Positions 1-64,000 of a DNA stretch of 64,000 bases are shown here, one piece after another. Location of the stretch: assembly GCA_964036045.1 (NCBI GenBank), contig OZ038378.1, positions 194,308,001 through 194,372,000 of the forward strand, in the 5' to 3' direction. The notes under the pieces were generated by a model. That model saw only the letters and a program-made list of their open reading frames with translations, was not told the origin of the DNA and ran no database searches. The position numbers and the translations under genes were made by a program. How positions within the stretch are numbered: position 1 is the stretch's first letter; every line of letters starts with the position of its first letter. The DNA comes from Eutreptiella sp. 'Long Island Sound 2002' (Eukaryota > Protista > Euglenida).

Positions 1-402
1 CCCACTACCCGCGGTTTCTCTAAGTGTTGGCAACGACCTGTCAGCCTTCGCTCTCTCTGAGTGTCGCTGACGTTTGGGCAGGGGCGTAAAGCTTCCTATG
101 GCCCGCTGTTGGATTCCCCAAGACCGAATGAGTGTCGGGGAGCACTGTAGAGCCTCTGCAACGCTTTTAAGCTTCACTTGTGGGTCTCCAGCCGGGGGAA
201 CTCGGAAGGCATGATATTACATTATGTCAAGGTGCAATGATATCGAAGTTGAGATCTTCATGTTGAGGATCGCTTGAGGTAGACAATTTTGAGGTGCTAT
301 AGTATTGTTGTTTCGTAAGCAGAGCAGACCTGTGAGCAGGTACACAAAGGAACATTCCAGTCGTGATTAATGCACAATACGAAGAACTGAACTTTGCGTG
401 GC

Positions 403-615
403 AATGACCGGTCGCCTGTGACACGGGGGCGTTCGGTAGCCAAGTATCCGTTGCTTCATGGCCCCAAGCAGAAGCCACAGTCAGCAGCCTCTGGAGTGGT
501 ACAGAACTGGTTTGCGCTGCAGTGCAGCGAGGAAAAACACTGAACTATGTGGTGATGACCATGCGCCTGTGACACGGGGGCGTATGCGAGCCCAGTATCC
601 GTTGCCTCATGGCCT
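403..615 (+). repeat. Diverged ~65-bp direct repeat pair (CGCCTGTGACACGGGGGCGT...TATCCGTTGCYTCATGGCC)
   Basis: Copies at ~403-468 and ~556-615, with another near 55068-55125. Confidence 0.8.
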
Positions 616-1129
616 TGCGCAAGCACGGCCTTGTCTAAGCACAGAGTGGTGAGAACAGTGATTTCCTGCCGGTGGGATACCGGGGGTGACGGCCATCGTC
701 GGATTACGGCTAAGCATAGAGTGGGCGTTGAAACGCTGTTTTTAGGAACTTTTGGGACCACTGTTTTTGTCGTCCCAGATGTAAGATGGGGTTTAAAACC
801 ATTCTACCACACATTGCAACCCATGTTTGTTTTGATGTGATTCTTAGCCAGTCCCGATATTCCCCTTCCACAGCCTGTCACTATCTGCATCTTCTGGAAA
901 TGGGCGGTCATGTGTGTTTGTCATCATGTGTGTCGCACGCAAGCAAAGTGTTGTCTAAGCACCTAGTAGGTGTGAACCGCTGTTTAGCCTGGTTTTTTGG
1001 GACCACGGCTGTGCTTGCGCAGGGGGCGGGGGTTACATTCAACTAGAACCACTATCCTACAAGACCTTTGGGTATTTGGCCTACAGTCTATAATCCTGCT
1101 CCTTCGCGGGGCAATACATAGTTGATGGC

Positions 1130-1552
1130 TGTTCAAGTGTGCATTTCGCTTTTGGGCAGGTTGGGGCTTGAGTTTGGTGGGGCAGATCTTGCAGGTTTAT
1201 ATTGGAGAAATGCCCAGGAAAGGTGGTTGTCAACTGCAGTGCAATGATTTCCTCATTGGGTGCACGGTCAAAGGGTTGGAGTGCACTTCCAAAGTGCCTA
1301 GTGGTGTGACCCATGATACATTGGACAACACATCAATGTGCAACAATGCATGGCTGCAACCAACGCAGAAAGTTCCACAGACCTGCAGCGTAAAACTGCT
1401 TTCCAAGGTGGTGCAATTTTCACAATCATCTGACGCTTGACCTGTACATTGGCATCATACAGTCCCGAACAGTGGGGATTCCTTGCTGCACTAGGGCTGC
1501 ACCAGGGCCGCGTGCTAGAGTGGCAAACAGCCCTGAGCACTGATGTCGGCTA
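1130..1552. other. 423-bp invertible segment (orientation A here and at 39731-40153; orientation B at 16097-16519, 24441-24863 and from 53992)
   Basis: GATGGC|TGTTCAAG...GTCGGCTA|GTACAGG versus GATGGCT|TAGCCGAC...CTTGAACA|AGTACAGG. The ORF track shows the same peptides on opposite strands (1298..1540 minus versus 16109..16351 plus). Confidence 0.95.
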
Positions 1553-1697
1553 GTACAGGAGACGGTGGCCGCTTTCAGCATATCCCTACGGCAGAACCCA
1601 GATACAAGCCCTGTTGTTTACGTGTTGGGGGGAGCGTTAGTGCGCCAGGCCCACGCCAGGCATCTTTTTTGACCCGTGCCCCACCGGTGACCTTTTA

Positions 1698-1735
1698 GGG
1701 GGTGCGCACTAAGTGCAGTGCGCGCGCAGTGCAAC
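1698..1735 (+). mobile_element. Orphan left end of a G5/C5 phased-repeat element (TTA|GGGGGTGCGCAC..GTGC repeats); also at 16666, 25018, 40299, 55294
   Basis: Same terminal G5, preceding A/T 3-mer and CGCAGTGC core as the complete elements at 63196, 27637 and 61216. No matching right end was found. Confidence 0.5.
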
Positions 1736-1975
1736 TATTTGGACGTCTAGCCATCCTAGAACCCCATACTTTGTGATACCTGCAAGATCTGCCCCACCAA
1801 ACTCAAGCCCCAACCTGCTCAAGAGCCAAATGCACACTTGAGCAAGTACAGGAGACAAGGAGACAGTGGCCGCTTTCATCATATCCCTGAGGCAAACCCC
1901 AGATACAAGCAATGTTTTTTTCGTGTTGCATGCAATTGTGGGTTGAACGAAGTTGCTGCACAACATTTGCACATG

Positions 1976-1985
1976 TTGTCTCCAG
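1976..1985 (+). promoter_or_regulatory. Possible (trans-)splice acceptor TTGTCTCCAG 31 nt upstream of the eIF4E-like ATG
   Basis: Pyrimidine-rich stretch ending in CAG, conserved in all five copies. This is a weak, generic signal. Confidence 0.2.
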
Positions 1986-2016
1986 TTCTCATAAGAGCTT
2001 ATTTCTTGACGCACCG

Positions 2017-3249
2017 ATGTCGACTCGCTCAGCCACGCATTCCATGGCCAGTGACCTCATGTTGGCACAAGAGTACTGTTTCTGGAGAGACAACTACGAG
2101 GTGGTGATTGTGAAGAATAGACGCCGAAAGTCGTCGCAGCGCACTGAGCTGGTGCAGTTGAATCGCGTCACCTCATGGGGCGCGTACCAAGCAAGCGTAA
2201 TCATGCACATGGCCCAGACCCCACAGAACGGCAGTCTGCACATCTTTCGCAAGGGAATCACCCCAGAGTACGACGATCCTTTGAATCGGAATGGCGGTCT
2301 CTTTAAGCTGACGTTTCAAGCCACAAGTTGTGCTGCGGATGCGTTCACAGCGCTGTGCGGTTCCTTCGTCCTGGGGCACCTCCCGAACCACGTGGCAGTG
2401 AATGGGGTAACATTTGCCAAAAAGGGGACGAGTTGTGGTCTGAAGGTGTGGGTTGGGAGCAGGGCCAAGCAGGTGGTGGCCCACGTTCAGGAGTGGTTCA
2501 CGAAAGAATTGGATGGCTTCATCTCGTCCTGTCTGTTCTGCCCCATTGTGTCGCTGCTGACCTCCATTCAGAAGAAGCAAGCTGCACTGTGTGTGCCACC
2601 ACAGCCCATCCAGCAACCACAAGGCCCAAACCCTAGAGACGCCATCGGGATCCTCAAGGTACCACCACCAGCCCCAGTGATGATGCCCGCAGTCACCACC
2701 GCAGGCAACATGGGAATCATCCCTTGGGACTTGGTGCAACAGCCGGATGTCGCTGGCAGCCCAAGCCTGTTTCTTCTCAACGAAGCATCGTTCTCGAGTG
2801 ATGGTAGCGACCCTGACACGGCTGCGTCTGGTAGATCCCTGGGATACAGCAGTCAGGCCTCCACTTCCGACGTCAATGACCGAGCACGCGATTCGCAGCT
2901 GTTGTCGCTGTCCCGAGACGAGTGTATACTGGAGCAGGCCGTTGAAGAATGTGTACAGGATGTCCAACAAATGGAGGCATCGGGTCCTCAGGTGCCTGCC
3001 GCGCTTTCAGTCGTCCACAATGTGTTTGAGGATGATGCCATGAGGTGCCTGATGAGCAGGTCTCGGTACTCACAAGCCTGGGCTGTAGAAGCAGCGGACG
3101 CCGTGAGAAAGCGGCTGCAAGCCACCGCAGAGCGGTGCCGTGCATTTCCTCGCGATTTTATGGAAGTGCGGGTCGTGCAAACCTCTCCGCAAGCCCCATG
3201 CCGTACATGCTCTGACGATTCTGACGAATGTATGGGCAGATGGGGATAG
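2017..3249 (+). CDS. Divergent eIF4E-family cap-binding protein with long C-terminal low-complexity extension (copy 1)
   Basis: Motifs YCFWRDN, HIFRKGITPEYDDPLNRNGGLF, DAFTALCGSFV, VNGVTFAKK and LKVWV align with the eIF4E pattern WxxW...LFKxGIxPxWEDxxNxxGGxW...W...ICG...IxIW. The track ORF starts at 1912, but a TAA closes that extension in copy 4, so 2017 (or 2044) is the likely start. Confidence 0.85.
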   Translation: MSTRSATHSMASDLMLAQEYCFWRDNYEVVIVKNRRRKSSQRTELVQLNRVTSWGAYQASVIMHMAQTPQNGSLHIFRKGITPEYDDPLNRNGGLFKLTFQATSCAADAFTALCGSFVLGHLPNHVAVNGVTFAKKGTSCGLKVWVGSRAKQVVAHVQEWFTKELDGFISSCLFCPIVSLLTSIQKKQAALCVPPQPIQQPQGPNPRDAIGILKVPPPAPVMMPAVTTAGNMGIIPWDLVQQPDVAGSPSLFLLNEASFSSDGSDPDTAASGRSLGYSSQASTSDVNDRARDSQLLSLSRDECILEQAVEECVQDVQQMEASGPQVPAALSVVHNVFEDDAMRCLMSRSRYSQAWAVEAADAVRKRLQATAERCRAFPRDFMEVRVVQTSPQAPCRTCSDDSDECMGRWG

Positions 3250-3285
3250 TGCAAATCAGCGATGGATTTAATTTTGGCGCTACTC

Positions 3286-3858
3286 GGGGGTCCGGGTCCG
3301 GGGCCGGGGGGGGGGGGGGGGGCGGTCAGTTTTTGTGACTGGTCACAAAAAACATACAGGGCCATAGTGAGAAAGTGCGGCCCCGAAAAAATATCGTGAC
3401 CAAAAAGGTTGTCTTCGGTAGAATGTCTCCTGCGTCTGGCTGTAGTGCAAATTGACCGTGACTGTGTCTGCTTGCACTTTTGCTCCTCCTTTGCATCTAT
3501 CAGTACCAGTTCATCTAGTGACAGTGGCAGCGATAGTGGCACTGGCAGCGACAGTGACAAGTGACAGTGATGGTAGCTGCAGGGAGCAAGACAATTTTGT
3601 CACTGTGAGTGATGATAGTGAATGACATTGAGACATTGAATGACATTGAATGACGTTAACAATGTTGCATCCACAGGGCCCTATGCTTATCATGAGTGCT
3701 GTTGCATCACCCCCCCCCCCCCACCCATGTACATGTATGGGCTGAGGGCTGCTCCAAACCCCTGGTTTTAGGTCACCTTTTTTTGTGACCAGATATTGTG
3801 ACCTTTTTCATGACCAAGGGGGGGGGGGTTGGTGAGGGGCCCCGGACCCCCCCCCCCC
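3286..3858. mobile_element. ~570-bp TIR element (GGGGGTCCGGG...CCCGGACCCCC) with subterminal GTGACC/GGTCAC motifs; copies ~26607-27176, ~41888-42526, ~56883-57479, truncated at ~18255-18295
   Basis: 11-bp terminal inverted match, a perfect hairpin TTTTTGTGAC-TG-GTCACAAAAA at 3330-3351, and mirrored GTGACC clusters near both ends. No TSD is visible. Confidence 0.55.
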
Positions 3859-4394
3859 AGTTAGATCCAACCCTGGTGCAAATGCGGCTGCAAGCCTGTG
3901 GGCATATATGGGCCTGTGGGCATGTGCTGCTTTGCATGAAGGGGGCAGGTTTGTGCCTGTGGCATCGCTTGGCTTGAGGTACTGTTACACAATGTATGCA
4001 TATCCTCTGTTGATGGCAACCACATGTTTCTCATGCATTGCAGGATGGCAATCCTTCCTTTTTGTGCACAAATGGTGCGAGACCACCATTGCTCCTGCAC
4101 TATGCAAGGGGGGCAGCCGGCATCCTATTTTGTGGATGTTCCATCTGCTTTTGGACCGTGGCCCTGCCCTGACTGCCAAGCAGAAACCCGCCAGTGACCC
4201 TGATCCTGTGGAACCTGAACCCTTAAGGGTTCCGTTACAACAGCACCCTCAGCCGCAGGCAGGACGCACAAGGGATGTCCCAACTGGGCACTAATTCCAC
4301 ACGGCATCCCCCAAGCAAAGGGCAGCCGGGAGGATGTGGCGCCGCATCCGTGACAAGGGGAGCGGTATGTCTGCATCAATGAGGTCTGGAACAC

Positions 4395-4988
4395 GGATTA
4401 TACCCCGACCAGTGGGTTGACTGCCAGAGTCACTCTGTTTTACAATAAAGGGCCTCCCTTTTCCTGCACTGAGCTGTAGACCAATACCGGTATCTTCTTG
4501 CATACACCTATAGATTTATGCATAGGCGTTTTACAAAGTTGCCCCTGCAATTCTTATCACATCCTTTACGGTCAGCAGTGTCTCCACACGAGGCTGGCAG
4601 CTGCAAGGGACACACAACATTTGCACAAGTACTGACGCTTTGGACGACCTTGCTTACACAAGCGATCCCACAAAATTTGTTGGCTGACGTCAAAACCTTT
4701 ACCAGCACCCCTCATGCCGCTTTCCTACAGGCACCATCCTGTATTGCAACACCCCCCAGCCACCCCCCTCGCCAGCCCCTACTGATGCACTCCTAGCATG
4801 TTTATCAGATATCCTACAACAAATGCAGCGGCTTCACGTACCCAGTGAATCGTGGTCTCAGGGCTGGGTATTTGCTATCCTCACAAGGGCATTGATTTTT
4901 CAAATGTCCCAGTTGTTTGTCCACGTTGACGATAATACTATTGTGGCTGCATCCCAGGCCCAGTTGCAAGCTGCCCTCTATACCGAGT
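4395..4988 (+). pseudogene. Decayed non-LTR retrotransposon (LINE) reverse transcriptase core, domains ~1-5
   Basis: Collinear motifs across stops and frameshifts: LTARVTLFYNKG (W..A.I..I.KKGD), RPIPVSS (YRPISL), FTKL..FL...LRSAVSPHEAGSCKGHTT (QAGFRKGRST), LLADVKTFTSTPH (D..KAFD), RGLRAGY (RG.RQGCPLSP) and LFVHVDDNTIVAASQAQLQAAL (YADD). Confidence 0.8.
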
Positions 4989-5700
4989 GCATGTTTTGGA
5001 CCCCCAAATATGAGCGCTGATTCTTGCACCGGAAAGGGCATTCCATCCCAAATAGGACACTATTCCGTGCAGTTTGCGTCTCGTCCCGCCCCATTGGCTC
5101 CACGAGGCATGTATCACAGCATGCGCCTGGAAGTACAGGACTGCCATGGATCAACGTGCCCGCCCTGTGTGCAACTGCAACAGGGCCTGTGGTTCTGATG
5201 TCACTGTCCCTTCCCTCCACAGGCCTTGCCATGCCTCAAATGCCCCTTACCCCGGGCCCGGGTGCCACCACACATGTCCCCCCCCCCCCCCCCAATGCCC
5301 CACCAACCATAACCGTCTTGAAACAAGCACATGGCTGTTGCATGGTTTGGAAGAGAAGGTCTGTCTGATCTGTGCGTTCGAACCTGATTGCGGTGGTGTT
5401 GATGGATCGCCTCGTTGGGCATATGGTTGAATGATGAAATGTTTGTGTCTGCTGGTCAACAAGCTTTTAAATTCAAGGGAACACATCTCATAGGAGGATG
5501 GCTGAAGAAGTGGAAGCAGCACACATCGGGAGAGCTCCGACTGGTGCACTGAACACAGGATTGATGCCCTCCTCCTCCTCCAATGCCAAAGGGAGAGGGG
5601 GCTTCCTTTGCATCTCAGTTTTGCTCCGTCACTGAGGATGACAAGTTGGCGCAGACCCCTTACCAAACTGTTAAATGCCGAAAACACACACAGTATATGC

Positions 5701-6193
5701 TTTTTACAAAGTTGCCCCTGCAATTCTTATAACATCCTTTATGGTCAGCAGTGTCTCCACACGAGGCTGGCAGCTGCAAGGGACACACAACATTTGCACA
5801 AGTACTGACGCTTTGGACGACCTTGCTTACACAAGCGATCCCACAATATGTGTGTATTTGTTGGCTGACGTCAAAGCCTTTACCAGCACCCCTCATGCCG
5901 CTTTCCTACAGGCACCATCCTGTATTGCAACACCCCCCAGCCACCCCCCTCGCCAGCCCCTACTGATGCACTCCTAGCATGTTTATCAGATATCCTACAA
6001 CAAATGCAGCGGCTTCACGTACCCAGTGAACCGTGGTCTCAGGGCTGGGTACTTCCTATCCCACGCCCCATTCGCTTTGGCGCGCCTCACAAGGGCATTG
6101 ATTTTTCAAACGTTACAGTTGTTTGTCCACGTTGACGATAATACTATTGTGGCTGCATCCCAGGCCCAGTTGCAAGCTGCCCTCTATACCGAG
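5701..6193 (+). pseudogene. Second RT relic (tandem duplicate, domains ~2-5)
   Basis: Duplicate of 4527-4988 at ~1.17-kb period, with LLADVKAFTSTPH, RGLRAGYFLSHAPF and FVHVDD. Confidence 0.8.
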
Positions 6194-6458
6194 TGCATGT
6201 TTTGGACCCCCAAATATGAGCTCTGATTCTTCTCACCCTCTACCTCTCCTCTGCTGCTGAATCATCTGAAAGGGACATTGCAATCCAATTGAAAACTGCT
6301 TCCTTCCCCTGCATCTGTGGGTTCAGTACCCTGCTCAGCTTTATGTGGTATGAAATGCACTTCAGCTTTCCCCACTGGGAAAGTGGACACTTGTGCAGTA
6401 CTGCAGGCTTTGCATCAAGGAGTTGTCATCCTTTACCTTCCCTTCATCGGCATATGTT

Positions 6459-7247
6459 GGGGCGAGTCCGCGGGTGCTAGGACACCAACCACCCCTGCCG
6501 CCCCCACCTGCCCAACCCCCCCCCCCCCCTGGCGCTTTTGGCCAGGCGCCTTTGGCCAACAGTTAGTGAAATGAGCCCTTTTTGAGCCCATTGCAAGCCA
6601 TTTTGACCACTCCAAAGTCACAAAACGCCTTGAAAATGGGCTGTTTTGGGACCAAAAATCAGTCAAAAATGGATCAAAAATGTGCTTTTCCAAAGATATA
6701 TTTGGACCACTTGGGGTGCCTAAACAAGTGGAATGAGCCCATTTTCAGACCATGATGAACCATTTTGGCCCCTCTCAAGGCCGAAAGGGGTCACGAAACC
6801 ATGGCGAAACAGGTCAAAACCATGGTTTTCCAAAAATAATCCTAGTCCAGTTGTGGTGCCCAAACGGATGAACACAGCTCGTTTTGAGCCCCTTTTGAGC
6901 TGCTCTCATCCACTTTCCAGTGCGTACCTCATTTGTCGTTGAAGTCTCCTGGACGATGTTCCATCCCCCACCAGCTCGGTCCCAATATTCAATCCTGGTA
7001 TGGTTAGAGAGAGGGCAAGGGGAGGTAAGGGGAGCCTGTGATGGACCAACGCTTGGCCTTGGGGGCATGTACCCCCCAAATTGCCCCACCTGGACCCTTC
7101 TCCCCCAACCAACCCTCCCGGACTCCCCCGCCCTTAAGCAAAAGCCCCCCAAGACCCCCCCTCTCCCTAGCCCCCCCCCCCCAGGGGGCCTCCTACCAAC
7201 GGTTAGTTGGGGGGGTAGTTGGCGTCCAGAACCGAGGAGTCACCCCC
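6459..7247. mobile_element. ~790-bp MITE-like element with ~38-bp imperfect TIRs; copies 18646-19462, 31914-32733, 45194-45860 (internally deleted); absent near 59870
   Basis: The left end GGGGCGAGTCCGCGGGTGCTAGGACACCAAC(C/T)ACCCC is the reverse complement of the right end GGGGTAGTTGGCGTCCAGAACCGAGGAGTCACCCC with a few mismatches. Copy 5 joins the two flanks without the element. Confidence 0.75.
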
Positions 7248-7767
7248 GGGACTGTGCTGCACTGTGATGATACACAGTTAAAGCCATGAATCTTCCATCC
7301 TATGCTCCTGTATCCCATGGGGGTGCGTATCCCATGGGGGTGCCCTTAGTGCAGTGTGGGCGCAGTCTCTGAAGGGAACGTGGTGACAGACAATGTTCAT
7401 CTTGTTCATCGGAAACAGCAACGTCGGGTTTTAGGGGAGGGGGCAAGAGACAACAGGCGGGAGCGGCGGGACGAGGGGCTCCCGAAGCTCCGCGGCAGGC
7501 ACAGGGGGTCCCACATGACCCTCGGACCTGTGATCATTTTTCACAACGGGGATGAACAGGGGGCAGCCGTGCTCCCTGGTTGCATGGCCCATAGAGGACG
7601 GGGTGGGGGGATGACCCCCCCTCCTCCCCCCCTCGGGTCGGGCAGAGCAGCAAGTGGCCCGCCCCTGGTCAGGGAGGGGAGGGCAGCTTACGAGCCCAGG
7701 GTCAGGGCCCTGAAGGGCAGCAGGAGCAGATACCTGACCCCCTGATTGCAGGTCCTTCCCTTGCGCC

Positions 7768-8142
7768 CGCGCTCAAGGGGTCCATGGGGAGGTTTCCGCT
7801 GGGGCCCAGCACGCACGCCACGGGCCAGCCCAACCACCAGCCCCCAGCAGCGGGGGGAGGGGAATGAAGCGACAAAGGGAGACCCCTCCCCCGCGGGAGA
7901 CCCGGCAAGCGCCCACGCTTGGCGCGCCCCGCGCAGCTGCACGGCCGCGCGGGCACGGAGGTGACATAAACACCCCCCCCAGAGAGGCTCTGGCCTAGGC
8001 GAGGGCCGCATGGGGGGGAGAGGAGCCCTCTCTCCACCCACCGACCAGTGCGGGGGATCATCTGTGGGCACCCCTCCCTCTCTTTTTAGCACGCGGCCCG
8101 TAGACCCATGCAGGTCGCCCTCTTTAATATGGCATTCCCCCC
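7768..8142. mobile_element. 375-bp GC-rich segment flanked by the 11-bp direct repeat TCCCTTGCGCC, ending in GGCATTCCCCC
   Basis: Direct repeats at 7757-7767 and 8143-8153, with a single copy at 60477-60487 in array copy 5. The 3' end is the exact reverse complement of the GGGGGAATGCC start of the 61216 element. Confidence 0.6.
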
Positions 8143-9396
8143 TCCCTTGCGCCGAGTACACCCTGGGTGAAGCTCCAGGAGGTCAGGCAGCGGGCCTAGC
8201 TCGCCCCAATCTGCGTACACACAGCGTGCAGGACCTACAATGTCTGGCCTGTTTCCACATCTTTTGGAATTATGGCATTCAGTGGTCCTTTTGTCCGGTT
8301 GTGTATGAAGGGTTTTCTGTGATTTGGGGCTGAGGATGATCCTTTGGGGTTGCCAAGACAACATCTGGTCACCCTCTCGTTCACCTCCGTCCCTAGTCTG
8401 GCCTAGTCTGGTGCAATCAAGCAACTCCCTTGTCGGAGCAGCGGGAGGTGCTATTTTTGGCAATTCCAGAAGGTCCAGTGAGCTGCGCTTGGCAGGGACC
8501 TTTCAGGCAAGCTGACGGGTTGATGGGTGTACCGGTAACAGGGAAAATGCTCCAACAACAAAGGCCCTTGGCGGGTAGCCGCAACAGCTAGGCCACTTCC
8601 CATGCCGGTGCTCCTGTGCATGCTCATGGCTGCTCCCATGACCACAACCCAGGGAGCGAAATCTTGGCCTTGTGTGTGTCTGCAGGTTTCCTTGCTCGTT
8701 GTCCACCCTCCTTGCACACAGCCCTTCAATATAGAACGTTCGTGTCTGAGCATCCAGCTCCATATTCTGACAATATCCAAAGCAAACATAACTCCCACAC
8801 TTAAGAACGTATGTATACTGTCTCGAGTACTTGGCATTGGACATTTTGAGTCAGTCGCCAAAACAAAAGAGGCATATGTACCCCCCCCCCCCCGGTGGTC
8901 CGAAATCCCAACCCCCAGCCCCCCCCAATCCCTTGAAGTTCTACCCCCGCCCTCCCCCCTTTTGCTAACATGGGCTTGTCCAAGCACGACGACCCCGTGT
9001 TTCCACGGTTTTGTGTTTTGTTTTTTGGAACCATGGTTGTTGCGGTTCCAATCCAATAGAGAATGTGGTTTGTAGCTTGGTGCAGGCTGCAAGAAGGGTC
9101 AATATGGGTGGCAAAGTGGTGGTGTAGCTGTAATTCCATGTCCTTTTGTGTTCTGGGGTGTATGCTGGCCTGTTGCTTTGTATTGTCATGTTTTGAGGGG
9201 TCAGGTTACTGTTTGCAACATGTGTTCTGTGTTACATGCCTCGCGGTACCACGGGTCTCTTCATTTCCATTGACATGCAAGCGTGCAGGCTCTTTGCAGG
9301 ATGGTAATTCCACAACGTGCGTCAGAGCTTCCTCCACCTGTCAGTCCATTGTCAGAATCGTTCTGTGGGGAGTGACTGAGCTCTTATATTATTTTT

Positions 9397-9428
9397 ATTA
9401 TTCTTATTGTTAGAAGTATAAGAATAAT
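9397..9428. repeat. AT-rich 11-bp perfect inverted repeat ATTATTCTTAT-N10-ATAAGAATAAT; related copies near 11413, 20752, 34032, 47159, 63627
   Basis: Read directly from the sequence. Confidence 0.8.
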
Positions 9429-12199
9429 AATTACATGACATGCAGGCGTGCAGCTCTTTACGCCCTTCTGCTCTGCTCTGCTTAAGGAAGGAGCCTTTAG
9501 TCATACAGGGTGGAGCCAGTGTAACCACCATACTCACCTGACGCTGACGTCTGGTTAAGTGTAGATATGGTGATGACCCCATGGACTATTGCTCCTTAAG
9601 ATGGTTTCCTTCCATCTGCTCTGCATATATGCTACTGCCAAGCCCGTTGCTGAGGCTGCTGCCATCCCTTGTGCTGAACCCTCAGTCAAGGTGCAACCAA
9701 ACCTGTCGCCAGGGTTGCAGTGTGGCTGGAGAGCCCATTCTGATGGACCCTGTTGAGCACGTGCAACTCTTCAGCTCTTCAAAGTTGAGTTCTAGCACCA
9801 GCCAAAGCAAACAAAGCTCCCACACTTAAGAACGTATGTATACTATCTCGAGTTGGCATGAGACACTTTGAGTCAGTCCCCCCCCCCCCCCAAAACAAGC
9901 ATCTGTACCCCCCCCCCCCCGGTGGGCCGAAATCCCAACCCCCACCCCCCGATCCCTTGAACTTAAACCCCCGCCCCCCCCCCCCCCCCTTTGTCCTAAC
10001 ACGGGCTTCTACACTTTTGTTTTTTTGTTTTTTGGAACCCTGGTTGTTGCGGTTCCAATCCAATAGAGAATGTGGTTTGTAGCTTGGTGCAGGCTGCAAG
10101 AAGGGTCAATATGGGTGGCAAAGTGGTGGTGTAGCTGTAATTCCATGTCCTCTTGTGTTCTGGGGTGCATGCTGGCCTGTTGCTTTGTATTGTCATGTTT
10201 TGAGGCTCGGGTTGGCTTATGTTTGCAACATGTGTTCTGTGTTACATGCCTCGTGGTAACACGGGCTGGTCCAAACACGGCGACCCCATGTTTCCACATT
10301 TTTGCCCATTGAACTAGGACCCGACCTGTGTTAGGACAGTGGGTGGGGGTTACACTTGTGCATGGCCAGAATTGACTGGGTTATCATGAGGGCCCCCATG
10401 TGCCTTGACCACAAATACCACCCAGCTCCCCCCTTGGGCCGAAATCCCAACCCCCACCCCCCAATCCCTTGAAGGTTTACCAACCTGTGTCACAATTGCA
10501 ATTGCCCTGCATGCATGCCATGCATGCCTGCCTGTGTTTTGCAAAACGCTCAGACTTTACAATGTATCCTCCCATTCCGCCCCTCCCCCCCCCAAAAAAT
10601 ATTAAAGCTAACAGAATTGCCCCCCCCCTCCCCGCGCCCCAGCAATCATTCTGCCAGCTTGCCGGGGTTTGTTGTGGCCCTCAGTCCCCATGTACTGTTG
10701 AATTTAGGTTAGAGGTCTTGGCGGACACCAGCGCCAGACTGTACATACGCAGATGTTTGACATTGATCTGGATCATCAGTGGAACTGCCGAACATTGCTG
10801 TATATGCATACCAGGACGTGCATGTGTGGAGTGCTTTGTTGACCTGCATGCGGCCCCTGCCCCAGCCGGAATGGACAATCATGCGCCCCCACCCCAGCCC
10901 CCCAAACAATATTCCCCTCCCCCCGGCCCGGAGCGGACAACCATGGCCCGGCCATTTTCGACCAAATCTTGGACCAAATCTTTTCTGCTCCAAGAGCACA
11001 CTGGGAAGCCCACGGGCGTGGTGGTTCCTGCTGCATAACCTGGAGTCAGAGCCAGATCAGACTAGCGCAAGTGATGTTCCAGCCCCCTCCCCCCCCACCA
11101 TCGTTTTCAGAGCACCTCTTCACCTTGACAACCCTAGAATGGTGCATTTCTGCAAACTGCAAATTGTCATTTACTGCGTTAAATGATTGGTTTCCAGTGC
11201 GCACCTTCTCTGGTCTGTAATCCATTCAATGAGCCAGAAACTGTTTCTTCTGTCATTCCTGGGGTGCATAGTTTCTCTTCATTTCCATTGACATGCAAGT
11301 GTGCAGGCTCTTTGCAGGATGGTAATTCCACAACGTACGTCAGAGCTTCCTCCACCTGTCAGTCCATTGTCGGGATGGTTCTGTGGGGAGTGAGTGAGCT
11401 CTTATATTATTTTTATTATTCTTATTGTCAGAAGTATAAGAACAATAATTACATGACATGGAGGCGTGCAGCAGACCCAATGACCAGAGAGCACAATGGG
11501 CAATCAAACGCCCACGCACATGAAGGACATAACCCCACCAGGGACGCCAGGAAAGTTTTTCCCGGTTTTCTCATGACAGAAAATTCCCACATCAACAGAT
11601 TTCATTCCTCGTTGCCCCAGTGGCGTGGCAGTTTCTGATACTGCATGAGCAGATGACAGATTACAGGTGAGCTTCAAGTATACGTCCCGCCACCACGGGT
11701 GGTATGCGGCCCAGGTACCGCACGGGACAACATATGTTGTACTTACACTGTCATTTCTGAACCGGCCCGTCTGGCTGAGCACTTACGAAGAACTTGTGAG
11801 TCTGAGCCAAAAAAAAATTACATTACATGGAGGCGTGCAGCCCTTTACGCCCCTGTGCTCTGCACACATGCTACTGCCAAGCCCGTTGCTGAGGCTGCTG
11901 CCATCCCTTGTGCTGAACCCTCAGTCAAGGTGCAACCAAACCTGCCGCCAGGGTCGCAGGCAAGTCTGCAGCCAAGCCTGTGGCTGGAGAATTTTGCTAT
12001 TTCGACTTATGCAGTGTCCTTTGTAGGGAAGGTTTGCGGTCCACTCTTGGTGGACTTGGGGGCTCTTCTAGAGGAGGGTAAATCCGGGTTGAAAGTCAGG
12101 ATAGTTTCTACAAAAGTAGCGCGCCGGGCAAACACCCCCCCCCCCCTTTGGTGCCTCAGCGGTTTAAGGACTGGTCCAATAGGGGGCCAGTCTTCACAC

Positions 12200-12700
12200 A
12201 AGCCTGCGTGTTGAGTTGTGGGATTGGGTTGTGCATGCATGTGTGCTTTTATGCATATTGTTATCTGCTCCATTAGCTCGAGCTCCCCTGGTCTGTGATC
12301 AATCGGGACACGACTGGCACTTTCAATGGGCCTGGAACTGTTCCTTCCAATATTCCTGAGTTGCATTATTCTTCTTCATTTGCATTTACATCTGAGTTGC
12401 TGTATTGGGTGAGCATGCGAATCAATGATTCAAATGTCGCATGTTCATTGGTGCTATTAGAGTTGTTGCCACATTGGGCTGTGGTTTTGGATTACCCTGT
12501 GCAAAGGGGTTTCATACTCATGTAAGTGCCTTTCCCTGAAGGGTGTGCCAAGAACACACATTGTAGGTGGGTTGGCATGGGCTCAAACCCACCTTCTCTG
12601 CTTCTTTTTATTATCACAAGATCTGTCAACAGCTCCAGCAGCAGCAAGCTTGGCAGCCATCTGTGATGTATGCAACGCCCTCATTCCCACATACCCGGAA
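12200..12700 (+). pseudogene. Possible relic of a CxC/KDZ (Kyakuja-Dileera-Zisupton)-associated transposase; copies ~21540, ~35620, ~50015
   Basis: FNGP...LHYSSSFAFTSELLYW resembles the GP...FNY...FTHELL..Y segment I recall from CxC/KDZ-linked proteins. It is followed in a shifted frame by W..THLLCFF..CDVC. Heavily decayed and recognised by eye only. Confidence 0.35.
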
Positions 12701-14007
12701 CAGAACTCAGGAGAAAGTTTGTGGGACGCCCTCAAGGCGTGTCAGTTGCATCCCGCTGCATCCCCTGGTGACAGTGTACAAGTCTCAAGTACACGTCCCA
12801 CCATCCTCTGACGGCATGTGGGTCCTCCACACGGGATAATATATGTTGCATTTTAAGTGCCACACAGAGCCGGTCCGTCTGACCGAGCACTTATGAGGCA
12901 CGGGTAAATCTGAGCAAAAAAAAAGTACATGGAACAGAACTCAACTCCTGTAGATTTGATTCACTCGCTCTTCTTTCAGAGGCTCATACCCTACCCCCTC
13001 CCTCGCGAGGACATTGTCTATGGCGGGGACATTCGGTCAATCAGAACCGACCATTGATCCCCTCGTGAGGACAGCACCCTTGTCAGAACAATATGGGGTG
13101 CTGTTTCTGCAACTTTTGAAACCATTGGCTTTCGTGGCCCCATTTTCTGGTTGTTTATGAGGTCAAGTTTTTTTTCTTTGATTTGAAGCAAGGAATAGTA
13201 TTGATTGCTAGGCTGCCACTTGTTGCCCATAGGTAGGATACGTCTTGCCCCATTCTGCTCCTTGCTTCAGTGCAGAGAATGTATAATGCTTGTTTTTGAG
13301 GCCAATTCAAGCATGGAGCCAGCTATGATGAGGTTTCTGAATCAGGTTCTGTGTCCGATTCAAGTTCCTTGTCAAATGCATCTTCCATTTCTTTGAACAG
13401 CAGTGGTCAGGCCAGGTGTTCTGCAGGACAACGGAGGATGCTTTGCTTTGCTCTCATTGCTCATGTCCTCACGGCGCACTCAAACAGCGCCCTTGGCAGA
13501 TCAGGAGGGCCATTTATTGTCATTTGGTAACTCTTTCTTTGCATACAAATACTTATTGCTCTGGTGTTGTGCAATGCCACATTTGTCGCTCGTTCTTTGG
13601 GGCAAAGAGAGTGCCTTCTTTCATTTGTAATGACAAAATTGGAGGTGGCACCCAGGGGCACCACCGTTGGTTAGGGGGTCCATATAGAAGAAAAAAGTGG
13701 AATGTGACTTGCGTCCGAATTGACGTATAGTGGCAGCTACAGGCGAACCAAGTTTGGCCCACCACAATGCTAGCGGACCCAAAATGGTGCTCTCAGGACC
13801 AATATGCATTGGCCAATGATTCAGCGTATGCTTGTGTCAGCGTATGCTTGCCTAATGCTTGCGGATATTTCGGTCCTGTAGCCACCAACTCATCCCGCAG
13901 CCATGCAATCACACTGAGATGCAAAACAATTGGTCTCAGAAATAACACCATTTGGCAGAGGGAGTGGTGATTGCACAAAGCAAACATTGCATATGCTAAA
14001 AAGCTAG

Positions 14008-15043
14008 CTGCAGCAATTTTACCATCGCATGCGGCGATGTTACAGCAATTCACGCACCTCCATTGCCACCTCGCGTCGCCGTATCATCGCGTGGAGGCGC
14101 CAAGGGACTCTTCCCCTTGACCACTACGACACACTGATGCAAACGTGCCACACCAGGAAGGAAAAGTTTTGGCTTCAATCCCTACGTACCTTGAGACATC
14201 GGTCAATGCAGGCACTCACACACGTTGCCACTCAACTACTAAGGGAAAACTGGTCAGCTGCGGAGGACCTGTTCCGAGCTGCCGTTGCCATCGTACATCA
14301 CCTCAAAAAGCGCTCCCGGCCCTATGACACTGCAAACCCCAACCCAAAACGGACCTGCACGCCCCGCACTGCCCCTCAACCCTCCGAGTCCGAGACAGTG
14401 TGGCCTAATCCCTGAAGACAGGGACCAACCCCTCTACAGACTTGACATCTGACACTGGATTCTTGCACTTGGCGGTGGTGTCGGCTGCGCGCCAGTTCCT
14501 ATTTTTTCACCAACCCATGGCAGGTTGGCCCCCCTGTGGCGTCCTCCCCTTGTCTATTTTTTCCCCCACAGGTGTGGAATGCCACTCCCCGGCGCGCCGT
14601 AACCCTGCCTGTGTTCTACTTCCCACCTTCGCCCTCTTCTGTGTGTCACCGATCACTCCACAGCAGTGTGCTCTGCCCCAAGCGAATAGTGACCCTTTGT
14701 GCCTGATTGACCAATTGTGCCTGAATGTCATCCCCTCCCACTCTGATAGTGTATGACAAGCAACCTGCTGATTCACCTCGGCCTTCAATCTTCACTCCGC
14801 TGTCTTTTTCAGCCTACAGTCATTGTGCCTCACGCACACTGGGAAGCCTACGGGCGTGGCAGTCTCCCACTGCATAACCTGGTTTCAGACTCAGCTCATC
14901 CTCACTACGTGTCAGATCCGCTACCACAGTCATTTGTGGGATCATTGTAGCACTGGACAGCTCTGAACCTTGATTCCGAGGGGTCACCTCGAGGACTGTG
15001 AAGTAAGCAGGCTACGCCAGCTCATCTTGGTCAGCCAAAAAAA
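14008..15043 (+). mobile_element. 5'-truncated poly(A)-tailed retro-insertion (LINE 3' end) with 26-bp TSD
   Basis: AAACATTGCATATGCTAAAAAGCTAG occurs at 13982-14007 and 15044-15069, with an A-run at 15037-15046. The reading frame is open from the first inserted base to TGA at 14415. Empty sites lie at ~23363, ~38641 and ~51934. Confidence 0.85.
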
Positions 15044-16984
15044 AAACATTGCATATGCTAAAAAGCTAGGGCAACCGTTACCACCCCCCACCCCCCAACT
15101 GTGAGCACCAAAAGCGCTGAAAATGATGGAAACACCATCTCGCGCTCCAATTTTAAGCTGTCAACAAGAAGAGGTGCGTTCAAGAAAGTCCAAGAGCAGA
15201 TGTCAAGAAGTTGGGAAGCGAATGATGGGATGTTGCATGTAGTTTGGAACAACCATTGGAGCATGGACCCTATGCTCTTGGCCGTCCCAACGCGCCTCTT
15301 GTGGTATACAAACCCCTGAACAACCACCGTAGCAGCTAGAACCAACGGGAGGCCCGCGTGACCTTACATGCTATACCCTGACAACACCATCCTTTTTGTC
15401 CCTTGTACCTTCGATAACCCCACCAACAGGGGCATGGGGAAGGTCTCTCTTCAAGGTGCCTGGCCGAAGGCAATAGAACTTCTACAACCCCAGAGATCTA
15501 CACTACTTCTCTTACGGCACCTTTTTTCGGTGGTGGTGTGCACTGTAAGGAGTACAGCTTCATGCCTGGTCATGGCCGTACCCCCCCTCCCCCTTGCGCA
15601 AGCACGGCCTTGTCTAAGCACAGAGTGGTGAGACCAGTGATTTCCTGCCGGTGGGATACCTGGGGTGACGGCCATCGTCGGATTATGGCTAAGCATAGAG
15701 TGGGCGTTGAAACGCTGTTTTTAGGAACTTTTGGGACCACTGTTTTTGTCGTCCCAGATGTAAGATGGGGTTTAAAACCATTCTACCACACATTACAACC
15801 CGTGATTCTTAGCCAGTCCCGATATTCCCCTTCCACAGCCTGTCACCATCTGCATCTTCTGGAAATGGGCGGTCATGTGCGTTTGCCATCATGTGTGTCG
15901 CACGCGAGCATAGTGTTGTCTAAGCACCCGGTGGGCGTTGAACCGCTGTTTAGCCTGCTTTTTGGGACCACGGCTGTGCTTGCGCAGGGGGAGGGGGGTT
16001 ACATTCAACTAGAACCACTATCCTACAAGGCCTTTGGGTATTTGGCCTACAGTCTGTAATCCTGCTCCTTCGCGGGGCAATACATAGTTGATGGCTTAGC
16101 CGACATCAGTGGTCAGGGCTGTTTGCCACTCTAGCACGTGGCCCTGGTGCAGCCCTAGTGCAGCAAGGAATCCCCACTGTTCGGGACTGTATGATGCCAA
16201 TGTACAGGTCAAGCGTCAGATGATTGTGAAAATTGCACCACCTTGGAAAGCAGTTTTACGCTGCAGGTCTGTGGAACTTTCTGCGTTGGTTGCAGCCATG
16301 CATTGTTGCACATTGATGTGTTGTCCAATGTATCATGGGTCACACCACTAGGCACTTTGGAAGTGCACTCCAACCCTTTGACCGTGCACCCAATGAGGAA
16401 ATCATTGCACTGCAGTTGACAACCACCTTTCCTGGGCATTTCTCCAATATAAACCTGCAAGATCTGCCCCACCAAACTCAAGCCCCAACCTGCCCAAGAG
16501 CGAAATGCACACTTGAACAAGTACAGGAGATGGTGGCCGCTTTCAGCATATCCCTGAGTCCGAACCCAGATACAAGCCATGTTTTTTACGTGTTCGGGGG
16601 AGCGTTAGTGCGCCAGGCCCACGCCAGGCATCTTTTTTGACCCGTGCCCCACCGGTGACCTTTTAGGGGGTGCGCACTAAGTGCAGTGCGCGCGCAGTGC
16701 AACTATTTGGACGTCTAGCCATCCTAGAACCCCATACTTTGTGATACCTGCAAGATCTGCCCCACCAAACTCAAGCCCCAACCTGCTCAAGAGCCAAATG
16801 CACACTTGAACAAGTACAGGAGACAAGGAGACAGTGGCCGCTTTCAGCATATCCCTGAGGCAAACCCCGGATACAAGCAATGTTTTTTTCGTGTTGCATG
16901 CATTTGTGGGTTGAACGAAGTTGCTGCACAACATCTGCACATGTTGTCTCCAGTTCTCATAAAAGCTTATTTCTTGACGCACCG

Positions 16985-18217
16985 ATGTCGACTCGCTCAG
17001 CCACGCATTCCATGGCCAGTGACCTCATGTTGGCACAAGAGTACTGTTTCTGGAGAGACAACTACGAGGTGGTGATTGTGAAGAATAGACGCCGAAAGTC
17101 GTCGCAGCGCACTGAGCTGGTGCAGTTGAATCGCGTCACCTCATGGGGCGCGTACCAAGCAAGCGTAATCATGCACATGGCCCAGACCCCACAGAACGGC
17201 AGTCTGCACATCTTTCGCAAGGGAATCGCCCCAGAGTACGAAGATCCTTTGAATCGGAATGGCGGTCTCTTTAAGCTGACGTTTCAAGCCACAAGTTGTG
17301 CTGCGGATGCGTTCACAGTGCTGTGCGGTTCCTTCGTGCTGGGGCACCTCCCGAACCACGTGGCAGTGAATGGGGTAACATTTGCCAAAAAGGGGACGAG
17401 TTGTGGTCTGAAGGTGTGGGTTGGGAGCAGGGCCAAGCAGGTGGTGGCCCACGTTCAGGAGTGGTTCACGAAAGAATTGGATGGCTTCATCTCGTCCTGT
17501 CTGTTCTGCCCCATTGTGTCGCTGCTGACCTCCATTCAGAAGAAGCAAGCTGCACTGTGTGTGCCACCACAGCCCATCCAGCAACCACAAGGCCCAAACC
17601 CTAGAGACGCCATCGGGATCCTCAAGGTACCACCACCACCCCCAGTGATGATGCCCGCAGTCACCACCACAGGCAACATGGGAATCATCCCTTGGGACTT
17701 GGTGCAACAGCCGGATGTCGCTGGCAGCCCAAGCCTGTTTCTTCTCAACGAAGCATCGTTCTCGAGTGATGGTAGCGACCCTGACACGGCTGCGTCTGGT
17801 AGATCCCTGGGATACAGCAGTCAGGCCTCCACTTCCGACGTCAATGACCGAGCACGCGATTCGCAGCTGTTGTCGCTGTCCCGAGACGAGTGTATACTGG
17901 AGCAGGCCGTTGAAGAATGTGTACAGGATGTCCAACAAATGGAGGCATCGGGTCCTCAGGTGCCTGCCGCGCTTTCAGTCGTCCACAATGTGTTTGAGGA
18001 TGATGCCATGAGGTGCCTGATGAGCAGGTCTCGGTACTCACAAGCCTGGGCTGTAGAAGCAGCGGACGCCGTGAGAAAGCGGCTGCAAGCCACCGCAGAG
18101 CGGTGCCGTGCATTTCCTCGCGATTTTATGGAAGTGCGGGTCGTGCAAACCTCTCCGCAAGCCCCATGCCGTACATGCTCTGACGATTCTGACGAATGTA
18201 TGGGCAGATGGGGATAG
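16985..18217 (+). CDS. eIF4E-like protein copy 2 (GIAPEYEDPL allele)
   Basis: Intact 410-codon frame, near-identical to copy 1. Confidence 0.85.
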   Translation: MSTRSATHSMASDLMLAQEYCFWRDNYEVVIVKNRRRKSSQRTELVQLNRVTSWGAYQASVIMHMAQTPQNGSLHIFRKGIAPEYEDPLNRNGGLFKLTFQATSCAADAFTVLCGSFVLGHLPNHVAVNGVTFAKKGTSCGLKVWVGSRAKQVVAHVQEWFTKELDGFISSCLFCPIVSLLTSIQKKQAALCVPPQPIQQPQGPNPRDAIGILKVPPPPPVMMPAVTTTGNMGIIPWDLVQQPDVAGSPSLFLLNEASFSSDGSDPDTAASGRSLGYSSQASTSDVNDRARDSQLLSLSRDECILEQAVEECVQDVQQMEASGPQVPAALSVVHNVFEDDAMRCLMSRSRYSQAWAVEAADAVRKRLQATAERCRAFPRDFMEVRVVQTSPQAPCRTCSDDSDECMGRWG

Positions 18218-18299
18218 TGCAAATCAGCGATGGATTTAATTTTGGCGCTACTCGGGGGTCCGGGTCCGGGGCCGGGGGGGCGGTCAGTTTTTGAGACTG

Positions 18300-18375
18300 T
18301 TACAGTTGTCTGTCCACGTTGACGACAATACTATTGTGGCTGCATCCCAGGCCCAGTTGCAAGCTGCCCTCTATA
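18300..18375 (+). pseudogene. RT domain-5 fragment left after a ~2.8-kb deletion in copy 2
   Basis: Junction CAGTTTTTG|AGACTGTTACAGTTGTCTGTCCACGTTGACGAC. Confidence 0.75.
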
Positions 18376-21300
18376 CCGAGTGCATGTTTTGGACCCCCAA
18401 ATATGAGCTCTGATTCTTCTCACCCTCTACCTCTCCTCTGCTGCTGAATCATCTGAAAGGGACATTGCGATCCAATTGAAAACTGCTTCCTTCCCCTGCA
18501 TCTGTGGGTTCAGTACCCTGCTCAGCTTTGTGTGGTATGAAATGCACTTCAGCTTTCCCCACTGGGAAAGTGGACACTTGTGCAGTACTGCAGGCTTTGC
18601 ATCAAGGAGTTGTCATGCTTTACCTTCCCTTCATCGGCATATGTTGGGGCGAGTCCGCGGGTGCTAGGACACCAACTACCCCTGCCGCCCCCACCTGCCC
18701 AACCCCCCCCCCCCCCTGGCGCTTTTGGCCAGGCGCCTTTGGCCAACAGTTAGTGAAATGAGCCCTTTTTGAGCCCATTGCAAGCCATTTTGACCACTCC
18801 AAAGTCACAAAACGCCTTGAAAATGGGCTGTTTTGGGACCAAAAATCAGTCAAAAATGGATCAAAAATGTGCTTTTCCAAAGATATATTTGGACCACTTG
18901 GGGTGCCTAAACAAGTGGAATGAGCCCATTTTCAGACCATGATGAACCATTTTGGCCCCTCTCAAGGCCGAAAGGGCCTTGAATATGGGCCAATCTGGGA
19001 CCACAAATGGCTCAAAAACAGGTCAAAACCATGGTTTTCCAAAAATAATCCTAGTCCAGTTGTGGTGCCCAAACGGATGAACACAGCTCGTTTTGAGCCC
19101 CTTTTGAGCTGCTCTCATCCACTTTCCAGTGCGTACCTCATTTGTCGTTGAAGTCTCCTAGACGATGTTCCTTCCCCCACAAGCTCGGTCCCAATATTCA
19201 ATCCTGGTATGGTTAGAGAGAGGGCAAGGGGAGGTAAGGGGAGCCTGTGATGGACCAACGCTTGGCCTTGGGGGCATGTACCCCCCAAATTGCCCCACCT
19301 GGACCCCCCTCCCCCAACCAACCCTCCCGGACTCCCCCGCTCTTGGGCAAAAGCCCCCCCAGATCCCCCCACTCCCTAGCCCCCCCCCCCCCCCAGGGGG
19401 CCTCCTACCAACGGTTAGTTGGGGGGGGTAGTTGGCGTCCAGAACCGAGGGGTCCCCCCCCCGGGCCATTATGGGTGGCAAAGTGGTGGTGTAGCTGTAA
19501 TTCCATGTCCTCTTGTGTTCTGGGGTGCATGCTGGCCTGTTGCTTTGTATTGTCATGTTTTGAGGCTCGGGTTGGCTTATGTTTGCAACATGTGTTCTGT
19601 GTTACATGCCTCGTGGTAACACGGGCTGGTCCAAACACGGCGACCCCATGTTTCTGCATTTTTGCCCATTGAACTAGGACCCGACCTGTGTTAGGACAGT
19701 GGGTGACACTTGTGCATGGCCAGAATTGACTGGGTTATCATGAGGGCCCCCATGTGCCTTGACCATAAAAACCACCCAGCTCCCCCCTTGGGCCGAAATC
19801 CCAACCCCCACCCCCCAATCCCTTGAAGGTTTACCAACCTGTGTCACAATTGCAATTGCCCTGCATGCATGCCATGCATGCCTGCCTGTGTTTTGCAAAA
19901 CGTTCAGACTTTACAATGTATCCTCCCATTCCGCCCCCCCCCCAAAAAATATTAAAGCTAACAGAATTGCCCCCCCCTCCCCACGCCCCAGCAATCATTC
20001 TGCCAGCTTGCCGGGGTTTGTTGTGGCCCTCAGTCCCCATGTACTGTTGAATTTAGGTTAGAGGTCTTGGCGGACCCCAGCGCCAGACTGTACATACGCA
20101 GATGTTTGACATTGATCTGAATCATCAGTGGAACTGCCGAACATTGCTGTATATGCATACCAGGACGTGCATGTGTGGAGCGCTTTGTTGACCTGCATGC
20201 GGCCCCTGCCCCAGCCGGAATGGACAATCATGCGCCCCCACCCTAGCCCCCCAAACAATATTCCAACCATGACGGACAACCATGGCCCGGCCATTTTGGA
20301 CCAAATCTTGGACCAAATCTTTTCTGCTCCAAGAGCACACTGGGAAGCCCACGGGCGTGGTGGTTCCTGCTGCATAACCTGGAGTCAGAGCCAGATCAGA
20401 CTAGCGCAAGTGATGTTCCAGCCCCCTCCCCCCCCACCATCATTTTCAAAGCACCTCTTCACCTTGACAACCCTAGAATGGTGCATTTCTGCAAACTGCA
20501 AATTGTCATTTACTGCGTTAAATGATTGGTTTCCAGTGCGCACCTTCTCTGGTCTGTAATCCATTCAATGAGCCAGAAACTGTTTCTTCTGTCATTCCTG
20601 GGGTGCATAGTTTCTCTTCATTTCCATTGACATGCAAGTGTGCAGGCTCTTTGCAGGATGGTAATTCCACAACGTGCGTCAGAGCTTCCTCCACCTGTCA
20701 GTCCATTGTCGGGATGGTTCTGTGGGGAGTGAGTGAGCTCTTATATTATTTTTATTATTCTTATTGTCAGAAGTATAAGAACAATAATTACATGACATGG
20801 AGGCGTGCAGCAGACCCAATGACCAGAGAGCACAATGGGCAATCAAACGCCCACGCACATGAAGGACATAACCCCACCAGGGACGCCAGGAAAGTTTTTC
20901 CCGGTTTTCTCATGACAGAAAATTTCCACATGAACAGATTTCATTCCTCGTTGCCCCAGTGGCGTGGCAGTTTCTGATACTGCATGAGCAGATGACAGAT
21001 TACAGGTGAGCTTCAAGTATACGTCCCGCCACCACGGGTGGTATGCGGCCCAGGTACCGCACGGGACAACATATGTTGTACTTACACTGTCATTTCTGAA
21101 CCGGCCCGTCTGGCTGAGCACTTACGAAGGACTTGTGAGTCTGAGCCAAAAAAAAATTACATTACATGGAGGCGTGCAGCCCTTTACGCCCCTGTGCTCT
21201 GCACACATGCTACTGCCAAGCCCGTTGCTGAGGCTGCTGCCATCCCTTGTGCTGAACCCTCAGTCAAGGTGCAACCAAACCTGCCGCCAGGGTCGCAGGC

Positions 21301-24300
21301 AAGTCTGCAGCCAAGCCTGTGGCTGGAGAATTTTGCTATTTCGACTTGTGCAGTGTCCTTTGTAGGGAAGGTTTGCGGTCCACTCTTGGTGGACTTGGGG
21401 GCTCTTCTAGAGGAGGGTAAATCCGGGTTGAAAGTCAGGATAGTTTCTACAAAAGTAGCGCGCCGGGCAAACACCCCCCCCCCCCCCTTTGGTGCCTCAG
21501 CGGTTTAAGGACTGGTCCAATAGGGGGCCAGTCTTCACACAAGCCTGCGTGTTGAGTTGTGGGATTGGGTTGTGCATGCATGTGCGCTTTTATGCATATT
21601 GTTATCTGCTCCATTAGCTCGAGCTCCCCTGGTCTGTGATCAATCGGGACACGACTGGCACTTTCGATGGGCCTGGAACTGTTCCTTCCAATATTCCTGA
21701 GTTGCATTATTCTTCTTCATTTGCATTTACATCTGAGTTGCTGTATTGGGTGAGCATGCGAATCAATGATTCAAATGTCGCATGTTCATTGGTGCTATTA
21801 GAGTTGTTGCCACATTGGGCTGTGGTTTTGGATTACCCTGTGCAAAGGGGTTTCATACTCATGTAAGTGCCTTTCCCTGAAGGGTGTGCCAAGAACACAC
21901 ATTGTAGGTGGGTTGGCATGGGCTCAAACCCACCTTCTCTGCTTCTTTTTATTATCACAAGATCTGTCAACAGCTCCAGCAGCAGCAAGCTTGGCAGCCA
22001 TCTGTGATGTATGCAACGCCCTCATTCCCACATACCCGGAACAGAACTCAGGAGAAAGTTTGTGGGACGCCCTCAAGGCGTGTCAGTTGCATCCCGCTGC
22101 ATCCCCTGGTGACAGTGTACAAGTCTCAAGTACACGTCCCACCATCCTCTGACGGCATGTGGGTCCTCCACACAGGATAATATATGTTGCATTTTAAGTG
22201 CCACACAGAGCCGGTCCGTCTGACCGAGCACTTATGAGGCACGGGTAAATCTGAGCAAAAAGAAAGTACATGGAACAGAACTCAACTCCTGTAGATTTGA
22301 TTCACTCGCTGTTCTTTCAGAGGCTCATACCCTACCCCCTCCCTCGCGAGGACATTGTCTATGGCGGGGACATTCGGTCAATCAGAACCGACCATTGATC
22401 CCCTCGTGAGGACAGCACCCTTGTCAGAACAATATGGGGTGCTGTTTCTGCAACTTTTGAAACCATTGGCTTTCGTGGCCCCATTTTCTGGTTGTTTATG
22501 AGGTCAAGTTTTTTTTCTTTGATTTGAAGCAAGGAATAGTATTGATTGCTAGGCTGCCACTTGTTGCCCATAGGTAGGATACGTCTTGCCCCATTCTGCT
22601 CCTTGCTTCAGTGCAGAGAATGTATAATGCTTGTTTTTGAGGCCAATTCAGGGTCCGATTCTGATTTTCGTTCAGGGACAGACACCAGGTGTGATGGAGC
22701 CAGCTATGATGAGGTTTCTGAATCAGGTTCTGTGTCCGATTCAAGTTCCTTGTCAAATGCATCTTCCATTTCTTTGAACAGCAGTGGTCAGGCCAGGTGT
22801 TCTGCAGGACAACGGAGGATGCTTTGCTTTGCTCTCATTGCTCATGTCCTAACGGCGCACTCAAACAGCGCCCTTGGCAGATCAGGAGGGCCATTTATTG
22901 TCATTTGGTAACTCCTTCTTTGCATACAAATACTTATTGCTCTGGTGTTGTGCAATGCCACATTTGTTGCTCGTTCTTTGGGGCAAAGAGAGTGCCTTCT
23001 TTCATTTGTAATGACAAAATTGGAGGTGGCACCCAGGGGCACCACTGTTGGTTAGGGGGTCCATATAGAAGAAAAAAGTGGAATGCGACTTGCGTCCGAA
23101 TTGACGTATAGTAGCAGCTACAGGCGAACCAAGTTTGGCCCACCACAATGCTAGCGGACCCAGAGCGGTGCTCTCAGGACCAATATGCATTGGCCAATGA
23201 TTCAGCGTATGCTTGTGTCAGCGTATGCTTGCCTAATGCTTGCGGATATTTCGGTCCTGTAGCCACCAACTCATCCCGCAGCCATGCAATCACACTGAGA
23301 TGCAAAACAATTGGTCTCAGAGATAACACCATTTGGCAGAGGGAGTGGTGATTGCACAAAGCAAACATTGCATATGCTAAAAAGCTAGGGCAACCGTTAC
23401 CACCCCCCACCCCCCCAACTGTGAGCACCAAAAGCGCTGAAAATGATGGAAACACCATCTCGCGCTCCAATTTTAAGCTGTCAACAAGAAGAGGTGCGTT
23501 CAAGAAAGTCCAAGAGCAGATGTCAAGAAGTTGGGAAGCGAATGATGGGATGTTGCATGTAGTTTGGAACAACCATTGGAGCATGGACCCTATGCTCTTG
23601 GCCGTCCCAACGCGCATCTTGTGGTGTGCAAACCCCTGAACAACCACCGCAGCAGCTAGGACCAACGGATTTACTCTAGTAGAAGAAAAAAGGGAGGCCC
23701 GCGTGACCTTACATGCTATACCCTGACAACACCATCCTTTTTGTCCCTTGTACCTTCGATAACGCCACCAACAGGGGCATGGGGAAGGTCTCTCTTCAAG
23801 GTGCCTGGCCGAAGGCAATAGAACTTCTACAACCCCAGAGATCTACACTACTTCTCTTACGGCACCTTTTTTCGGTGGTGGTGTGCACTGTAAGGAGTAC
23901 AGCTTCATGCCTGGTCATGGCCGTACCCCCCCTCCCCCTTGCGCAAGCACGGCCTTGTCTAAGCACAGAGTGGTGAGAACAGTGATTTCCTGCCGGTGGG
24001 ATACCGGGGGTGACGGCCATCGTCGGATTATGGCTAAGCATAGAGTGGGCGTTGAAACGCTGTTTTTAGGAAATTTTGGGACCACTGTTTTTGTCGTCCC
24101 AGATGTAAGATGGGGTTTAAAACCATTCTACCGCACATTACAACCCGTGATTCTTAGCCAGTCCCGATATTCCCCTTCCACAGCCTGTCACTATCTGCAT
24201 CTTCTGGAAATGGGCGGTCATGTGTGTTTGCCATCCTGTGTGTCGCACGCGAGCATAGTGTTGTCTAAGCACCCGGTGGGCGTTGAACCGCTGTTTAGCC

Positions 24301-25336
24301 TGCTTTTTGGGACCACGGCTGTGCTTGCGCAGGGGGCGGGGGTTACATTCAACTAGAACCACTATCCTACAAGACCTTTGGGTATTTGGCCTACAGTCTG
24401 TAATCCTGCTCCTTCGCGGGGCAATACATAGTTGATGGCTTAGCCGACATCAGTGGTCAGGGCTGTTTGCCACTCTAGCACGCGGCCATGGTGCAGCCCT
24501 AGTGTAGCAAGGAATCCCCACTGTTCGGGACTGTATGATGCCAATGTACAGGTCAAGCGTCAGATGATTGTGAAAATTGCACCACCTTGGAAAGCAGTTT
24601 TACGCTGCAGGTCTGTGGAACTTTCTGCGTTGGTTGCAGCCATGCATTGTTGCACATTGGTGTGTTGTCCAATGTATCATGGGTCACACCACTAGGCACT
24701 TTGGAAGTGCACTCCAACCCTTTGACCGTGCACCCAATGAGGAAATCATTGCACTGCAGTTGACAACCACCTTTCCTGGGCATTTCTCCAATATAAACCT
24801 GCAAGATCTGCCCCACCAAACTCAAGCCCCAACCTGCCCAAGAGCGAAATGCACACTTGAACAAGTACAGGAGACAAGGAGACAGTGGCCGCTTTCAGCA
24901 TATCCCTGAGTCCGAACCCAGATACAAGCCATGTTTTTTATGTGTTCGGGGGAGCGTTAGTGCGCCAGGCCCACGCCAGGCATCTTTTTTGACCCGTGCC
25001 CCACCGGTGACCTTTTAGGGGGTGCGCACTAAGTGCAGTGCGCGCGCAGTGCAACTATTTGGACATCTAGCCATCCTAGAACCCCATACTTTGTGATACC
25101 TGCAAGATCTGCCCCACCAAACTCAAGCCCCAACCTGCTCAAGAGCCAAATGCACACTTGAACAAGTACAGGAGGCAAGGAGACAGTGGCCGCTTTCAGC
25201 ATATCCCTGAGGCAAACCCCAGATACAAGCAATGTTTTTTTCGTGTTGCATGCATTTGTGGGTTGAACGAAGTTGCTGCACAACATTTGCACATGTTGTC
25301 TCCAGTTCTCATAAGAGCTTATTTCTTGACGCACCG

Positions 25337-26569
25337 ATGTCGACTCGCTCAGCCACGCATTCCATGGCCAGTGACCTCATGTTGGCACAAGAGTACTGTT
25401 TCTGGAGAGACAACTACGAGGTGGTGATTGTGAAGAATAGACGCCGAAAGTCGTCGCAGCGCACTGAGCTGGTGCAGTTGAATCGCGTCACCTCATGGGG
25501 CGCGTACCAAGCAAGCGTAATCATGCACATGGCCCAGACCCCACAGAACGGCAGTCTGCACATCTTTCGCAAGGGAATCGCCCCAGAGTACGAAGATCCT
25601 TTGAATCGGAATGGCGGTCTCTTTAAGCTGACGGTTCAAGCCACAAGTTGTGCTGCGGATGCGTTCACAGCGCTGTGCGGTTCCTTCGTGCTGGGGCACC
25701 TCCCGAACCACGTGGCAGTGAATGGGGTAACATTTGCCAAAAAGGGGACGAGTTGTGGTCTGAAGGTGTGGGTTGGGAGCAGGGCCAAGCAGGTGGTGGC
25801 CCACGTTCAGGAGTGGTTCACGAAAGAATTGGATGGCTTCATCTCGTCCTGTCTGTTCTGCCCCATTGTGTCGCTGCTGACCTCCATTCAGAAGAAGCAA
25901 GCTGCACTGTGTGTGCCACCACAGCCCATCCAGCAACCACAAGGCCCAAACCCTAGAGACGCCATCGGGATCCTCAAGGTACCACCACCACCCCCAGTGA
26001 TGATGCCCGCAGTCACCACCACAGGCAACATGGGAATCATCCCTTGGGACTTGGTGCAACAGCCGGATGTCGCTGGCAGCCCAAGCCTGTTTCTTCTCAA
26101 CGAAGCATCGTTCTCGAGTGATGGTAGCGACCCTGACACGGCTGCGTCTGGTAGATCCCTGGGATACAGCAGTCAGGCCTCCACTTCCGACGTCAATGAC
26201 CGAGCACGCGATTCGCAGCTGTTGTCGCTGTCCCGAGACGAGTGTATACTGGAGCAGGCCGTTGAAGAATGTGTACAGGATGTCCAACAAATGGAGGCAT
26301 CGGGTCCTCAGGTGCCTGCCGCGCTTTCAGTCGTCCACAATGTGTTTGAGGATGATGCCATGAGGTGCCTGATGAGCAGGTCTCGGTACTCACAAGCCTG
26401 GGCTGTAGAAGCAGCGGACGCCGTGAGAAAGCGGCTGCAAGCCACCGCAGAGCGGTGCCGTGCATTTCCTCGCGATTTTATGGAAGTGCGGGTCGTGCAA
26501 ACCTCTCCGCAAGCCCCATGCCGTACATGCTCTGACGATTCTGACGAATGTATGGGCAGATGGGGATAG
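25337..26569 (+). CDS. eIF4E-like protein copy 3 (GIAPEYEDPL allele)
   Basis: Intact frame, near-identical to copy 2. Confidence 0.85.
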   Translation: MSTRSATHSMASDLMLAQEYCFWRDNYEVVIVKNRRRKSSQRTELVQLNRVTSWGAYQASVIMHMAQTPQNGSLHIFRKGIAPEYEDPLNRNGGLFKLTVQATSCAADAFTALCGSFVLGHLPNHVAVNGVTFAKKGTSCGLKVWVGSRAKQVVAHVQEWFTKELDGFISSCLFCPIVSLLTSIQKKQAALCVPPQPIQQPQGPNPRDAIGILKVPPPPPVMMPAVTTTGNMGIIPWDLVQQPDVAGSPSLFLLNEASFSSDGSDPDTAASGRSLGYSSQASTSDVNDRARDSQLLSLSRDECILEQAVEECVQDVQQMEASGPQVPAALSVVHNVFEDDAMRCLMSRSRYSQAWAVEAADAVRKRLQATAERCRAFPRDFMEVRVVQTSPQAPCRTCSDDSDECMGRWG

Positions 26570-27636
26570 TGCAAATCAGCGATGGATTTAATTTTGGCGC
26601 TACTCTGGGGTCCGGGTCCGGGGCCGGGGGGGGGGGGGGGGCGGTCAGTTTTTGTGACTGGTCACAAAAAACATACAGGGCCATAGTGAGAAAGTGCGGC
26701 CCCGAAAAAATCTTGTGACCAAAAAGGTTGTCTTCGGTAGAATGTCTCCTGCGTCTGGCTGTAGTGCAAATTGACCGTGACTGTGTCTGCTTGCACTTTT
26801 GCTCCTCCTTTGCATCTATCACTACCAGTTCATCTAGTGACAGTGGCAGCGATAGTGGCACTGGCAGCGGCAGTGACAAGTGACAGTGATGGTAGCTGCA
26901 GGGAGCAAGACAATTTTGTCACTGTGAGTGATGATAGTGAATGACATTGAGACATTGAATGACATTGAATGACGTTAACAATGTTGCATCCACAGGGCCC
27001 TATGCTTATCATGAGTGCTGTTGCATCCCCCCCCACCCCCACCCATGTACATGTATGGGCTGAGGGCTGCCCCAAACCCCTGGTTTTAGGTCACCTTTTT
27101 TTGTGACCAGATATCTTGACCTTTTTCATGACCAAGGGGGGGGGTTGGTGAGGGACCCCGGACCCCCCCCCCCCCAGTTAGATCCAACCCTGGTGCAAAT
27201 GCGGCTGCAAGCCTGTGGGCATATATGGGCCTGTGGGCATGTGCTGCTTTGCATGAAGGGGGCAGGTTTGTGCCTGTGGCATCGCTTGGCTTGAGGTACT
27301 GTTACACAATGTATGCATATCCTCTGTTGATGGCAACCACATGTTTCTCATGCATTGCAGGATGGCAATCCTTCCTTTTTGTGCACAAATGGTGCGAGAC
27401 CACCATTGCTCCTGCACCATGCAAGGGGGGCAGCCGGCATCCTCTTTTGTGGATGTTCCATCTGCTTTTGGACCGTGGCCCTGCCCTGACTGCCAAGCAG
27501 AAACCCGCCAGTGACCCTGATCCTGTGGAATCTGAACCCTTAAGGGTTCCGTTACAACAGCACCCTCAGCCGCAGGCAGGACGCACAAGGGATGTCCCAA
27601 CTGGGCACTACTTCCACACGGCATCCCCCAAGCAAA

Positions 27637-28573
27637 GGGGGTATCGTGCGCTGTGCGCGCGCTGTGCGCGCTTTGCGAAAAGTAGGCCATTTTCCACCAC
27701 CGGTAGGCAGTTTTTTGGGTGTAGGATTGCCGCAGGGTACTATTGCCGTTGTGTGTCCTTGTAGCATCAACCCTCCCCCTTCTTGCATGTATGTACCCTT
27801 GCAAACGGGCACCCTGAGGCCGGTATATGGTGATACATTCTCAGGGTGTTTGCTGCGGGGCATCATCTTTTGCTCTCAGTTCTCAGACCCTCTATTGCAC
27901 TCACCATGGACTTTAATGTTGGAGATAGGGTGTTCTACACTCGCTCCAATGGGATGCGAGTTCCTGCCACAGTGGTGGGGTTTGCGCCCTACGGCTTACT
28001 CCACTCGGAGTATTTCCAAGACGCGGTGAAGGTGGTGAATCGGCAGCGCAAAGTTGAGTCCATCTCCTTTGCCATCCCGAGTGCCGACCACCGCCCCCCT
28101 CCACACGCAGCCCTTCGCCCCCACCCGACGATCGGAGAAGGAGTCCATCAAAATCGGCAACTCCATCACCCCGTGCAAAGCCGCGCGCCCCCAAGACTAC
28201 AAAACGGTCTCGGGAGGGTGGTAAGCAGCTCGCTGCCACCATGAAGATCTTGAAGGGTGGGCTGAGTTCGTTAATTTCGGAAGATTGGAAGGAAGTTCTT
28301 GAATGGCTGCTGAAGCGGAAGGAGGACACGGGCAAGATGAAGTGGGATGACGCCGCTTGGCATTTCTTACCACGATGGGGAATTGCTGACAGCAACGACC
28401 CACAGTGGGATGCCTGGCGGCGGTGGATAATTCTGAGAACACGACACATTTGAATTTCGGACTTTTGAATTGCTCATGCATGCTTCTAGAGGTGGCAGGT
28501 TTTCAGGCTGGCTGTTACCGGGATAAACACCGTAATAACTGGCGCTGTGCGCGCGCTGTGCGAAAACGCCCCC
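27637..28573 (+). mobile_element. 937-bp G5/C5 element with AAA TSD and decayed coding cargo
   Basis: The empty site AGCAAAGGGCAGCC (near 4315) becomes AGCAAA|GGGGGTATC...AACGCCCCC|AAAGGGCAGCC. GCGCTGTGCGCGCGCTGTGCG occurs in direct orientation at both ends. Confidence 0.85.
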
Positions 28574-28654
28574 AAAGGGCAGCCAGGAGGATGTGGCGCC
28601 GCATTCGTGACAAGGGGAGCGGTATGTCTGCATCAATGAGGTCTGGAACACGGA

Positions 28655-29255
28655 TTATACCCCGACCAGTGGGTTGACTGCCAGAGTCACTCTGTTTTAC
28701 AATAAAGGGCCTCCCTTTTCCTGCACTGAGCTGTAGACCAATACCGGTATCTTCTTGCATACACCTATAGATTTATGCATAGGCGTTTTACAAAGTTGCC
28801 CCTGCAATTCTTATCACATCCTTTACGGTCAGCAGTGTCTCCACACGAGGCTGGCAGCTGCAAGGGACGCACAACATTTGCACAAGTACTGACGCTTTGG
28901 ACGACCTTGCTTACACAAGCGATCCCACAAAATTTGTTGGCTGACGTCAAAACCTTTACCAGCACCCCTCATGCCGCTTTCCTACAGGCACCATCCTGTA
29001 TTGCAACACCCCCCAGCCACCCCCCTCGCCAGCCCCTACTGATGCACTCCTAGCATGTTTATCAGATATCCTACAACAAATGCAGCAGCTTCACGTACCC
29101 AGTGAACCGTGGTCTCAGGGCTGGGTACTTCCTATCCCACGCCCCATTTACAAGGGCATTGATTTTTCAAATGTCCCAGTTGTTTGTCCACGTTGACGAT
29201 AATACTATTGTGGCTGCATCCTAGGCCCAGTTGCAAGCTGCCCTCTATACCGAGT
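28655..29255 (+). pseudogene. RT relic, copy 3a
   Basis: Near-identical to 4395-4988. Confidence 0.8.
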
Positions 29256-29964
29256 GCATGCTTTGGACCCCCAAATATGAGCGCTGATTCTTGCACCGGA
29301 AAGGACATTCCATCCCAAATAGGACACTATTCCGTGCAGTTTGCGTCTCGTCCCGCCCCATTGGCTCCACGAGGCATGTATCACAGCATGCGCCTGGAAG
29401 TACAGGACTGCCATGGATCAACGTGCCCGCCCTGTGTGCAACTGCAACAGGGCCTGTGGTTCTGATGTCACTGTCCCTTCCCTCCACAGGCCTTGCCATG
29501 CCTCAAATGCCCCTTACCCCGGGCCCGGGTGCCACCACACATGTCCCCCCCCCCCCCAATGCCCCACCAAACATAACCGTCTTGAAACAAGCACATGGCT
29601 GTTGCATGGTTTGGAAGAGAAGGTCTGTCTGATCTGTGCGTTCGAACCTGATTGTGGTGGTGTTGATGGATCGCCTCGTTGGGCATATGGTTGAATGATG
29701 AAATGTTTGTGTCTGCTGGTCAACAAACTTTTAAATTCAAGGGAACACATCTCATAGGAGGTCGGCTGAAGAAGTGGAAGCAGCACATATTGGGAGAGCT
29801 CTGACTGGTGCACTGAACACAGGATTGATGCCCTCCTCCTCCTCCAATGCCAAAGGGAGAGGGGGCTTCCTTTGCATCTCAGTTTTGCTCCGTCACTGAG
29901 GATGACAAGTTGGCGCAGACCCCTTACCAAACTGTTAAATGCCGAAAACACACACAGTATATGC

Positions 29965-30441
29965 TTTTTACAAAGTTGCCCCTGCAATTCTTATAACATC
30001 CTTTATGGTCAGCAGTGTCTCCACACGAGGCTGGCAGCTGCAAGGGACACACAACATTTGCACAAGTACTGACGCTTTGGACGACCTTGCTTACACAAGC
30101 GATCCCACAATATGTGTGTATTTGTTGGCTGACGTCAAAGCCTTTACCAGCACCCCTCATGCCGCTTTCCTACAGGCACCATCCTGTATTGCAACACCCC
30201 CCAGCCACCCCCCTCGCCAGCCCCTACTGATGCACTCCTAGCATGTTTATCAGATATCCTACAACAAATGCAGCGGCTTCACGTACCCAGTGAACCGTGG
30301 TCTCAGGGCTGGGTACTTCCTATCCCACGCCCCATTTACAAGGGCATTGATTTTTCAAATGTCCCAGTTGTTTGTCCACGTTGACGATAATACTATTGTG
30401 GCTGCATCCCAGGCCCAGTTGCAAGCTGCCCTCTATACCGA
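29965..30441 (+). pseudogene. RT relic, copy 3b
   Basis: Near-identical to 5701-6193. Confidence 0.8.
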
Positions 30442-31155
30442 GTGCATGTTTTGGACCCCCAAATATGAGCGCTGATTCTTGCACCGGAAAGGACATTCCA
30501 TCCCAAATAGGACACTATTCCGTGCAGTTTGCGTCTCGTCCCGCCCCATTGGCTCCACGAGGCATGTATCACAGCATGCGCCTGGAAGTACAGGACTGCC
30601 ATGGATCAACGTGCCCGCCCTGTGTGCAACTGCAACAGGGCCTGTGGTTCTGATGTCACTGTCCCTTCCCTCCACAGGCCTTGCCATGCCTCAAATGCCC
30701 CTTACCCCGGGCCCGGGTGCCACCACACATGCCCCCCCCCCCCCCCCCAATGCCCCACCAACCATAACCGTCTTGAAACAAGCACATGGCTGTTGCATGG
30801 TTTGGAAGAGAAGGTCTGTCTGATCTGTGCGTTCGAACCTGATTGCGGTGGTGTTGATGGATCGCCTCGTTGGGCATATGGTTGAATGATGAAATGTTTG
30901 TGTCTGCTGGTCAACAAGCTTTTAAATTCAAGGGAACACATCTCATAGGAGGTCGGCTGAAGAAGTTGAAGCAGCACACATCGGGAGAGCTCCGACTGGT
31001 GCACTGAACACAGGATTGATGCCCTCCTCCTCCTCCAATGCCAAAGGGAGAGGGGGCTTCCTTTGCATCTCAGTTTTGCTCCGTCACTGAGGATGACAAG
31101 TTGGCGCAGACCCCTTACTAAACTGTTAAATGCCGAAAACACACACAGTATATGC

Positions 31156-31648
31156 TTTTTACAAAGGTGCCCCTGCAATTCTTATAACATCCTTTACGGT
31201 CAGCAGTGTCTCCACACGAGGCGGGCAGCTGCAAGGGACACACAACATTTGCACAAGTACTGACGCTTTGGACGACCTTGCTTACACAAGCGATCCCACA
31301 ATATGTGTGTATTTGTTGGCTGACGTCAAAGCCTTTACCAGCACCCCTCATGCCGCTTTCCTACAGGCACCATCCTGTATTGCAACACCCCCCAGCCACC
31401 CCCCTCGCCAGCCCCTACTGATGCACTCCTAGCATGTTTATCAGATATCCTACAACAAATGCAGCGGCTTCACGTACCCAGTGAACCGTGGTCTCAGGGC
31501 TGGGTACTTCCTATCCCACGCCCCATTCGCTTTGGCGCGCCTCACAAGGGCATTGATTTTTCAAACGTTACAGTTGTTTGTCCACGTTGACGACAATACT
31601 ATTGTGGCTGCATCCCAGGCCCAGTTGCAAGCTGCCCTCTATACTGAG
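31156..31648 (+). pseudogene. RT relic, copy 3c (third tandem repeat, found only in array copy 3)
   Basis: Near-identical to 5701-6193. Confidence 0.8.
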
Positions 31649-34279
31649 TGCATGTTTTGGACCCCCAAATATGAGCTCTGATTCTTCTCACCCTCTACCT
31701 CTCCTCTGCTGCTGAATCATCTGAAAGGGACATTGCAATCCAATTGAAAACTGCTTCCTTCCCCTGCATCTGTGGGATCAGTATCCTGCTCAGCTTTGTG
31801 TGGTATGAAATGCACTTCAGCTTTCCCCACTGGGAAAGTGGACACTTGTGCAGTACTGCAGGCTTTGCATCAAGGAGTTGTCATGCTTTACCTTCCCTTC
31901 ATCGGCATATGTTGGGGCGAGTCCGCGGGTGCTAGGACACCAACTACCCCTGCCGCCCCCACCTGCCCAACCCCCCCCCCCCCCCTGGCGCTTTTGGCCA
32001 GGCGCCTTTGGCCAACAGTTAGTGAAATAAGCCCTTTTTGAGCCCATTGCAAGCCATTTTGGCCACTCCAAAGTCACAAAACGCCTTGAAAATGGGCTGT
32101 TTTGGGACCAAAAATCAGTCAAAAATGGATCAAAAATGTGCTTTTCCAAAGATATATTTGGACCACTTGGGGTGCCTAAACAAGTGGAATGAGCCCATTT
32201 TCAGACCATGATGAACCATTTTGGCCCCTCTCAAGGCCGAAAGGGCCTTGAATATGGGCCAATCTGGGACCACAAATGGCTCAAAAACAGGTCAAAACCA
32301 TGGTTTTCCAAAAATAATCCTAGTCCAGTTGTGGTGCCCAAACGGATGAACACAGCTCGTTTTGAGCCCCTTTTGAGCTGCTCTCATCCACTTTCCAGTG
32401 CGTACCTCATTTGTCGTTGAAGTCTCCTAGACGATGTTCCATCCCCCACCAGCTCGGTCCCAATATTCAATCCTGGTATGGTTAGAGAGAGGGCAAGGGG
32501 AGGTAAGGGGAGCCTGTGATGGACCAACGCTTGGCCTTGGGGGCATGTACCCCCCAAATTGCCCCACCTGGACCCCCCTCCCCCAACCAACCCTCCCGGA
32601 CTCCCCCGCTCTTGGGCAAAAGCCTCCCCAGATCCCCCCTTCCCTAGCCGCCCCCCCCCCCCCCCCCAGGGGGCCTCCTACCAACGGTTAGTTGGGGGGG
32701 TAGTTGGCATCCAGAACCGAGGGGTCCCCCCCCAGGTCAATATGGGTGGCAAAGTGGTGGTGTAGCTGTAATTCCATGTCCTCTTGTGTTCTGGGGTGTA
32801 TGCTGGCCTGTTGCTTTGTATTGTCATGTTTTGAGGCTCGGGTTGGCTTATGTTTGCAACATGTGTTCTGTGTTACATGCCTCGTGGTAACACGGGCTGG
32901 TCCAAACACGGCGACCCCATGTTTCCGCATTTTTGCCCATTGAACAAGGACCCGACCTGTGTTAGGACAGTGGGTGACACTTGTGCATGGCCAGAATTGA
33001 CTGGGTTATCATGAGGGCCCCCATGTGCCTTGACCATAAAAACCACCCAGCTCCCCCCTTGGGCCGAAATCCCAACCCCCACCCCCCAATCCCTTGAAGG
33101 TTTACCAACCTGTGTCACAATTGCAATTGCCCTGCATGCATGCCATGCATGCCTGCCTGTGTTTGGCAAAACGCTCAGACTTTACAATGTATCCTCCCAT
33201 TCCGCCCCCCCCAAAAAAATATTAAAGCTAACAGAATTGCCCCCCCTCCCCACGCCCCAGCAATCATTCTGCCAGCTTGCCGGGGTTTGTTGTGGCCCTC
33301 AGTCCCCATGTACTGTTGAATTTAGGTTAGAGGTCTTGGCGGACACCAGCGCCAGACTGTACATACGCAGATGTTTGACATTGATCTGAATCATCAGTGG
33401 AACTGCCGAACATTGCTGTATATGCATACCAGGACGTGCATGTGTGGAGCGCTTTGTTGACCTGCATGCGGCCCCTGCCCCAGCCGGAATGGACAATCAT
33501 GCGCCCCCACCCCAGCCCCCCAAACAATATTCCCCTCCCCCCGGCCCGGAGCGGACAACCATGGCCCGGCCATTTTCGACCAAATCTTGGACCAAATCTT
33601 TTCTGCTCCAAGAGCACACTGGGAAGCCCACGGGCGTGGTGGTTCCTGCTGCATAACCTGGAGTCAGAGCCAGATCAGACTAGCGCAAGTGATGTTCCAC
33701 CCCCCTCCCCCCCCACCATCGTTTTCAAAGCACCTCTTCACCTTGACAACCCTAGAATGGTGCATTTCTGCAAACTGCAAATTGTCATTTACTGCGTTAA
33801 ATGATTGGTTTCCAGTGCGCACCTTCTCTGGTCTGTAATCCATTCAATGAGCCAGAAACTGTTTCTTCTGTCATTCCTGGGGTGCATAGTTTCTCTTCAT
33901 TTCCATTGACATGCAAGTGTGCAGGCTCTTTGCAGGATTGTAATTCCACAACGTGCGTCAGAGCTTCCTCCACCTGTCAGTCCATTGTCGGGATGGTTCT
34001 GTGGGGAGTGAGTGAGCTCTTATATTATTTTTATTATTCTTATTGTCAGAAGTATAAGAATAATAATTACATGACATGGAGGCGTGCAGCAGACCCAATG
34101 ACCAGAGAGCACAATGGGCAATCAAACGCCCACGCACATGGGGGACATAACCCCACCAGGGACGCCAGGAAAGTTTTTCCCGGTTTTCTCATGACAGAAA
34201 TTTTCCACATCAACAGATTTCATTTCACGGGGGGGCCGCCTTATCTTATGCCATATTTGTCAGGGTATGAAGCCTGCCC

Positions 34280-35110
34280 CCCGCCCCCCCCCTTTCTTGG
34301 CAGCCCCCCCTTCCCCACCCCCCCCCACCCAGCCCCCCCCCCCTTTCTTGGCAGCCCCCCCCCTTTGTTGCGCCGCCGGAACCGCATCTCCTCCTCATAT
34401 TCCTCCTCAGCGAGGAATCGAACCTTCATCTTCAGGGAAGCGGCTGGCTGCATTGCCGCTGCGGTACACGACCAAAAGCCCGCATTATGCACCCTTGCTC
34501 ACAGGAACGCTCTGTCTGAATGGATGGTATGAACCAGAGGCTGGGCCTGCGGCCCCCTCACAGCCACGTTATGGCCACAGTGTCTGTAGTTATATGAATG
34601 AGATTGAGCCTAACACACACACACACCACTGAGCCTCTCTCTATGAGTGCTGACGGACGACATGACAGGTTGGCCGATTGAGAGCCAGCGTACCGCAAGC
34701 CTGTCCAGCCGCCTGTGGACCTCAACCCCCCAGTACGTTAACATGCAGGCTAGAGGTTTTGGCCGACAAAACACGGCCAGAAAAGGGTAACTAGGCAAAC
34801 ATCAGTGCAACCTGTACATACGCAAAAGTGCTCCTGGAACCAACGTATCAATGGAACTGCCGAACATTGCTGCATATGCATACCAGGACGTGCATGTGTG
34901 GAGCGCTTTGTTGGCCTGCTTGCGGCCCCCCCCTTTCTTGGCAGCCCCCCCTTCCCCACCCCCCCCACCCAGCCCCCCCCCCCCTTTCTTGGCAGCCCCC
35001 CCCCTTTGTTGGCAGCCCCCCTTCCCCCCCCCCCCAGACCCAGCCCCCCCCCCCCCCCCTCTTCTTGGCAGCCCCCCTTCCCCCCCAGACCCAGCCCCCC
35101 CCCTCCCCCC
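34280..35110. repeat. C-rich minisatellite CCCTTTCTTGGCAGCCCCCC in two clusters (34280-34365, 34925-35110)
   Basis: About six copies separated by C-runs. The minus strand is a dense G-run tract. Confidence 0.9.
34405..34473 (-). ncRNA. tRNA-derived (SINE-head-like) sequence with Pol III A and B boxes
   Basis: The minus strand reads GGTCGTG-TACCGCAGCGG-...-GGTTCGATTCC-TCGCTGAGG. The A-box-like motif starts at position 8 and the B box is perfect, but the acceptor stem does not pair, so this is not a functional tRNA. Confidence 0.6.
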
Positions 35111-37497
35111 CGCCCTGAAAGTGGTCCGAGAGTGGGAGGGAGTCGGCGTATGGCCCGTTGCTACGGCCCCCCCGTGTTTCATTCCTCGTTGCCCCAGTGG
35201 CGTGGCAGACAGATTACAGGTGAGCTTCAAGTATACGTCCCGCCACCACGGGTGGTATGCGGCCCAGGTACCGCACGGGACAACATATGTTGTACTTACA
35301 CTGTCATTTCTGAACCGGCCCGTCTGGCTGAGCACTTACGAAGGACTTGTGAGTCTGAGCCAAAAAAAAAATTACATGACATGGAGGCGTGCAGCCCTTT
35401 ACACCCTTGTGCTCTGCACACATGCTACTGCCAAGCCCGTTGCTGAGGCTGCTGCCATCCCTTGTGCTGAACCCTCAGTCAAGGTGCAACCAAACCTGCC
35501 GCCAGGGTCGCAGGTAAGTCTGCAGCCAAGCCTGTGGCTGGAGAATTTTGCTATTTCGACTTATGCCCCCCCCTTTTGGTGCCTCAGCGGTTTAAGGACC
35601 GGTTCAAGAGGGGGCCGGTCTTCACACAAGCCTGCATGTTGAGTTGTGGGATTGGGTTGTGCATGCATGTGTGCTTTTATGCATATTGTTATCTGCTCCA
35701 TTAGCTCGAGCTCCCCTGGTCTGTGATCAATTGGGACACGACTGGCACTTTCAATGGGCCTGGAACTGTTCCTTCCAATATTCCTGAGTTGCATTATTCT
35801 TCTTCATTTGCATTTACATCTGAGTTGCTGTATTGGGTGAGCATGCGAATCAATGATTCAAATGTCGCATGTTCATTGGTGCTATTAGAGTTGTTGCCAC
35901 ATTGGGCTGTGGTTTTGGATTACCCTGTGCAAAGGGGTTTCATACTCATGTAAGTGCCTTTCCCTGAAGGGTGTGCCAAGAACACACATTGTAGGTGGGT
36001 TGGCATGGGCTCAAACCCACCTTCTCTGCTTCTTTTTATTATCACAAGATCTGTCAACAGCTCCAGCAGCAGCAAGCTTGGCAGCCATCTGTGATGTATG
36101 CAACGCCCTCATTCCCACATACCCGGAACAGAACTCAGGAGGAAGTTTGTGGGACGCCCTCAAGGCGTGTCAGTTGCATCCCGCTGCATCCCCTGGTGAC
36201 GGTGTACAAGTCTCAAGTACACATCCCACCATCCTCTGACGGCATGTAGGTCCTCCACACGGGATAATATATGTTGCATTTTAAGTGCCACACAGAGCCG
36301 GTCCGTCTGACCGAGCACTTATGAGGCACGGGTAAATCTGAGCAAAAAAAAAGTACATGGAACAGAACTCAACTCCTGTAGATTTGATTCACTCGCTCTT
36401 CTTTCAGAGGCTCATACCCTACCCCCTCCCTCGCGAGGACATTGTCTATGGCGGGGACATTCGGTCAATCAGAACCGACCATTGATCCCCTCGTGAGGAC
36501 AGCACCCTTGTCAGAACAATATGGGGTGCTGTTTCTGCAACTTTTGAAACCATTGGCTTTCGTGGCCCCATTTTCTGGTTGTTTATGAGGTCAAGTTTTT
36601 TCTTTGATTTGAAGCAAGGAATAGTATTGATTGCTAGGCTGCCACTTGTTGCCCATAGGTAGGATACGTCTTGCCCCATTCTGCTCCTTGCTTCAGTGCA
36701 GAGAATGTATAATGCTTGTTTTTGAGGCCAATTCAGGGTCCGATTCTGATTTTCGTTCAGGGACAGACACCAGGTGTGATGGAGCCAGCTATGATGAGGT
36801 TTCTGAATCAGGTTCTGTGTCCGATTCAAGTTCCTTGTCAAATGCATCTTCCATTTCTTTGAACAGCAGTGGTCAGGCCAGGTGTTCTGGAGGACAACGG
36901 CATGTGGATCTTGTCTAGACATCAAGGATGTTTTGCTTTGCTCTCATTGCTCATGTCCTCACGGCGCACTCAAACAGCGCCCTTGGCAGATCAGGAGGGC
37001 CATTTATTGTCATTTGGTAACTCTTTCTTTGCATACAAATACTTATTGCTCTGGTGTTGTGCAATGCCACATTTGTCGCTCGTTCTTTGGGGCAAAGAGA
37101 GTGCCTTCTTTCATTTGTAATGACAAAATTGGAGGTGGCACCCAGGGGCACCACCGTTGGTTAGGGGGTCCATATAGAAGAAAAAAGTGGAATGTGACTT
37201 GCGTTCGAATTGACGTATAGTGGCAGCTACAGGCGAACCAAGTTTGGCCCACCACAATGCTAGCGGACCCAGAGCGGTGCTCTCAGGACCAATATGCATT
37301 GGCAAATGATTCAGCATATGCTTGCGTTAGCGTATGCTTGCCTAATGCTTGCGGATATTTCGGTCCTGTAGCCACCAACTCATCCCGCAGCCATGCAATC
37401 ACACTGAGATGCAAAACAATTGGTCTCAGAAATAACACCATTTGGCAGAGGGAGTGGTCATTGCACAAAGCAAACATTGCATATGCTAAAAAGCTAG

Positions 37498-38140
37498 CTG
37501 CAGCAATTTTACCATCGCATGCGGCGATGTTACAGCAATTCACGCACCTCCATTGCCACCTCGCGTCGCCGTATCATCGCGTGGAGGCGCCAAGGGACTC
37601 TTCCCCTTGACCACTACGACACACTGATGCAAACGTGCCACACCAGGAAGGAAAAGTTTTGGCTTCAATCCCTACGTACCTTGAGACATCGGTCAATGCA
37701 GGCACTCACACACGTTGCCACTCAACTATTAAGGGAAAACTGGTCAGCTGCGGAGGACCTGTTCCGAGCTGCCGTTGCCATCGTACATCACCTCAAAAAG
37801 CGCTCCCGGCCCTATGACACTGCAAACCCCAAACGGACCTGCACGCCCCGCACTGCCCCTCAACCCGAGACAGTGTGGCCTAATCCCTGAAGACAGGGAC
37901 CAACCCCTCTACAGACTTGACATCTGACACTGGATTCTTGCACTTGGCGGTGGTGTCGGCTGCGCGCCAGTTCCTATTTTTTCACCAACCCATGGCAGGT
38001 TGGCCCCCCTGTGGCGTCCTCCCCTTGTCTATTTTTTCCCCCACAGGTGTGGAATGCCACTCCCCAGCGCGCCGTAACCCTGCCTGTGTTCTACTTCCCA
38101 CCTTCGCCCTCTTCTGTGTGTCACCAATCACTCCACAGCA
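37498..38140 (+). mobile_element. Second copy of the same retro-insertion, 3'-truncated by a local duplication junction
   Basis: Identical 5' junction AAGCTAG|CTGCAGCAATTTT. The sequence switches back to array sequence at CTCCACAGCAG|CGCACTCAAAC. Confidence 0.85.
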
Positions 38141-40618
38141 GCGCACTCAAACAGCGCCCTTGGCAGATCAGGAGGGCCATTTATTGTCATTTGTTAACTC
38201 CTTCTTTGCATACAAATACTTATTGCTCTGGTGTTGTGCAATGCCACATTTGTCGCTCGTTCTTTGGGGCAAAGAGAGTGCCTTCTTTCATTTGTAGTGA
38301 CAAAATTGGAGGTGGCACCCAGGGGCACCACTGTTCGTTAGGGGTCCATAAAAAAGTGGAATGTGACTTGCGTCCGAATTGACGTATAGTGGCAGCTACA
38401 GGCGAACCAAGTTTGGCCCACCACAATGCTAGCGGACCTAAAATGGTGCTCTCAGGACCAATATGCATTGGCCAATGATTCAACGTATGCTTGTGTCATC
38501 GAATGCTTGCCTAATGCTTGCGGATATTTCGGTCCTGTAGCCACCAACTCATCCCGCAGCCATGCAATCACACTGAGATGCAAAACAATTGGTCTCAGAG
38601 ATGACACCATTTGGCAGAGGGAGTGGTCATTGCACAAAGCAAACATTGCATATGCTAAAAAGCTAGGGCAACCGTTACCACCCCCCACCCCCCAACTGTG
38701 AGCACTAAAAGCGCTGAAAATGATGGAAACACCATCTCGCGCTCCAATTTTAAGCTGTCAACAAGAAGAGGTGCGTTCAAGAAAGTCAAAGAGCAGATGT
38801 CAAGAAGTTGGGAAGTGAATGATGGGATGTTGCATGTAGTTTGGAACAACCATTGGAGCATGGACCCGATGCTCTTGGCCGTCCCAACGCGCCTCTTGTG
38901 GTATACAAACCCCTGAACAACCACCGTAGCAGCTAGGACCAGCGGATTTACTCTAGTAGAAGAAAAAAGGGAGGCCCGCGTGACCTTACATGCTATACCC
39001 TGACAACACCATCCTTTTTGTCCCTTGTACCTTCGATAACCCCACCAACAGGGGCATGGGGAAGGTCTCTCTTCAAGGTGCCTGGCCGAAGGCAATAGAA
39101 CTTCTACAACCCCAGAGATCTACACTACTTCTCTTACGGCACCTTTTTTCGGTGGTGGTGTGCACTGTAAGGAGTACAGCTTCATGCCTGGTCATGGCCG
39201 TACCCCCCCTCCCCCTTGCGCAAGCACGGCCTTGTCTAAGCACAGAGTGGTGAGAACAGTGATTTCCTGCCGGTGGGATACCGGGGGTGACGGCCATCAT
39301 CGGATTATGGCTAAGCATAGAGTGGGCGTTGAAACACTGTTTTTAGGAAATTTTGGGACCACTGTTTTTGTCGTCCCAGATGTAAGATGGGGTTTAAAAC
39401 CATTCTACCACACATTGCAACCCATGTTTGTTTTGATGTGATTCTTAGCCAGTCCCGATATTCCCCTTCCACAGCCTGTCACTATCTGCATCTTCTGGAA
39501 ATGGGCGGTCATGTGTGTTTGTCATCATGTGTGTCGCACGCAAGCAAAGTGTTGTCTAAGCACCTAGTAGGTGTGAACCGCTGTTTAGCCTGGTTTTTTG
39601 GGACCACGGCTGTGCTTGCGCAGGGGGCGGGGGTTACATTCAACTAGAACCACTATCCTACAAGACCTTTGGGTATTTGGCCTACAGTCTATAATCCTGC
39701 TCCTTCGCGGGGCAATACATAGTTGATGGCTGTTCAAGTGTGCATTTCGCTTTTGGGCAGGTTGGGGCTTGAGGTTGGTGGGGCAGATCTTGCAGGTTTA
39801 TATTGGAGAAATGCCCAGGAAAGGTGGTTGTCAACTGCAGTGCAATGATTTCCTCATTGGGTGCACGGTCAAAGGGTTGGAGTGCACTTCCAAAGTGCCT
39901 AGTGGTGTGACCCATGATACATTGGACAACACACCAATGTGCAACAATGCATGGCTGCAACCAACGCAGAAAGTTCCACAGACCTGCAGCGTAAAACTGC
40001 TTTCCATGGTGGTGCAATTTTCAAAACCATCTGACGCTTGACCTGTACATTGGCATCATACAGTCCCGAACAGTGGGGATTCCTTGCTGCACTAGGGCTG
40101 CACCATGGCCGCGTGCTAGAGTGGCAAACAGCCCTGAGCACTGATGTCGGCTAGTACAGGAGACGGTGGCCGCTTTCAGCATATCCCTACGGCAGAACCC
40201 AGATACAAGCCCTGTTGTTTACGTGTTGGGGGGAGCGTTAGTGCGCCAGGCCCACGCCAGGCATCTTTTTTGACCCGTGCCCCACCGGTGACCTTTTAGG
40301 GGGTGCGCACTAAGTGCAGTGCGTGCGCAGTGCAACTATTTGGACATCTAGCCATCCTAGAACCCCATACTTTGTGATACCTGCAAGATCTGCCCCACCA
40401 AACTCAAGCCCCAACCTGCTCAAGAGCCAAATGCACACTTGAGACAAGTACAGGAGACAAGTAGACAGTGGCCGCTTTCAGCATATCCCTGAGGCAAACC
40501 CCAGATACAAGCAATGTTTTTTTCGTGTTGCATGTAATTGTGGGTTGAACGAAGTTGCTGCACAACATTTGCACATGTTGTCTCCAGTTCTCATAAGAGC
40601 TTATTTCTTGACGCACCG

Positions 40619-41851
40619 ATGTCGACTCGCTCAGCCACGCATTCCATGGCCAGTGACCTCATGTTGGCACAAGAGTACTGTTTCTGGAGAGACAACTACG
40701 AGGTGGTGATTGTGAAGAATAGACGCCGAAAGTCGTCGCAGCGCACTGAGCTGGTGCAGTTGAATCGCGTCACCTCATGGGGCGCGTACCAAGCAAGCGT
40801 AATCATGCACATGGCCCAGACCCCACAGAACGGCAGTCTGCACATCTTTCGCAAGGGAATCGCCCCAGAGTACGACGATCCTTTGAATCGGAATGGCGGT
40901 CTCTTTAAGCTGACGTTTCAAGCCACAAGTTGTGCTGCGGATGCGTTCACAGCGCTGTGCGGTTCCTTCGTCCTGGGGCACCTCCTGAACCACGTGGCAG
41001 TGAATGGGGTAACATTTGCCAAAAAGGGGACGAGTTGTGGTCTGAAGGTGTGGGTTGGGAGCAGGGCCAAGCAGGTGGTGGCCCACGTTCAGGAGTGGTT
41101 CACGAAAGAATTGGATGGCTTCATCTTGTCCTGTGTGTTCTGCCCCATTGTGTCGCTGCTGACCTCCATTCAGAAGAAGCAAGCTGCACTGTGTGTGCCA
41201 CCACAGCCCATCCAGCAACCACAAGGCCCAAACCCTAGAGACGCCATCGGGATCCTCAAGGTACCACCACCACCCCCAGTGATGATGCCCGCAGTCACCA
41301 CCACAGGCAACATGGGAATCATCCCTTGGGACTTGGTGCAACAGCCGGATGTCGCTGGCAGCCCAAGCCTGTTTCTTCTCAACGAAGCATCGTTCTCGAG
41401 TGATGGTAGCGACCCTGACACGGCTGCGTCTGGTAGATCCCTGGGATACAGCAGTCAGGCCTCCACTTCCGACGTCAATGACCGAGCACGCGATTCGCAG
41501 CTGTTGTCGCTGTCCCGAGACGAGTGTATACTGGAGCAGGCCGTTGAAGAATGTGTACAGGATGTCCAACAAATGGAGGCATCGGGTCCTCAGGTGCCTG
41601 CCGCGCTTTCAGTCGTCCACAATGTGTTTCAGGATGATGCCATGAGGTGCTTGATGAGCAGGTCTCGGTACTCACAAGCCTGGGCTGTAGAAGCAGCGGA
41701 CGCCGTGAGAAAGCGGCTGCAAGCCACCGCAGAGCGGTGTCGTGCATTTCCTCGCGATTTTATGGAAGTGCGGGTCGTGCAAACCTCTCCGCAAGCCCCA
41801 TGCCGTACATGCTCTGACGATTCTGACGAATGTATGGGCAGATGGGGATAG
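40619..41851 (+). CDS. eIF4E-like protein copy 4 (GIAPEYDDPL allele)
   Basis: Intact frame with several private amino-acid changes (HLLNH, FILSCVF, FQDD). Confidence 0.85.
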   Translation: MSTRSATHSMASDLMLAQEYCFWRDNYEVVIVKNRRRKSSQRTELVQLNRVTSWGAYQASVIMHMAQTPQNGSLHIFRKGIAPEYDDPLNRNGGLFKLTFQATSCAADAFTALCGSFVLGHLLNHVAVNGVTFAKKGTSCGLKVWVGSRAKQVVAHVQEWFTKELDGFILSCVFCPIVSLLTSIQKKQAALCVPPQPIQQPQGPNPRDAIGILKVPPPPPVMMPAVTTTGNMGIIPWDLVQQPDVAGSPSLFLLNEASFSSDGSDPDTAASGRSLGYSSQASTSDVNDRARDSQLLSLSRDECILEQAVEECVQDVQQMEASGPQVPAALSVVHNVFQDDAMRCLMSRSRYSQAWAVEAADAVRKRLQATAERCRAFPRDFMEVRVVQTSPQAPCRTCSDDSDECMGRWG

Positions 41852-42329
41852 TGCAAATCAGCGATGGATTTAATTTTGGCGCTACTCTGGGGTCCGGGTC
41901 CGGGGCCGGGGGGGCGGTCAGTTTTTGTGACTGGTCACAAAAAACATACAGGGCCATAGTGAGAAAGTGCGGCCCCGAAAAAATCTTGTGACCAAAAAGG
42001 TTGTCTTCGGTAGAATGTCCCTCCTTTGTCTGGCTGTAGTGCAAATTGACCGTGACTGTGTCTGCTTGCACTTTTGCTCCTCCTTTGCATCTATCAGTAC
42101 CAGTTCATCTAGTGACAGTGGCAGCGATAGTGGCACTGGCAGCGGCAGTGACAAGTGACAGTGATGGTAGCTGCAGGGAGCAAGACAATTTTGTCACTGT
42201 GAGTGATGATAGTGAATGACATTGAGACATTGAATGACATTGAATGACGTTAACAATGTTGCATCCACAGGGCCCTATGCTTATCATGAGTGCTGTTGCA
42301 TCCCCCCCCCCCCCCCATGTACATGTATG

Positions 42330-42383
42330 TACAGCATATCCCTTCCAACACAAAAACCGTTGCAGTTTGAATGATGATTGCGC
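42330..42383. mobile_element. 54-bp insertion flanked by the 14-bp duplication CATGTACATGTATG
   Basis: Repeats at 42316-42329 and 42384-42397; a single copy at 3725-3738. Confidence 0.85.
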
Positions 42384-43064
42384 CATGTACATGTATGGGC
42401 TGAGGGCTGCCCAAAACCCCTGGTTTTAGGTCACCTTTTTTTGTGACCAGATATCGTGACCTTTTTCATGACCAAGGGCAGGGGGGTTGGTGAGGGGGGG
42501 GATCCGGGCCGGACACCCAACCCCCCAGTTAGATCCAACCCTGGTGCAAATGCGGCTGCAAGCCTGTGGGCATATATGGGCCTGTGGGCATGTGCTGCTT
42601 TGCATGAAGGGGGCAGGTTTGTGCCTGTGGCATCGCTTGGCTTGAGGTACTGTTACACAATGTATGCATATCCTCTGTTGATGGCAACCACATGTTTCTC
42701 ATGCATTGCAGGATGGCAATCCTTCCTTTTTGTGCACAAATGGTGCGAGACCACCATTGCTCCTGCACTATGCAAGGGGGGCAGCCGGCATCCTATTTTG
42801 TGGATGTTCCATCTGCTTTTGGACCGTGGCCCTGCCCTGACTGCCAAGCAGAAACCCGCCAGTGACCCTGATCCTGTGGAACCTGAACCCTTAAGGGTTC
42901 CGTTACAACAGCACCCTCAGCCGCAGGCAGGACGCACAAGGGATGTCCCAACTGGGCACTACTTCCACACGGCATCCCCCAAGCAAAGGGCAGCCGGGAG
43001 GATGTGGCGCCGCATCCGTGACAAGGGGAGCGGTATGTCTGCATCAATGAGGTCTGGAACACGG

Positions 43065-43670
43065 ATTATACCCCGACCAGTGGGTTGACTGCCAGAGTCA
43101 CTCTGTTTTACAATAAAGGGCCTCCCTTTTCCTGCACTGAGCTGTAGACCAATACCGGTATCTTCTTGCATACACCTATAGATTTATGCATAGGCGTTTT
43201 ACAAAGTTGCCCCTGCAATTCTTATCACATCCTTTACGGTCAGCAGTGTCTCCACACGAGGCTGGCAGCTGCAAGGGACACACAACATTTGCACAAGTAC
43301 TGACGCTTTGGACGACCTTGCTTACACAAGCGATCCCACAAAATTTGTTGGCTGATGTCAAAACCTTTACGAGCACCCCTCATGCCGCTTTCCTACAGGC
43401 ACCATCCTGTATTGCAACACCCCCCAGCCACCCCCCTCGCCAGCCCCTACTGATGCACTCCTAGCATGTTTATCAGATATCCTACAACAAATGCAGCGGC
43501 TTCACATACCCAGTGAATCGTGGTCTCAGGGCTGGGTACTTCCTATCCTTCAATTTGGCACGCCTCACAAGGACATTGATTTTTCAAACGTTACAGTTGT
43601 TTGTCCACGTTGACGATAATACTATTGTGGCTGCATCCCAGGCCCAGTTGCAAGCTGCCCTCTATACCGA
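43065..43670 (+). pseudogene. RT relic, copy 4a
   Basis: Near-identical to 4395-4988. Confidence 0.8.
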
Positions 43671-44385
43671 GTGCATGTTTTGGACCCCCAAATATGAGCG
43701 CTGATTCTTGCACCGGAAAGGACATTCCATCCCAAATAGGACACTATTCCGTGCAGTTTGCTTCTCGTTCCGCCCCATTGGCTCCACGAGGCATGTATCA
43801 CAGCATGCGCCTGGAAGTACAGGACTGCCATGGATCAACGTGCCCGCCCTGTGTGCAACTGCAACAGGGCCTGTGGTTCTGATGTCACTGTCCCTTCCCT
43901 CCACAGGCCTTGCCATGCCTCAAATGCCCCTTACCCCGGGCCCGGGTGCCACCACACATGTCCCCCCCTCCCCCCCCAATGCCCCACCAAACATAACCGT
44001 CTTGAAACAAGCACATGGCTGTTGCATGGTTTGGAAGAGAAGGTCTGTCTGATCTGTGCGTTCGAACCTGATTGCGGTGGTGTTGATGGATCGCCTCGTT
44101 GGGCATATGGTTGAATGATGAAATGTTTGTGTCTGCTGGTCAACAAGCTTTTAAATTCAAGGGAACACATCTCATAGGAGGATGGCTGAAGAAGTGGAAG
44201 CAGCACATATCGGGAGAGCTCCGACTGGTGCACTGAACACAGGATTGATGCCCTCCTCCTCCTCCAATGCCAAAGGGAGAGGGGGCTTCCTTTGCATCTC
44301 AGTTTTACTCCGTCACTGAAGATGACAAGTTGGCGCAGACCCCTTACCAAACTGTTAAATGCCGAAAACACACACAGTATATGCT

Positions 44386-44928
44386 TTTTACAAAGTTGCC
44401 CGTGGAATGTCCGTGGAATGTGAAACGAAGCGTCTCATGTCTTGGTGCAGGGTGTAGGGCTGGGGCAGGCAGAACATCCTTTACGGTCAGCACTGTCTCC
44501 ACACGAGGCTGGCAGCTGCAAGGGACACACAGCATTTGCACAAGTACTGACGCTTTGGACGACCTTGCTTACACAAGCGATCCCACAATATGTGTGTATT
44601 TGTTGGCTGACGTCAAAGCCTTTACCAGCACCCCTCATGCCGCTTTCCTACAGGCACCATCCTGTATTGCAACACCCCCCAGCCACCCCCCTCGCCAGCC
44701 CCTACTGATGCACTCCTAGCATGTTTATCAGATATCCTACAACAAATGCAGCGGCTTCACATACCCAGTGAACCGTGGTCTGGGTACTTCCTATCCCACG
44801 CCCCATTCGCTTTGGCGCGCCTCACAAGGGCATTGATTTTTCAAACGTTACAGTTGTTTGTCCACGTTGACGACAATACTATTGTGGCTGCATCCCAGGC
44901 CCAGTTGCAAGCTGCCCTCTATACTGAG
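44386..44928 (+). pseudogene. RT relic, copy 4b, interrupted by ~70 bp of filler at 44402-44472
   Basis: Near-identical to 5701-6193 apart from the filler. Confidence 0.78.
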
Positions 44929-47589
44929 TGCATGTTTTGGACCCCCAAATATGAGCTCTGATTCTTCTCACCCTCTACCTCTCCTCTGCTGCTGAATCAT
45001 CTGAAAGGGACATTGCAATCCAATTGAAAACTGCTTCCTTCCCCTGCATCTGTGGGATCAGTATCCTGCTTAGCTTTGTGTGGTATGAAATGCACTTCAG
45101 CTTTCCCCACTGGGAAAGTGGACACTTGTGCAGTACTGCAGGCTTTGCATCAAGGAGTTGTCATGCTTTACCTTCCCTTCATCGGCATATGTTGGGGCGA
45201 GTCCGCGGGTGCTAGGACACCAACTACCCCTGCCGCCCCCACCTGCCCAACCCCCCCCCCCCCTGGCGCTTTTGGCCAGGCGCCTTTGGCCAACAGTTGG
45301 GGTGCCTAAACAAGTGGAATGAGCCCATTTTCAGACCATGATGAACCATTTTGGCCCCTCTCAAGGCCGAAAGGGCCTTGAATATGGGCCAATCTGGGAC
45401 CACAAATGGCTCAAAAACAGGTCAAAACCATGGTTTTCCAAAAATAATCCTAGTCCAGTTGTGGTGCCCAAACGGATGAACACAGCTCGTTTTGAGCCCC
45501 TTTTGAGCTGCTCTCATCCACTTTCCAGTGCGTACCTCATTTGTCGTTGAAGTCTCCTAGACGATGTTCCTTCCCCCACCAGCTCGGTCCCAATATTCAA
45601 TCCTAGTATGGTTAGAGAGAGGGCAAGGGGAGGTAAGGGGAGCCTGTGATGGACCAACGCTTGGCCTTGGGGGCATGTACCCCCCAAATTGCCCCACCTG
45701 GACCCCCCTCCCCCAACCAACCCTCCCGGACTCCCCCGCCCTTGGGCAAAAGCCTCCCCAGATCCCCCCTTCCCTAGCCGCCCCCCCCCCCCCAGGGGGC
45801 CTCCTACCAACGGTTAGTTGGGGGGGTAGTTGGCATCCAGAACCGAGGGGTCCCCCCCCCAGGTCAATATGGGTGGCAAAGTGGTGGTGTAGCTGTAATT
45901 CCATGTCCTCTTGTGTTCTGGGGTGCATGCTGGCCTGTTGCTTTGTATTGTCATGTTTTGAGGCTCGGGTTGGCTTATGTTTGCAACATGTGTTCTGTGT
46001 TACATGCCTCGTGGTAACACGGGCTGGTCCAAACACGGCGACCCCATGTTTCCGCATTTTTGCCCATTGAACTAGGACCCGACCTGTGTTAGGACAGTGG
46101 GTGACACTTGTGCATGGCCAGAATTGACTGGGTTATCATGAGGGCCCCCATGTGCCTTGACCACAAATACCACCCAGCTCCCCCCTTGGGCTGAAATCCC
46201 AACCCCCACCCCCCAATCCCTTGAAGGTTTACCAACCTGTGTCACAATTGCAATTGCCCTGCATGCATGCCATGCATGCCTGCCTGTGTTTTGCAAAACG
46301 TTCAGACTTTACAATGTATCCTCCCATTCCCCCCCCCCCAAAAAAAATATTAAAGCTAACAGAATTGCCCCCCCTCCCCACGCCCCAGCAATCATTCTGC
46401 CAGCTTGCCGGGGTTTGTTGTGGCCCTCAGTCCCCATGTACTGTTGAATTTAGGTTAGAGGTCTTGGCGGACACCAGCGCCAGACTGTACATACGCAGAT
46501 GTTTGACATTGATCTGAATCATCAGTGGAACTGCCGAACATTGCTGTATATGCATACCAGGACGTGCATGTGTGGAGCGCTTTGTTGACCTGCATGCGGC
46601 CCCTGCCCCAGCCGGAATGGACAATCATGCGCCCCCACCCCAGCCCCCCAAACAATATTCCCCTCCCCCCGGCCCGGAGTGGACAACCATGGCCCGGCCA
46701 TTTTGGACCAAATCTTGGACCAAATCTTTTCTGCTCCAAGAGCACACTGGGAAGCCCACGGGCGTGGTGGTTCCTGCTGCATAACCTGGAGTCAGAGCCA
46801 GATCAGACTAGCGCAAGTGATGTTCCACCCCCCTCCCCCCCCACCATCGTTTTCAAAGCACCTCTTCACCTTGACAACCCTAGAATGGTGCATTTCTGCA
46901 AACTGCAAATTGTCATTTACTGCGTTAAATGATTGGTTTCCAGTGCGCACCTTCTCTGGTCTGTAATCCATTCAATGAGCCAGAAACTGTTTCTTCTGTC
47001 ATTCCTGGGGTGCATAGTTTCTCTTCATTTCCATTGACATGCAAGTGTGCAGGCTCTTTGCAGGATTGTAATTCCACAACGTGCGCCAGAGCTTCCTCCA
47101 CCTGTCAGTCCATTGTCGGGATGGTTCTGTGGGGAGTGAGTGAGCTCTTATATTATTTTTATTATTCTTATTGTTAGAATTATAAGAATGATAATTACAT
47201 GACATGGAGGCGTGCAGCCCTTTACACCCTTGTGCTCTGCACACATGCTACTGCCAAGCCCGTTGCTGAGGCTGCTTGTGCTGAACCCTCAGTCAAGGTG
47301 CAACCAAACCTGCCGCCAGGGTCGCAGGCAAGTCTGCAGCCAAGCCTGTGGCTGGAGAGCCCATTCTGATGGCCCCTGTTGAGCATGTGCAGCTCTTCAA
47401 AGTTGAGTTCTAGCACCAGAAAAGGTGGCACCCAGTGCCTGTCTCTCTGTAGACCTGAACACTCTTCCCAATAAAACATTTCCTGGTCATTTTCTGGATC
47501 ATATGCCGTCCATGTATGCATGTCTTGCTGCATGTCACAGGTCCTTTGGAGTTCCCCTAGGGAGACGGGGGGGTTGTCACTTTGGCTAC

Positions 47590-49815
47590 GGGAATGCCGT
47601 GCACACAGTGCAAAGTGTTGTATGTTGGCAACTTCTTGAACCCTAGTTTTGGCCCCTTTTCACAAGTTTGTTGTTCCATACCAGCGCTTTTTCACGCTTC
47701 TTGTGCATAGAGAGATCCCACAGCTCCGTGCGTAGCTCGCAAGAGCAACAATCCGCAACACCTCGACATTGCGAGCGCTAAGTGAGCCGGAAATCAACAG
47801 CACCCTGCCGAAAGACCGACTCGCCCAATGGATGCGGAATACCGTTGCTATTTTGCTGCGGGCATATTTTGCCTCCAGGGCAGGAGGCATGGGCGAAATT
47901 GAGCGCCGAACGGGTTTTCAAGGCCAGCACGACCCCGCTACCATGAAACTTGGGGACCTCTTTGCGTGGTGGATCCGAGATTGTTTTCATCGGTCTCAGT
48001 CACTCAATCGGTGCATGCAAGGCGCTACACAAGTGCCGGTGGAGCCGGCGCTGCCGCACAATAGTGTGGGACCTTGGCGGAAGCGTGGGCAGCCCTCGGC
48101 GAAAACTTCATGTGGTGCAGCGTGAAGTTTAGGGCGGTTGGTGGGGTCCTGCACTAGCAGTTGAGGGAGGGGGAGTGGATTCCAATCGGCGCGGAGCCGA
48201 GCGGGAACTGCTAGCATTGTGTTCAGCATGGGGCACCCATGCCGGCACACCATTGGCACTTCTACTGCCTGCACTGGTCTTGACGGGACCAACGTGACCC
48301 GCCCCGGTTGGTGCCGGGTTCGGCACCATGTCCGTCGCCTCCACTATCGCCCACATCGCATCCCGGACTCGCGGTTTGATGAAGCGACCACCCCCGGGGA
48401 GAGTGCCATGCTCTCCTTGTGCCACCGCACACGCGCCCAGTATGGCTCCCGTCTATAGGCCCTTACGGGGGCGTGGGTTCTATCTCGGGGGCATTGGCAG
48501 GCTTGCTCGCAGAGCGTGCGAGCTCCGGTGCCACGGCCTTGGCCTTGCGGGGCATAACGTCCATGGTGCGCGTGGTGGAAGACCTGGAGTGGCTCACACC
48601 TATGGTCACACAGCGGAGGATCGCGGCGGGTGCCCCGGCTTCTCGGATGTAGGAGTACCTCCCGCCCAAGGCCATCTGTCTCCTCGCCCACAAAGCGCAA
48701 GGGTCCCGCCATGGCCAACTCCTCCTGGCAATAGCCTCCCTTAGCTGGGTCTGCTTCCTCGGGGTCGGGGAGACGACCTCGCTACGGGTCGGGGACTTCG
48801 CCACCCTTGGGTTTCTCCAATTCTGGAACTCCAAGACGGGGGTAGAGGACTGGGTCTTCTGGACACTCGCTGGATACGCGGAGAGCATCCAGGCTTGGAT
48901 CCATGCACACGCCATGGGGACAGACCTCAAGGCCGACCACTTGGTCTAGCGGCCTCCGGTTTGCAGGCTACTTTGGTGGAGTGCCTGGCGGCCTTCCCCT
49001 ACTCCAGGGCGTGCTACCTCGCCCTGCTACCCGGGGGGCGGTGGCCTGCCCACTACAAGTGGTGGGGTTGGTGGTAGAGTATTGCGGTGGCTATGCAGTA
49101 TGCTACCCAGTGGAAGGACCCCGACGTCATCACACAGATCCACACACACGCCCACCTTTTGCACCTTGTTTCCGATGATGGTAACCACGGTCGTGTGCAG
49201 TGGTGGGAGAAGCGTTGTGACTCCACCTGTGTACGTACCCAAGTTGCTTGAATGGATGCGGATGCATACACCATGGAGGAATTTTGGATGAAATATGGTC
49301 ATCCTCAGCTGTACTCCGAAAAACTGTTGAGCCCGTAGGGGAAAAAAAAAGGAATATGGTCATCCTCAGCTTCTTGACCGGGAGGCATTGTTTCGTTTCT
49401 TTTTTTTTGGATGAAACACACCCCACTTGCAGAAACCGGTGCTTTCATGTCGGGCACCAAAGGGTGTTCAGAGGCGGCTTGGCGTCAAAGCGTTGCCTGT
49501 GTTCGTGAATATCTTAACCATGTTGTACAAGAAATTTGCTGGGCTGATAGGTTCAATATTCAATTTTGCATTCAGATGCAGGTCCGTCACCCTCCTTATG
49601 GACCATGGGACCATGTCCCATCTCATGTTTGGACTGATAAAAGCAACTCTGCCGCCGCGCAAGATGAAGGATAGGATGAGGTAGATGTGTGTGCATTGTG
49701 TAGTGCTCCACCATCAAAGGTTGTGGTGAGTGCCAGGAACATTATTGTGATGAATGTATTATTGTGATGAAGGTATTATTCTTTATTAGCTTATACACGA
49801 GTAATACACATTGAT
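47590..49815 (+). mobile_element. Unique composite insertion; both end regions are homologous to the 61216 element and the interior contains a YR relic
   Basis: 47590-47700 (GGGAATGCC..CAGTGCAAAG..GAACCCTAGTTTTGGCCCCTTTT) matches 61218-61320. 49600-49790 (GPWDHVPSHVW..CALC..CGECQEHYCDEC) matches 61590-61780 (GAWPHVPESVW..CQLC..CGTCHLNMCASC). Confidence 0.65.
48419..49105 (+). pseudogene. Degenerate tyrosine recombinase of DIRS/Ngaro/VIPER-type YR elements
   Basis: WVCFLGVGETTSLRVGDF (box I; catalytic R appears as G at 48761), FWNSKTG (catalytic K), then after a frameshift YLALLPGG (H..RRGG) and WWGWW*SIAVAMQY (GRW.S...Y). Confidence 0.7.
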
Positions 49816-51531
49816 GTTGAATTTTGCTATTTCGACTTATGCAGTGTGCTTTGTAGGGAAGGTTTGAGGTCCACTCTTGGTGGACTTGGGGGCTCTTCTA
49901 GAGGAGGGTAAATCCGGGGTGAAAGTCAGGATAGTTTCTACAAAAGTAGCGCGCTGCGCAAACACCCCCCCCTTTGGTGCCTCAGCGGTTTAAGGACTGG
50001 TTCAATAGGGGGCCGGTCTTCACACAAGCCTGCGTGTTGAGTTGTGGGATTGGGTTGTGCATGCATGTGTGCTTTTATGCATATTGTTATCTGCTCCATT
50101 TGCTCGAGCTCCCCTGGTCTGTGATCAATTGGGACACGACTGGCACTTTCAATGGGCCTGGAACTGTTCCTTCCAATATTCTTGAGTTGCATTATTCTTC
50201 TTCATTTGCATCTACATCTGAGTTGCTGTATTGAGTGAGCATGCGAATCAATGATTCAAATATGTCGCATGTTCATTGGTGCTACTAGAGTTGTTGCCAC
50301 ATTGGGCTGTGGTTTTGGATTACCCTGTGCAAAGGGGTTTCATACTCATGTAAGTGCCTTTCCCTGAAGGGTGTGCCAAGAACACACATTGTAGGTGGGT
50401 TGGCATGGGCTCAAACCCACCTTCTCTGCTTCTTTTTGTTATCACAAGATCTGTCAACAGCTCCAGCAGCAGCAAGCTTGGCAGCCATCTGTGATGTATG
50501 CAACGCCCTCATTCCCACATACCCGGAACAGAACTCAGGAGAAAGTTTGTGGGACGCCCTCAAGGCGTGTCAGTTGCATCCCGCTGCATCCCCTGGTGAC
50601 AGTGTACAAGTCTCAAGTACACATCCCACCATCCTCTGACGGCATGTGGGTCCTCCACACGGGATAATATATGTTGCATTTTAAGTGCCACACAGAGCCG
50701 GTCCGTCTGACCGAGCACTTATGAGGCACGGGTAAATCTGAGCAAAAAAAAAGTACATGGAACAGAACTCAACTCCTGTAGATTTGATTCACTCGCTCTT
50801 CTTTCAGAGGCTCATACCCTACCCCCTCCCTCGCGAGGACATTGTCTATGGCGGGGACATTCGGTCAATCAGAACCGACCATTGATCCCCTCGTGAGGAC
50901 AGCACCCTTGTCAGAACAATATGGGGTGCTGTTTCTGCAACTTTTGAAACCATTGGCTTTCGTGGCCCCATTTTCTGGTTGTTTATGAGGTCAAGTTTTT
51001 TCTTTGATTTGAAGCAAGGAATAGTATTGATTGCTAGGCTGCCACTTGTTGCCCATAGGTAGGATACGTCTTGCCCCATTCTGCTCCTTGCTTCAGTGCA
51101 GAGAATGTATAATGCTTGTTTTTGAGGCCAATTCAGGGTCCGATTCTGATTTTCGTTCAGGGACAGACACCAGGTGTGATGGACCCAGCTATGATGAGGT
51201 TTCTGAATCAGGTTCTGTGTCCGATTCAAGTTCCTTGTCAAATGCATCTTCCATTTCTTTGAACAGCAGTGGTCAGGCCAGGTGTTCTGGAGGACAACGG
51301 CATGTGGATCTTGTCTAGACATCAAGGATGTTTTGCTTTGCTCTCATTGCTCATGTCCTCACGGCGCACTCAAACAGCGCCCTTGGCAGATCAGGAGGGC
51401 CATTTATTGTCATTTGGTAACTCTTTCTTTGCATACAAATACTTATTGCTCTGGTGTTGTGCAATGCCACATTTGTCGCTCGTTCTTTGGGGCAAAGAGA
51501 GTGCCTTCTTTCATTTGTAATGACAAAATTG

Positions 51532-51587
51532 AATTGGAGGACCGTCTTCCCTGGGGTGGGGATGGACAAGGGGGGGGGGGGGGAGGG
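51532..51587. mobile_element. 56-bp G-rich insertion flanked by the 14-bp duplication TAATGACAAAATTG
   Basis: Repeats at 51518-51531 and 51588-51601; a single copy at 13628-13641. Confidence 0.85.
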
Positions 51588-52381
51588 TAATGACAAAATT
51601 GGAGATGGCACCCAGGGGCACCACCCAGGGGTCCATATAGAAGAAAAAAGTGGAATGTGACTTGCGTCCGAATTGACGTATAGTGGCAGCTACAGGCGAA
51701 CCAAGTTGGGCCCACCACAATGCTAGCGGACCCAGAACGGTGCTCTCAGGACCAATATGCATTGGCCAATGATTCAGCGTATGCTTGCGTCAGCGTATGC
51801 TTGCCTAATGCTTGCGGATATTTCGGTCCTGTAGCCACCAACTCATCCCTCAGCCATGCAATCACACTGAGATGCAAAACAATTGGTCTCAGAAATAACA
51901 CCATTTGGCAGAGGGAGTGGTCATTGCACAAAGCAAACATTGCATATGCTAAAAAGCTAGGGCAACCGTTACCACCCCCCACCCCCCAACTGTGAGCACT
52001 AAAAGCGCTGAAAATGACGGAAACACCATCTCGCGCTCCAATTTTAAGCTGTCGAAAAGAGGAGGTGCGTTCAAGAAAGTCAAAGAGCAGATGTCAAGAA
52101 GTTGGGAAGTGAATGATGGGATGTTGCATGTAGTTTGGAACAACCATTGGAGCATGGACCCTATGCTCTTGGCCGTCCCAACGCGCCTCTTGTGGTATAC
52201 AAACCCCTGAACAACCACCGTAGCAGCTAGGACCAACGGATTTACTCTAGAAGAAAAAAGGGAGGCCCGCGTGACTTTACATGCTATACCCCGACAATAC
52301 CATCCTTTTTGTCCCTTGTACCTTCGATAACCCCACCAACAGGGGCATGGGGAAGGTCTCTCTTCAAGGTGCCTGGCCAAA

Positions 52382-52551
52382 GAGGGTGCCGACCGGGCGG
52401 TGTGCGCAGTGCAGCGCGCAGTGCAATATCAGCCTGGCGCACACAATATCCCTCCTTTCCGGTCCGTCCCTGCCTACCCTCCGAAAGGGTGTACATTGCA
52501 CTAAAGCGTTGTATGCTCTGACGCACGCGGTGCGCGGTGCATTTCAGCACC
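52382..52551 (+). mobile_element. 170-bp G5/C5-type MITE (GAGGGTGCCGA...TCAGCACC) at a rearrangement junction
   Basis: Near-TIR with CGCAGTGC cores on the left and CGCGGTGC cores on the right, in the same orientation. The left flank is array sequence and the right flank is RNase H sequence. Confidence 0.6.
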
Positions 52552-52800
52552 TTGGATTCCGAATACCTGTAGAAAGGCATAACGGAATGGTCGGTGAAAT
52601 GGCACCGACACGGGTGGCGGGTTAAGAATAGGGAGGTGGGGCACAAGGACTTGTGGGAACAGATTTTTCTGCTACGGCGGGAGGCGGGGTCGCTGTTGCA
52701 GTTGGTGTGGACGCCTTCCCATATGCAGGTAGTGGGAAATGATAGGGCAGATGCATTGGCAGAGGAGGGCCGGCATCAACATCCACATAATACAAAACGG
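52552..52800 (+). pseudogene. RNase HI C-terminal half (retroelement-type), 5'-truncated with an in-frame stop
   Basis: LDSEYL*KGITEWSVKWHRHGWR..VGHKDLWEQI..LQLVWTPSH..GNDRADALA matches the RNase HI motifs DSxY, WxxxGW, NxDLW, WxxxH and GNExADxLA. Confidence 0.85.
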
Positions 52801-54427
52801 AGGTCGGAGGAGCCGAGGCCGCCACTGTTGTGGGAGGAGGTGGGGCTGCTTCCCATGCGATCCGATGTATCGCCCTCGGCAGGGGGGGGGGGGTCGACAA
52901 AGCCCCCCGTTTCAGCCGGAGCGAGGTCAAGTGTCAGGGGCTCGTTAGCGTTGTCAGAGGGGTCACACACGTCGACGGATTCCTCCACGGCAGATTGGGT
53001 GAGTGAGTCCAGTGATGGAGGGTCGGGCTTCAGCACAGACGTCAGTGATCGACAGCGGGAGCGCAAAAGAGCGAGGGGAGCAGCATAGCATAGTTGGGCG
53101 TGTGCAGCTCTTCGATTTTTCAGAGGGCGGTTTGAACCCCGGGGAGGGCTGGGAACCGCTGAACGTCCCGCAGCCCCAAGGGATGTTTATTTTATGGTCG
53201 CGCATGGAAGGTGAGTGGTGAGCATACGAGAAAGTGCACGGGGGCCGGGCCCCGCAGTGCGCTCCGTCGTCGCGGCTCGTGGAGGCCACGGCGCCGACGA
53301 TCATGAACAGATGCTGCTTCTATGCGGCCACTGTAGATAAGGTGGCAGCAATGATGCAGACAGTGGGGTGTAGGGGGGTGGGGTGGATGGCGGTTAGTTA
53401 ACCACATCGCTAGCGTAGTATACTGGCAGTGCACGGGGGCCTCGTCACGGAGAGCGTAGGATGGATGCCCGGCGTGTAGATCATGGCACCGACGGGCAGA
53501 CCCCTGAGCGCGGCTTCGCCGCTCCAGCTAGTGATTTCCTGCGGGTGGGATACCGGGGGTGACGGCCATCGTCGGATTATGGCTAAGCACAGAGTGGGCG
53601 TTGAAACGCTGTTTTTAGGAAATTTTGGGACCACTGTTTTTGTCGTCCCAGATGTAAGATGGGGTTTAAAACCATTCTACCACACATTGCAACCCGTGAT
53701 TCTTAGCCAGTCCCGATATTCCCCTTCCACAGGCTGTCACTATCTGCATCTTCTGGAAATGGGCGGTCATGTGCGTTTGCCATCCTGTGTGTTGCACGCG
53801 AGCATAGTGTTGTCTAAGCACCTGGTGGGCGTTGAACCGCTGTTTTGTCTGGTTTTTTGGGACCACGGCTGTGCTTGCGCAGGGGGAGGGGGGTTACATT
53901 CAACTAGAACCAGTATCCTACAAGACCTTTGGGTATTTGGCCTACAATCTATAATCCTGCTCCTTCGCAGGACAATACATAGTTGATGGCTTAGCGGACA
54001 TCACTGCTCAGGGCTGTTTGCCACTCTAGCACGCGGCCCTGGTGCAGCCCTAGTGCAGCAAGGAAACCCCACTGTTCGGGACTGTATGATGCCAATGTAC
54101 AGGTCAAGCGTCAGATGATTGTGGAAATTGCACCACCTTGGAAAGCAGTTTTACGCTGCAGGTCTGTGGAACTTTCTGCGTTGGTTGCAGCCATGCATTG
54201 TTGCACATTGGTGTGTTGTCCAATGTATCATGGGTCACACCACTAGGCACTTTGGAAGTGCACTCCAACCCTTTGACCGTGCACCCAATCAGGAAATCAT
54301 CGCACTGCAGTTGACAACCACCTTTCCTGGGCATTTCTCCAATATAAACCTGCAAGATCTGCCAAGAAGTGCACTGCAACCCTCTGCCCCACCAAACTCA
54401 AGCCCCAACCTGCCCAAGAGCGAAATG

Positions 54428-54960
54428 GAAAGAAAAAGAGAAGAGGAGAGAAAGAGAAGGGGAGAGCAAGAGAGAATGGAAGGGAGAGAGTAGGAGAGAG
54501 ACCCACAGAGCGAGAGACCGGGGCTAACCGGCGCAAAGGGAGGTGGTGGGTTCGAGCTGACCAGGGTTCGAGCTGATCAGGGTGGGTTCGAGCTGACCAA
54601 GGTAAAAGGGACGCCACGGCGGCACGGAACAGCCGAGAAATGTCAAGAAATGAAAAAGCAGGGCGCCGTAGCGCCCCTGAGCCACTGGCTCGACACGTTG
54701 TCACGTGTTGAACAGCCGAAGCAAGACTGGGGCGGCGAGAGTGCGGCCCAAGTGAGGATGACGGAAGCAAGTAGGCATGAATGTGTAGGCGGCATGCGCA
54801 TGCATGGTGGGGAGCTGAAAAGGTATGCGCCACACGCCACACGGCGACCATGACACGTCCTCACGAGCCAGAATGCAAGTGCATGACAGGGTCACGACCT
54901 GCAGGGCAAGGGTTAGAGACTAACCGGCACTGTGGGTGGGTGGTGGGTGCGAGCTGACCT
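54428..54960. repeat. Unique insertion with a purine tract, 3x GGGTTCGAGCTGAYCA and diverged ~50-bp direct repeats at its ends
   Basis: GA-rich 54428-54500; 16-mers at 54548, 54564 and 54584 and a variant at 54945. CTAACCGGC..GGTGGTGGGT(T/G)CGAGCTGACC occurs at both 54520-54562 and 54918-54959. Confidence 0.75.
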
Positions 54961-55613
54961 AAATGTCCAGAGGACCAGTGCCTATGCACAGTCAGCAACC
55001 ACCTGGTGTGGTACAGAACTGGTCTACGATGCAGTGCAGCAAGCAAAACACTGAACAATGTGGTTATGACCATGCGCCTGTGACACGGGGGCGTATGCGA
55101 GCCCAGTTTCCGTTGCCTCATGGCCAAGAGCGAAATGCACACTTGAACAAGTACAGGAGACAGTGGCCGCTTTCAGCATCCCTGAGGCAGAACCCAGATA
55201 CAAGCGATGTTTTTTACGTGTTGGGGGGAGCGTTAGTGCGCCAGGCCCACGCCAGGCATCTTTTTTGACCCGTGCCCCACCGGTGACCTTTTAGGGGGTG
55301 CGCACTAAGTGCAGTGCGCGCGCAGTGCAACTATTTGGACGTCTAGCCATCCTAGAACCCCATACTTTGTGATACCTGCAAGATCTGCCCCACCAAACTC
55401 AAGCCCCAACCTGCTCAAGAGCCAAATGCACACTTGAGACAAGTACAGGAGACAAGGAGACAGTGGCCGCTTTCAGCATATCCCTGAGGCAAACCCCAGA
55501 TACAAGCAATGTTTTTTTCGTGTTGCATGCAATTGTGGGTTGAACGAAGTTGCTGCACAACATTTGCACATGTTGTCTCCAGTTCTCATAAGAGCTTATT
55601 TCTTGACGCACCG

Positions 55614-56846
55614 ATGTCGACTCGCTCAGCCACGCATTCCATGGCCAGTGACCTCATGTTGGCACAAGAGTACTGTTTCTGGAGAGACAACTACGAGGTG
55701 GTGATTGTGAAGAATAGACGCCGAAAGTCGTCGCAGCGCACTGAGCTGGTGCAGTTGAATCGCATCACCTCATGGGGTGCGTACCAAGCAAGCGTAATCA
55801 TGCACATGGCCCAGACCCCACAGAACGGCAGTCTGCACATCTTTCGCAAGGGAATCGCCCCAGAGTACGACGATCCTGTGAATCGGAATGGCGGTCTCTT
55901 TAAGCTGACGTTTCAAGCCACAAGTTGTGCTGCGGATGCGTTCACAGCGCTGTGCGGTTCCTTCGTCCTGGGGCACCTCCCGAACCACGTGGCAGTGAAT
56001 GGGGTAACATTTGCCAAAAAGGGGACGAGTTGTGGTCTGAAGGTGTGGGTTGGGAGCAGGGCCAAGCAGGTGGTGGCCCACGTTCAGGAGTGGTTCACGA
56101 AAGAATTGGATGGCTTCATCTCGTCCTGTCTGTTCTGCCCCATTGTGTCGCTGCTGACCTCCATTCAGAAGAAGCAAGCTGCACTGTGTGTGCCACCACA
56201 GCCCATCCAGCAACCACAAGGCCCAAACCCTAGAGACGCCATCGGGATCCTCAAGGTACCACCACCACCCCCAGTGATGATACCCGCAGTCACCACCGCA
56301 GGCAACATGGGAATCATCCCTTGGGACTTGGTGCAACAGCCGGATGTCGCTGGCAGCCCAAGCCTGTTTCTTCTCAACGAAGCATCGTTCTCGAGTGATG
56401 GTAGCGACCCTGACACGGCTGCGTCTGGTAGATCCCTGGGATACAGCAGTCAGGCCTCCACTTCCGACGTCAATGACCGAGCACGCGATTCGCAGCTGTT
56501 GTCGCTGTCCCGAGACGAGTGTATACTGGAGCAGGCCGTTGAAGAATGTGTACAGGATGTCCAACAAATGGAGGCATCGGGTCCTCAGGTGCCTGCCGCG
56601 CTTTCAGTCGTCCACAATGTGTTTGAGGATGATGCCATGAGGTGCTTGATGAGCAGGTCTCGGTACTCACAAGCCTGGGCTGTAGAAGCAGCGGACGCCG
56701 TGAGAAAGCGGCTGCAAGCCACCGCAGAGCGGTGCCGTGCATTTCCTCGCGATTTTATGGAAGTGCGGGTCGTGCAAACCTCTCCGCAAGCCCCATGCCG
56801 TACATGCTCTGACGATTCTGACGAATGTATGGGCAGATGGGGATAG
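55614..56846 (+). CDS. eIF4E-like protein copy 5 (GIAPEYDDPV allele)
   Basis: Intact frame with private changes RITSW, DDPV and MIP. Confidence 0.85.
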   Translation: MSTRSATHSMASDLMLAQEYCFWRDNYEVVIVKNRRRKSSQRTELVQLNRITSWGAYQASVIMHMAQTPQNGSLHIFRKGIAPEYDDPVNRNGGLFKLTFQATSCAADAFTALCGSFVLGHLPNHVAVNGVTFAKKGTSCGLKVWVGSRAKQVVAHVQEWFTKELDGFISSCLFCPIVSLLTSIQKKQAALCVPPQPIQQPQGPNPRDAIGILKVPPPPPVMIPAVTTAGNMGIIPWDLVQQPDVAGSPSLFLLNEASFSSDGSDPDTAASGRSLGYSSQASTSDVNDRARDSQLLSLSRDECILEQAVEECVQDVQQMEASGPQVPAALSVVHNVFEDDAMRCLMSRSRYSQAWAVEAADAVRKRLQATAERCRAFPRDFMEVRVVQTSPQAPCRTCSDDSDECMGRWG

Positions 56847-58017
56847 TGCAAATCAGCGATGGATTTAATTTTGGCGCTACTCGGGGGTCCGGGTCCGGGG
56901 CCGGGGGGGGCGGTCAGTTTTTGTGACTGATCACAAAAAACATACAGGGCCATAGTGAGAAAGTGCGGCCCCGAAAAAATCTTGTGACCAAAAAGGTTGT
57001 CTTCGGTAGAATGTCCCTCCTGTGTCTGGCTGTAGTGCAAATTGACCGTGACTGTGTCTGCTTGCACTTTTGCTCCTCCCTTGCATCTATCAGTACCAGT
57101 TCATCTAGTGACAGTTGCATCTATCAGTACCAGTTCATCTAGTGACAGTGGCAGCGATAGTGGCACTGGCAGCGACAGTGACAAGTGACAGTGATGGTAG
57201 CTGCAGGGAGCAAGACAATTTTGTCACTGTGAGTGATGATAGTGGATGACATTGAGGCATAGAATGACATTGAATGACGTTAACAATGTTGCATCCACAG
57301 GGCCCTATGCTTATCATGAGTGCTGTTGCATCCCCCCCCCCCCCCTTATGTACATGTATGGGCTGAGGGCTGCCCAAAACCCCTGGTTTTAGGTCACCTT
57401 TTTTTGTGACCAGATATTGTGACCTTTTTCATGACCAAGGGGGGGGGGTTGGTGAGGGACCCCGGACCCCCCCCCCCCCAGTTAGATCCAACCCTGGTGC
57501 AAATGCGGCTGCAAGCCTGTGGGCATATATGGGCCTGTGGGCATGTGCTGCTTTGCATTAAGGGGGCAGGTTTGTGCCTGTGGCATCGCTTGGCTTGAGG
57601 TACTGTTACACAATGTATGCATATCCTCTGTTGATGGCAACCACATGTTTCTCATGCATTGCAGGATGGCAATCCTTCCTTTTTGTACACAAATGGTGCG
57701 AGACCACCATTGCTCCTGCACTATGCAAGGGGGGCAGCCGGCATCCTATTTTGTGGATGTTCCATCTGCTTTTGGACCGTGGCCCTGCCCTGACTGCCAA
57801 GCAGAAACCCGCCAGTGACCCTGATCCTGTGGAACCTGAACCCTTAAGGGTTCCGTTACAACAGCACCCTCAGCCGCAGGCAGGACGCACAAGGGATGTC
57901 CCAACTGGGCACTACTTCCACATGGCATCCCCCAAGCAAAGGGCAGCCGGGAGGATGTGGCGCCGCATCCGTGACAAGGGGAGCGGTATGTCTGCATCAA
58001 TGAGGTCTGGAACACGG

Positions 58018-58626
58018 ATTATACCCCGACCAGTGGGTTGACTGCCAGAGTCACTCTGTTTTACAATAAAGGGCCCCCCTTTTCCTGCACTGAGCTGTAG
58101 ACCAATACCGGTATCTTCTTGCATACACCTATAGATTTCTGCATAGGCGTTTTACAAAGTTGCCCCTGCAATTCTTATAGCCTCCTGTGCGGTCAGCAGT
58201 GGCTCCGCACGAGGCTGGCAGCTGCAAGGGACACACAACATTTGCACAAGTACTGACGCTTTGGACGACCTTGCTTACACAAGCGATCCCACAATATGTG
58301 TGTATTTGTTGGCTGACGTCAAAGCCTTTACCAGCACCCCTCATGCCGCTTTCCTACAGGCACCATCCTGTATTGCAACACCCCCCAGCCACCCCCCTTG
58401 CCAGCCCCTACTGATGCACTTTCAGCATGTTTATCAGATATCCTACAACAAATGCAGCGGCTTCACATACCCAGTGAACCGTGGTCTCAGGGCTGGGTAC
58501 TTCCTATCCCACACCCCATTCACAAGGGCATTGATTTTTCAAATGTCCCAGTTGTTTGTCCACGTTGACGATAATACTATTGTGGCTGCATCCCAGGCCC
58601 AGTTGCAAGCTGCCCTCTATACCGAG
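58018..58626 (+). pseudogene. RT relic, copy 5a
   Basis: Homologous to 4395-4988. Confidence 0.8.
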
Positions 58627-59127
58627 TGCATGTTTTGGACCTCCAAATATGAGCGCTGATTCTTGCACCGGAAAGGGCATTCCATCCCAAATAGGACACT
58701 ATTCCGTGCAGTTTGCGTCTCGTTCCGCCCCATTGGCTGCACCATGAGGCATGTATCACAGCATGCGCCTGGAAGTACAGGACTGCCATGGATCAACGTG
58801 CCCGCCCTGTGTGCAACTGCAACAGGGCCTGTGGTTCTGATGTCACTGTCCCTTCCCTCCACAGGCCTTGCCATGCCTCAAATGCCCCTTGCCCCGGGCC
58901 CGGGTGCCGCTGCACATGTTCCTCCCCCCCCCTAATGCCCCACCAAACATAACCGTCCTGAAACAAGCACATGACTGTTGCATGGTTTGGAAGAGAAGGT
59001 CTGTCTGATCTGTGCGTTCGAACGGGGCTTCATTTGCATCTCAGTTTTACTCCGTCACTGAGGATGGCAAGTTGGCGCAGGCACCATACCAAATTGTTAA
59101 ATGCCGAAAACACACACAGCAAATGCG

Positions 59128-59604
59128 TTTTACAAAGTTGCCCCTGCAATTCTTATAACATCCTTTACGGTCAGCAGTGTCTCCACACGAGGCTGGCAGC
59201 TGCAAGGGACACACAATATTTGCACAAGTACTGACGCTTTGGACGACCTTGCTTACACAAGCGATCCCACAATGTGTGTGTATTTGTTGGCTGACGTCAA
59301 AGCCTTTACCAGCACCCCTCATGCCGCTTTCCTACAGGCACCATCCTGTATTGCAACACCCCCCAGCCACCCCCCTTGCCAGCCCCTACTGATGCACTTT
59401 CAGCATGTTTATCAGATATCCTACAACAAATGCAGCGGCTTCACATACCCAGTGAACCGTGGTCTCAGGGCTGGGTACTTCCTATGCCACGCCCCATTCA
59501 CAAGGGCATTGATTTTTCAAATGTCCCAGTTGTTTGTCCACGTTGACGACAATACTATTGTGGCTGCATCCCAGGCCCAGTTGCAAGCTGCCCTCTATAC
59601 CGAG
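59128..59604 (+). pseudogene. RT relic, copy 5b
   Basis: Homologous to 5701-6193. Confidence 0.8.
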
Positions 59605-61215
59605 TGCATGTTTTGGACCTCCAAATATGAGCGCTGATTCTTCTCACCCTCTACCTCTCCTCTGCTGCTGAATCATCTGAAAGGGACATTGCAATCCAAT
59701 TGAAAAGTAATTCCTTCCCCTGCATCTGTGGGATCAGTATACTGCTCAGCTTTGTGTGGTGTGAAATGCACTTCAGCTTTCCCCACTGGGAAAGTGGACA
59801 CCTGTGCAGTACTGCAGGCTTTGCATCAAGGAGTTGTCATCCTTTACCTTCCCTTCATCGGCATATGTTGGAGTTTCACGGGATGATTGTGCCGCACTGT
59901 GATGATACACAGTTGAAGCCATGAATCTTCCATCCTGTGCTCCGGTATCCCATGTGCCTGACCCATGTCTCGCAGTTGCTAGACAGTGAAAGGGCCTTTA
60001 CTCCACTACACAACGTCTTCGTTGCATCTGTGCTGTCCTGTGGACGTTCTGCTGTCATTTGCATCTGCATTGGGTCTCTGAAGGGAACGTGGTGAGAGAC
60101 AATGTTTATCTTGTTCATTGGAAACAGTAACGTTGGGTTTTAGGGGAGGGGGGCAAGAGACAACAGGCGGGAGCGGCGGGATGGGGGGCTCCCGAAGCTC
60201 CGCGGCAGGCAAAGGGGGTCCCACACGACCCTCGGACCTGTGATCATTTTTCACAACGGGGATGAACAGGGGGCAGCCGTGCTCCCCGGTTGCATGGCCC
60301 ATGGGGGATGGGGTAGGGGGATGACCCCCCCTCCTGCCCCCCTCGGGTCGGGCAGAAGTGCAGAGAAGGGCAAGTGGCCCGCCCCTCGTCAGGGAGGGGA
60401 GGGCAGCTTACGAGCCCAGGGTCAGGGCCCTGAAGGGCAGCAGGAGCAGATACCTGACCCCCTGATTGCAGGTCCTTCCCTTGCGCCGAGTACACCCCGG
60501 GTGAAGCGCCAGGAGGTCAGGCAGCGGGCCTAGCTCGCCCCCCATCTCTAAGCCAATCCGCGTATGCACAGCGTGCAGGACCTACAATGTCTGGCCTGTT
60601 TCCACATCTTTTGGAATTATGGCATTCAGTGGTCCTTTTGTCCGGTTGTCTATGAAGGGTTTTCTGTGATTTGGGGCTGAGGATGATCCTTTGGGGTTGC
60701 CAAGACAACATCTGGTCACCCTCTCGTTCACCTCCGTCCCTAGTCTGGCCTAGTCTGGTGCAACCAAGCAACTCCTTGTCGGAGCAGCGGGAGGTGCTAT
60801 TTTTGGCAATTCCAGAAGGTCCAGTGAGCTGCGCTTGGCAGGGATCTTTCAGGCAAGCTGACGGGTTGATGGGTGTACTGGTAACAGGGAAAATGCTCCA
60901 ACAACAAAGGCCCTTGGCGGGTAGCCGCAACAGCTAGGCCACTTCCCATGCCGGTGCTCCTGTGCATGCTCATGGCCATTCCCATGACCACAACCCAGGG
61001 AGCGAAATCTTGGCCTTGTGTGTGTCTGCAGGTTTCCTTGCTCGTTGTCCACCCTCCTTGCACACAGCCCTTTCCTAACATGGGCTTGTCCAAGCACGAC
61101 GACCCCGTGTTTCCACACTTTTGCGTTTTGTTTTTTGGAACCATGGTTGTTGCGGTTCCAATCCAATAGAGAATGTGGTTTGTAGCTTGGTGCAGGCTGC
61201 AAGAAGGGTCAATAT

Positions 61216-61997
61216 GGGGGAATGCCATGCACGCAGTGCGCACGCAGTGCAAAGTTTTGGATGTCGGCCAATACTCGAACCCTAGTTTTGGCCCCTTTTG
61301 ACAAGTTTTTGGTTCCATACAAGGGTTTTTTGGCCTCCCAAGCATTTAGGACGTGGCATATTTGAATTGTCAACCATTTCCTAGATTCTTGTCCATTTTG
61401 GAATGTAAATTGTGTAAATGCCCCTTCCCTGTGGCAGAGTCTGCTGGGGCTGTGTAGCCAATTCGCCGAGACCGCCACCTGAAGATCCTAGCATACTTGA
61501 GGGCAAGACAAGGGCGACATTTCCAAAAATCATTGGGCCCCAACCGTCCGGTGCTATTGAGGAAACCGGGACAATCTTTGAATCCACGCTTTGTTGCGTG
61601 GTGCGTGGCCTCATGTGCCAGAGTCTGTATGGGCACAGGAGGAGGCAACCGTTGTAGAGGAAGAAAATGATGACGGTGTTTGTTGCCAATTGTGTGGCCA
61701 CCGTCCCGGTGATATATCCGAGTGTGGCACTTGCCACTTGAACATGTGTGCATCTTGCATGCCTTTGCATAGTTGTACTTTATAAGGCTGATTTCCTTGT
61801 TCTAAGGACACCGGATTACCAAGCTGCAGGCAGTTTTGTTGTTCTGATTTGGGCTTTGCTGCTTCGCCGTGCTACTGGACAGATGAGTGGTATTCTTGGG
61901 TGAGTATCCTAGCCTCTGCGTGCGCACTATGCACGCAGTGCGCACGTAGTGCGCACGCAGTGCGCACGCAGTGCGCACACAGTGCAAACACTTAGCC
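61216..61997 (+). mobile_element. 782-bp G5-type element with 11-bp GTGCGCACGCA repeats at both ends and a Cys-rich coding remnant
   Basis: The empty site GTCAATATGGGTGGC becomes GTCAATAT|GGGGGAATGCC...CTTAGCC|AATGGGTGGC. About five 11-bp units lie at 61925-61985 and about two at 61228-61250. Confidence 0.8.
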
Positions 61998-63195
61998 AAT
62001 GGGTGGCAAAGTGGTGGTGTAGCTGTAATTCCATGTCCTCTTGTGTTCTGGGGTGTATGCTGGCCTGTTGCTTTGTATTGTCATGTTTTGAGGCTCAGGT
62101 TGGCTTATGTTTGCAACATGTGTTCTGTGTTACATGCCTCGTGGTAACACGGGCTGGTCCAAACACGGCGACCCCATGTTTCCGCATTTTTGCCCATTGA
62201 ACTAGGACCCGACCTGTGTTAGGACAGTGGGTGGGGGTTACACTTGTGCATGGCCAGAATTGACTGGGTTATCATGAGGGCCCCCATTTGCCTTGACCAC
62301 AAATACCACCCAGCTCCCCCCTTGGGCCGAAATCCCAACCCCCACCCCCCAATCCCTTGAAGGTTTACCAACCTGTGTCACAATTGCAATTGCCCTGCAT
62401 GCATGCCATGCATGCCTGCCTGTGTTTTGCAAAACGCTCAGACTTTACAATGTATCCTCCCATTCCGCCCCCCTCCCAAAAAATATTAAAGCTAACAGAA
62501 TTGCCCCCCCTCCCCACGCCCCAGCAATCATTCTGCCAGCTTGCCGGGGTTTGTTGTGGCCCTCAGTCCCCATGTACTGTTGAATTTAGGTTAGAGGTCT
62601 TGGCGGACACCAGCGCCAGACTGTACATACGCAGATGTTTGACATTGATCTGAATCATCAGTGGAACTGCCGAACATTGCTGTATATGCATACCAGGACG
62701 TGCATGTGTGGAGCGCTTTGTTGACCTGCATGCGGCCCCTGCCCCAGCCGGAATGGACAATCATGCGCCCCCACCCCAGCCCCCCAAACAATATTCCCCT
62801 CCCCCCGGCCCGGAGCGGACAACCATGGCCCGGCCATTTTCGACCAAATCTTGGACCAAATCTTTTCTGCTCCAAGAGCACACTGGGAAGCCCACGGGCA
62901 TGGTGGTTCCTGCTGCATGCCCTGGAGTCAGAGCCAGATCAGACTAGCGCAAGTGATGTTCCACCCCCCTCCCCCCTCATCATCGTTTTCAAAGCACCTC
63001 TTCACCTTGACAACCCTAGAATGGTGCATTTCTGCAAACGGCAAATTGTCATTTACTGCGTTAAATGATTGGTTTCCAGTGCGCACCTTCTCTGGTCTGT
63101 AATCCATTCAATGAGCCAGAAACTGTTTCTTATGTCATTCCTGGGTTGCATAGTTTCTCTTCATTTCCATTGACATGCAAGTGTGCAGGCTCTTT

Positions 63196-63524
63196 GGGGG
63201 AGTATCAGACGGGGTGCGCGCGCGGTGCATGCGCGGTGCGGGTACTGGGGTTGTTCCGTAGATCCAGAGCCAATCAGGGGGAATGGTAACGCCTCAGTCT
63301 CAGGGCCATAATCCTGGTGACTGGGAAGCATTTTGCCGAAAACTAGGCCCGCCGAATTGTTCTGCCGAATTGTTGGGATTTCTTCGCCGAATTAGGGGGG
63401 TGGTTGCTCAGAGCCCACCAGGTACCATTTACAACTCCTCTCCCAATAGACCATCTCTTAGGGAAGTTGTTCAAATACCTGACGCGGTGCGGACGCGGTG
63501 CACGCGCGGTGCGGATACTCCCCC
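63196..63524. mobile_element. 329-bp MITE with perfect 11-bp TIR and TTT TSD
   Basis: CTCTTT|GGGGGAGTATC...GATACTCCCCC|TTTGCAGG versus the empty site CTCTTTGCAGG (11309, 20648, 33926, 47056). CGCGGTGC cores occur at both ends in direct orientation. Confidence 0.92.
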
Positions 63525-64000
63525 TTTGCAGGATTGTAATTCCACAACGTGCGTCAGAGCTTCCTCCACCTGTCAGTCCATTGTCAGGATGGGTCTGTGG
63601 GGAGTGAGTGAGCTCTTATATTATTTTTATTACTCTTATTGTTAGAATTATAAGAATAATAATTACATGACATGGAGGCGTGCAGCCCTTTACACCCTTA
63701 TGCTCTGCACACATGCTAGGCTGCCACTTTTTGCCCATAGGTAGGATACGTCTTGCCCCATTCTGCTCCTTGCTTCAGTGCAGAGAATGTATAATGCTTG
63801 TTTTTGAGGCCAATTCAGGGTCCGATTCTGATTTTCGTTCAGGGACAGACACCAGGTGTGATGGACCCAGCTATGATGAGGTTTCTGAATCAGGTTCTGT
63901 GTCCGATTCAAGTTCCTTGTCAAATGCATCTTCCATTTCTTTGAACAGCAGTGGTCAGGCCAGGTGTTCTGGAGGACAACGGCATGTGGATCTTGTCTAG

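Follow-up and report, generated by a model that had tools for sequence, protein, structure and literature searches.

The window analyzed here, a 64-kb stretch of Eutreptiella DNA, contains five intact copies of a gene for an eIF4E-like protein, repeated head-to-tail. The gene is transcribed and kept intact, and we hold with moderate confidence that it is a functional, divergent offshoot of a euglenid eIF4E clade, whose product would bind the cap through an altered pocket and recruit its partner through a C-terminal tail. The original prediction of a genuine non-canonical eIF4E-family gene is borne out by the Pfam match, the fold, the altered residues, the tandem amplification, transcription, and intactness.

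Results

Organization of the Array

Five open reading frames (ORFs) of 1233 nt each lie on the plus strand of the window, ending at 3249, 18217, 26569, 41851, and 56846. Copy 1 (2017-3249; 410 aa, P0001), which matches ENA contig ctg10908 exactly at 2347861-2349093, was assigned by ORF, translation, and Pfam IF4E and encodes an eIF4E-like domain, a disordered linker, and a conserved tail. The other four, each of 410 aa, were assigned by ORF and sequence comparison: copy 2 (16985-18217), copy 3 (25337-26569; P0023), copy 4 (40619-41851; P0022), and copy 5 (55614-56846; called as a 445-aa form, P0017). The gene is intronless, and the five products are 98-99% identical in pairwise comparisons. 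Each tandem unit spans 8-15 kb (start-to-start spacing 14968, 8352, 15282, and 14995 nt) and holds one gene copy; the units are 96-99% identical, spacers included, and can be told apart by large insertions, a 423-nt inversion, and private substitutions. As whole units are repeated head-to-tail and are distinguishable, the gene forms a tandem array. The predicted amplification with intact ORFs was confirmed, with no indels in the five 1233-nt frames versus 9-17 indel events per kb in the aligned flanks, where 2.5-5.4% of sites are variable. The predicted number of five is correct within the window, but the array is bigger, with at least 12 distinct intact variants on the same 2.5-Mb contig.

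The upstream flank of copy 1 (1778-2016, plus strand) is 82-90% identical among paralogous loci and contains a T-run and pyrimidine-AG sites that are candidate trans-splice acceptors. Immediately after the stop codon lies a 429-nt insertion (3257-3685, plus strand) that environmental contig L006 lacks, as does one X1 contig. The ATG at 1912, which would give the 445-aa form, was rejected as the start because it is not conserved in paralogues; the ATG at 2017 is retained in most of them, and in those that have lost it the ATG at 2044 serves instead. A T-run followed by CG at 1915-1925 resembles the 3' end of a spliced leader, but it belongs to a direct repeat of 71 nt and shows no conservation as such. 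As, in addition, the E. gracilis-type spliced-leader 20-mer was not found in the window even with three mismatches allowed, the idea of a retrogene carrying a leader was dropped. Twenty other ORFs of the window yielded no Pfam family, two matches below the cut-off being an RNase H fragment and DUF6542. A setting inside transposon debris, as originally proposed, is weakly documented within the window: high-copy repeats and the sub-threshold RNase H relic are in its favor, but there is no other Pfam match.

Domain, Cap Pocket, and Tail

Pfam assigns residues 16-165 of copy 1 to IF4E (PF01652; E 4.6e-13, profile positions 2-148 of 158) with 49.7 bits, above the gathering cut-off of 28.7. Using this match together with AF2, Foldseek, and column mapping, we place the domain at residues 10-190 (2044-2586, plus strand). 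The AF2 model of the domain (pLDDT 94.6, pTM 0.89) is predicted to adopt the cupped-hand alpha/beta fold of eIF4E, and the PDB matches listed by Foldseek are eIF4E/4EHP entries (probability 1.00, TM 0.62-0.78); the full-length model is poor (pLDDT 47).

Residue equivalents were derived from the clade profile aligned with 4EHP/eIF4E chains, column counts, and the secondary structure of the model. With human eIF4E numbers in brackets, they are Y20 (W43), W23 (W46), Y85 (W102), D86 (E103), L95 (R112), K136 (R157), G141 (K162), and W145 (W166). Of the eight family Trp positions (W43, W46, W56, W73, W102, W113, W130, and W166), only W46 and W166 are still Trp, and six are aromatic (Y20, W23, Y85, F96, F110, and W145). 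The alignment restored neither W56 nor W73, which correspond to Q41 and Q58. The replacement of W43 and W102 by Tyr and of R112 by Leu had been predicted correctly; the proposed retention of K162 and of a basic residue at R157 holds for the latter, K136, but not for the former, which is G141, with K143 two residues beyond.

The W56-bearing S1-S2 loop is replaced by a putative beta-hairpin arm (residues 26-44; 2092-2148, plus strand) with the tip V32-K-N-R-R-R37, delimited by model strands 15-31 and 38-53, segment length, and K/R counts. The arm is aromatic-free past Y27. In agreement with the claim that the W56 loop lacks an aromatic residue, there is none from E28 to S53, the stretch that replaces it, the nearest being the conserved Y27. 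The dorsal motif T52-S-W-G-A-Y-Q58 (2173-2193, plus strand) forms the start of helix alpha-1 (helix 54-66 in the model), and profile alignment to 4EHP and column counts pair W54 with V69 and Q58 with W73; P0026, an intermediate sequence, reads TSWEQFW here. TSWGAY had been proposed as the counterpart of S/TVEDFW. The motif is indeed altered, but that register is off by one, since the Trp aligns with V69 and W73 is Q58. By this alignment, the dorsal site for eIF4G and 4E-BPs has changed strongly, with Trp in place of V69 and Gln in place of W73.

Among 10 family paralogues, Y85 and W145 are invariant, K136 is present in nine, and residue 86 is acidic in seven and Asn in the other three. The pocket retains Y85, D/E86, K136, and W145 and is without equivalents of W56, R112, and K162. 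With these three canonical contacts missing, the protein may bind the cap weakly or not at all.

The conserved C-terminal tail (residues 345-410; 3049-3246, plus strand) was delimited by the tail alignment and by dN/dS. Its motif consists of LMxxSR[YS]xxxW, followed by RL[QRE][AT]Txx[RK]C and a terminal aromatic-Gly, and is common to Eutreptiella-type and Euglena-type clade members in the tail alignment. The tail has no Pfam match and gave no usable match in a feature search, and a canonical YxxxxL-hydrophobic motif, sought in it by eye, is not conserved.

Transcription and Selection

Transcription was assessed from assembled contigs. The stretch occurs in four estuarine metatranscriptome studies, and contigs of two runs (X4 and X6) span the ORF at 99% identity or more, with none on 900-1570 in those runs; RNA contigs also extend downstream over 3335-4900. 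The 1233-nt coding sequences of the five window copies have 17 variable sites and no indel, with 13 non-synonymous and four synonymous substitutions. Pairwise dN/dS among these copies is 0.6-1.5; within the array, amino acid changes therefore give no sign of purifying selection. Between paralogues, dN/dS is 0.19-0.43 for the domain, below the linker, and 0.24-0.58 for the tail, values that point to purifying selection on the paralogues. Constraint is argued solely from these between-paralogue comparisons and from the absence of indels and stops.

A Euglenid eIF4E Clade

Word-based searches, whether the query was the full protein or only its domain, retrieved nothing but paralogues of the same assembly; relatives in other species surfaced only in an exhaustive profile search. 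The tree places the array gene outside the 71 relatives that keep W102 and in a 46-row clade (SH-aLRT 98) of six named euglenid genera, among them Entosiphon, Jenningsia, Rhabdomonas, Euglena (two species), and Eutreptiella. Within it, the array family has a support of 100 and a stem of 0.74. On this phylogeny the clade is euglenid-only, and the array family is a lineage-specific, fast-evolving Eutreptiella offshoot. The clade is marked by Tyr at W102, an E103 position that is mostly Asp, a strand reading GGHFK or GGLFK, an N-terminal IF4E domain, and a long C-terminal extension, at the end of which stand a conserved helix motif and the terminal aromatic-Gly. The W102 column reads Tyr in 43 of the 46 clade rows and Trp in all 71 other relatives compared. 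The array protein itself has Tyr at W102 and the tail motif LM..SR..W..RL.AT..C, and is monophyletic with the euglenids. Judged by this distribution, the W102Y pocket and the tail are ancient and euglenid-wide rather than peculiar to the array, and among the named members inheritance appears vertical.

The sister group on the tree is the P0026-type tailed eIF4E of E. braarudii (MMETSP0811 transcript; genome copies P0173-P0175). It resembles the array protein in architecture, tail motif, Tyr at W102, and Leu at R112, but it keeps Trp at W73, and its domain is only 36-38% identical. A further eIF4E type expressed by E. braarudii, P0096, groups with the 71 W102-keeping relatives. The array gene is therefore unlikely to be the sole or housekeeping eIF4E, as had been anticipated.

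Comparison with Known eIF4E Types

Kinetoplastid group 3 (EIF4E5 and EIF4E6) shares with the array protein a euglenozoan origin, a long S1-S2 segment, and the loss of W102, which is Tyr in EIF4E5 and Phe in EIF4E6. In TcEIF4E5 the cap is stacked between W33 and Y83, and S1-S2 is long, with 19 residues (PMC6582342); TbEIF4E6 has a non-aromatic His at the W73 position (PMC5750579). Using published descriptions and a profile search of the PDB, we set this group apart. Its members are small (182-219 aa), have no C-terminal tail, and carry an aromatic residue at W56 (W33 in TcEIF4E5, Y/F in EIF4E6), whereas the array protein, although it shares the W102 to Tyr change, has 410 aa with a tail and no aromatic at W56. 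Among the PDB chains matched by the clade profile at E <= 0.01, none is EIF4E5 or EIF4E6.

Of the solved structures, human 4EHP matches best, both for the clade profile (5nvk, E 9.4e-17) and for the model (5nvm), and it shares the replacement of W43 by Tyr. Class II proteins are defined by W43 to Y/F/L, W56 to Y/F, and a retained W102; 4EHP (eIF4E2) has Y/F at W56 and keeps W102 and W73 (PMC3388326), and it has no long tail, whereas the array protein has Gln, Tyr, and Gln at these three positions. The suggestion of a 4EHP-like protein thus does not hold if class II is meant, since the W56 position is not aromatic. Mammalian eIF4E3 (class III; W43 kept, W56 to C/Y), whose 4b6u chain was matched by the clade profile (E 6.8e-12), is also without an aromatic at W56, and a passage in PMC6582342 describes mouse eIF4E3 as binding the cap without an aromatic in S1-S2, via aliphatic and backbone contacts. 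Unlike the array protein, with Tyr at W43 and Gln at W56, it keeps W43 and W102 and has no basic beta-arm, tail, or amplification. Trypanosomatid EIF4E3 and EIF4E4 are likewise long (349-447 aa) proteins of trans-splicing euglenozoans with an extension, which in their case carries partner-binding motifs (PMC5750579); that extension is N-terminal rather than C-terminal, and W102 and W73 are kept.

Discussion

In the reading that we favor, the array belongs to the genome of Eutreptiella braarudii or a very close strain, and its protein would still grip the 5' cap by a half-sandwich of Y85, the acidic residue 86, W145 at the N7-methyl group, and K136 at the phosphates. The W56-bearing loop has turned into a rigid, arginine-tipped, aromatic-free beta-arm, which may touch the phosphates or the first nucleotides of the leader, and binding affinity or specificity would have changed as a result of the basic arm and the half-sandwich. 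A partner would be recruited through the tail and not through the canonical eIF4G site, and the array may supply dosage, by analogy with gene arrays in other trans-splicing protists.

The missing W56, R112, and K162 equivalents and the Gln at W73 could also mean that the family no longer binds the cap and acts as a scaffold, sequestering protein, or decoy via its tail and its altered dorsal face, for instance by titrating away a partner of the parental member of the clade, with copy number giving the excess. The conserved tail and the stem of 0.74, which follows duplication from a P0026-type gene that itself keeps W73, are in line with such a role. However, Y85, W145, K136, and a mostly acidic residue 86 would have little reason to persist but for a cap-like ligand, and the domain, with dN/dS of 0.2-0.4, evolves under tighter apparent constraint than the linker; we regard loss of cap binding as rather unlikely.

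It is improbable that the copies reflect the activity of a mobile element, with the gene as cargo of a Pack-type DNA transposon or as a retroposed copy. Intronless paralogues do occur on at least seven contigs, adjoining a PiggyBac-type DDE ORF and an RT ORF, and close paralogues are alike beyond the gene, over about 240 nt on the 5' side and about 300 nt on the 3' side. Yet it was duplication of entire 8-15 kb units, spacers included, and not insertion that produced the window copies, a 67-nt repeat arm lies by the gene upstream only and never downstream, the window holds no spliced-leader remnant, distant paralogues share the coding sequence only, and the clade is euglenid-wide with apparently vertical inheritance among its named members. 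That the copies are young, neutral, functionless duplicates, or one gene inflated by the assembly, would fit the dN/dS of about 1 among the window copies and their divergence of only about 1.4%, and the copy number is that of the assembly. Against this, the flank density of about 10 indels per kb predicts about 12 events in the aligned ORFs where none was seen, the 12 or more variants are all intact, transcripts occur in independent environmental RNA studies, and the units differ by insertions, an inversion, and private substitutions, unlike a collapsed or duplicated assembly. We therefore consider this explanation very improbable.

A functional cap binder of this kind would bear on the translation of leader-capped mRNAs in euglenids, which is essentially unstudied. 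In the literature searched we found only a mention of two EIF4E1-like proteins in E. gracilis (PMC5862402) and a report that the Euglena spliced leader has a trimethylguanosine cap (PMC3388326). The euglenid-wide clade, with its fixed W102Y pocket and conserved tail, is a concrete candidate for lineage-specific cap recognition. It is tempting to speculate, although we find it doubtful as a whole, that euglenids own an eIF4E class that reads the spliced-leader cap with a one-aromatic pocket (Tyr for W102) and whose tail, instead of canonical docking to eIF4G, recruits a euglenid-specific partner, with the arginine-tipped arm replacing the second stacking Trp in the Eutreptiella array family, the array being a high-dosage specialized or repressive paralogue.

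Judging by the Eutreptiella array family, the cap pocket and the eIF4G site can diverge a long way in a gene that remains under selection, and the array is a clean example of translation-factor genes amplified in tandem in a euglenid genome. Amplification is not special to this gene, since the P0026-type sister gene in the same genome, identical to the E. braarudii transcript product at 461 of 462 positions, is also intronless and tandemly arrayed, with a spacing of 8.2-8.6 kb.

A Euglenid Clade of Tailed eIF4E Proteins

The eIF4E-like assignment of the array protein was checked by profile and by structure, and both supported it. The Pfam IF4E match scored 49.7 bits, above the curated cut-off of 28.7, and a confident domain model built from a 64-sequence alignment (pLDDT 94.6, pTM 0.89) gave Foldseek matches that, among the PDB entries shown, were eIF4E or 4EHP (TM 0.62-0.78). 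An exhaustive profile search recovered 235 relatives, the nearest of which have the same layout as the query, i.e., an N-terminal IF4E domain and then a long C-terminal extension. In a 117-row domain tree the array family (the tandem gene and its paralogues) forms a group of 10 rows on a long stem (0.74; support 100). Together with sequences from Eutreptiella braarudii, Euglena mutabilis, Euglena gracilis (EG_transcript_5210), Jenningsia fusiforme, Rhabdomonas costata and Entosiphon sulcatum, it makes up a 46-row clade (SH-aLRT 98), in which the sister-type tailed eIF4E of Eutreptiella (P0026/27/31) adjoins the array family. The other E. braarudii eIF4E type (P0096), kinetoplastid Papus, diplonemid Namystynia and one rhizarian sequence fall outside this clade. 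The genomic copy of P0026 (P0173, 462 aa) is identical to the E. braarudii MMETSP0811 product at 461 of 462 positions, therefore the genome comes from E. braarudii itself or from a strain very close to it. This sister gene is also tandemly arrayed, with at least five copies spaced by 8.2-8.6 kb (loci L009-L012; ENA ctg9020, ctg8190), and a conserved 113-aa ORF comes after each of them.

No description of the euglenid tailed eIF4E clade was found in the literature searched, where PMC5862402 refers just to two EIF4E1-like proteins of E. gracilis. On the features tested, the array protein departs from the definitions of classes II and III and from that of kinetoplastid group 3, the last compared by its defining features. 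It is a variant within the known eIF4E family and not a new kind of system; the tests presented here contribute counts for W102Y as a synapomorphy, a beta-arm, a tail motif, selection tests and a second array.

Cap Pocket, Dorsal Site and C-Terminal Tail

Residues were mapped onto human eIF4E in four ways: by comparing the clade profile with chains of 4EHP and eIF4E, through P0026 as an intermediate (TSWEQFW), from column counts and from the secondary structure of the model. For the column counts, the 36 clade rows other than those of the array family were compared with the 71 rows outside the clade. The position of W102 is occupied by Tyr (Y85) in 10/10 rows of the array family and in 33/36 other clade rows, and by Trp in all 71 of the rest. 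After Y85, the five window copies carry an acidic residue at the E103 position (D/E86); codons 85-86 (2269-2274) read Y-D in copies 1, 4 and 5, whereas copies 2 and 3 have Y-E, and the euglenid clade includes both states (D in 21, E in 7). W166 is retained as W145, with Trp in all rows, and W46 as W23. The remaining positions read Y20 for W43, F96 for W113, F110 for W130, K136 for R157 and L95 for R112, the last being His in 32/36 other clade rows. The residue list of the original prediction was borne out by this mapping (Tyr at W43 and W102, Leu at R112, a basic residue at R157) except at two points: K162, described as kept, is G141, with a lysine (K143) two residues further, and the dorsal motif had been read one residue out of register. 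As helix alpha-1 begins at W54, this residue occupies the V69 position and Q58 that of W73, which remains Trp in 17 of the 36 clade members outside the array family.

In place of the canonical S1-S2 loop bearing W56, strands 1 and 2 extend into a beta-arm (residues 26-44, tip V-K-N-R-R-R). Counted from the position of W46 up to the helix, the segment has 29-30 residues with a median of eight Lys/Arg and, in agreement with the predicted lack of an aromatic residue in the W56 loop, contains none beyond Y27. The Y27 position is conserved, being Trp in 26/36 other clade rows, and Y27 may reach the pocket. At the opposite end of the protein, the last ~65 residues contain LMxxSR[YS]xxxW, an RL[QRE][AT]Txx[RK]C helix and a terminal aromatic-Gly, a pattern common to Eutreptiella-type and Euglena-type members; searches of Pfam and the Atlas gave no match to the tail.

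In known eIF4Es, the equivalents of Y85, acidic residue 86, W145 and K136 stack on, hydrogen-bond to or sense the methylated guanine and phosphates (PMC5750579). The altered positions of the array family have precedents: TcEIF4E5 also uses a Tyr in place of W102 (PMC6582342), mouse eIF4E3, as summarised in PMC6582342, binds the cap without an S1-S2 aromatic, and in TbEIF4E6 W73 is replaced by His (PMC5750579), non-Trp as is the Gln of the array family. Given the retained pocket residues and these three precedents, we favour a cap- or leader-binding protein over the main rival, a non-binding decoy. Such a protein would contact the cap via Y85, acidic 86, W145 and K136 and bind cap or leader with altered affinity or specificity, while its tail may recruit a partner and the array may provide dosage. 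A trimethylguanosine cap has been reported on the Euglena leader (PMC3388326), so that altered cap specificity is plausible, if unproven.

Organization of the Array

Five ORFs were called on the + strand, ending at 3249, 18217, 26569, 41851 and 56846, with start-to-start distances of 14968, 8352, 15282 and 14995 nt and products that are 98-99% identical to each other. Self-comparison of the window showed head-to-tail duplication of entire 8-15 kb units, spacers included, at 96-99% identity, as expected from the proposed tandem amplification. The count of five holds for the window and not for the whole array: a single ENA contig of 2.525 Mb carries at least 12 intact variants of 410 aa that differ from one another (a 90%-identity protein cluster, counted in the assembly). 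Only about five fall inside the window, so the array continues past it. Units differ by large insertions, internal 1.2-kb repeats and one inverted 423-nt segment directly upstream of the gene (1130-1552 versus 16097-16519 and 24441-24863), which has one orientation in units 1 and 4 and the opposite in units 2 and 3. The segment is bordered by a 67-nt repeat (1130-1196 and 1778-1844, 94% complementary in unit 1), and the inversion looks like recombination between inverted repeats. An origin of the gene as transposon cargo has little support, because the 67-nt repeat arm adjoining the gene lies solely on its upstream side, distant paralogues have just the CDS in common and the window copies came from unit duplication.

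Several further features were observed around the genes. A 71-nt direct repeat (1557-1627 and 1858-1928, 86% identity) brackets an element of extreme copy number at the same site upstream of every copy; contig depth over 1557-1928 in sequencing run X1 reaches ~1e5, compared with a few hundred in the vicinity. RNA runs contain the element too, and many contigs break off at 1654, 1707-1713 and 1779. Immediately 3' of the stop codon lies a 429-nt insertion (3257-3685), absent from one contig of X1 and from an environmental JGI contig (L006). At L003-L005, loci of close paralogues, the entire 3257-3875 is missing. Most units carry tandem repeats of ~1.0-1.25 kb downstream of the gene (4425-6411, 28682-31866, 43093-45146 and 58046-59822), in numbers that vary from unit to unit. 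Unit 4 has in its long spacer an ORF (52594-53088, +) that weakly matches the C-terminal part of RNase H (E 3.8e-4; 21.1 bits, under the cut-off of 25.8) and probably represents the relic of a retroelement. Locus L008 contains a 392-aa ORF (6533-7711) with a faint cyclophilin (Pro_isomerase) match, situated some 2.3-3.5 kb before copy 1, on its upstream side (window ~1-230 and before).

Intactness, Selection and Transcription

The five ORFs had been described as intact amid indel-rich flanks, and the alignments agree. Across the five copies, the 1233-nt CDS from ATG 2017 has 17 variable sites and no indels, where about a dozen would be expected at the flank rate; in the aligned flanks 2.5-5.4% of sites vary and each kb has 9-17 indel events. 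The substitutions comprise 13 non-synonymous and four synonymous changes, and amino-acid constraint is undetectable within the window copies because pairwise dN/dS is 0.6-1.5 at this shallow depth. Constraint is visible when paralogues dispersed through this assembly (P0002-P0010; identity 44-86%) are compared, with dN/dS of 0.19-0.43 in the IF4E domain (up to 0.63 where P0004 is compared), 0.54-0.84 in the Pro/Ser-rich linker and 0.24-0.58 in the final 80 residues.

Transcription was assessed from assembled metatranscriptome contigs. Four estuarine metatranscriptome studies contain 47-69% of the words sampled from this stretch, and contigs of two runs cover the ORF, spanning 1931/1996-3282 at ≥99% identity, as well as 3335-4900. 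Positions 900-1570 yielded no contig from the same two runs and thereby provide a silent control within the window. Most paralogues start at ATG 2017, and those that have lost it use ATG 2044; ATG 1912 was rejected as a start, being not conserved in paralogues. Each copy also contains, at the equivalent place, an antisense ORF of 265 aa that begins with TTG (2173-2970, - strand); it is most likely a by-product of sense-frame composition.

Follow-up and report, generated by a model that had tools for sequence, protein, structure and literature searches.

The Tourist MITEs stem from the PIF/Harbinger superfamily, as do several domesticated genes of hosts. Its members and their Tourist-like MITEs—maize PIF, for example, or Ping/Pong/mPing of rice—are characterized by a DDE_Tnp_4 (IS5-like) transposase; by 3-bp target-site duplications (TSDs); by a T-W-A-biased target in a palindromic C...G context (CWCTTAGWG in the case of maize PIF); and by many short deletion derivatives that have only their ends in common with the master. 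How the ends are recognized is known, to our knowledge, from essentially one reconstructed fish element. In other transposase superfamilies, En/Spm (a CACTA element with TNPA-binding repeats), Ac/Ds, the P element, Mu and Tn7 all carry several short binding sites inside their tips, and their two ends are not equivalent. According to two papers (PMC9710019, PMC2836001), DNA binding and catalysis are split between proteins in PIF/Harbinger elements, and in zebrafish Harbinger3_DR a Myb-like protein has been shown to bind a 9-bp subterminal motif.

The window analysed here is a 64,000-nt stretch of the forward strand of Eutreptiella sp. 'Long Island Sound 2002' (GCA_964036045.1, OZ038378.1:194,308,001-194,372,000). 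The four insertions that it contains (Table 1) are best explained, with a probability of roughly 80%, as members of a non-autonomous, very abundant PIF/Harbinger group, and the short cores inside their ends as candidate docking sites. The superfamily traits listed above recur here, the transposase in the 61216 family and the T-W-A target as a bias. Unlike described PIF/Harbinger elements, they have relaxed TSDs, very short inverted repeats, polar subterminal arrays whose units all point one way at an 11-bp phase, a ~2.3-kb master in which no Myb-like ORF1 is recognizable, and a transposase that bears a conserved C-terminal Cys-rich tail. The layout of the end repeats is thus unusual, but the carrier is a known kind of transposon, not a new kind of element. 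A search of the window against Rfam gave no match, and a literature search found no paper linking Euglena with Harbinger elements.

Table 1. Insertions, end arrays and remnants in the window (positions within the 64,000 nt)
Feature	Position	Strand	Remarks
Element 1 (27637 family)	27637..28573	+	937-bp internal-deletion derivative, GGGGG...CCCCC; core variant CGCTGTGC; placed by family-match ends and empty sites
Element 1 left TSD, AAA	27634..27636		single AAA at three paralogous empty sites
Element 1 right TSD, AAA	28574..28576		paralogous empty sites
Element 1 left array	27649..27667	+	two cores 11 bp apart; degenerate third at 27671-27678
Element 1 right array	28543..28561	+	two cores, oriented as left array; last core ends 12 nt from tip
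Element 2 (52385 family)	52385..52551	+	~170-bp deleted copy of ~310-320-bp MITE family; GGTGCYGA...GCACC; no TSD
Element 2 left array	52405..52424	+	two CGCAGTGC cores, 12 bp apart
Element 2 right array	52526..52540	+	two CGCGGTGC cores that overlap, at 7-bp spacing
Element 3 (61216 family)	61218..61997	+	780-bp deletion derivative of ~2.3-kb Harbinger master; core variant CGCAGTGC; family ends GGGAATGCC...CACTTAGCC
Element 3 left array	61232..61250	+	two cores; first begins at element nt 15
Element 3 right array	61934..61985	+	five phased units, some degenerate; one to four in other copies
Transposase gene remnant in element 3	61606..61785	+	last 59 codons and stop, Cys-rich tail included; by translation
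Element 4 (63196 family)	63196..63524	+	329-bp MITE, 11-bp perfect TIR GGGGGAGTATC; core variant CGCGGTGC
Element 4 left TSD, TTT	63193..63195		single TTT at four paralogous empty sites
Element 4 right TSD, TTT	63525..63527		paralogous empty sites
Element 4 left array	63210..63239	+	three units; first degenerate here
Element 4 right array	63483..63512	+	three units, oriented as left array; last ends 12 nt from tip
Diverged, right-truncated element 3 relative	47590..49818	+	related left end with one core; transposase remnant
Old left-end-like remnant	1698..1732	+	GGGGG and two phased cores; the eIF4E ORF follows about 210 bp downstream

Elements 1, 3 and 4 are true insertions, because empty sites persist in sister copies of the duplicated eIF4E unit within the window; besides those of element 4, these lie in three paralogs for element 1 (4316-4322, 42984-42990 and 57937-57943) and in two for element 3 (9104-9108 and 10111-10115). 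Movement is by cut-and-paste with a 3-bp target duplication, perfect in 27 of 27 copies of the 63196 family and in 25 of 26 of the 61216 family, where the ends of element 3 recur in twenty-five other copies, all with perfect 3-bp TSDs. In the window copy of element 3, one extra base lies on each side (G 61217, A 61998) between the family ends and ATG (61214-61216 and 61999-62001), so that the TSD reads as ATG plus one extra base per side, or as a 5-bp ATGGG. The sequence-only reading had given TAT/AAT here, and had proposed 3-bp A/T duplications generally; AAA and TTT stand for elements 1 and 4, but the triplets are not limited to A and T. It had also found no paired TSD at element 2, and this is borne out: the TSD is missing because a retroelement fragment forms the right flank. 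Family matches to element 2 begin at about 52382 and stop at 52551, and homology to the paralogs ends at 52382 and returns at 53530; its left boundary can be placed only to within about 3 nt (52382-52385).

At 51 distinct insertion sites, C precedes the TSD in 27 and G directly follows it in 39. Within the TSD the first base is T at 25 of the 51, the second A or T at 35, and the third A at 26. As many as 25 kinds of triplet occur, and TAA and TTA together account for only 4 of the 51; what the sites show is a preference for a relaxed C|TWA|G rather than the strict TWA triplet of PIF/Harbinger. Perfect duplications of variable sequence, confirmed by empty sites, point to the staggered cuts of a DDE enzyme.

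The elements had been thought to be served by one shared transposase, with diverse cargo between their ends. They prove instead to be four separate high-copy families, comprising at least 3,841 (element 1), 370 (element 2), 3,558 (element 3) and 1,837 (element 4) first-look candidates, and each has its own core variant: T in element 1, A/G in element 2, A in element 3 and G in element 4. Of the common end architecture, the co-directional cores inside both ends survive, with the spacing in element 2 departing from the rest; the G5...C5 termini ascribed, with near variants, to all four elements are present in two. The inverted tips are short and G-rich/C-rich in every family, ranging from 2 to 11 bp—8 bp in the 27637 family (as read from the L025 copy) and about 8 bp in the 52385 family, while the 61216 family has only GG..A..G, with 2-3 symmetric bases. 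The interiors are not host DNA but each family's own sequence, shrunk by nested internal deletions; in the 61216 family these form a series at 99% identity. Matches to element 1 begin at 27637 and stop at 28573, and longer relatives have additional DNA at about 28423. Thousands of copies share its entire interior, which is therefore family sequence; the ORFs in it, considered as captured cargo, have no credible Pfam match (SH3_12, E = 0.02; RRS1, E = 0.013), nor did they have a useful Atlas neighbour. A 293-bp relative of this element, met by chance, has the TSD AAG. Copies of the 63196 family are usually 223 bp long.

Longer copies of the 61216 family lead up to a ~2.3-kb master whose sole recognizable gene encodes a DDE_Tnp_4 transposase (PIF/Harbinger, IS5-like), and this settles the superfamily; the resemblance to PIF/Harbinger remarked upon at the outset was real. 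The ORFs of two copies, L054 and L055, match PF13359 with E = 5e-11 and 2e-12, respectively, and L055 holds the DDE domain, both family ends and the TSD TGT. The match to the IS5 family NF033581 is weak, below the cut-off. Among relatives, the D, D and E positions of the alignment show little or no variation, and the Cys-rich tail is retained at 58-60% protein identity. The remnant in element 3 is 93% identical to the C-terminus of P0001, a PF13359 protein. A PDB sequence search with the transposase gave no match, and an AlphaFold2 model of P0001 (38-sequence alignment; mean pLDDT 45) was too poor for use. For the other three families, the common end layout suggests a transposase of the same superfamily. 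The genome has at least 3,193 DDE_Tnp_4 candidates in several lineages, and so family-specific partners are more likely than a single shared enzyme.

The core is an 8-bp polar motif, CGCNGTGC (CGC-N-GTGC), present in one to six copies inside each tip at 11-bp spacing. In 52 complete copies, 293 cores run forward and none in reverse, and the spacing is 11 bp in 160 cases and 22 bp in 5. Their register is constant: counted from the left tip, the first core starts at nt 15, and 12 nt separate the end of the last core from the right tip. The window contains 30 matches to CGCNGTGC, against 7.0 ± 2.5 expected; 29 are on the + strand, and so is every one of the 12 arrays that have at least two cores. 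Genome-wide, CGCNGTGC-N3-CGCNGTGC occurs 22,494 times, compared with 65 for the reversed control, and the two-core motif at spacings N4-N13 combined occurs 4,345 times. Among the matches listed, all 24 neighbouring array pairs lie on the same strand, and 22 of the 24 have the same N at both ends; where checked, this variable base is family-specific and identical at the two ends. That the cores are co-directional, phased at one helical turn and tied to element ends had been claimed from the sequence, and is confirmed. Multiple short sites inside non-equivalent ends are a likeness to En/Spm, Ac/Ds, the P element, Mu and Tn7, which belong to other superfamilies; in En/Spm and Ac, however, the motifs occur in both orientations.

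A sequence-specific DNA-binding module may dock at these cores and so bring the transposase to the ends. Spaced at 11 bp, the bound proteins would sit on one face of the helix; and with polar sites that all face one way, the left end would not be equivalent to the right, and the transposition complex probably assembles asymmetrically. Zebrafish Harbinger3_DR (Sinzelle et al. 2008), as those two papers describe it, offers the nearest parallel: a short subterminal motif—9 bp there, 8 bp here—is the likely dock that recruits the transposase. In the fish element a Myb-like protein, separate from the transposase, does the reading. The A-variant core plus the next base forms a 9-bp palindrome (CGCAGTGCG), and so a symmetric reader would barely sense polarity in the A-variant family.

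No Myb/SANT/MADF-like ORF lies in the 5' region of the master, within the 0.9 kb that precede the transposase gene. Genome-wide, PF13837 (Myb_DNA-bind_4), PF12776 (Myb_DNA-bind_3) and PF10545 (MADF) found no match in a six-frame profile search run without a positive control, which a divergent or intron-split Myb-like partner could escape. Generic Myb (PF00249) found 53, a gene-like number compared with the DDE_Tnp_4 candidates. Because no Myb-like gene is detectable, the core reader is most likely the transposase itself—through an N-terminal helix-turn-helix-like region, perhaps, or a C-terminal zinc module—or else an unrecognized partner. Tentatively, and knowing that the odds are against so specific a scheme, we suggest a Harbinger lineage that dispenses with the Myb partner, in which the transposase reads a family-specific CGC-N-GTGC code, the complex is asymmetric, and N defines private families. 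If so, the C-terminal zinc module is perhaps the code reader, the left and right ends are functionally distinct, and a change of the single base N separates one family from another.

Might the arrays be passengers, instead—repeats of alternating purines and pyrimidines, prone to slippage and potentially able to form hairpins or Z-DNA—and the transposase recognize the tips only? Copies that are 99% identical do differ in unit number, from one to six, as slippage predicts, and the palindromes GTGCGCAC and CGCAGTGCG are present within units. We think this unlikely, nevertheless: families with unrelated interiors agree in core, orientation, 11-bp spacing and, to the nucleotide, register; not one core among the 293 is reversed; the variable base agrees between an element's two ends; and tips with 2-3 symmetric bases, as in the 61216 family, are too short to define an end.

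A role at the level of RNA or transcription—in transcript processing, or in removal of the element from host transcripts—would explain why the same motif strand appears at both ends and why elements run in the direction of genes. The window's six independent insertions all share the orientation of the eIF4E genes, and on contig 1 elements of like orientation are clustered (22 runs versus 29.8 expected, p about 0.02). Nonconventional introns of Euglena, moreover, are thought to derive from MITE-like elements, and their splicing code, N3-CDG...CH'G-N5-6|R, involves complementary trinucleotides (PMC12501133). By inspection, however, the ends do not match this code: positions +4 to +6 are GGG, GGA or GAA whichever sliding register is taken, a complementary CHG is absent at 5-6 nt from the 3' boundary, and the same CNG, not a complementary pair, occurs at both ends. 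The orientation bias is weak, and segmental duplication could produce it; we consider such a role quite improbable. That these are elements of another superfamily, either CACTA/EnSpm, which also have 3-bp TSDs and subterminal repeats, or Crypton-like, directly oriented ends being typical of elements driven by (tyrosine) recombinases, is hardly credible given termini of GGGGG, GGG or GGTGC and not CACTA, DDE_Tnp_4, not a Transposase_21 type, as the sole transposase that elements with such ends were found to carry, the DDE-type duplications and empty sites described above, and a supposed recombinase stretch with no Pfam match at E = 10.

The genome supplies tens of thousands of very young copies, with 99% identity and intact reading frames of 410-500 aa. 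The end code is simple, countable and family-specific, fixed in register and direction, and has no visible Myb partner, and so the roles of orientation, phasing and the reader region of the transposase are directly testable. The families also furnish a practical key for annotating a repeat-rich euglenid genome, and might yield an active transposon tool for Euglena.

Two further remnants lie in the window. In the diverged relative of element 3, the transposase gene remnant occupies about 49378-49760, its DDE core deleted, and about 1.7 kb of the interior is unassigned; it was here that the tyrosine-recombinase relic was suspected and rejected. The old left-end-like remnant has been copied with every unit of the eIF4E array, and is present also near 16666, 25018, 40299 and 55294.

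The four insertions belong to the PIF/Harbinger group, and so are not a new kind of element. What distinguishes this variant is its relaxed target and minimal inverted repeats, and subterminal arrays of an 8-bp core—CGC-N-GTGC, N being a family-specific base—that are strictly one-way, phased to one helical turn, and family-coded. It apparently has a single gene, encoding a zinc-tailed transposase. The group has been active here very recently. No published link between Euglena and Harbinger elements was found in the literature searched.

The window is an array of segmental duplications, each unit carrying one intronless eIF4E-domain ORF. Because the units are 93-99% identical, an insertion in one can be checked against the empty site in the others, and elements 1, 3 and 4, first recognized from sequence alone, prove by this comparison to be insertions. 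The site of element 1 is empty in three sister (paralogous) units, which carry one AAA where the filled site reads AAA-GGGGG...CCCCC-AAA, and matches to its family elsewhere in the genome begin and end precisely at 27637 and 28573. Where element 4 gives TTT-GGGGGAGTATC...GATACTCCCCC-TTT, a lone TTT is found in four sister units, and so the target-site duplications (TSDs) proposed for these two elements hold. Element 3, absent from two sister sites, is thus also a true insertion. Its family ends in GGGAATGCC and CACTTAGCC; the window copy has the TSD ATG, not the proposed TAT/AAT, with one additional base between ATG and the canonical end on both sides or, alternatively, a 5-bp duplication. Both ends of element 2 match those of its family, and its TSD is unreadable because the right flank has been replaced by an unrelated piece of ~1 kb, together with which it takes the place of 167 bp of the unit. 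This piece is probably a retroelement fragment. The G5...C5 tips, ascribed with near variants to all four elements, occur in two of the four families and not in the other two.

For the 63196 and 61216 families, named for the starts of elements 4 and 3, 30 loci each were fetched. A perfect 3-bp TSD flanks 27 of 27 complete copies of the former and 25 of 26 of the latter, the sole exception being the window copy. A 293-bp relative of element 1, met by chance in locus L025, is flanked by a TSD of AAG. Three 63196-family loci (L028, L029 and L030) agree exactly in their flanks, share the TSD CAA, and are segmental duplicates of one insertion rather than independent events. Over 51 distinct sites, the TSD favors T, then A/T, then A, its first position nearly devoid of G and its last without C; C precedes it in 27, and G directly follows in 39. 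The target is thus a relaxed C|TWA|G, which is also the core of the site targeted by maize PIF. The elements move by DDE-type cut-and-paste, the target being cut with a 3-bp stagger.

Matches to CGCNGTGC number 30 in the window (7.0 +/- 2.5 expected), 29 of them on the + strand, and the 12 window arrays with at least two phased cores all lie on +. Across the genome (2.28 Gb, 2,317 contigs, eukaryotic), pairs of cores at 11-bp spacing number 22,494, versus 65 for the reversed pattern; spacings of 12-21 bp, pooled, give 4,345 versus 1,391 in the control. Array pairs 0.15-1.3 kb apart, among the genome matches listed, are same-strand in 24 of 24 cases (chance 6e-8), and the variable base, counted by eye, is identical at both ends in 22 of these. 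The 52 complete copies contain 293 forward cores and no reverse ones, spaced 11 bp (n=160) or 22 bp (n=5) apart. Polarity, phasing and the tie to element ends are thus real, and far above chance. The sequence-only reading was right in these respects: cores point the same way at left and right ends and repeat with a period of ~11 bp.

The cores are family-specific, polar and fixed in register. Counted from the left tip, the first begins at nt 15; 12 nt separate the end of the last from the right tip. This register was read in the 63196 family, the 61216 family and the L025 relative of element 1, families whose interiors are unrelated. The direct repeat between the two ends of an element comprises the array block and a few flanking bases on each side; after the left array, part of the right tip is repeated. 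Arrays hold 1-6 core units, the number differing among 99%-identical copies. In the A-variant (N = A), core plus next base form a perfect 9-bp palindrome, and so few positions confer polarity there; T- and G-variant cores are clearly asymmetric.

An RNA-level role of the one-way repeats would account for the motif lying on one strand at both ends and for elements being co-oriented with genes: in the window, the six independent insertions that bear arrays all run with the eIF4E genes, and orientation is clustered along the first 6.4 Mb of contig 1 (22 runs versus 29.8 expected, p ~0.02). The element ends depart from the published code of nonconventional introns, however (PMC12501133), and these runs, like the co-orientation, may reflect transcription strand bias or an effect of segmental duplication. 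Passive slippage fails to explain the arrays, for it does not account for unrelated families sharing one register and one orientation, each with N matched between its ends. Membership among CACTA or recombinase elements is excluded by the termini, transposase type and TSDs.

The PIF/Harbinger assignment, first suggested by likeness, is substantiated by the 61216 family, copies of which are 99% identical and differ by nested internal deletions. Complete copies span 0.7-1.85 kb, longer ones extend past the edges of their loci, and we estimate the master at ~2.3 kb. The longest members, proposed earlier as the place to look for a DDE ORF, contain one: it scores above the curated cut-off for DDE_Tnp_4 (PF13359; E = 5e-11 and 2e-12) and weakly, below cut-off, for IS5-family transposases. 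One locus, L055, combines the DDE domain, both family ends and a TSD; element 3 keeps the final 59 codons. A word search recovered 83 relatives, with identity down to 44%; none of these ENA proteins is named. The transposase alignment shows an invariant D in VAVD and nearly invariant D and E in HDGAY and RVEH, respectively. The C-terminal tail, CxxC-x7-9-CxxC-x4-CxxC-x3-HxC, is retained in lineages only 58-60% identical, and so is under selection. The genome has at least 3,193 DDE_Tnp_4 candidates, and open frames in the 61216 family reach ~500 aa. Elements 1, 2 and 4 represent separate families with at least 3,841, 370 and 1,837 first-look candidates, respectively. Element 1 is a deletion derivative (breakpoint near 28423) whose small ORFs are family sequence and gave no credible domain matches. 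Because the interiors are family sequence, their unrelatedness signifies separate families rather than cargo capture, and the notion of diverse cargo falls.

In this superfamily a Myb-like ORF1 protein normally binds the DNA and the transposase catalyses; in Harbinger3_DR, the ORF1 protein binds a 9-bp subterminal motif (PMC9710019, PMC2836001). Here, in contrast, no Myb-like ORF lies in the 0.9 kb preceding the transposase gene. The three Pfam families that typify Harbinger ORF1 proteins gave no matches in 2.28 Gb, in a search without a positive control for them; a generic Myb domain gave 53 in the same kind of search. The case for the absence of a Myb-like partner is moderately strong and no stronger, because of that missing control and because an intron-split gene could escape. 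We suggest that the cores serve to dock a DNA-binding module, which would bring in the transposase or set its position. If the Myb absence holds, the cores would be read by the helix-turn-helix-like N-terminal region of the transposase, by its zinc tail, or by some unrecognised factor. A protein bound to such co-directional polar sites would face the cleavage site at one end and face away from it at the other, and so the two ends could not be equivalent. Asymmetric ends occur in the Tn7, Mu, P and Ac transposon systems; we know of no described Harbinger with co-directional, phased ends.

Table. Positions of elements, genes and other features in the window
Feature	Position	Description
Element 1	27637-28573	
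Element 2	52385-52551 (left end to within ~3 nt)	
Element 3	61218-61997	
Element 4	63196-63524	
DNA adjoining element 2	52552-53530	~1 kb, unrelated; weak RNase H match, ORF 52594-53088
eIF4E ORFs, 445 aa	starts 1912, 16880, 25232, 55509	Pfam IF4E, E = 5e-13
eIF4E ORF, shorter version, 437 aa	start 40538	
Segment in opposite orientation among units	1130-1552 vs 16097-16519, 24441-24863, 39731-40153	423 bp, 98-99% identity
C-rich low-complexity tract	34300-35115	long; C runs, 14-51-bp periodicities; in one unit only
Diverged element	47590-49818	interior 47690-49370 GC-rich, many overlapping ORFs, no Pfam match
Left-end-like remnant	1698-1732; paralogs near 16666, 25018, 40299, 55294	GGGGG and two phased CGCAGTGC-type cores; ~210 bp upstream of eIF4E ORF
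Right-end-like sequence	49940-49970; paralogs near 12115	GCGC-rich, then AAACA and C run, then TTT; common to units

A tyrosine-recombinase relic within the diverged element was considered, and has no Pfam support. The left-end-like remnant, present upstream of every eIF4E ORF, is older than the duplication of the units; no right end matching it was identified. The right-end-like sequence may be a remnant of a further old element from the same group.
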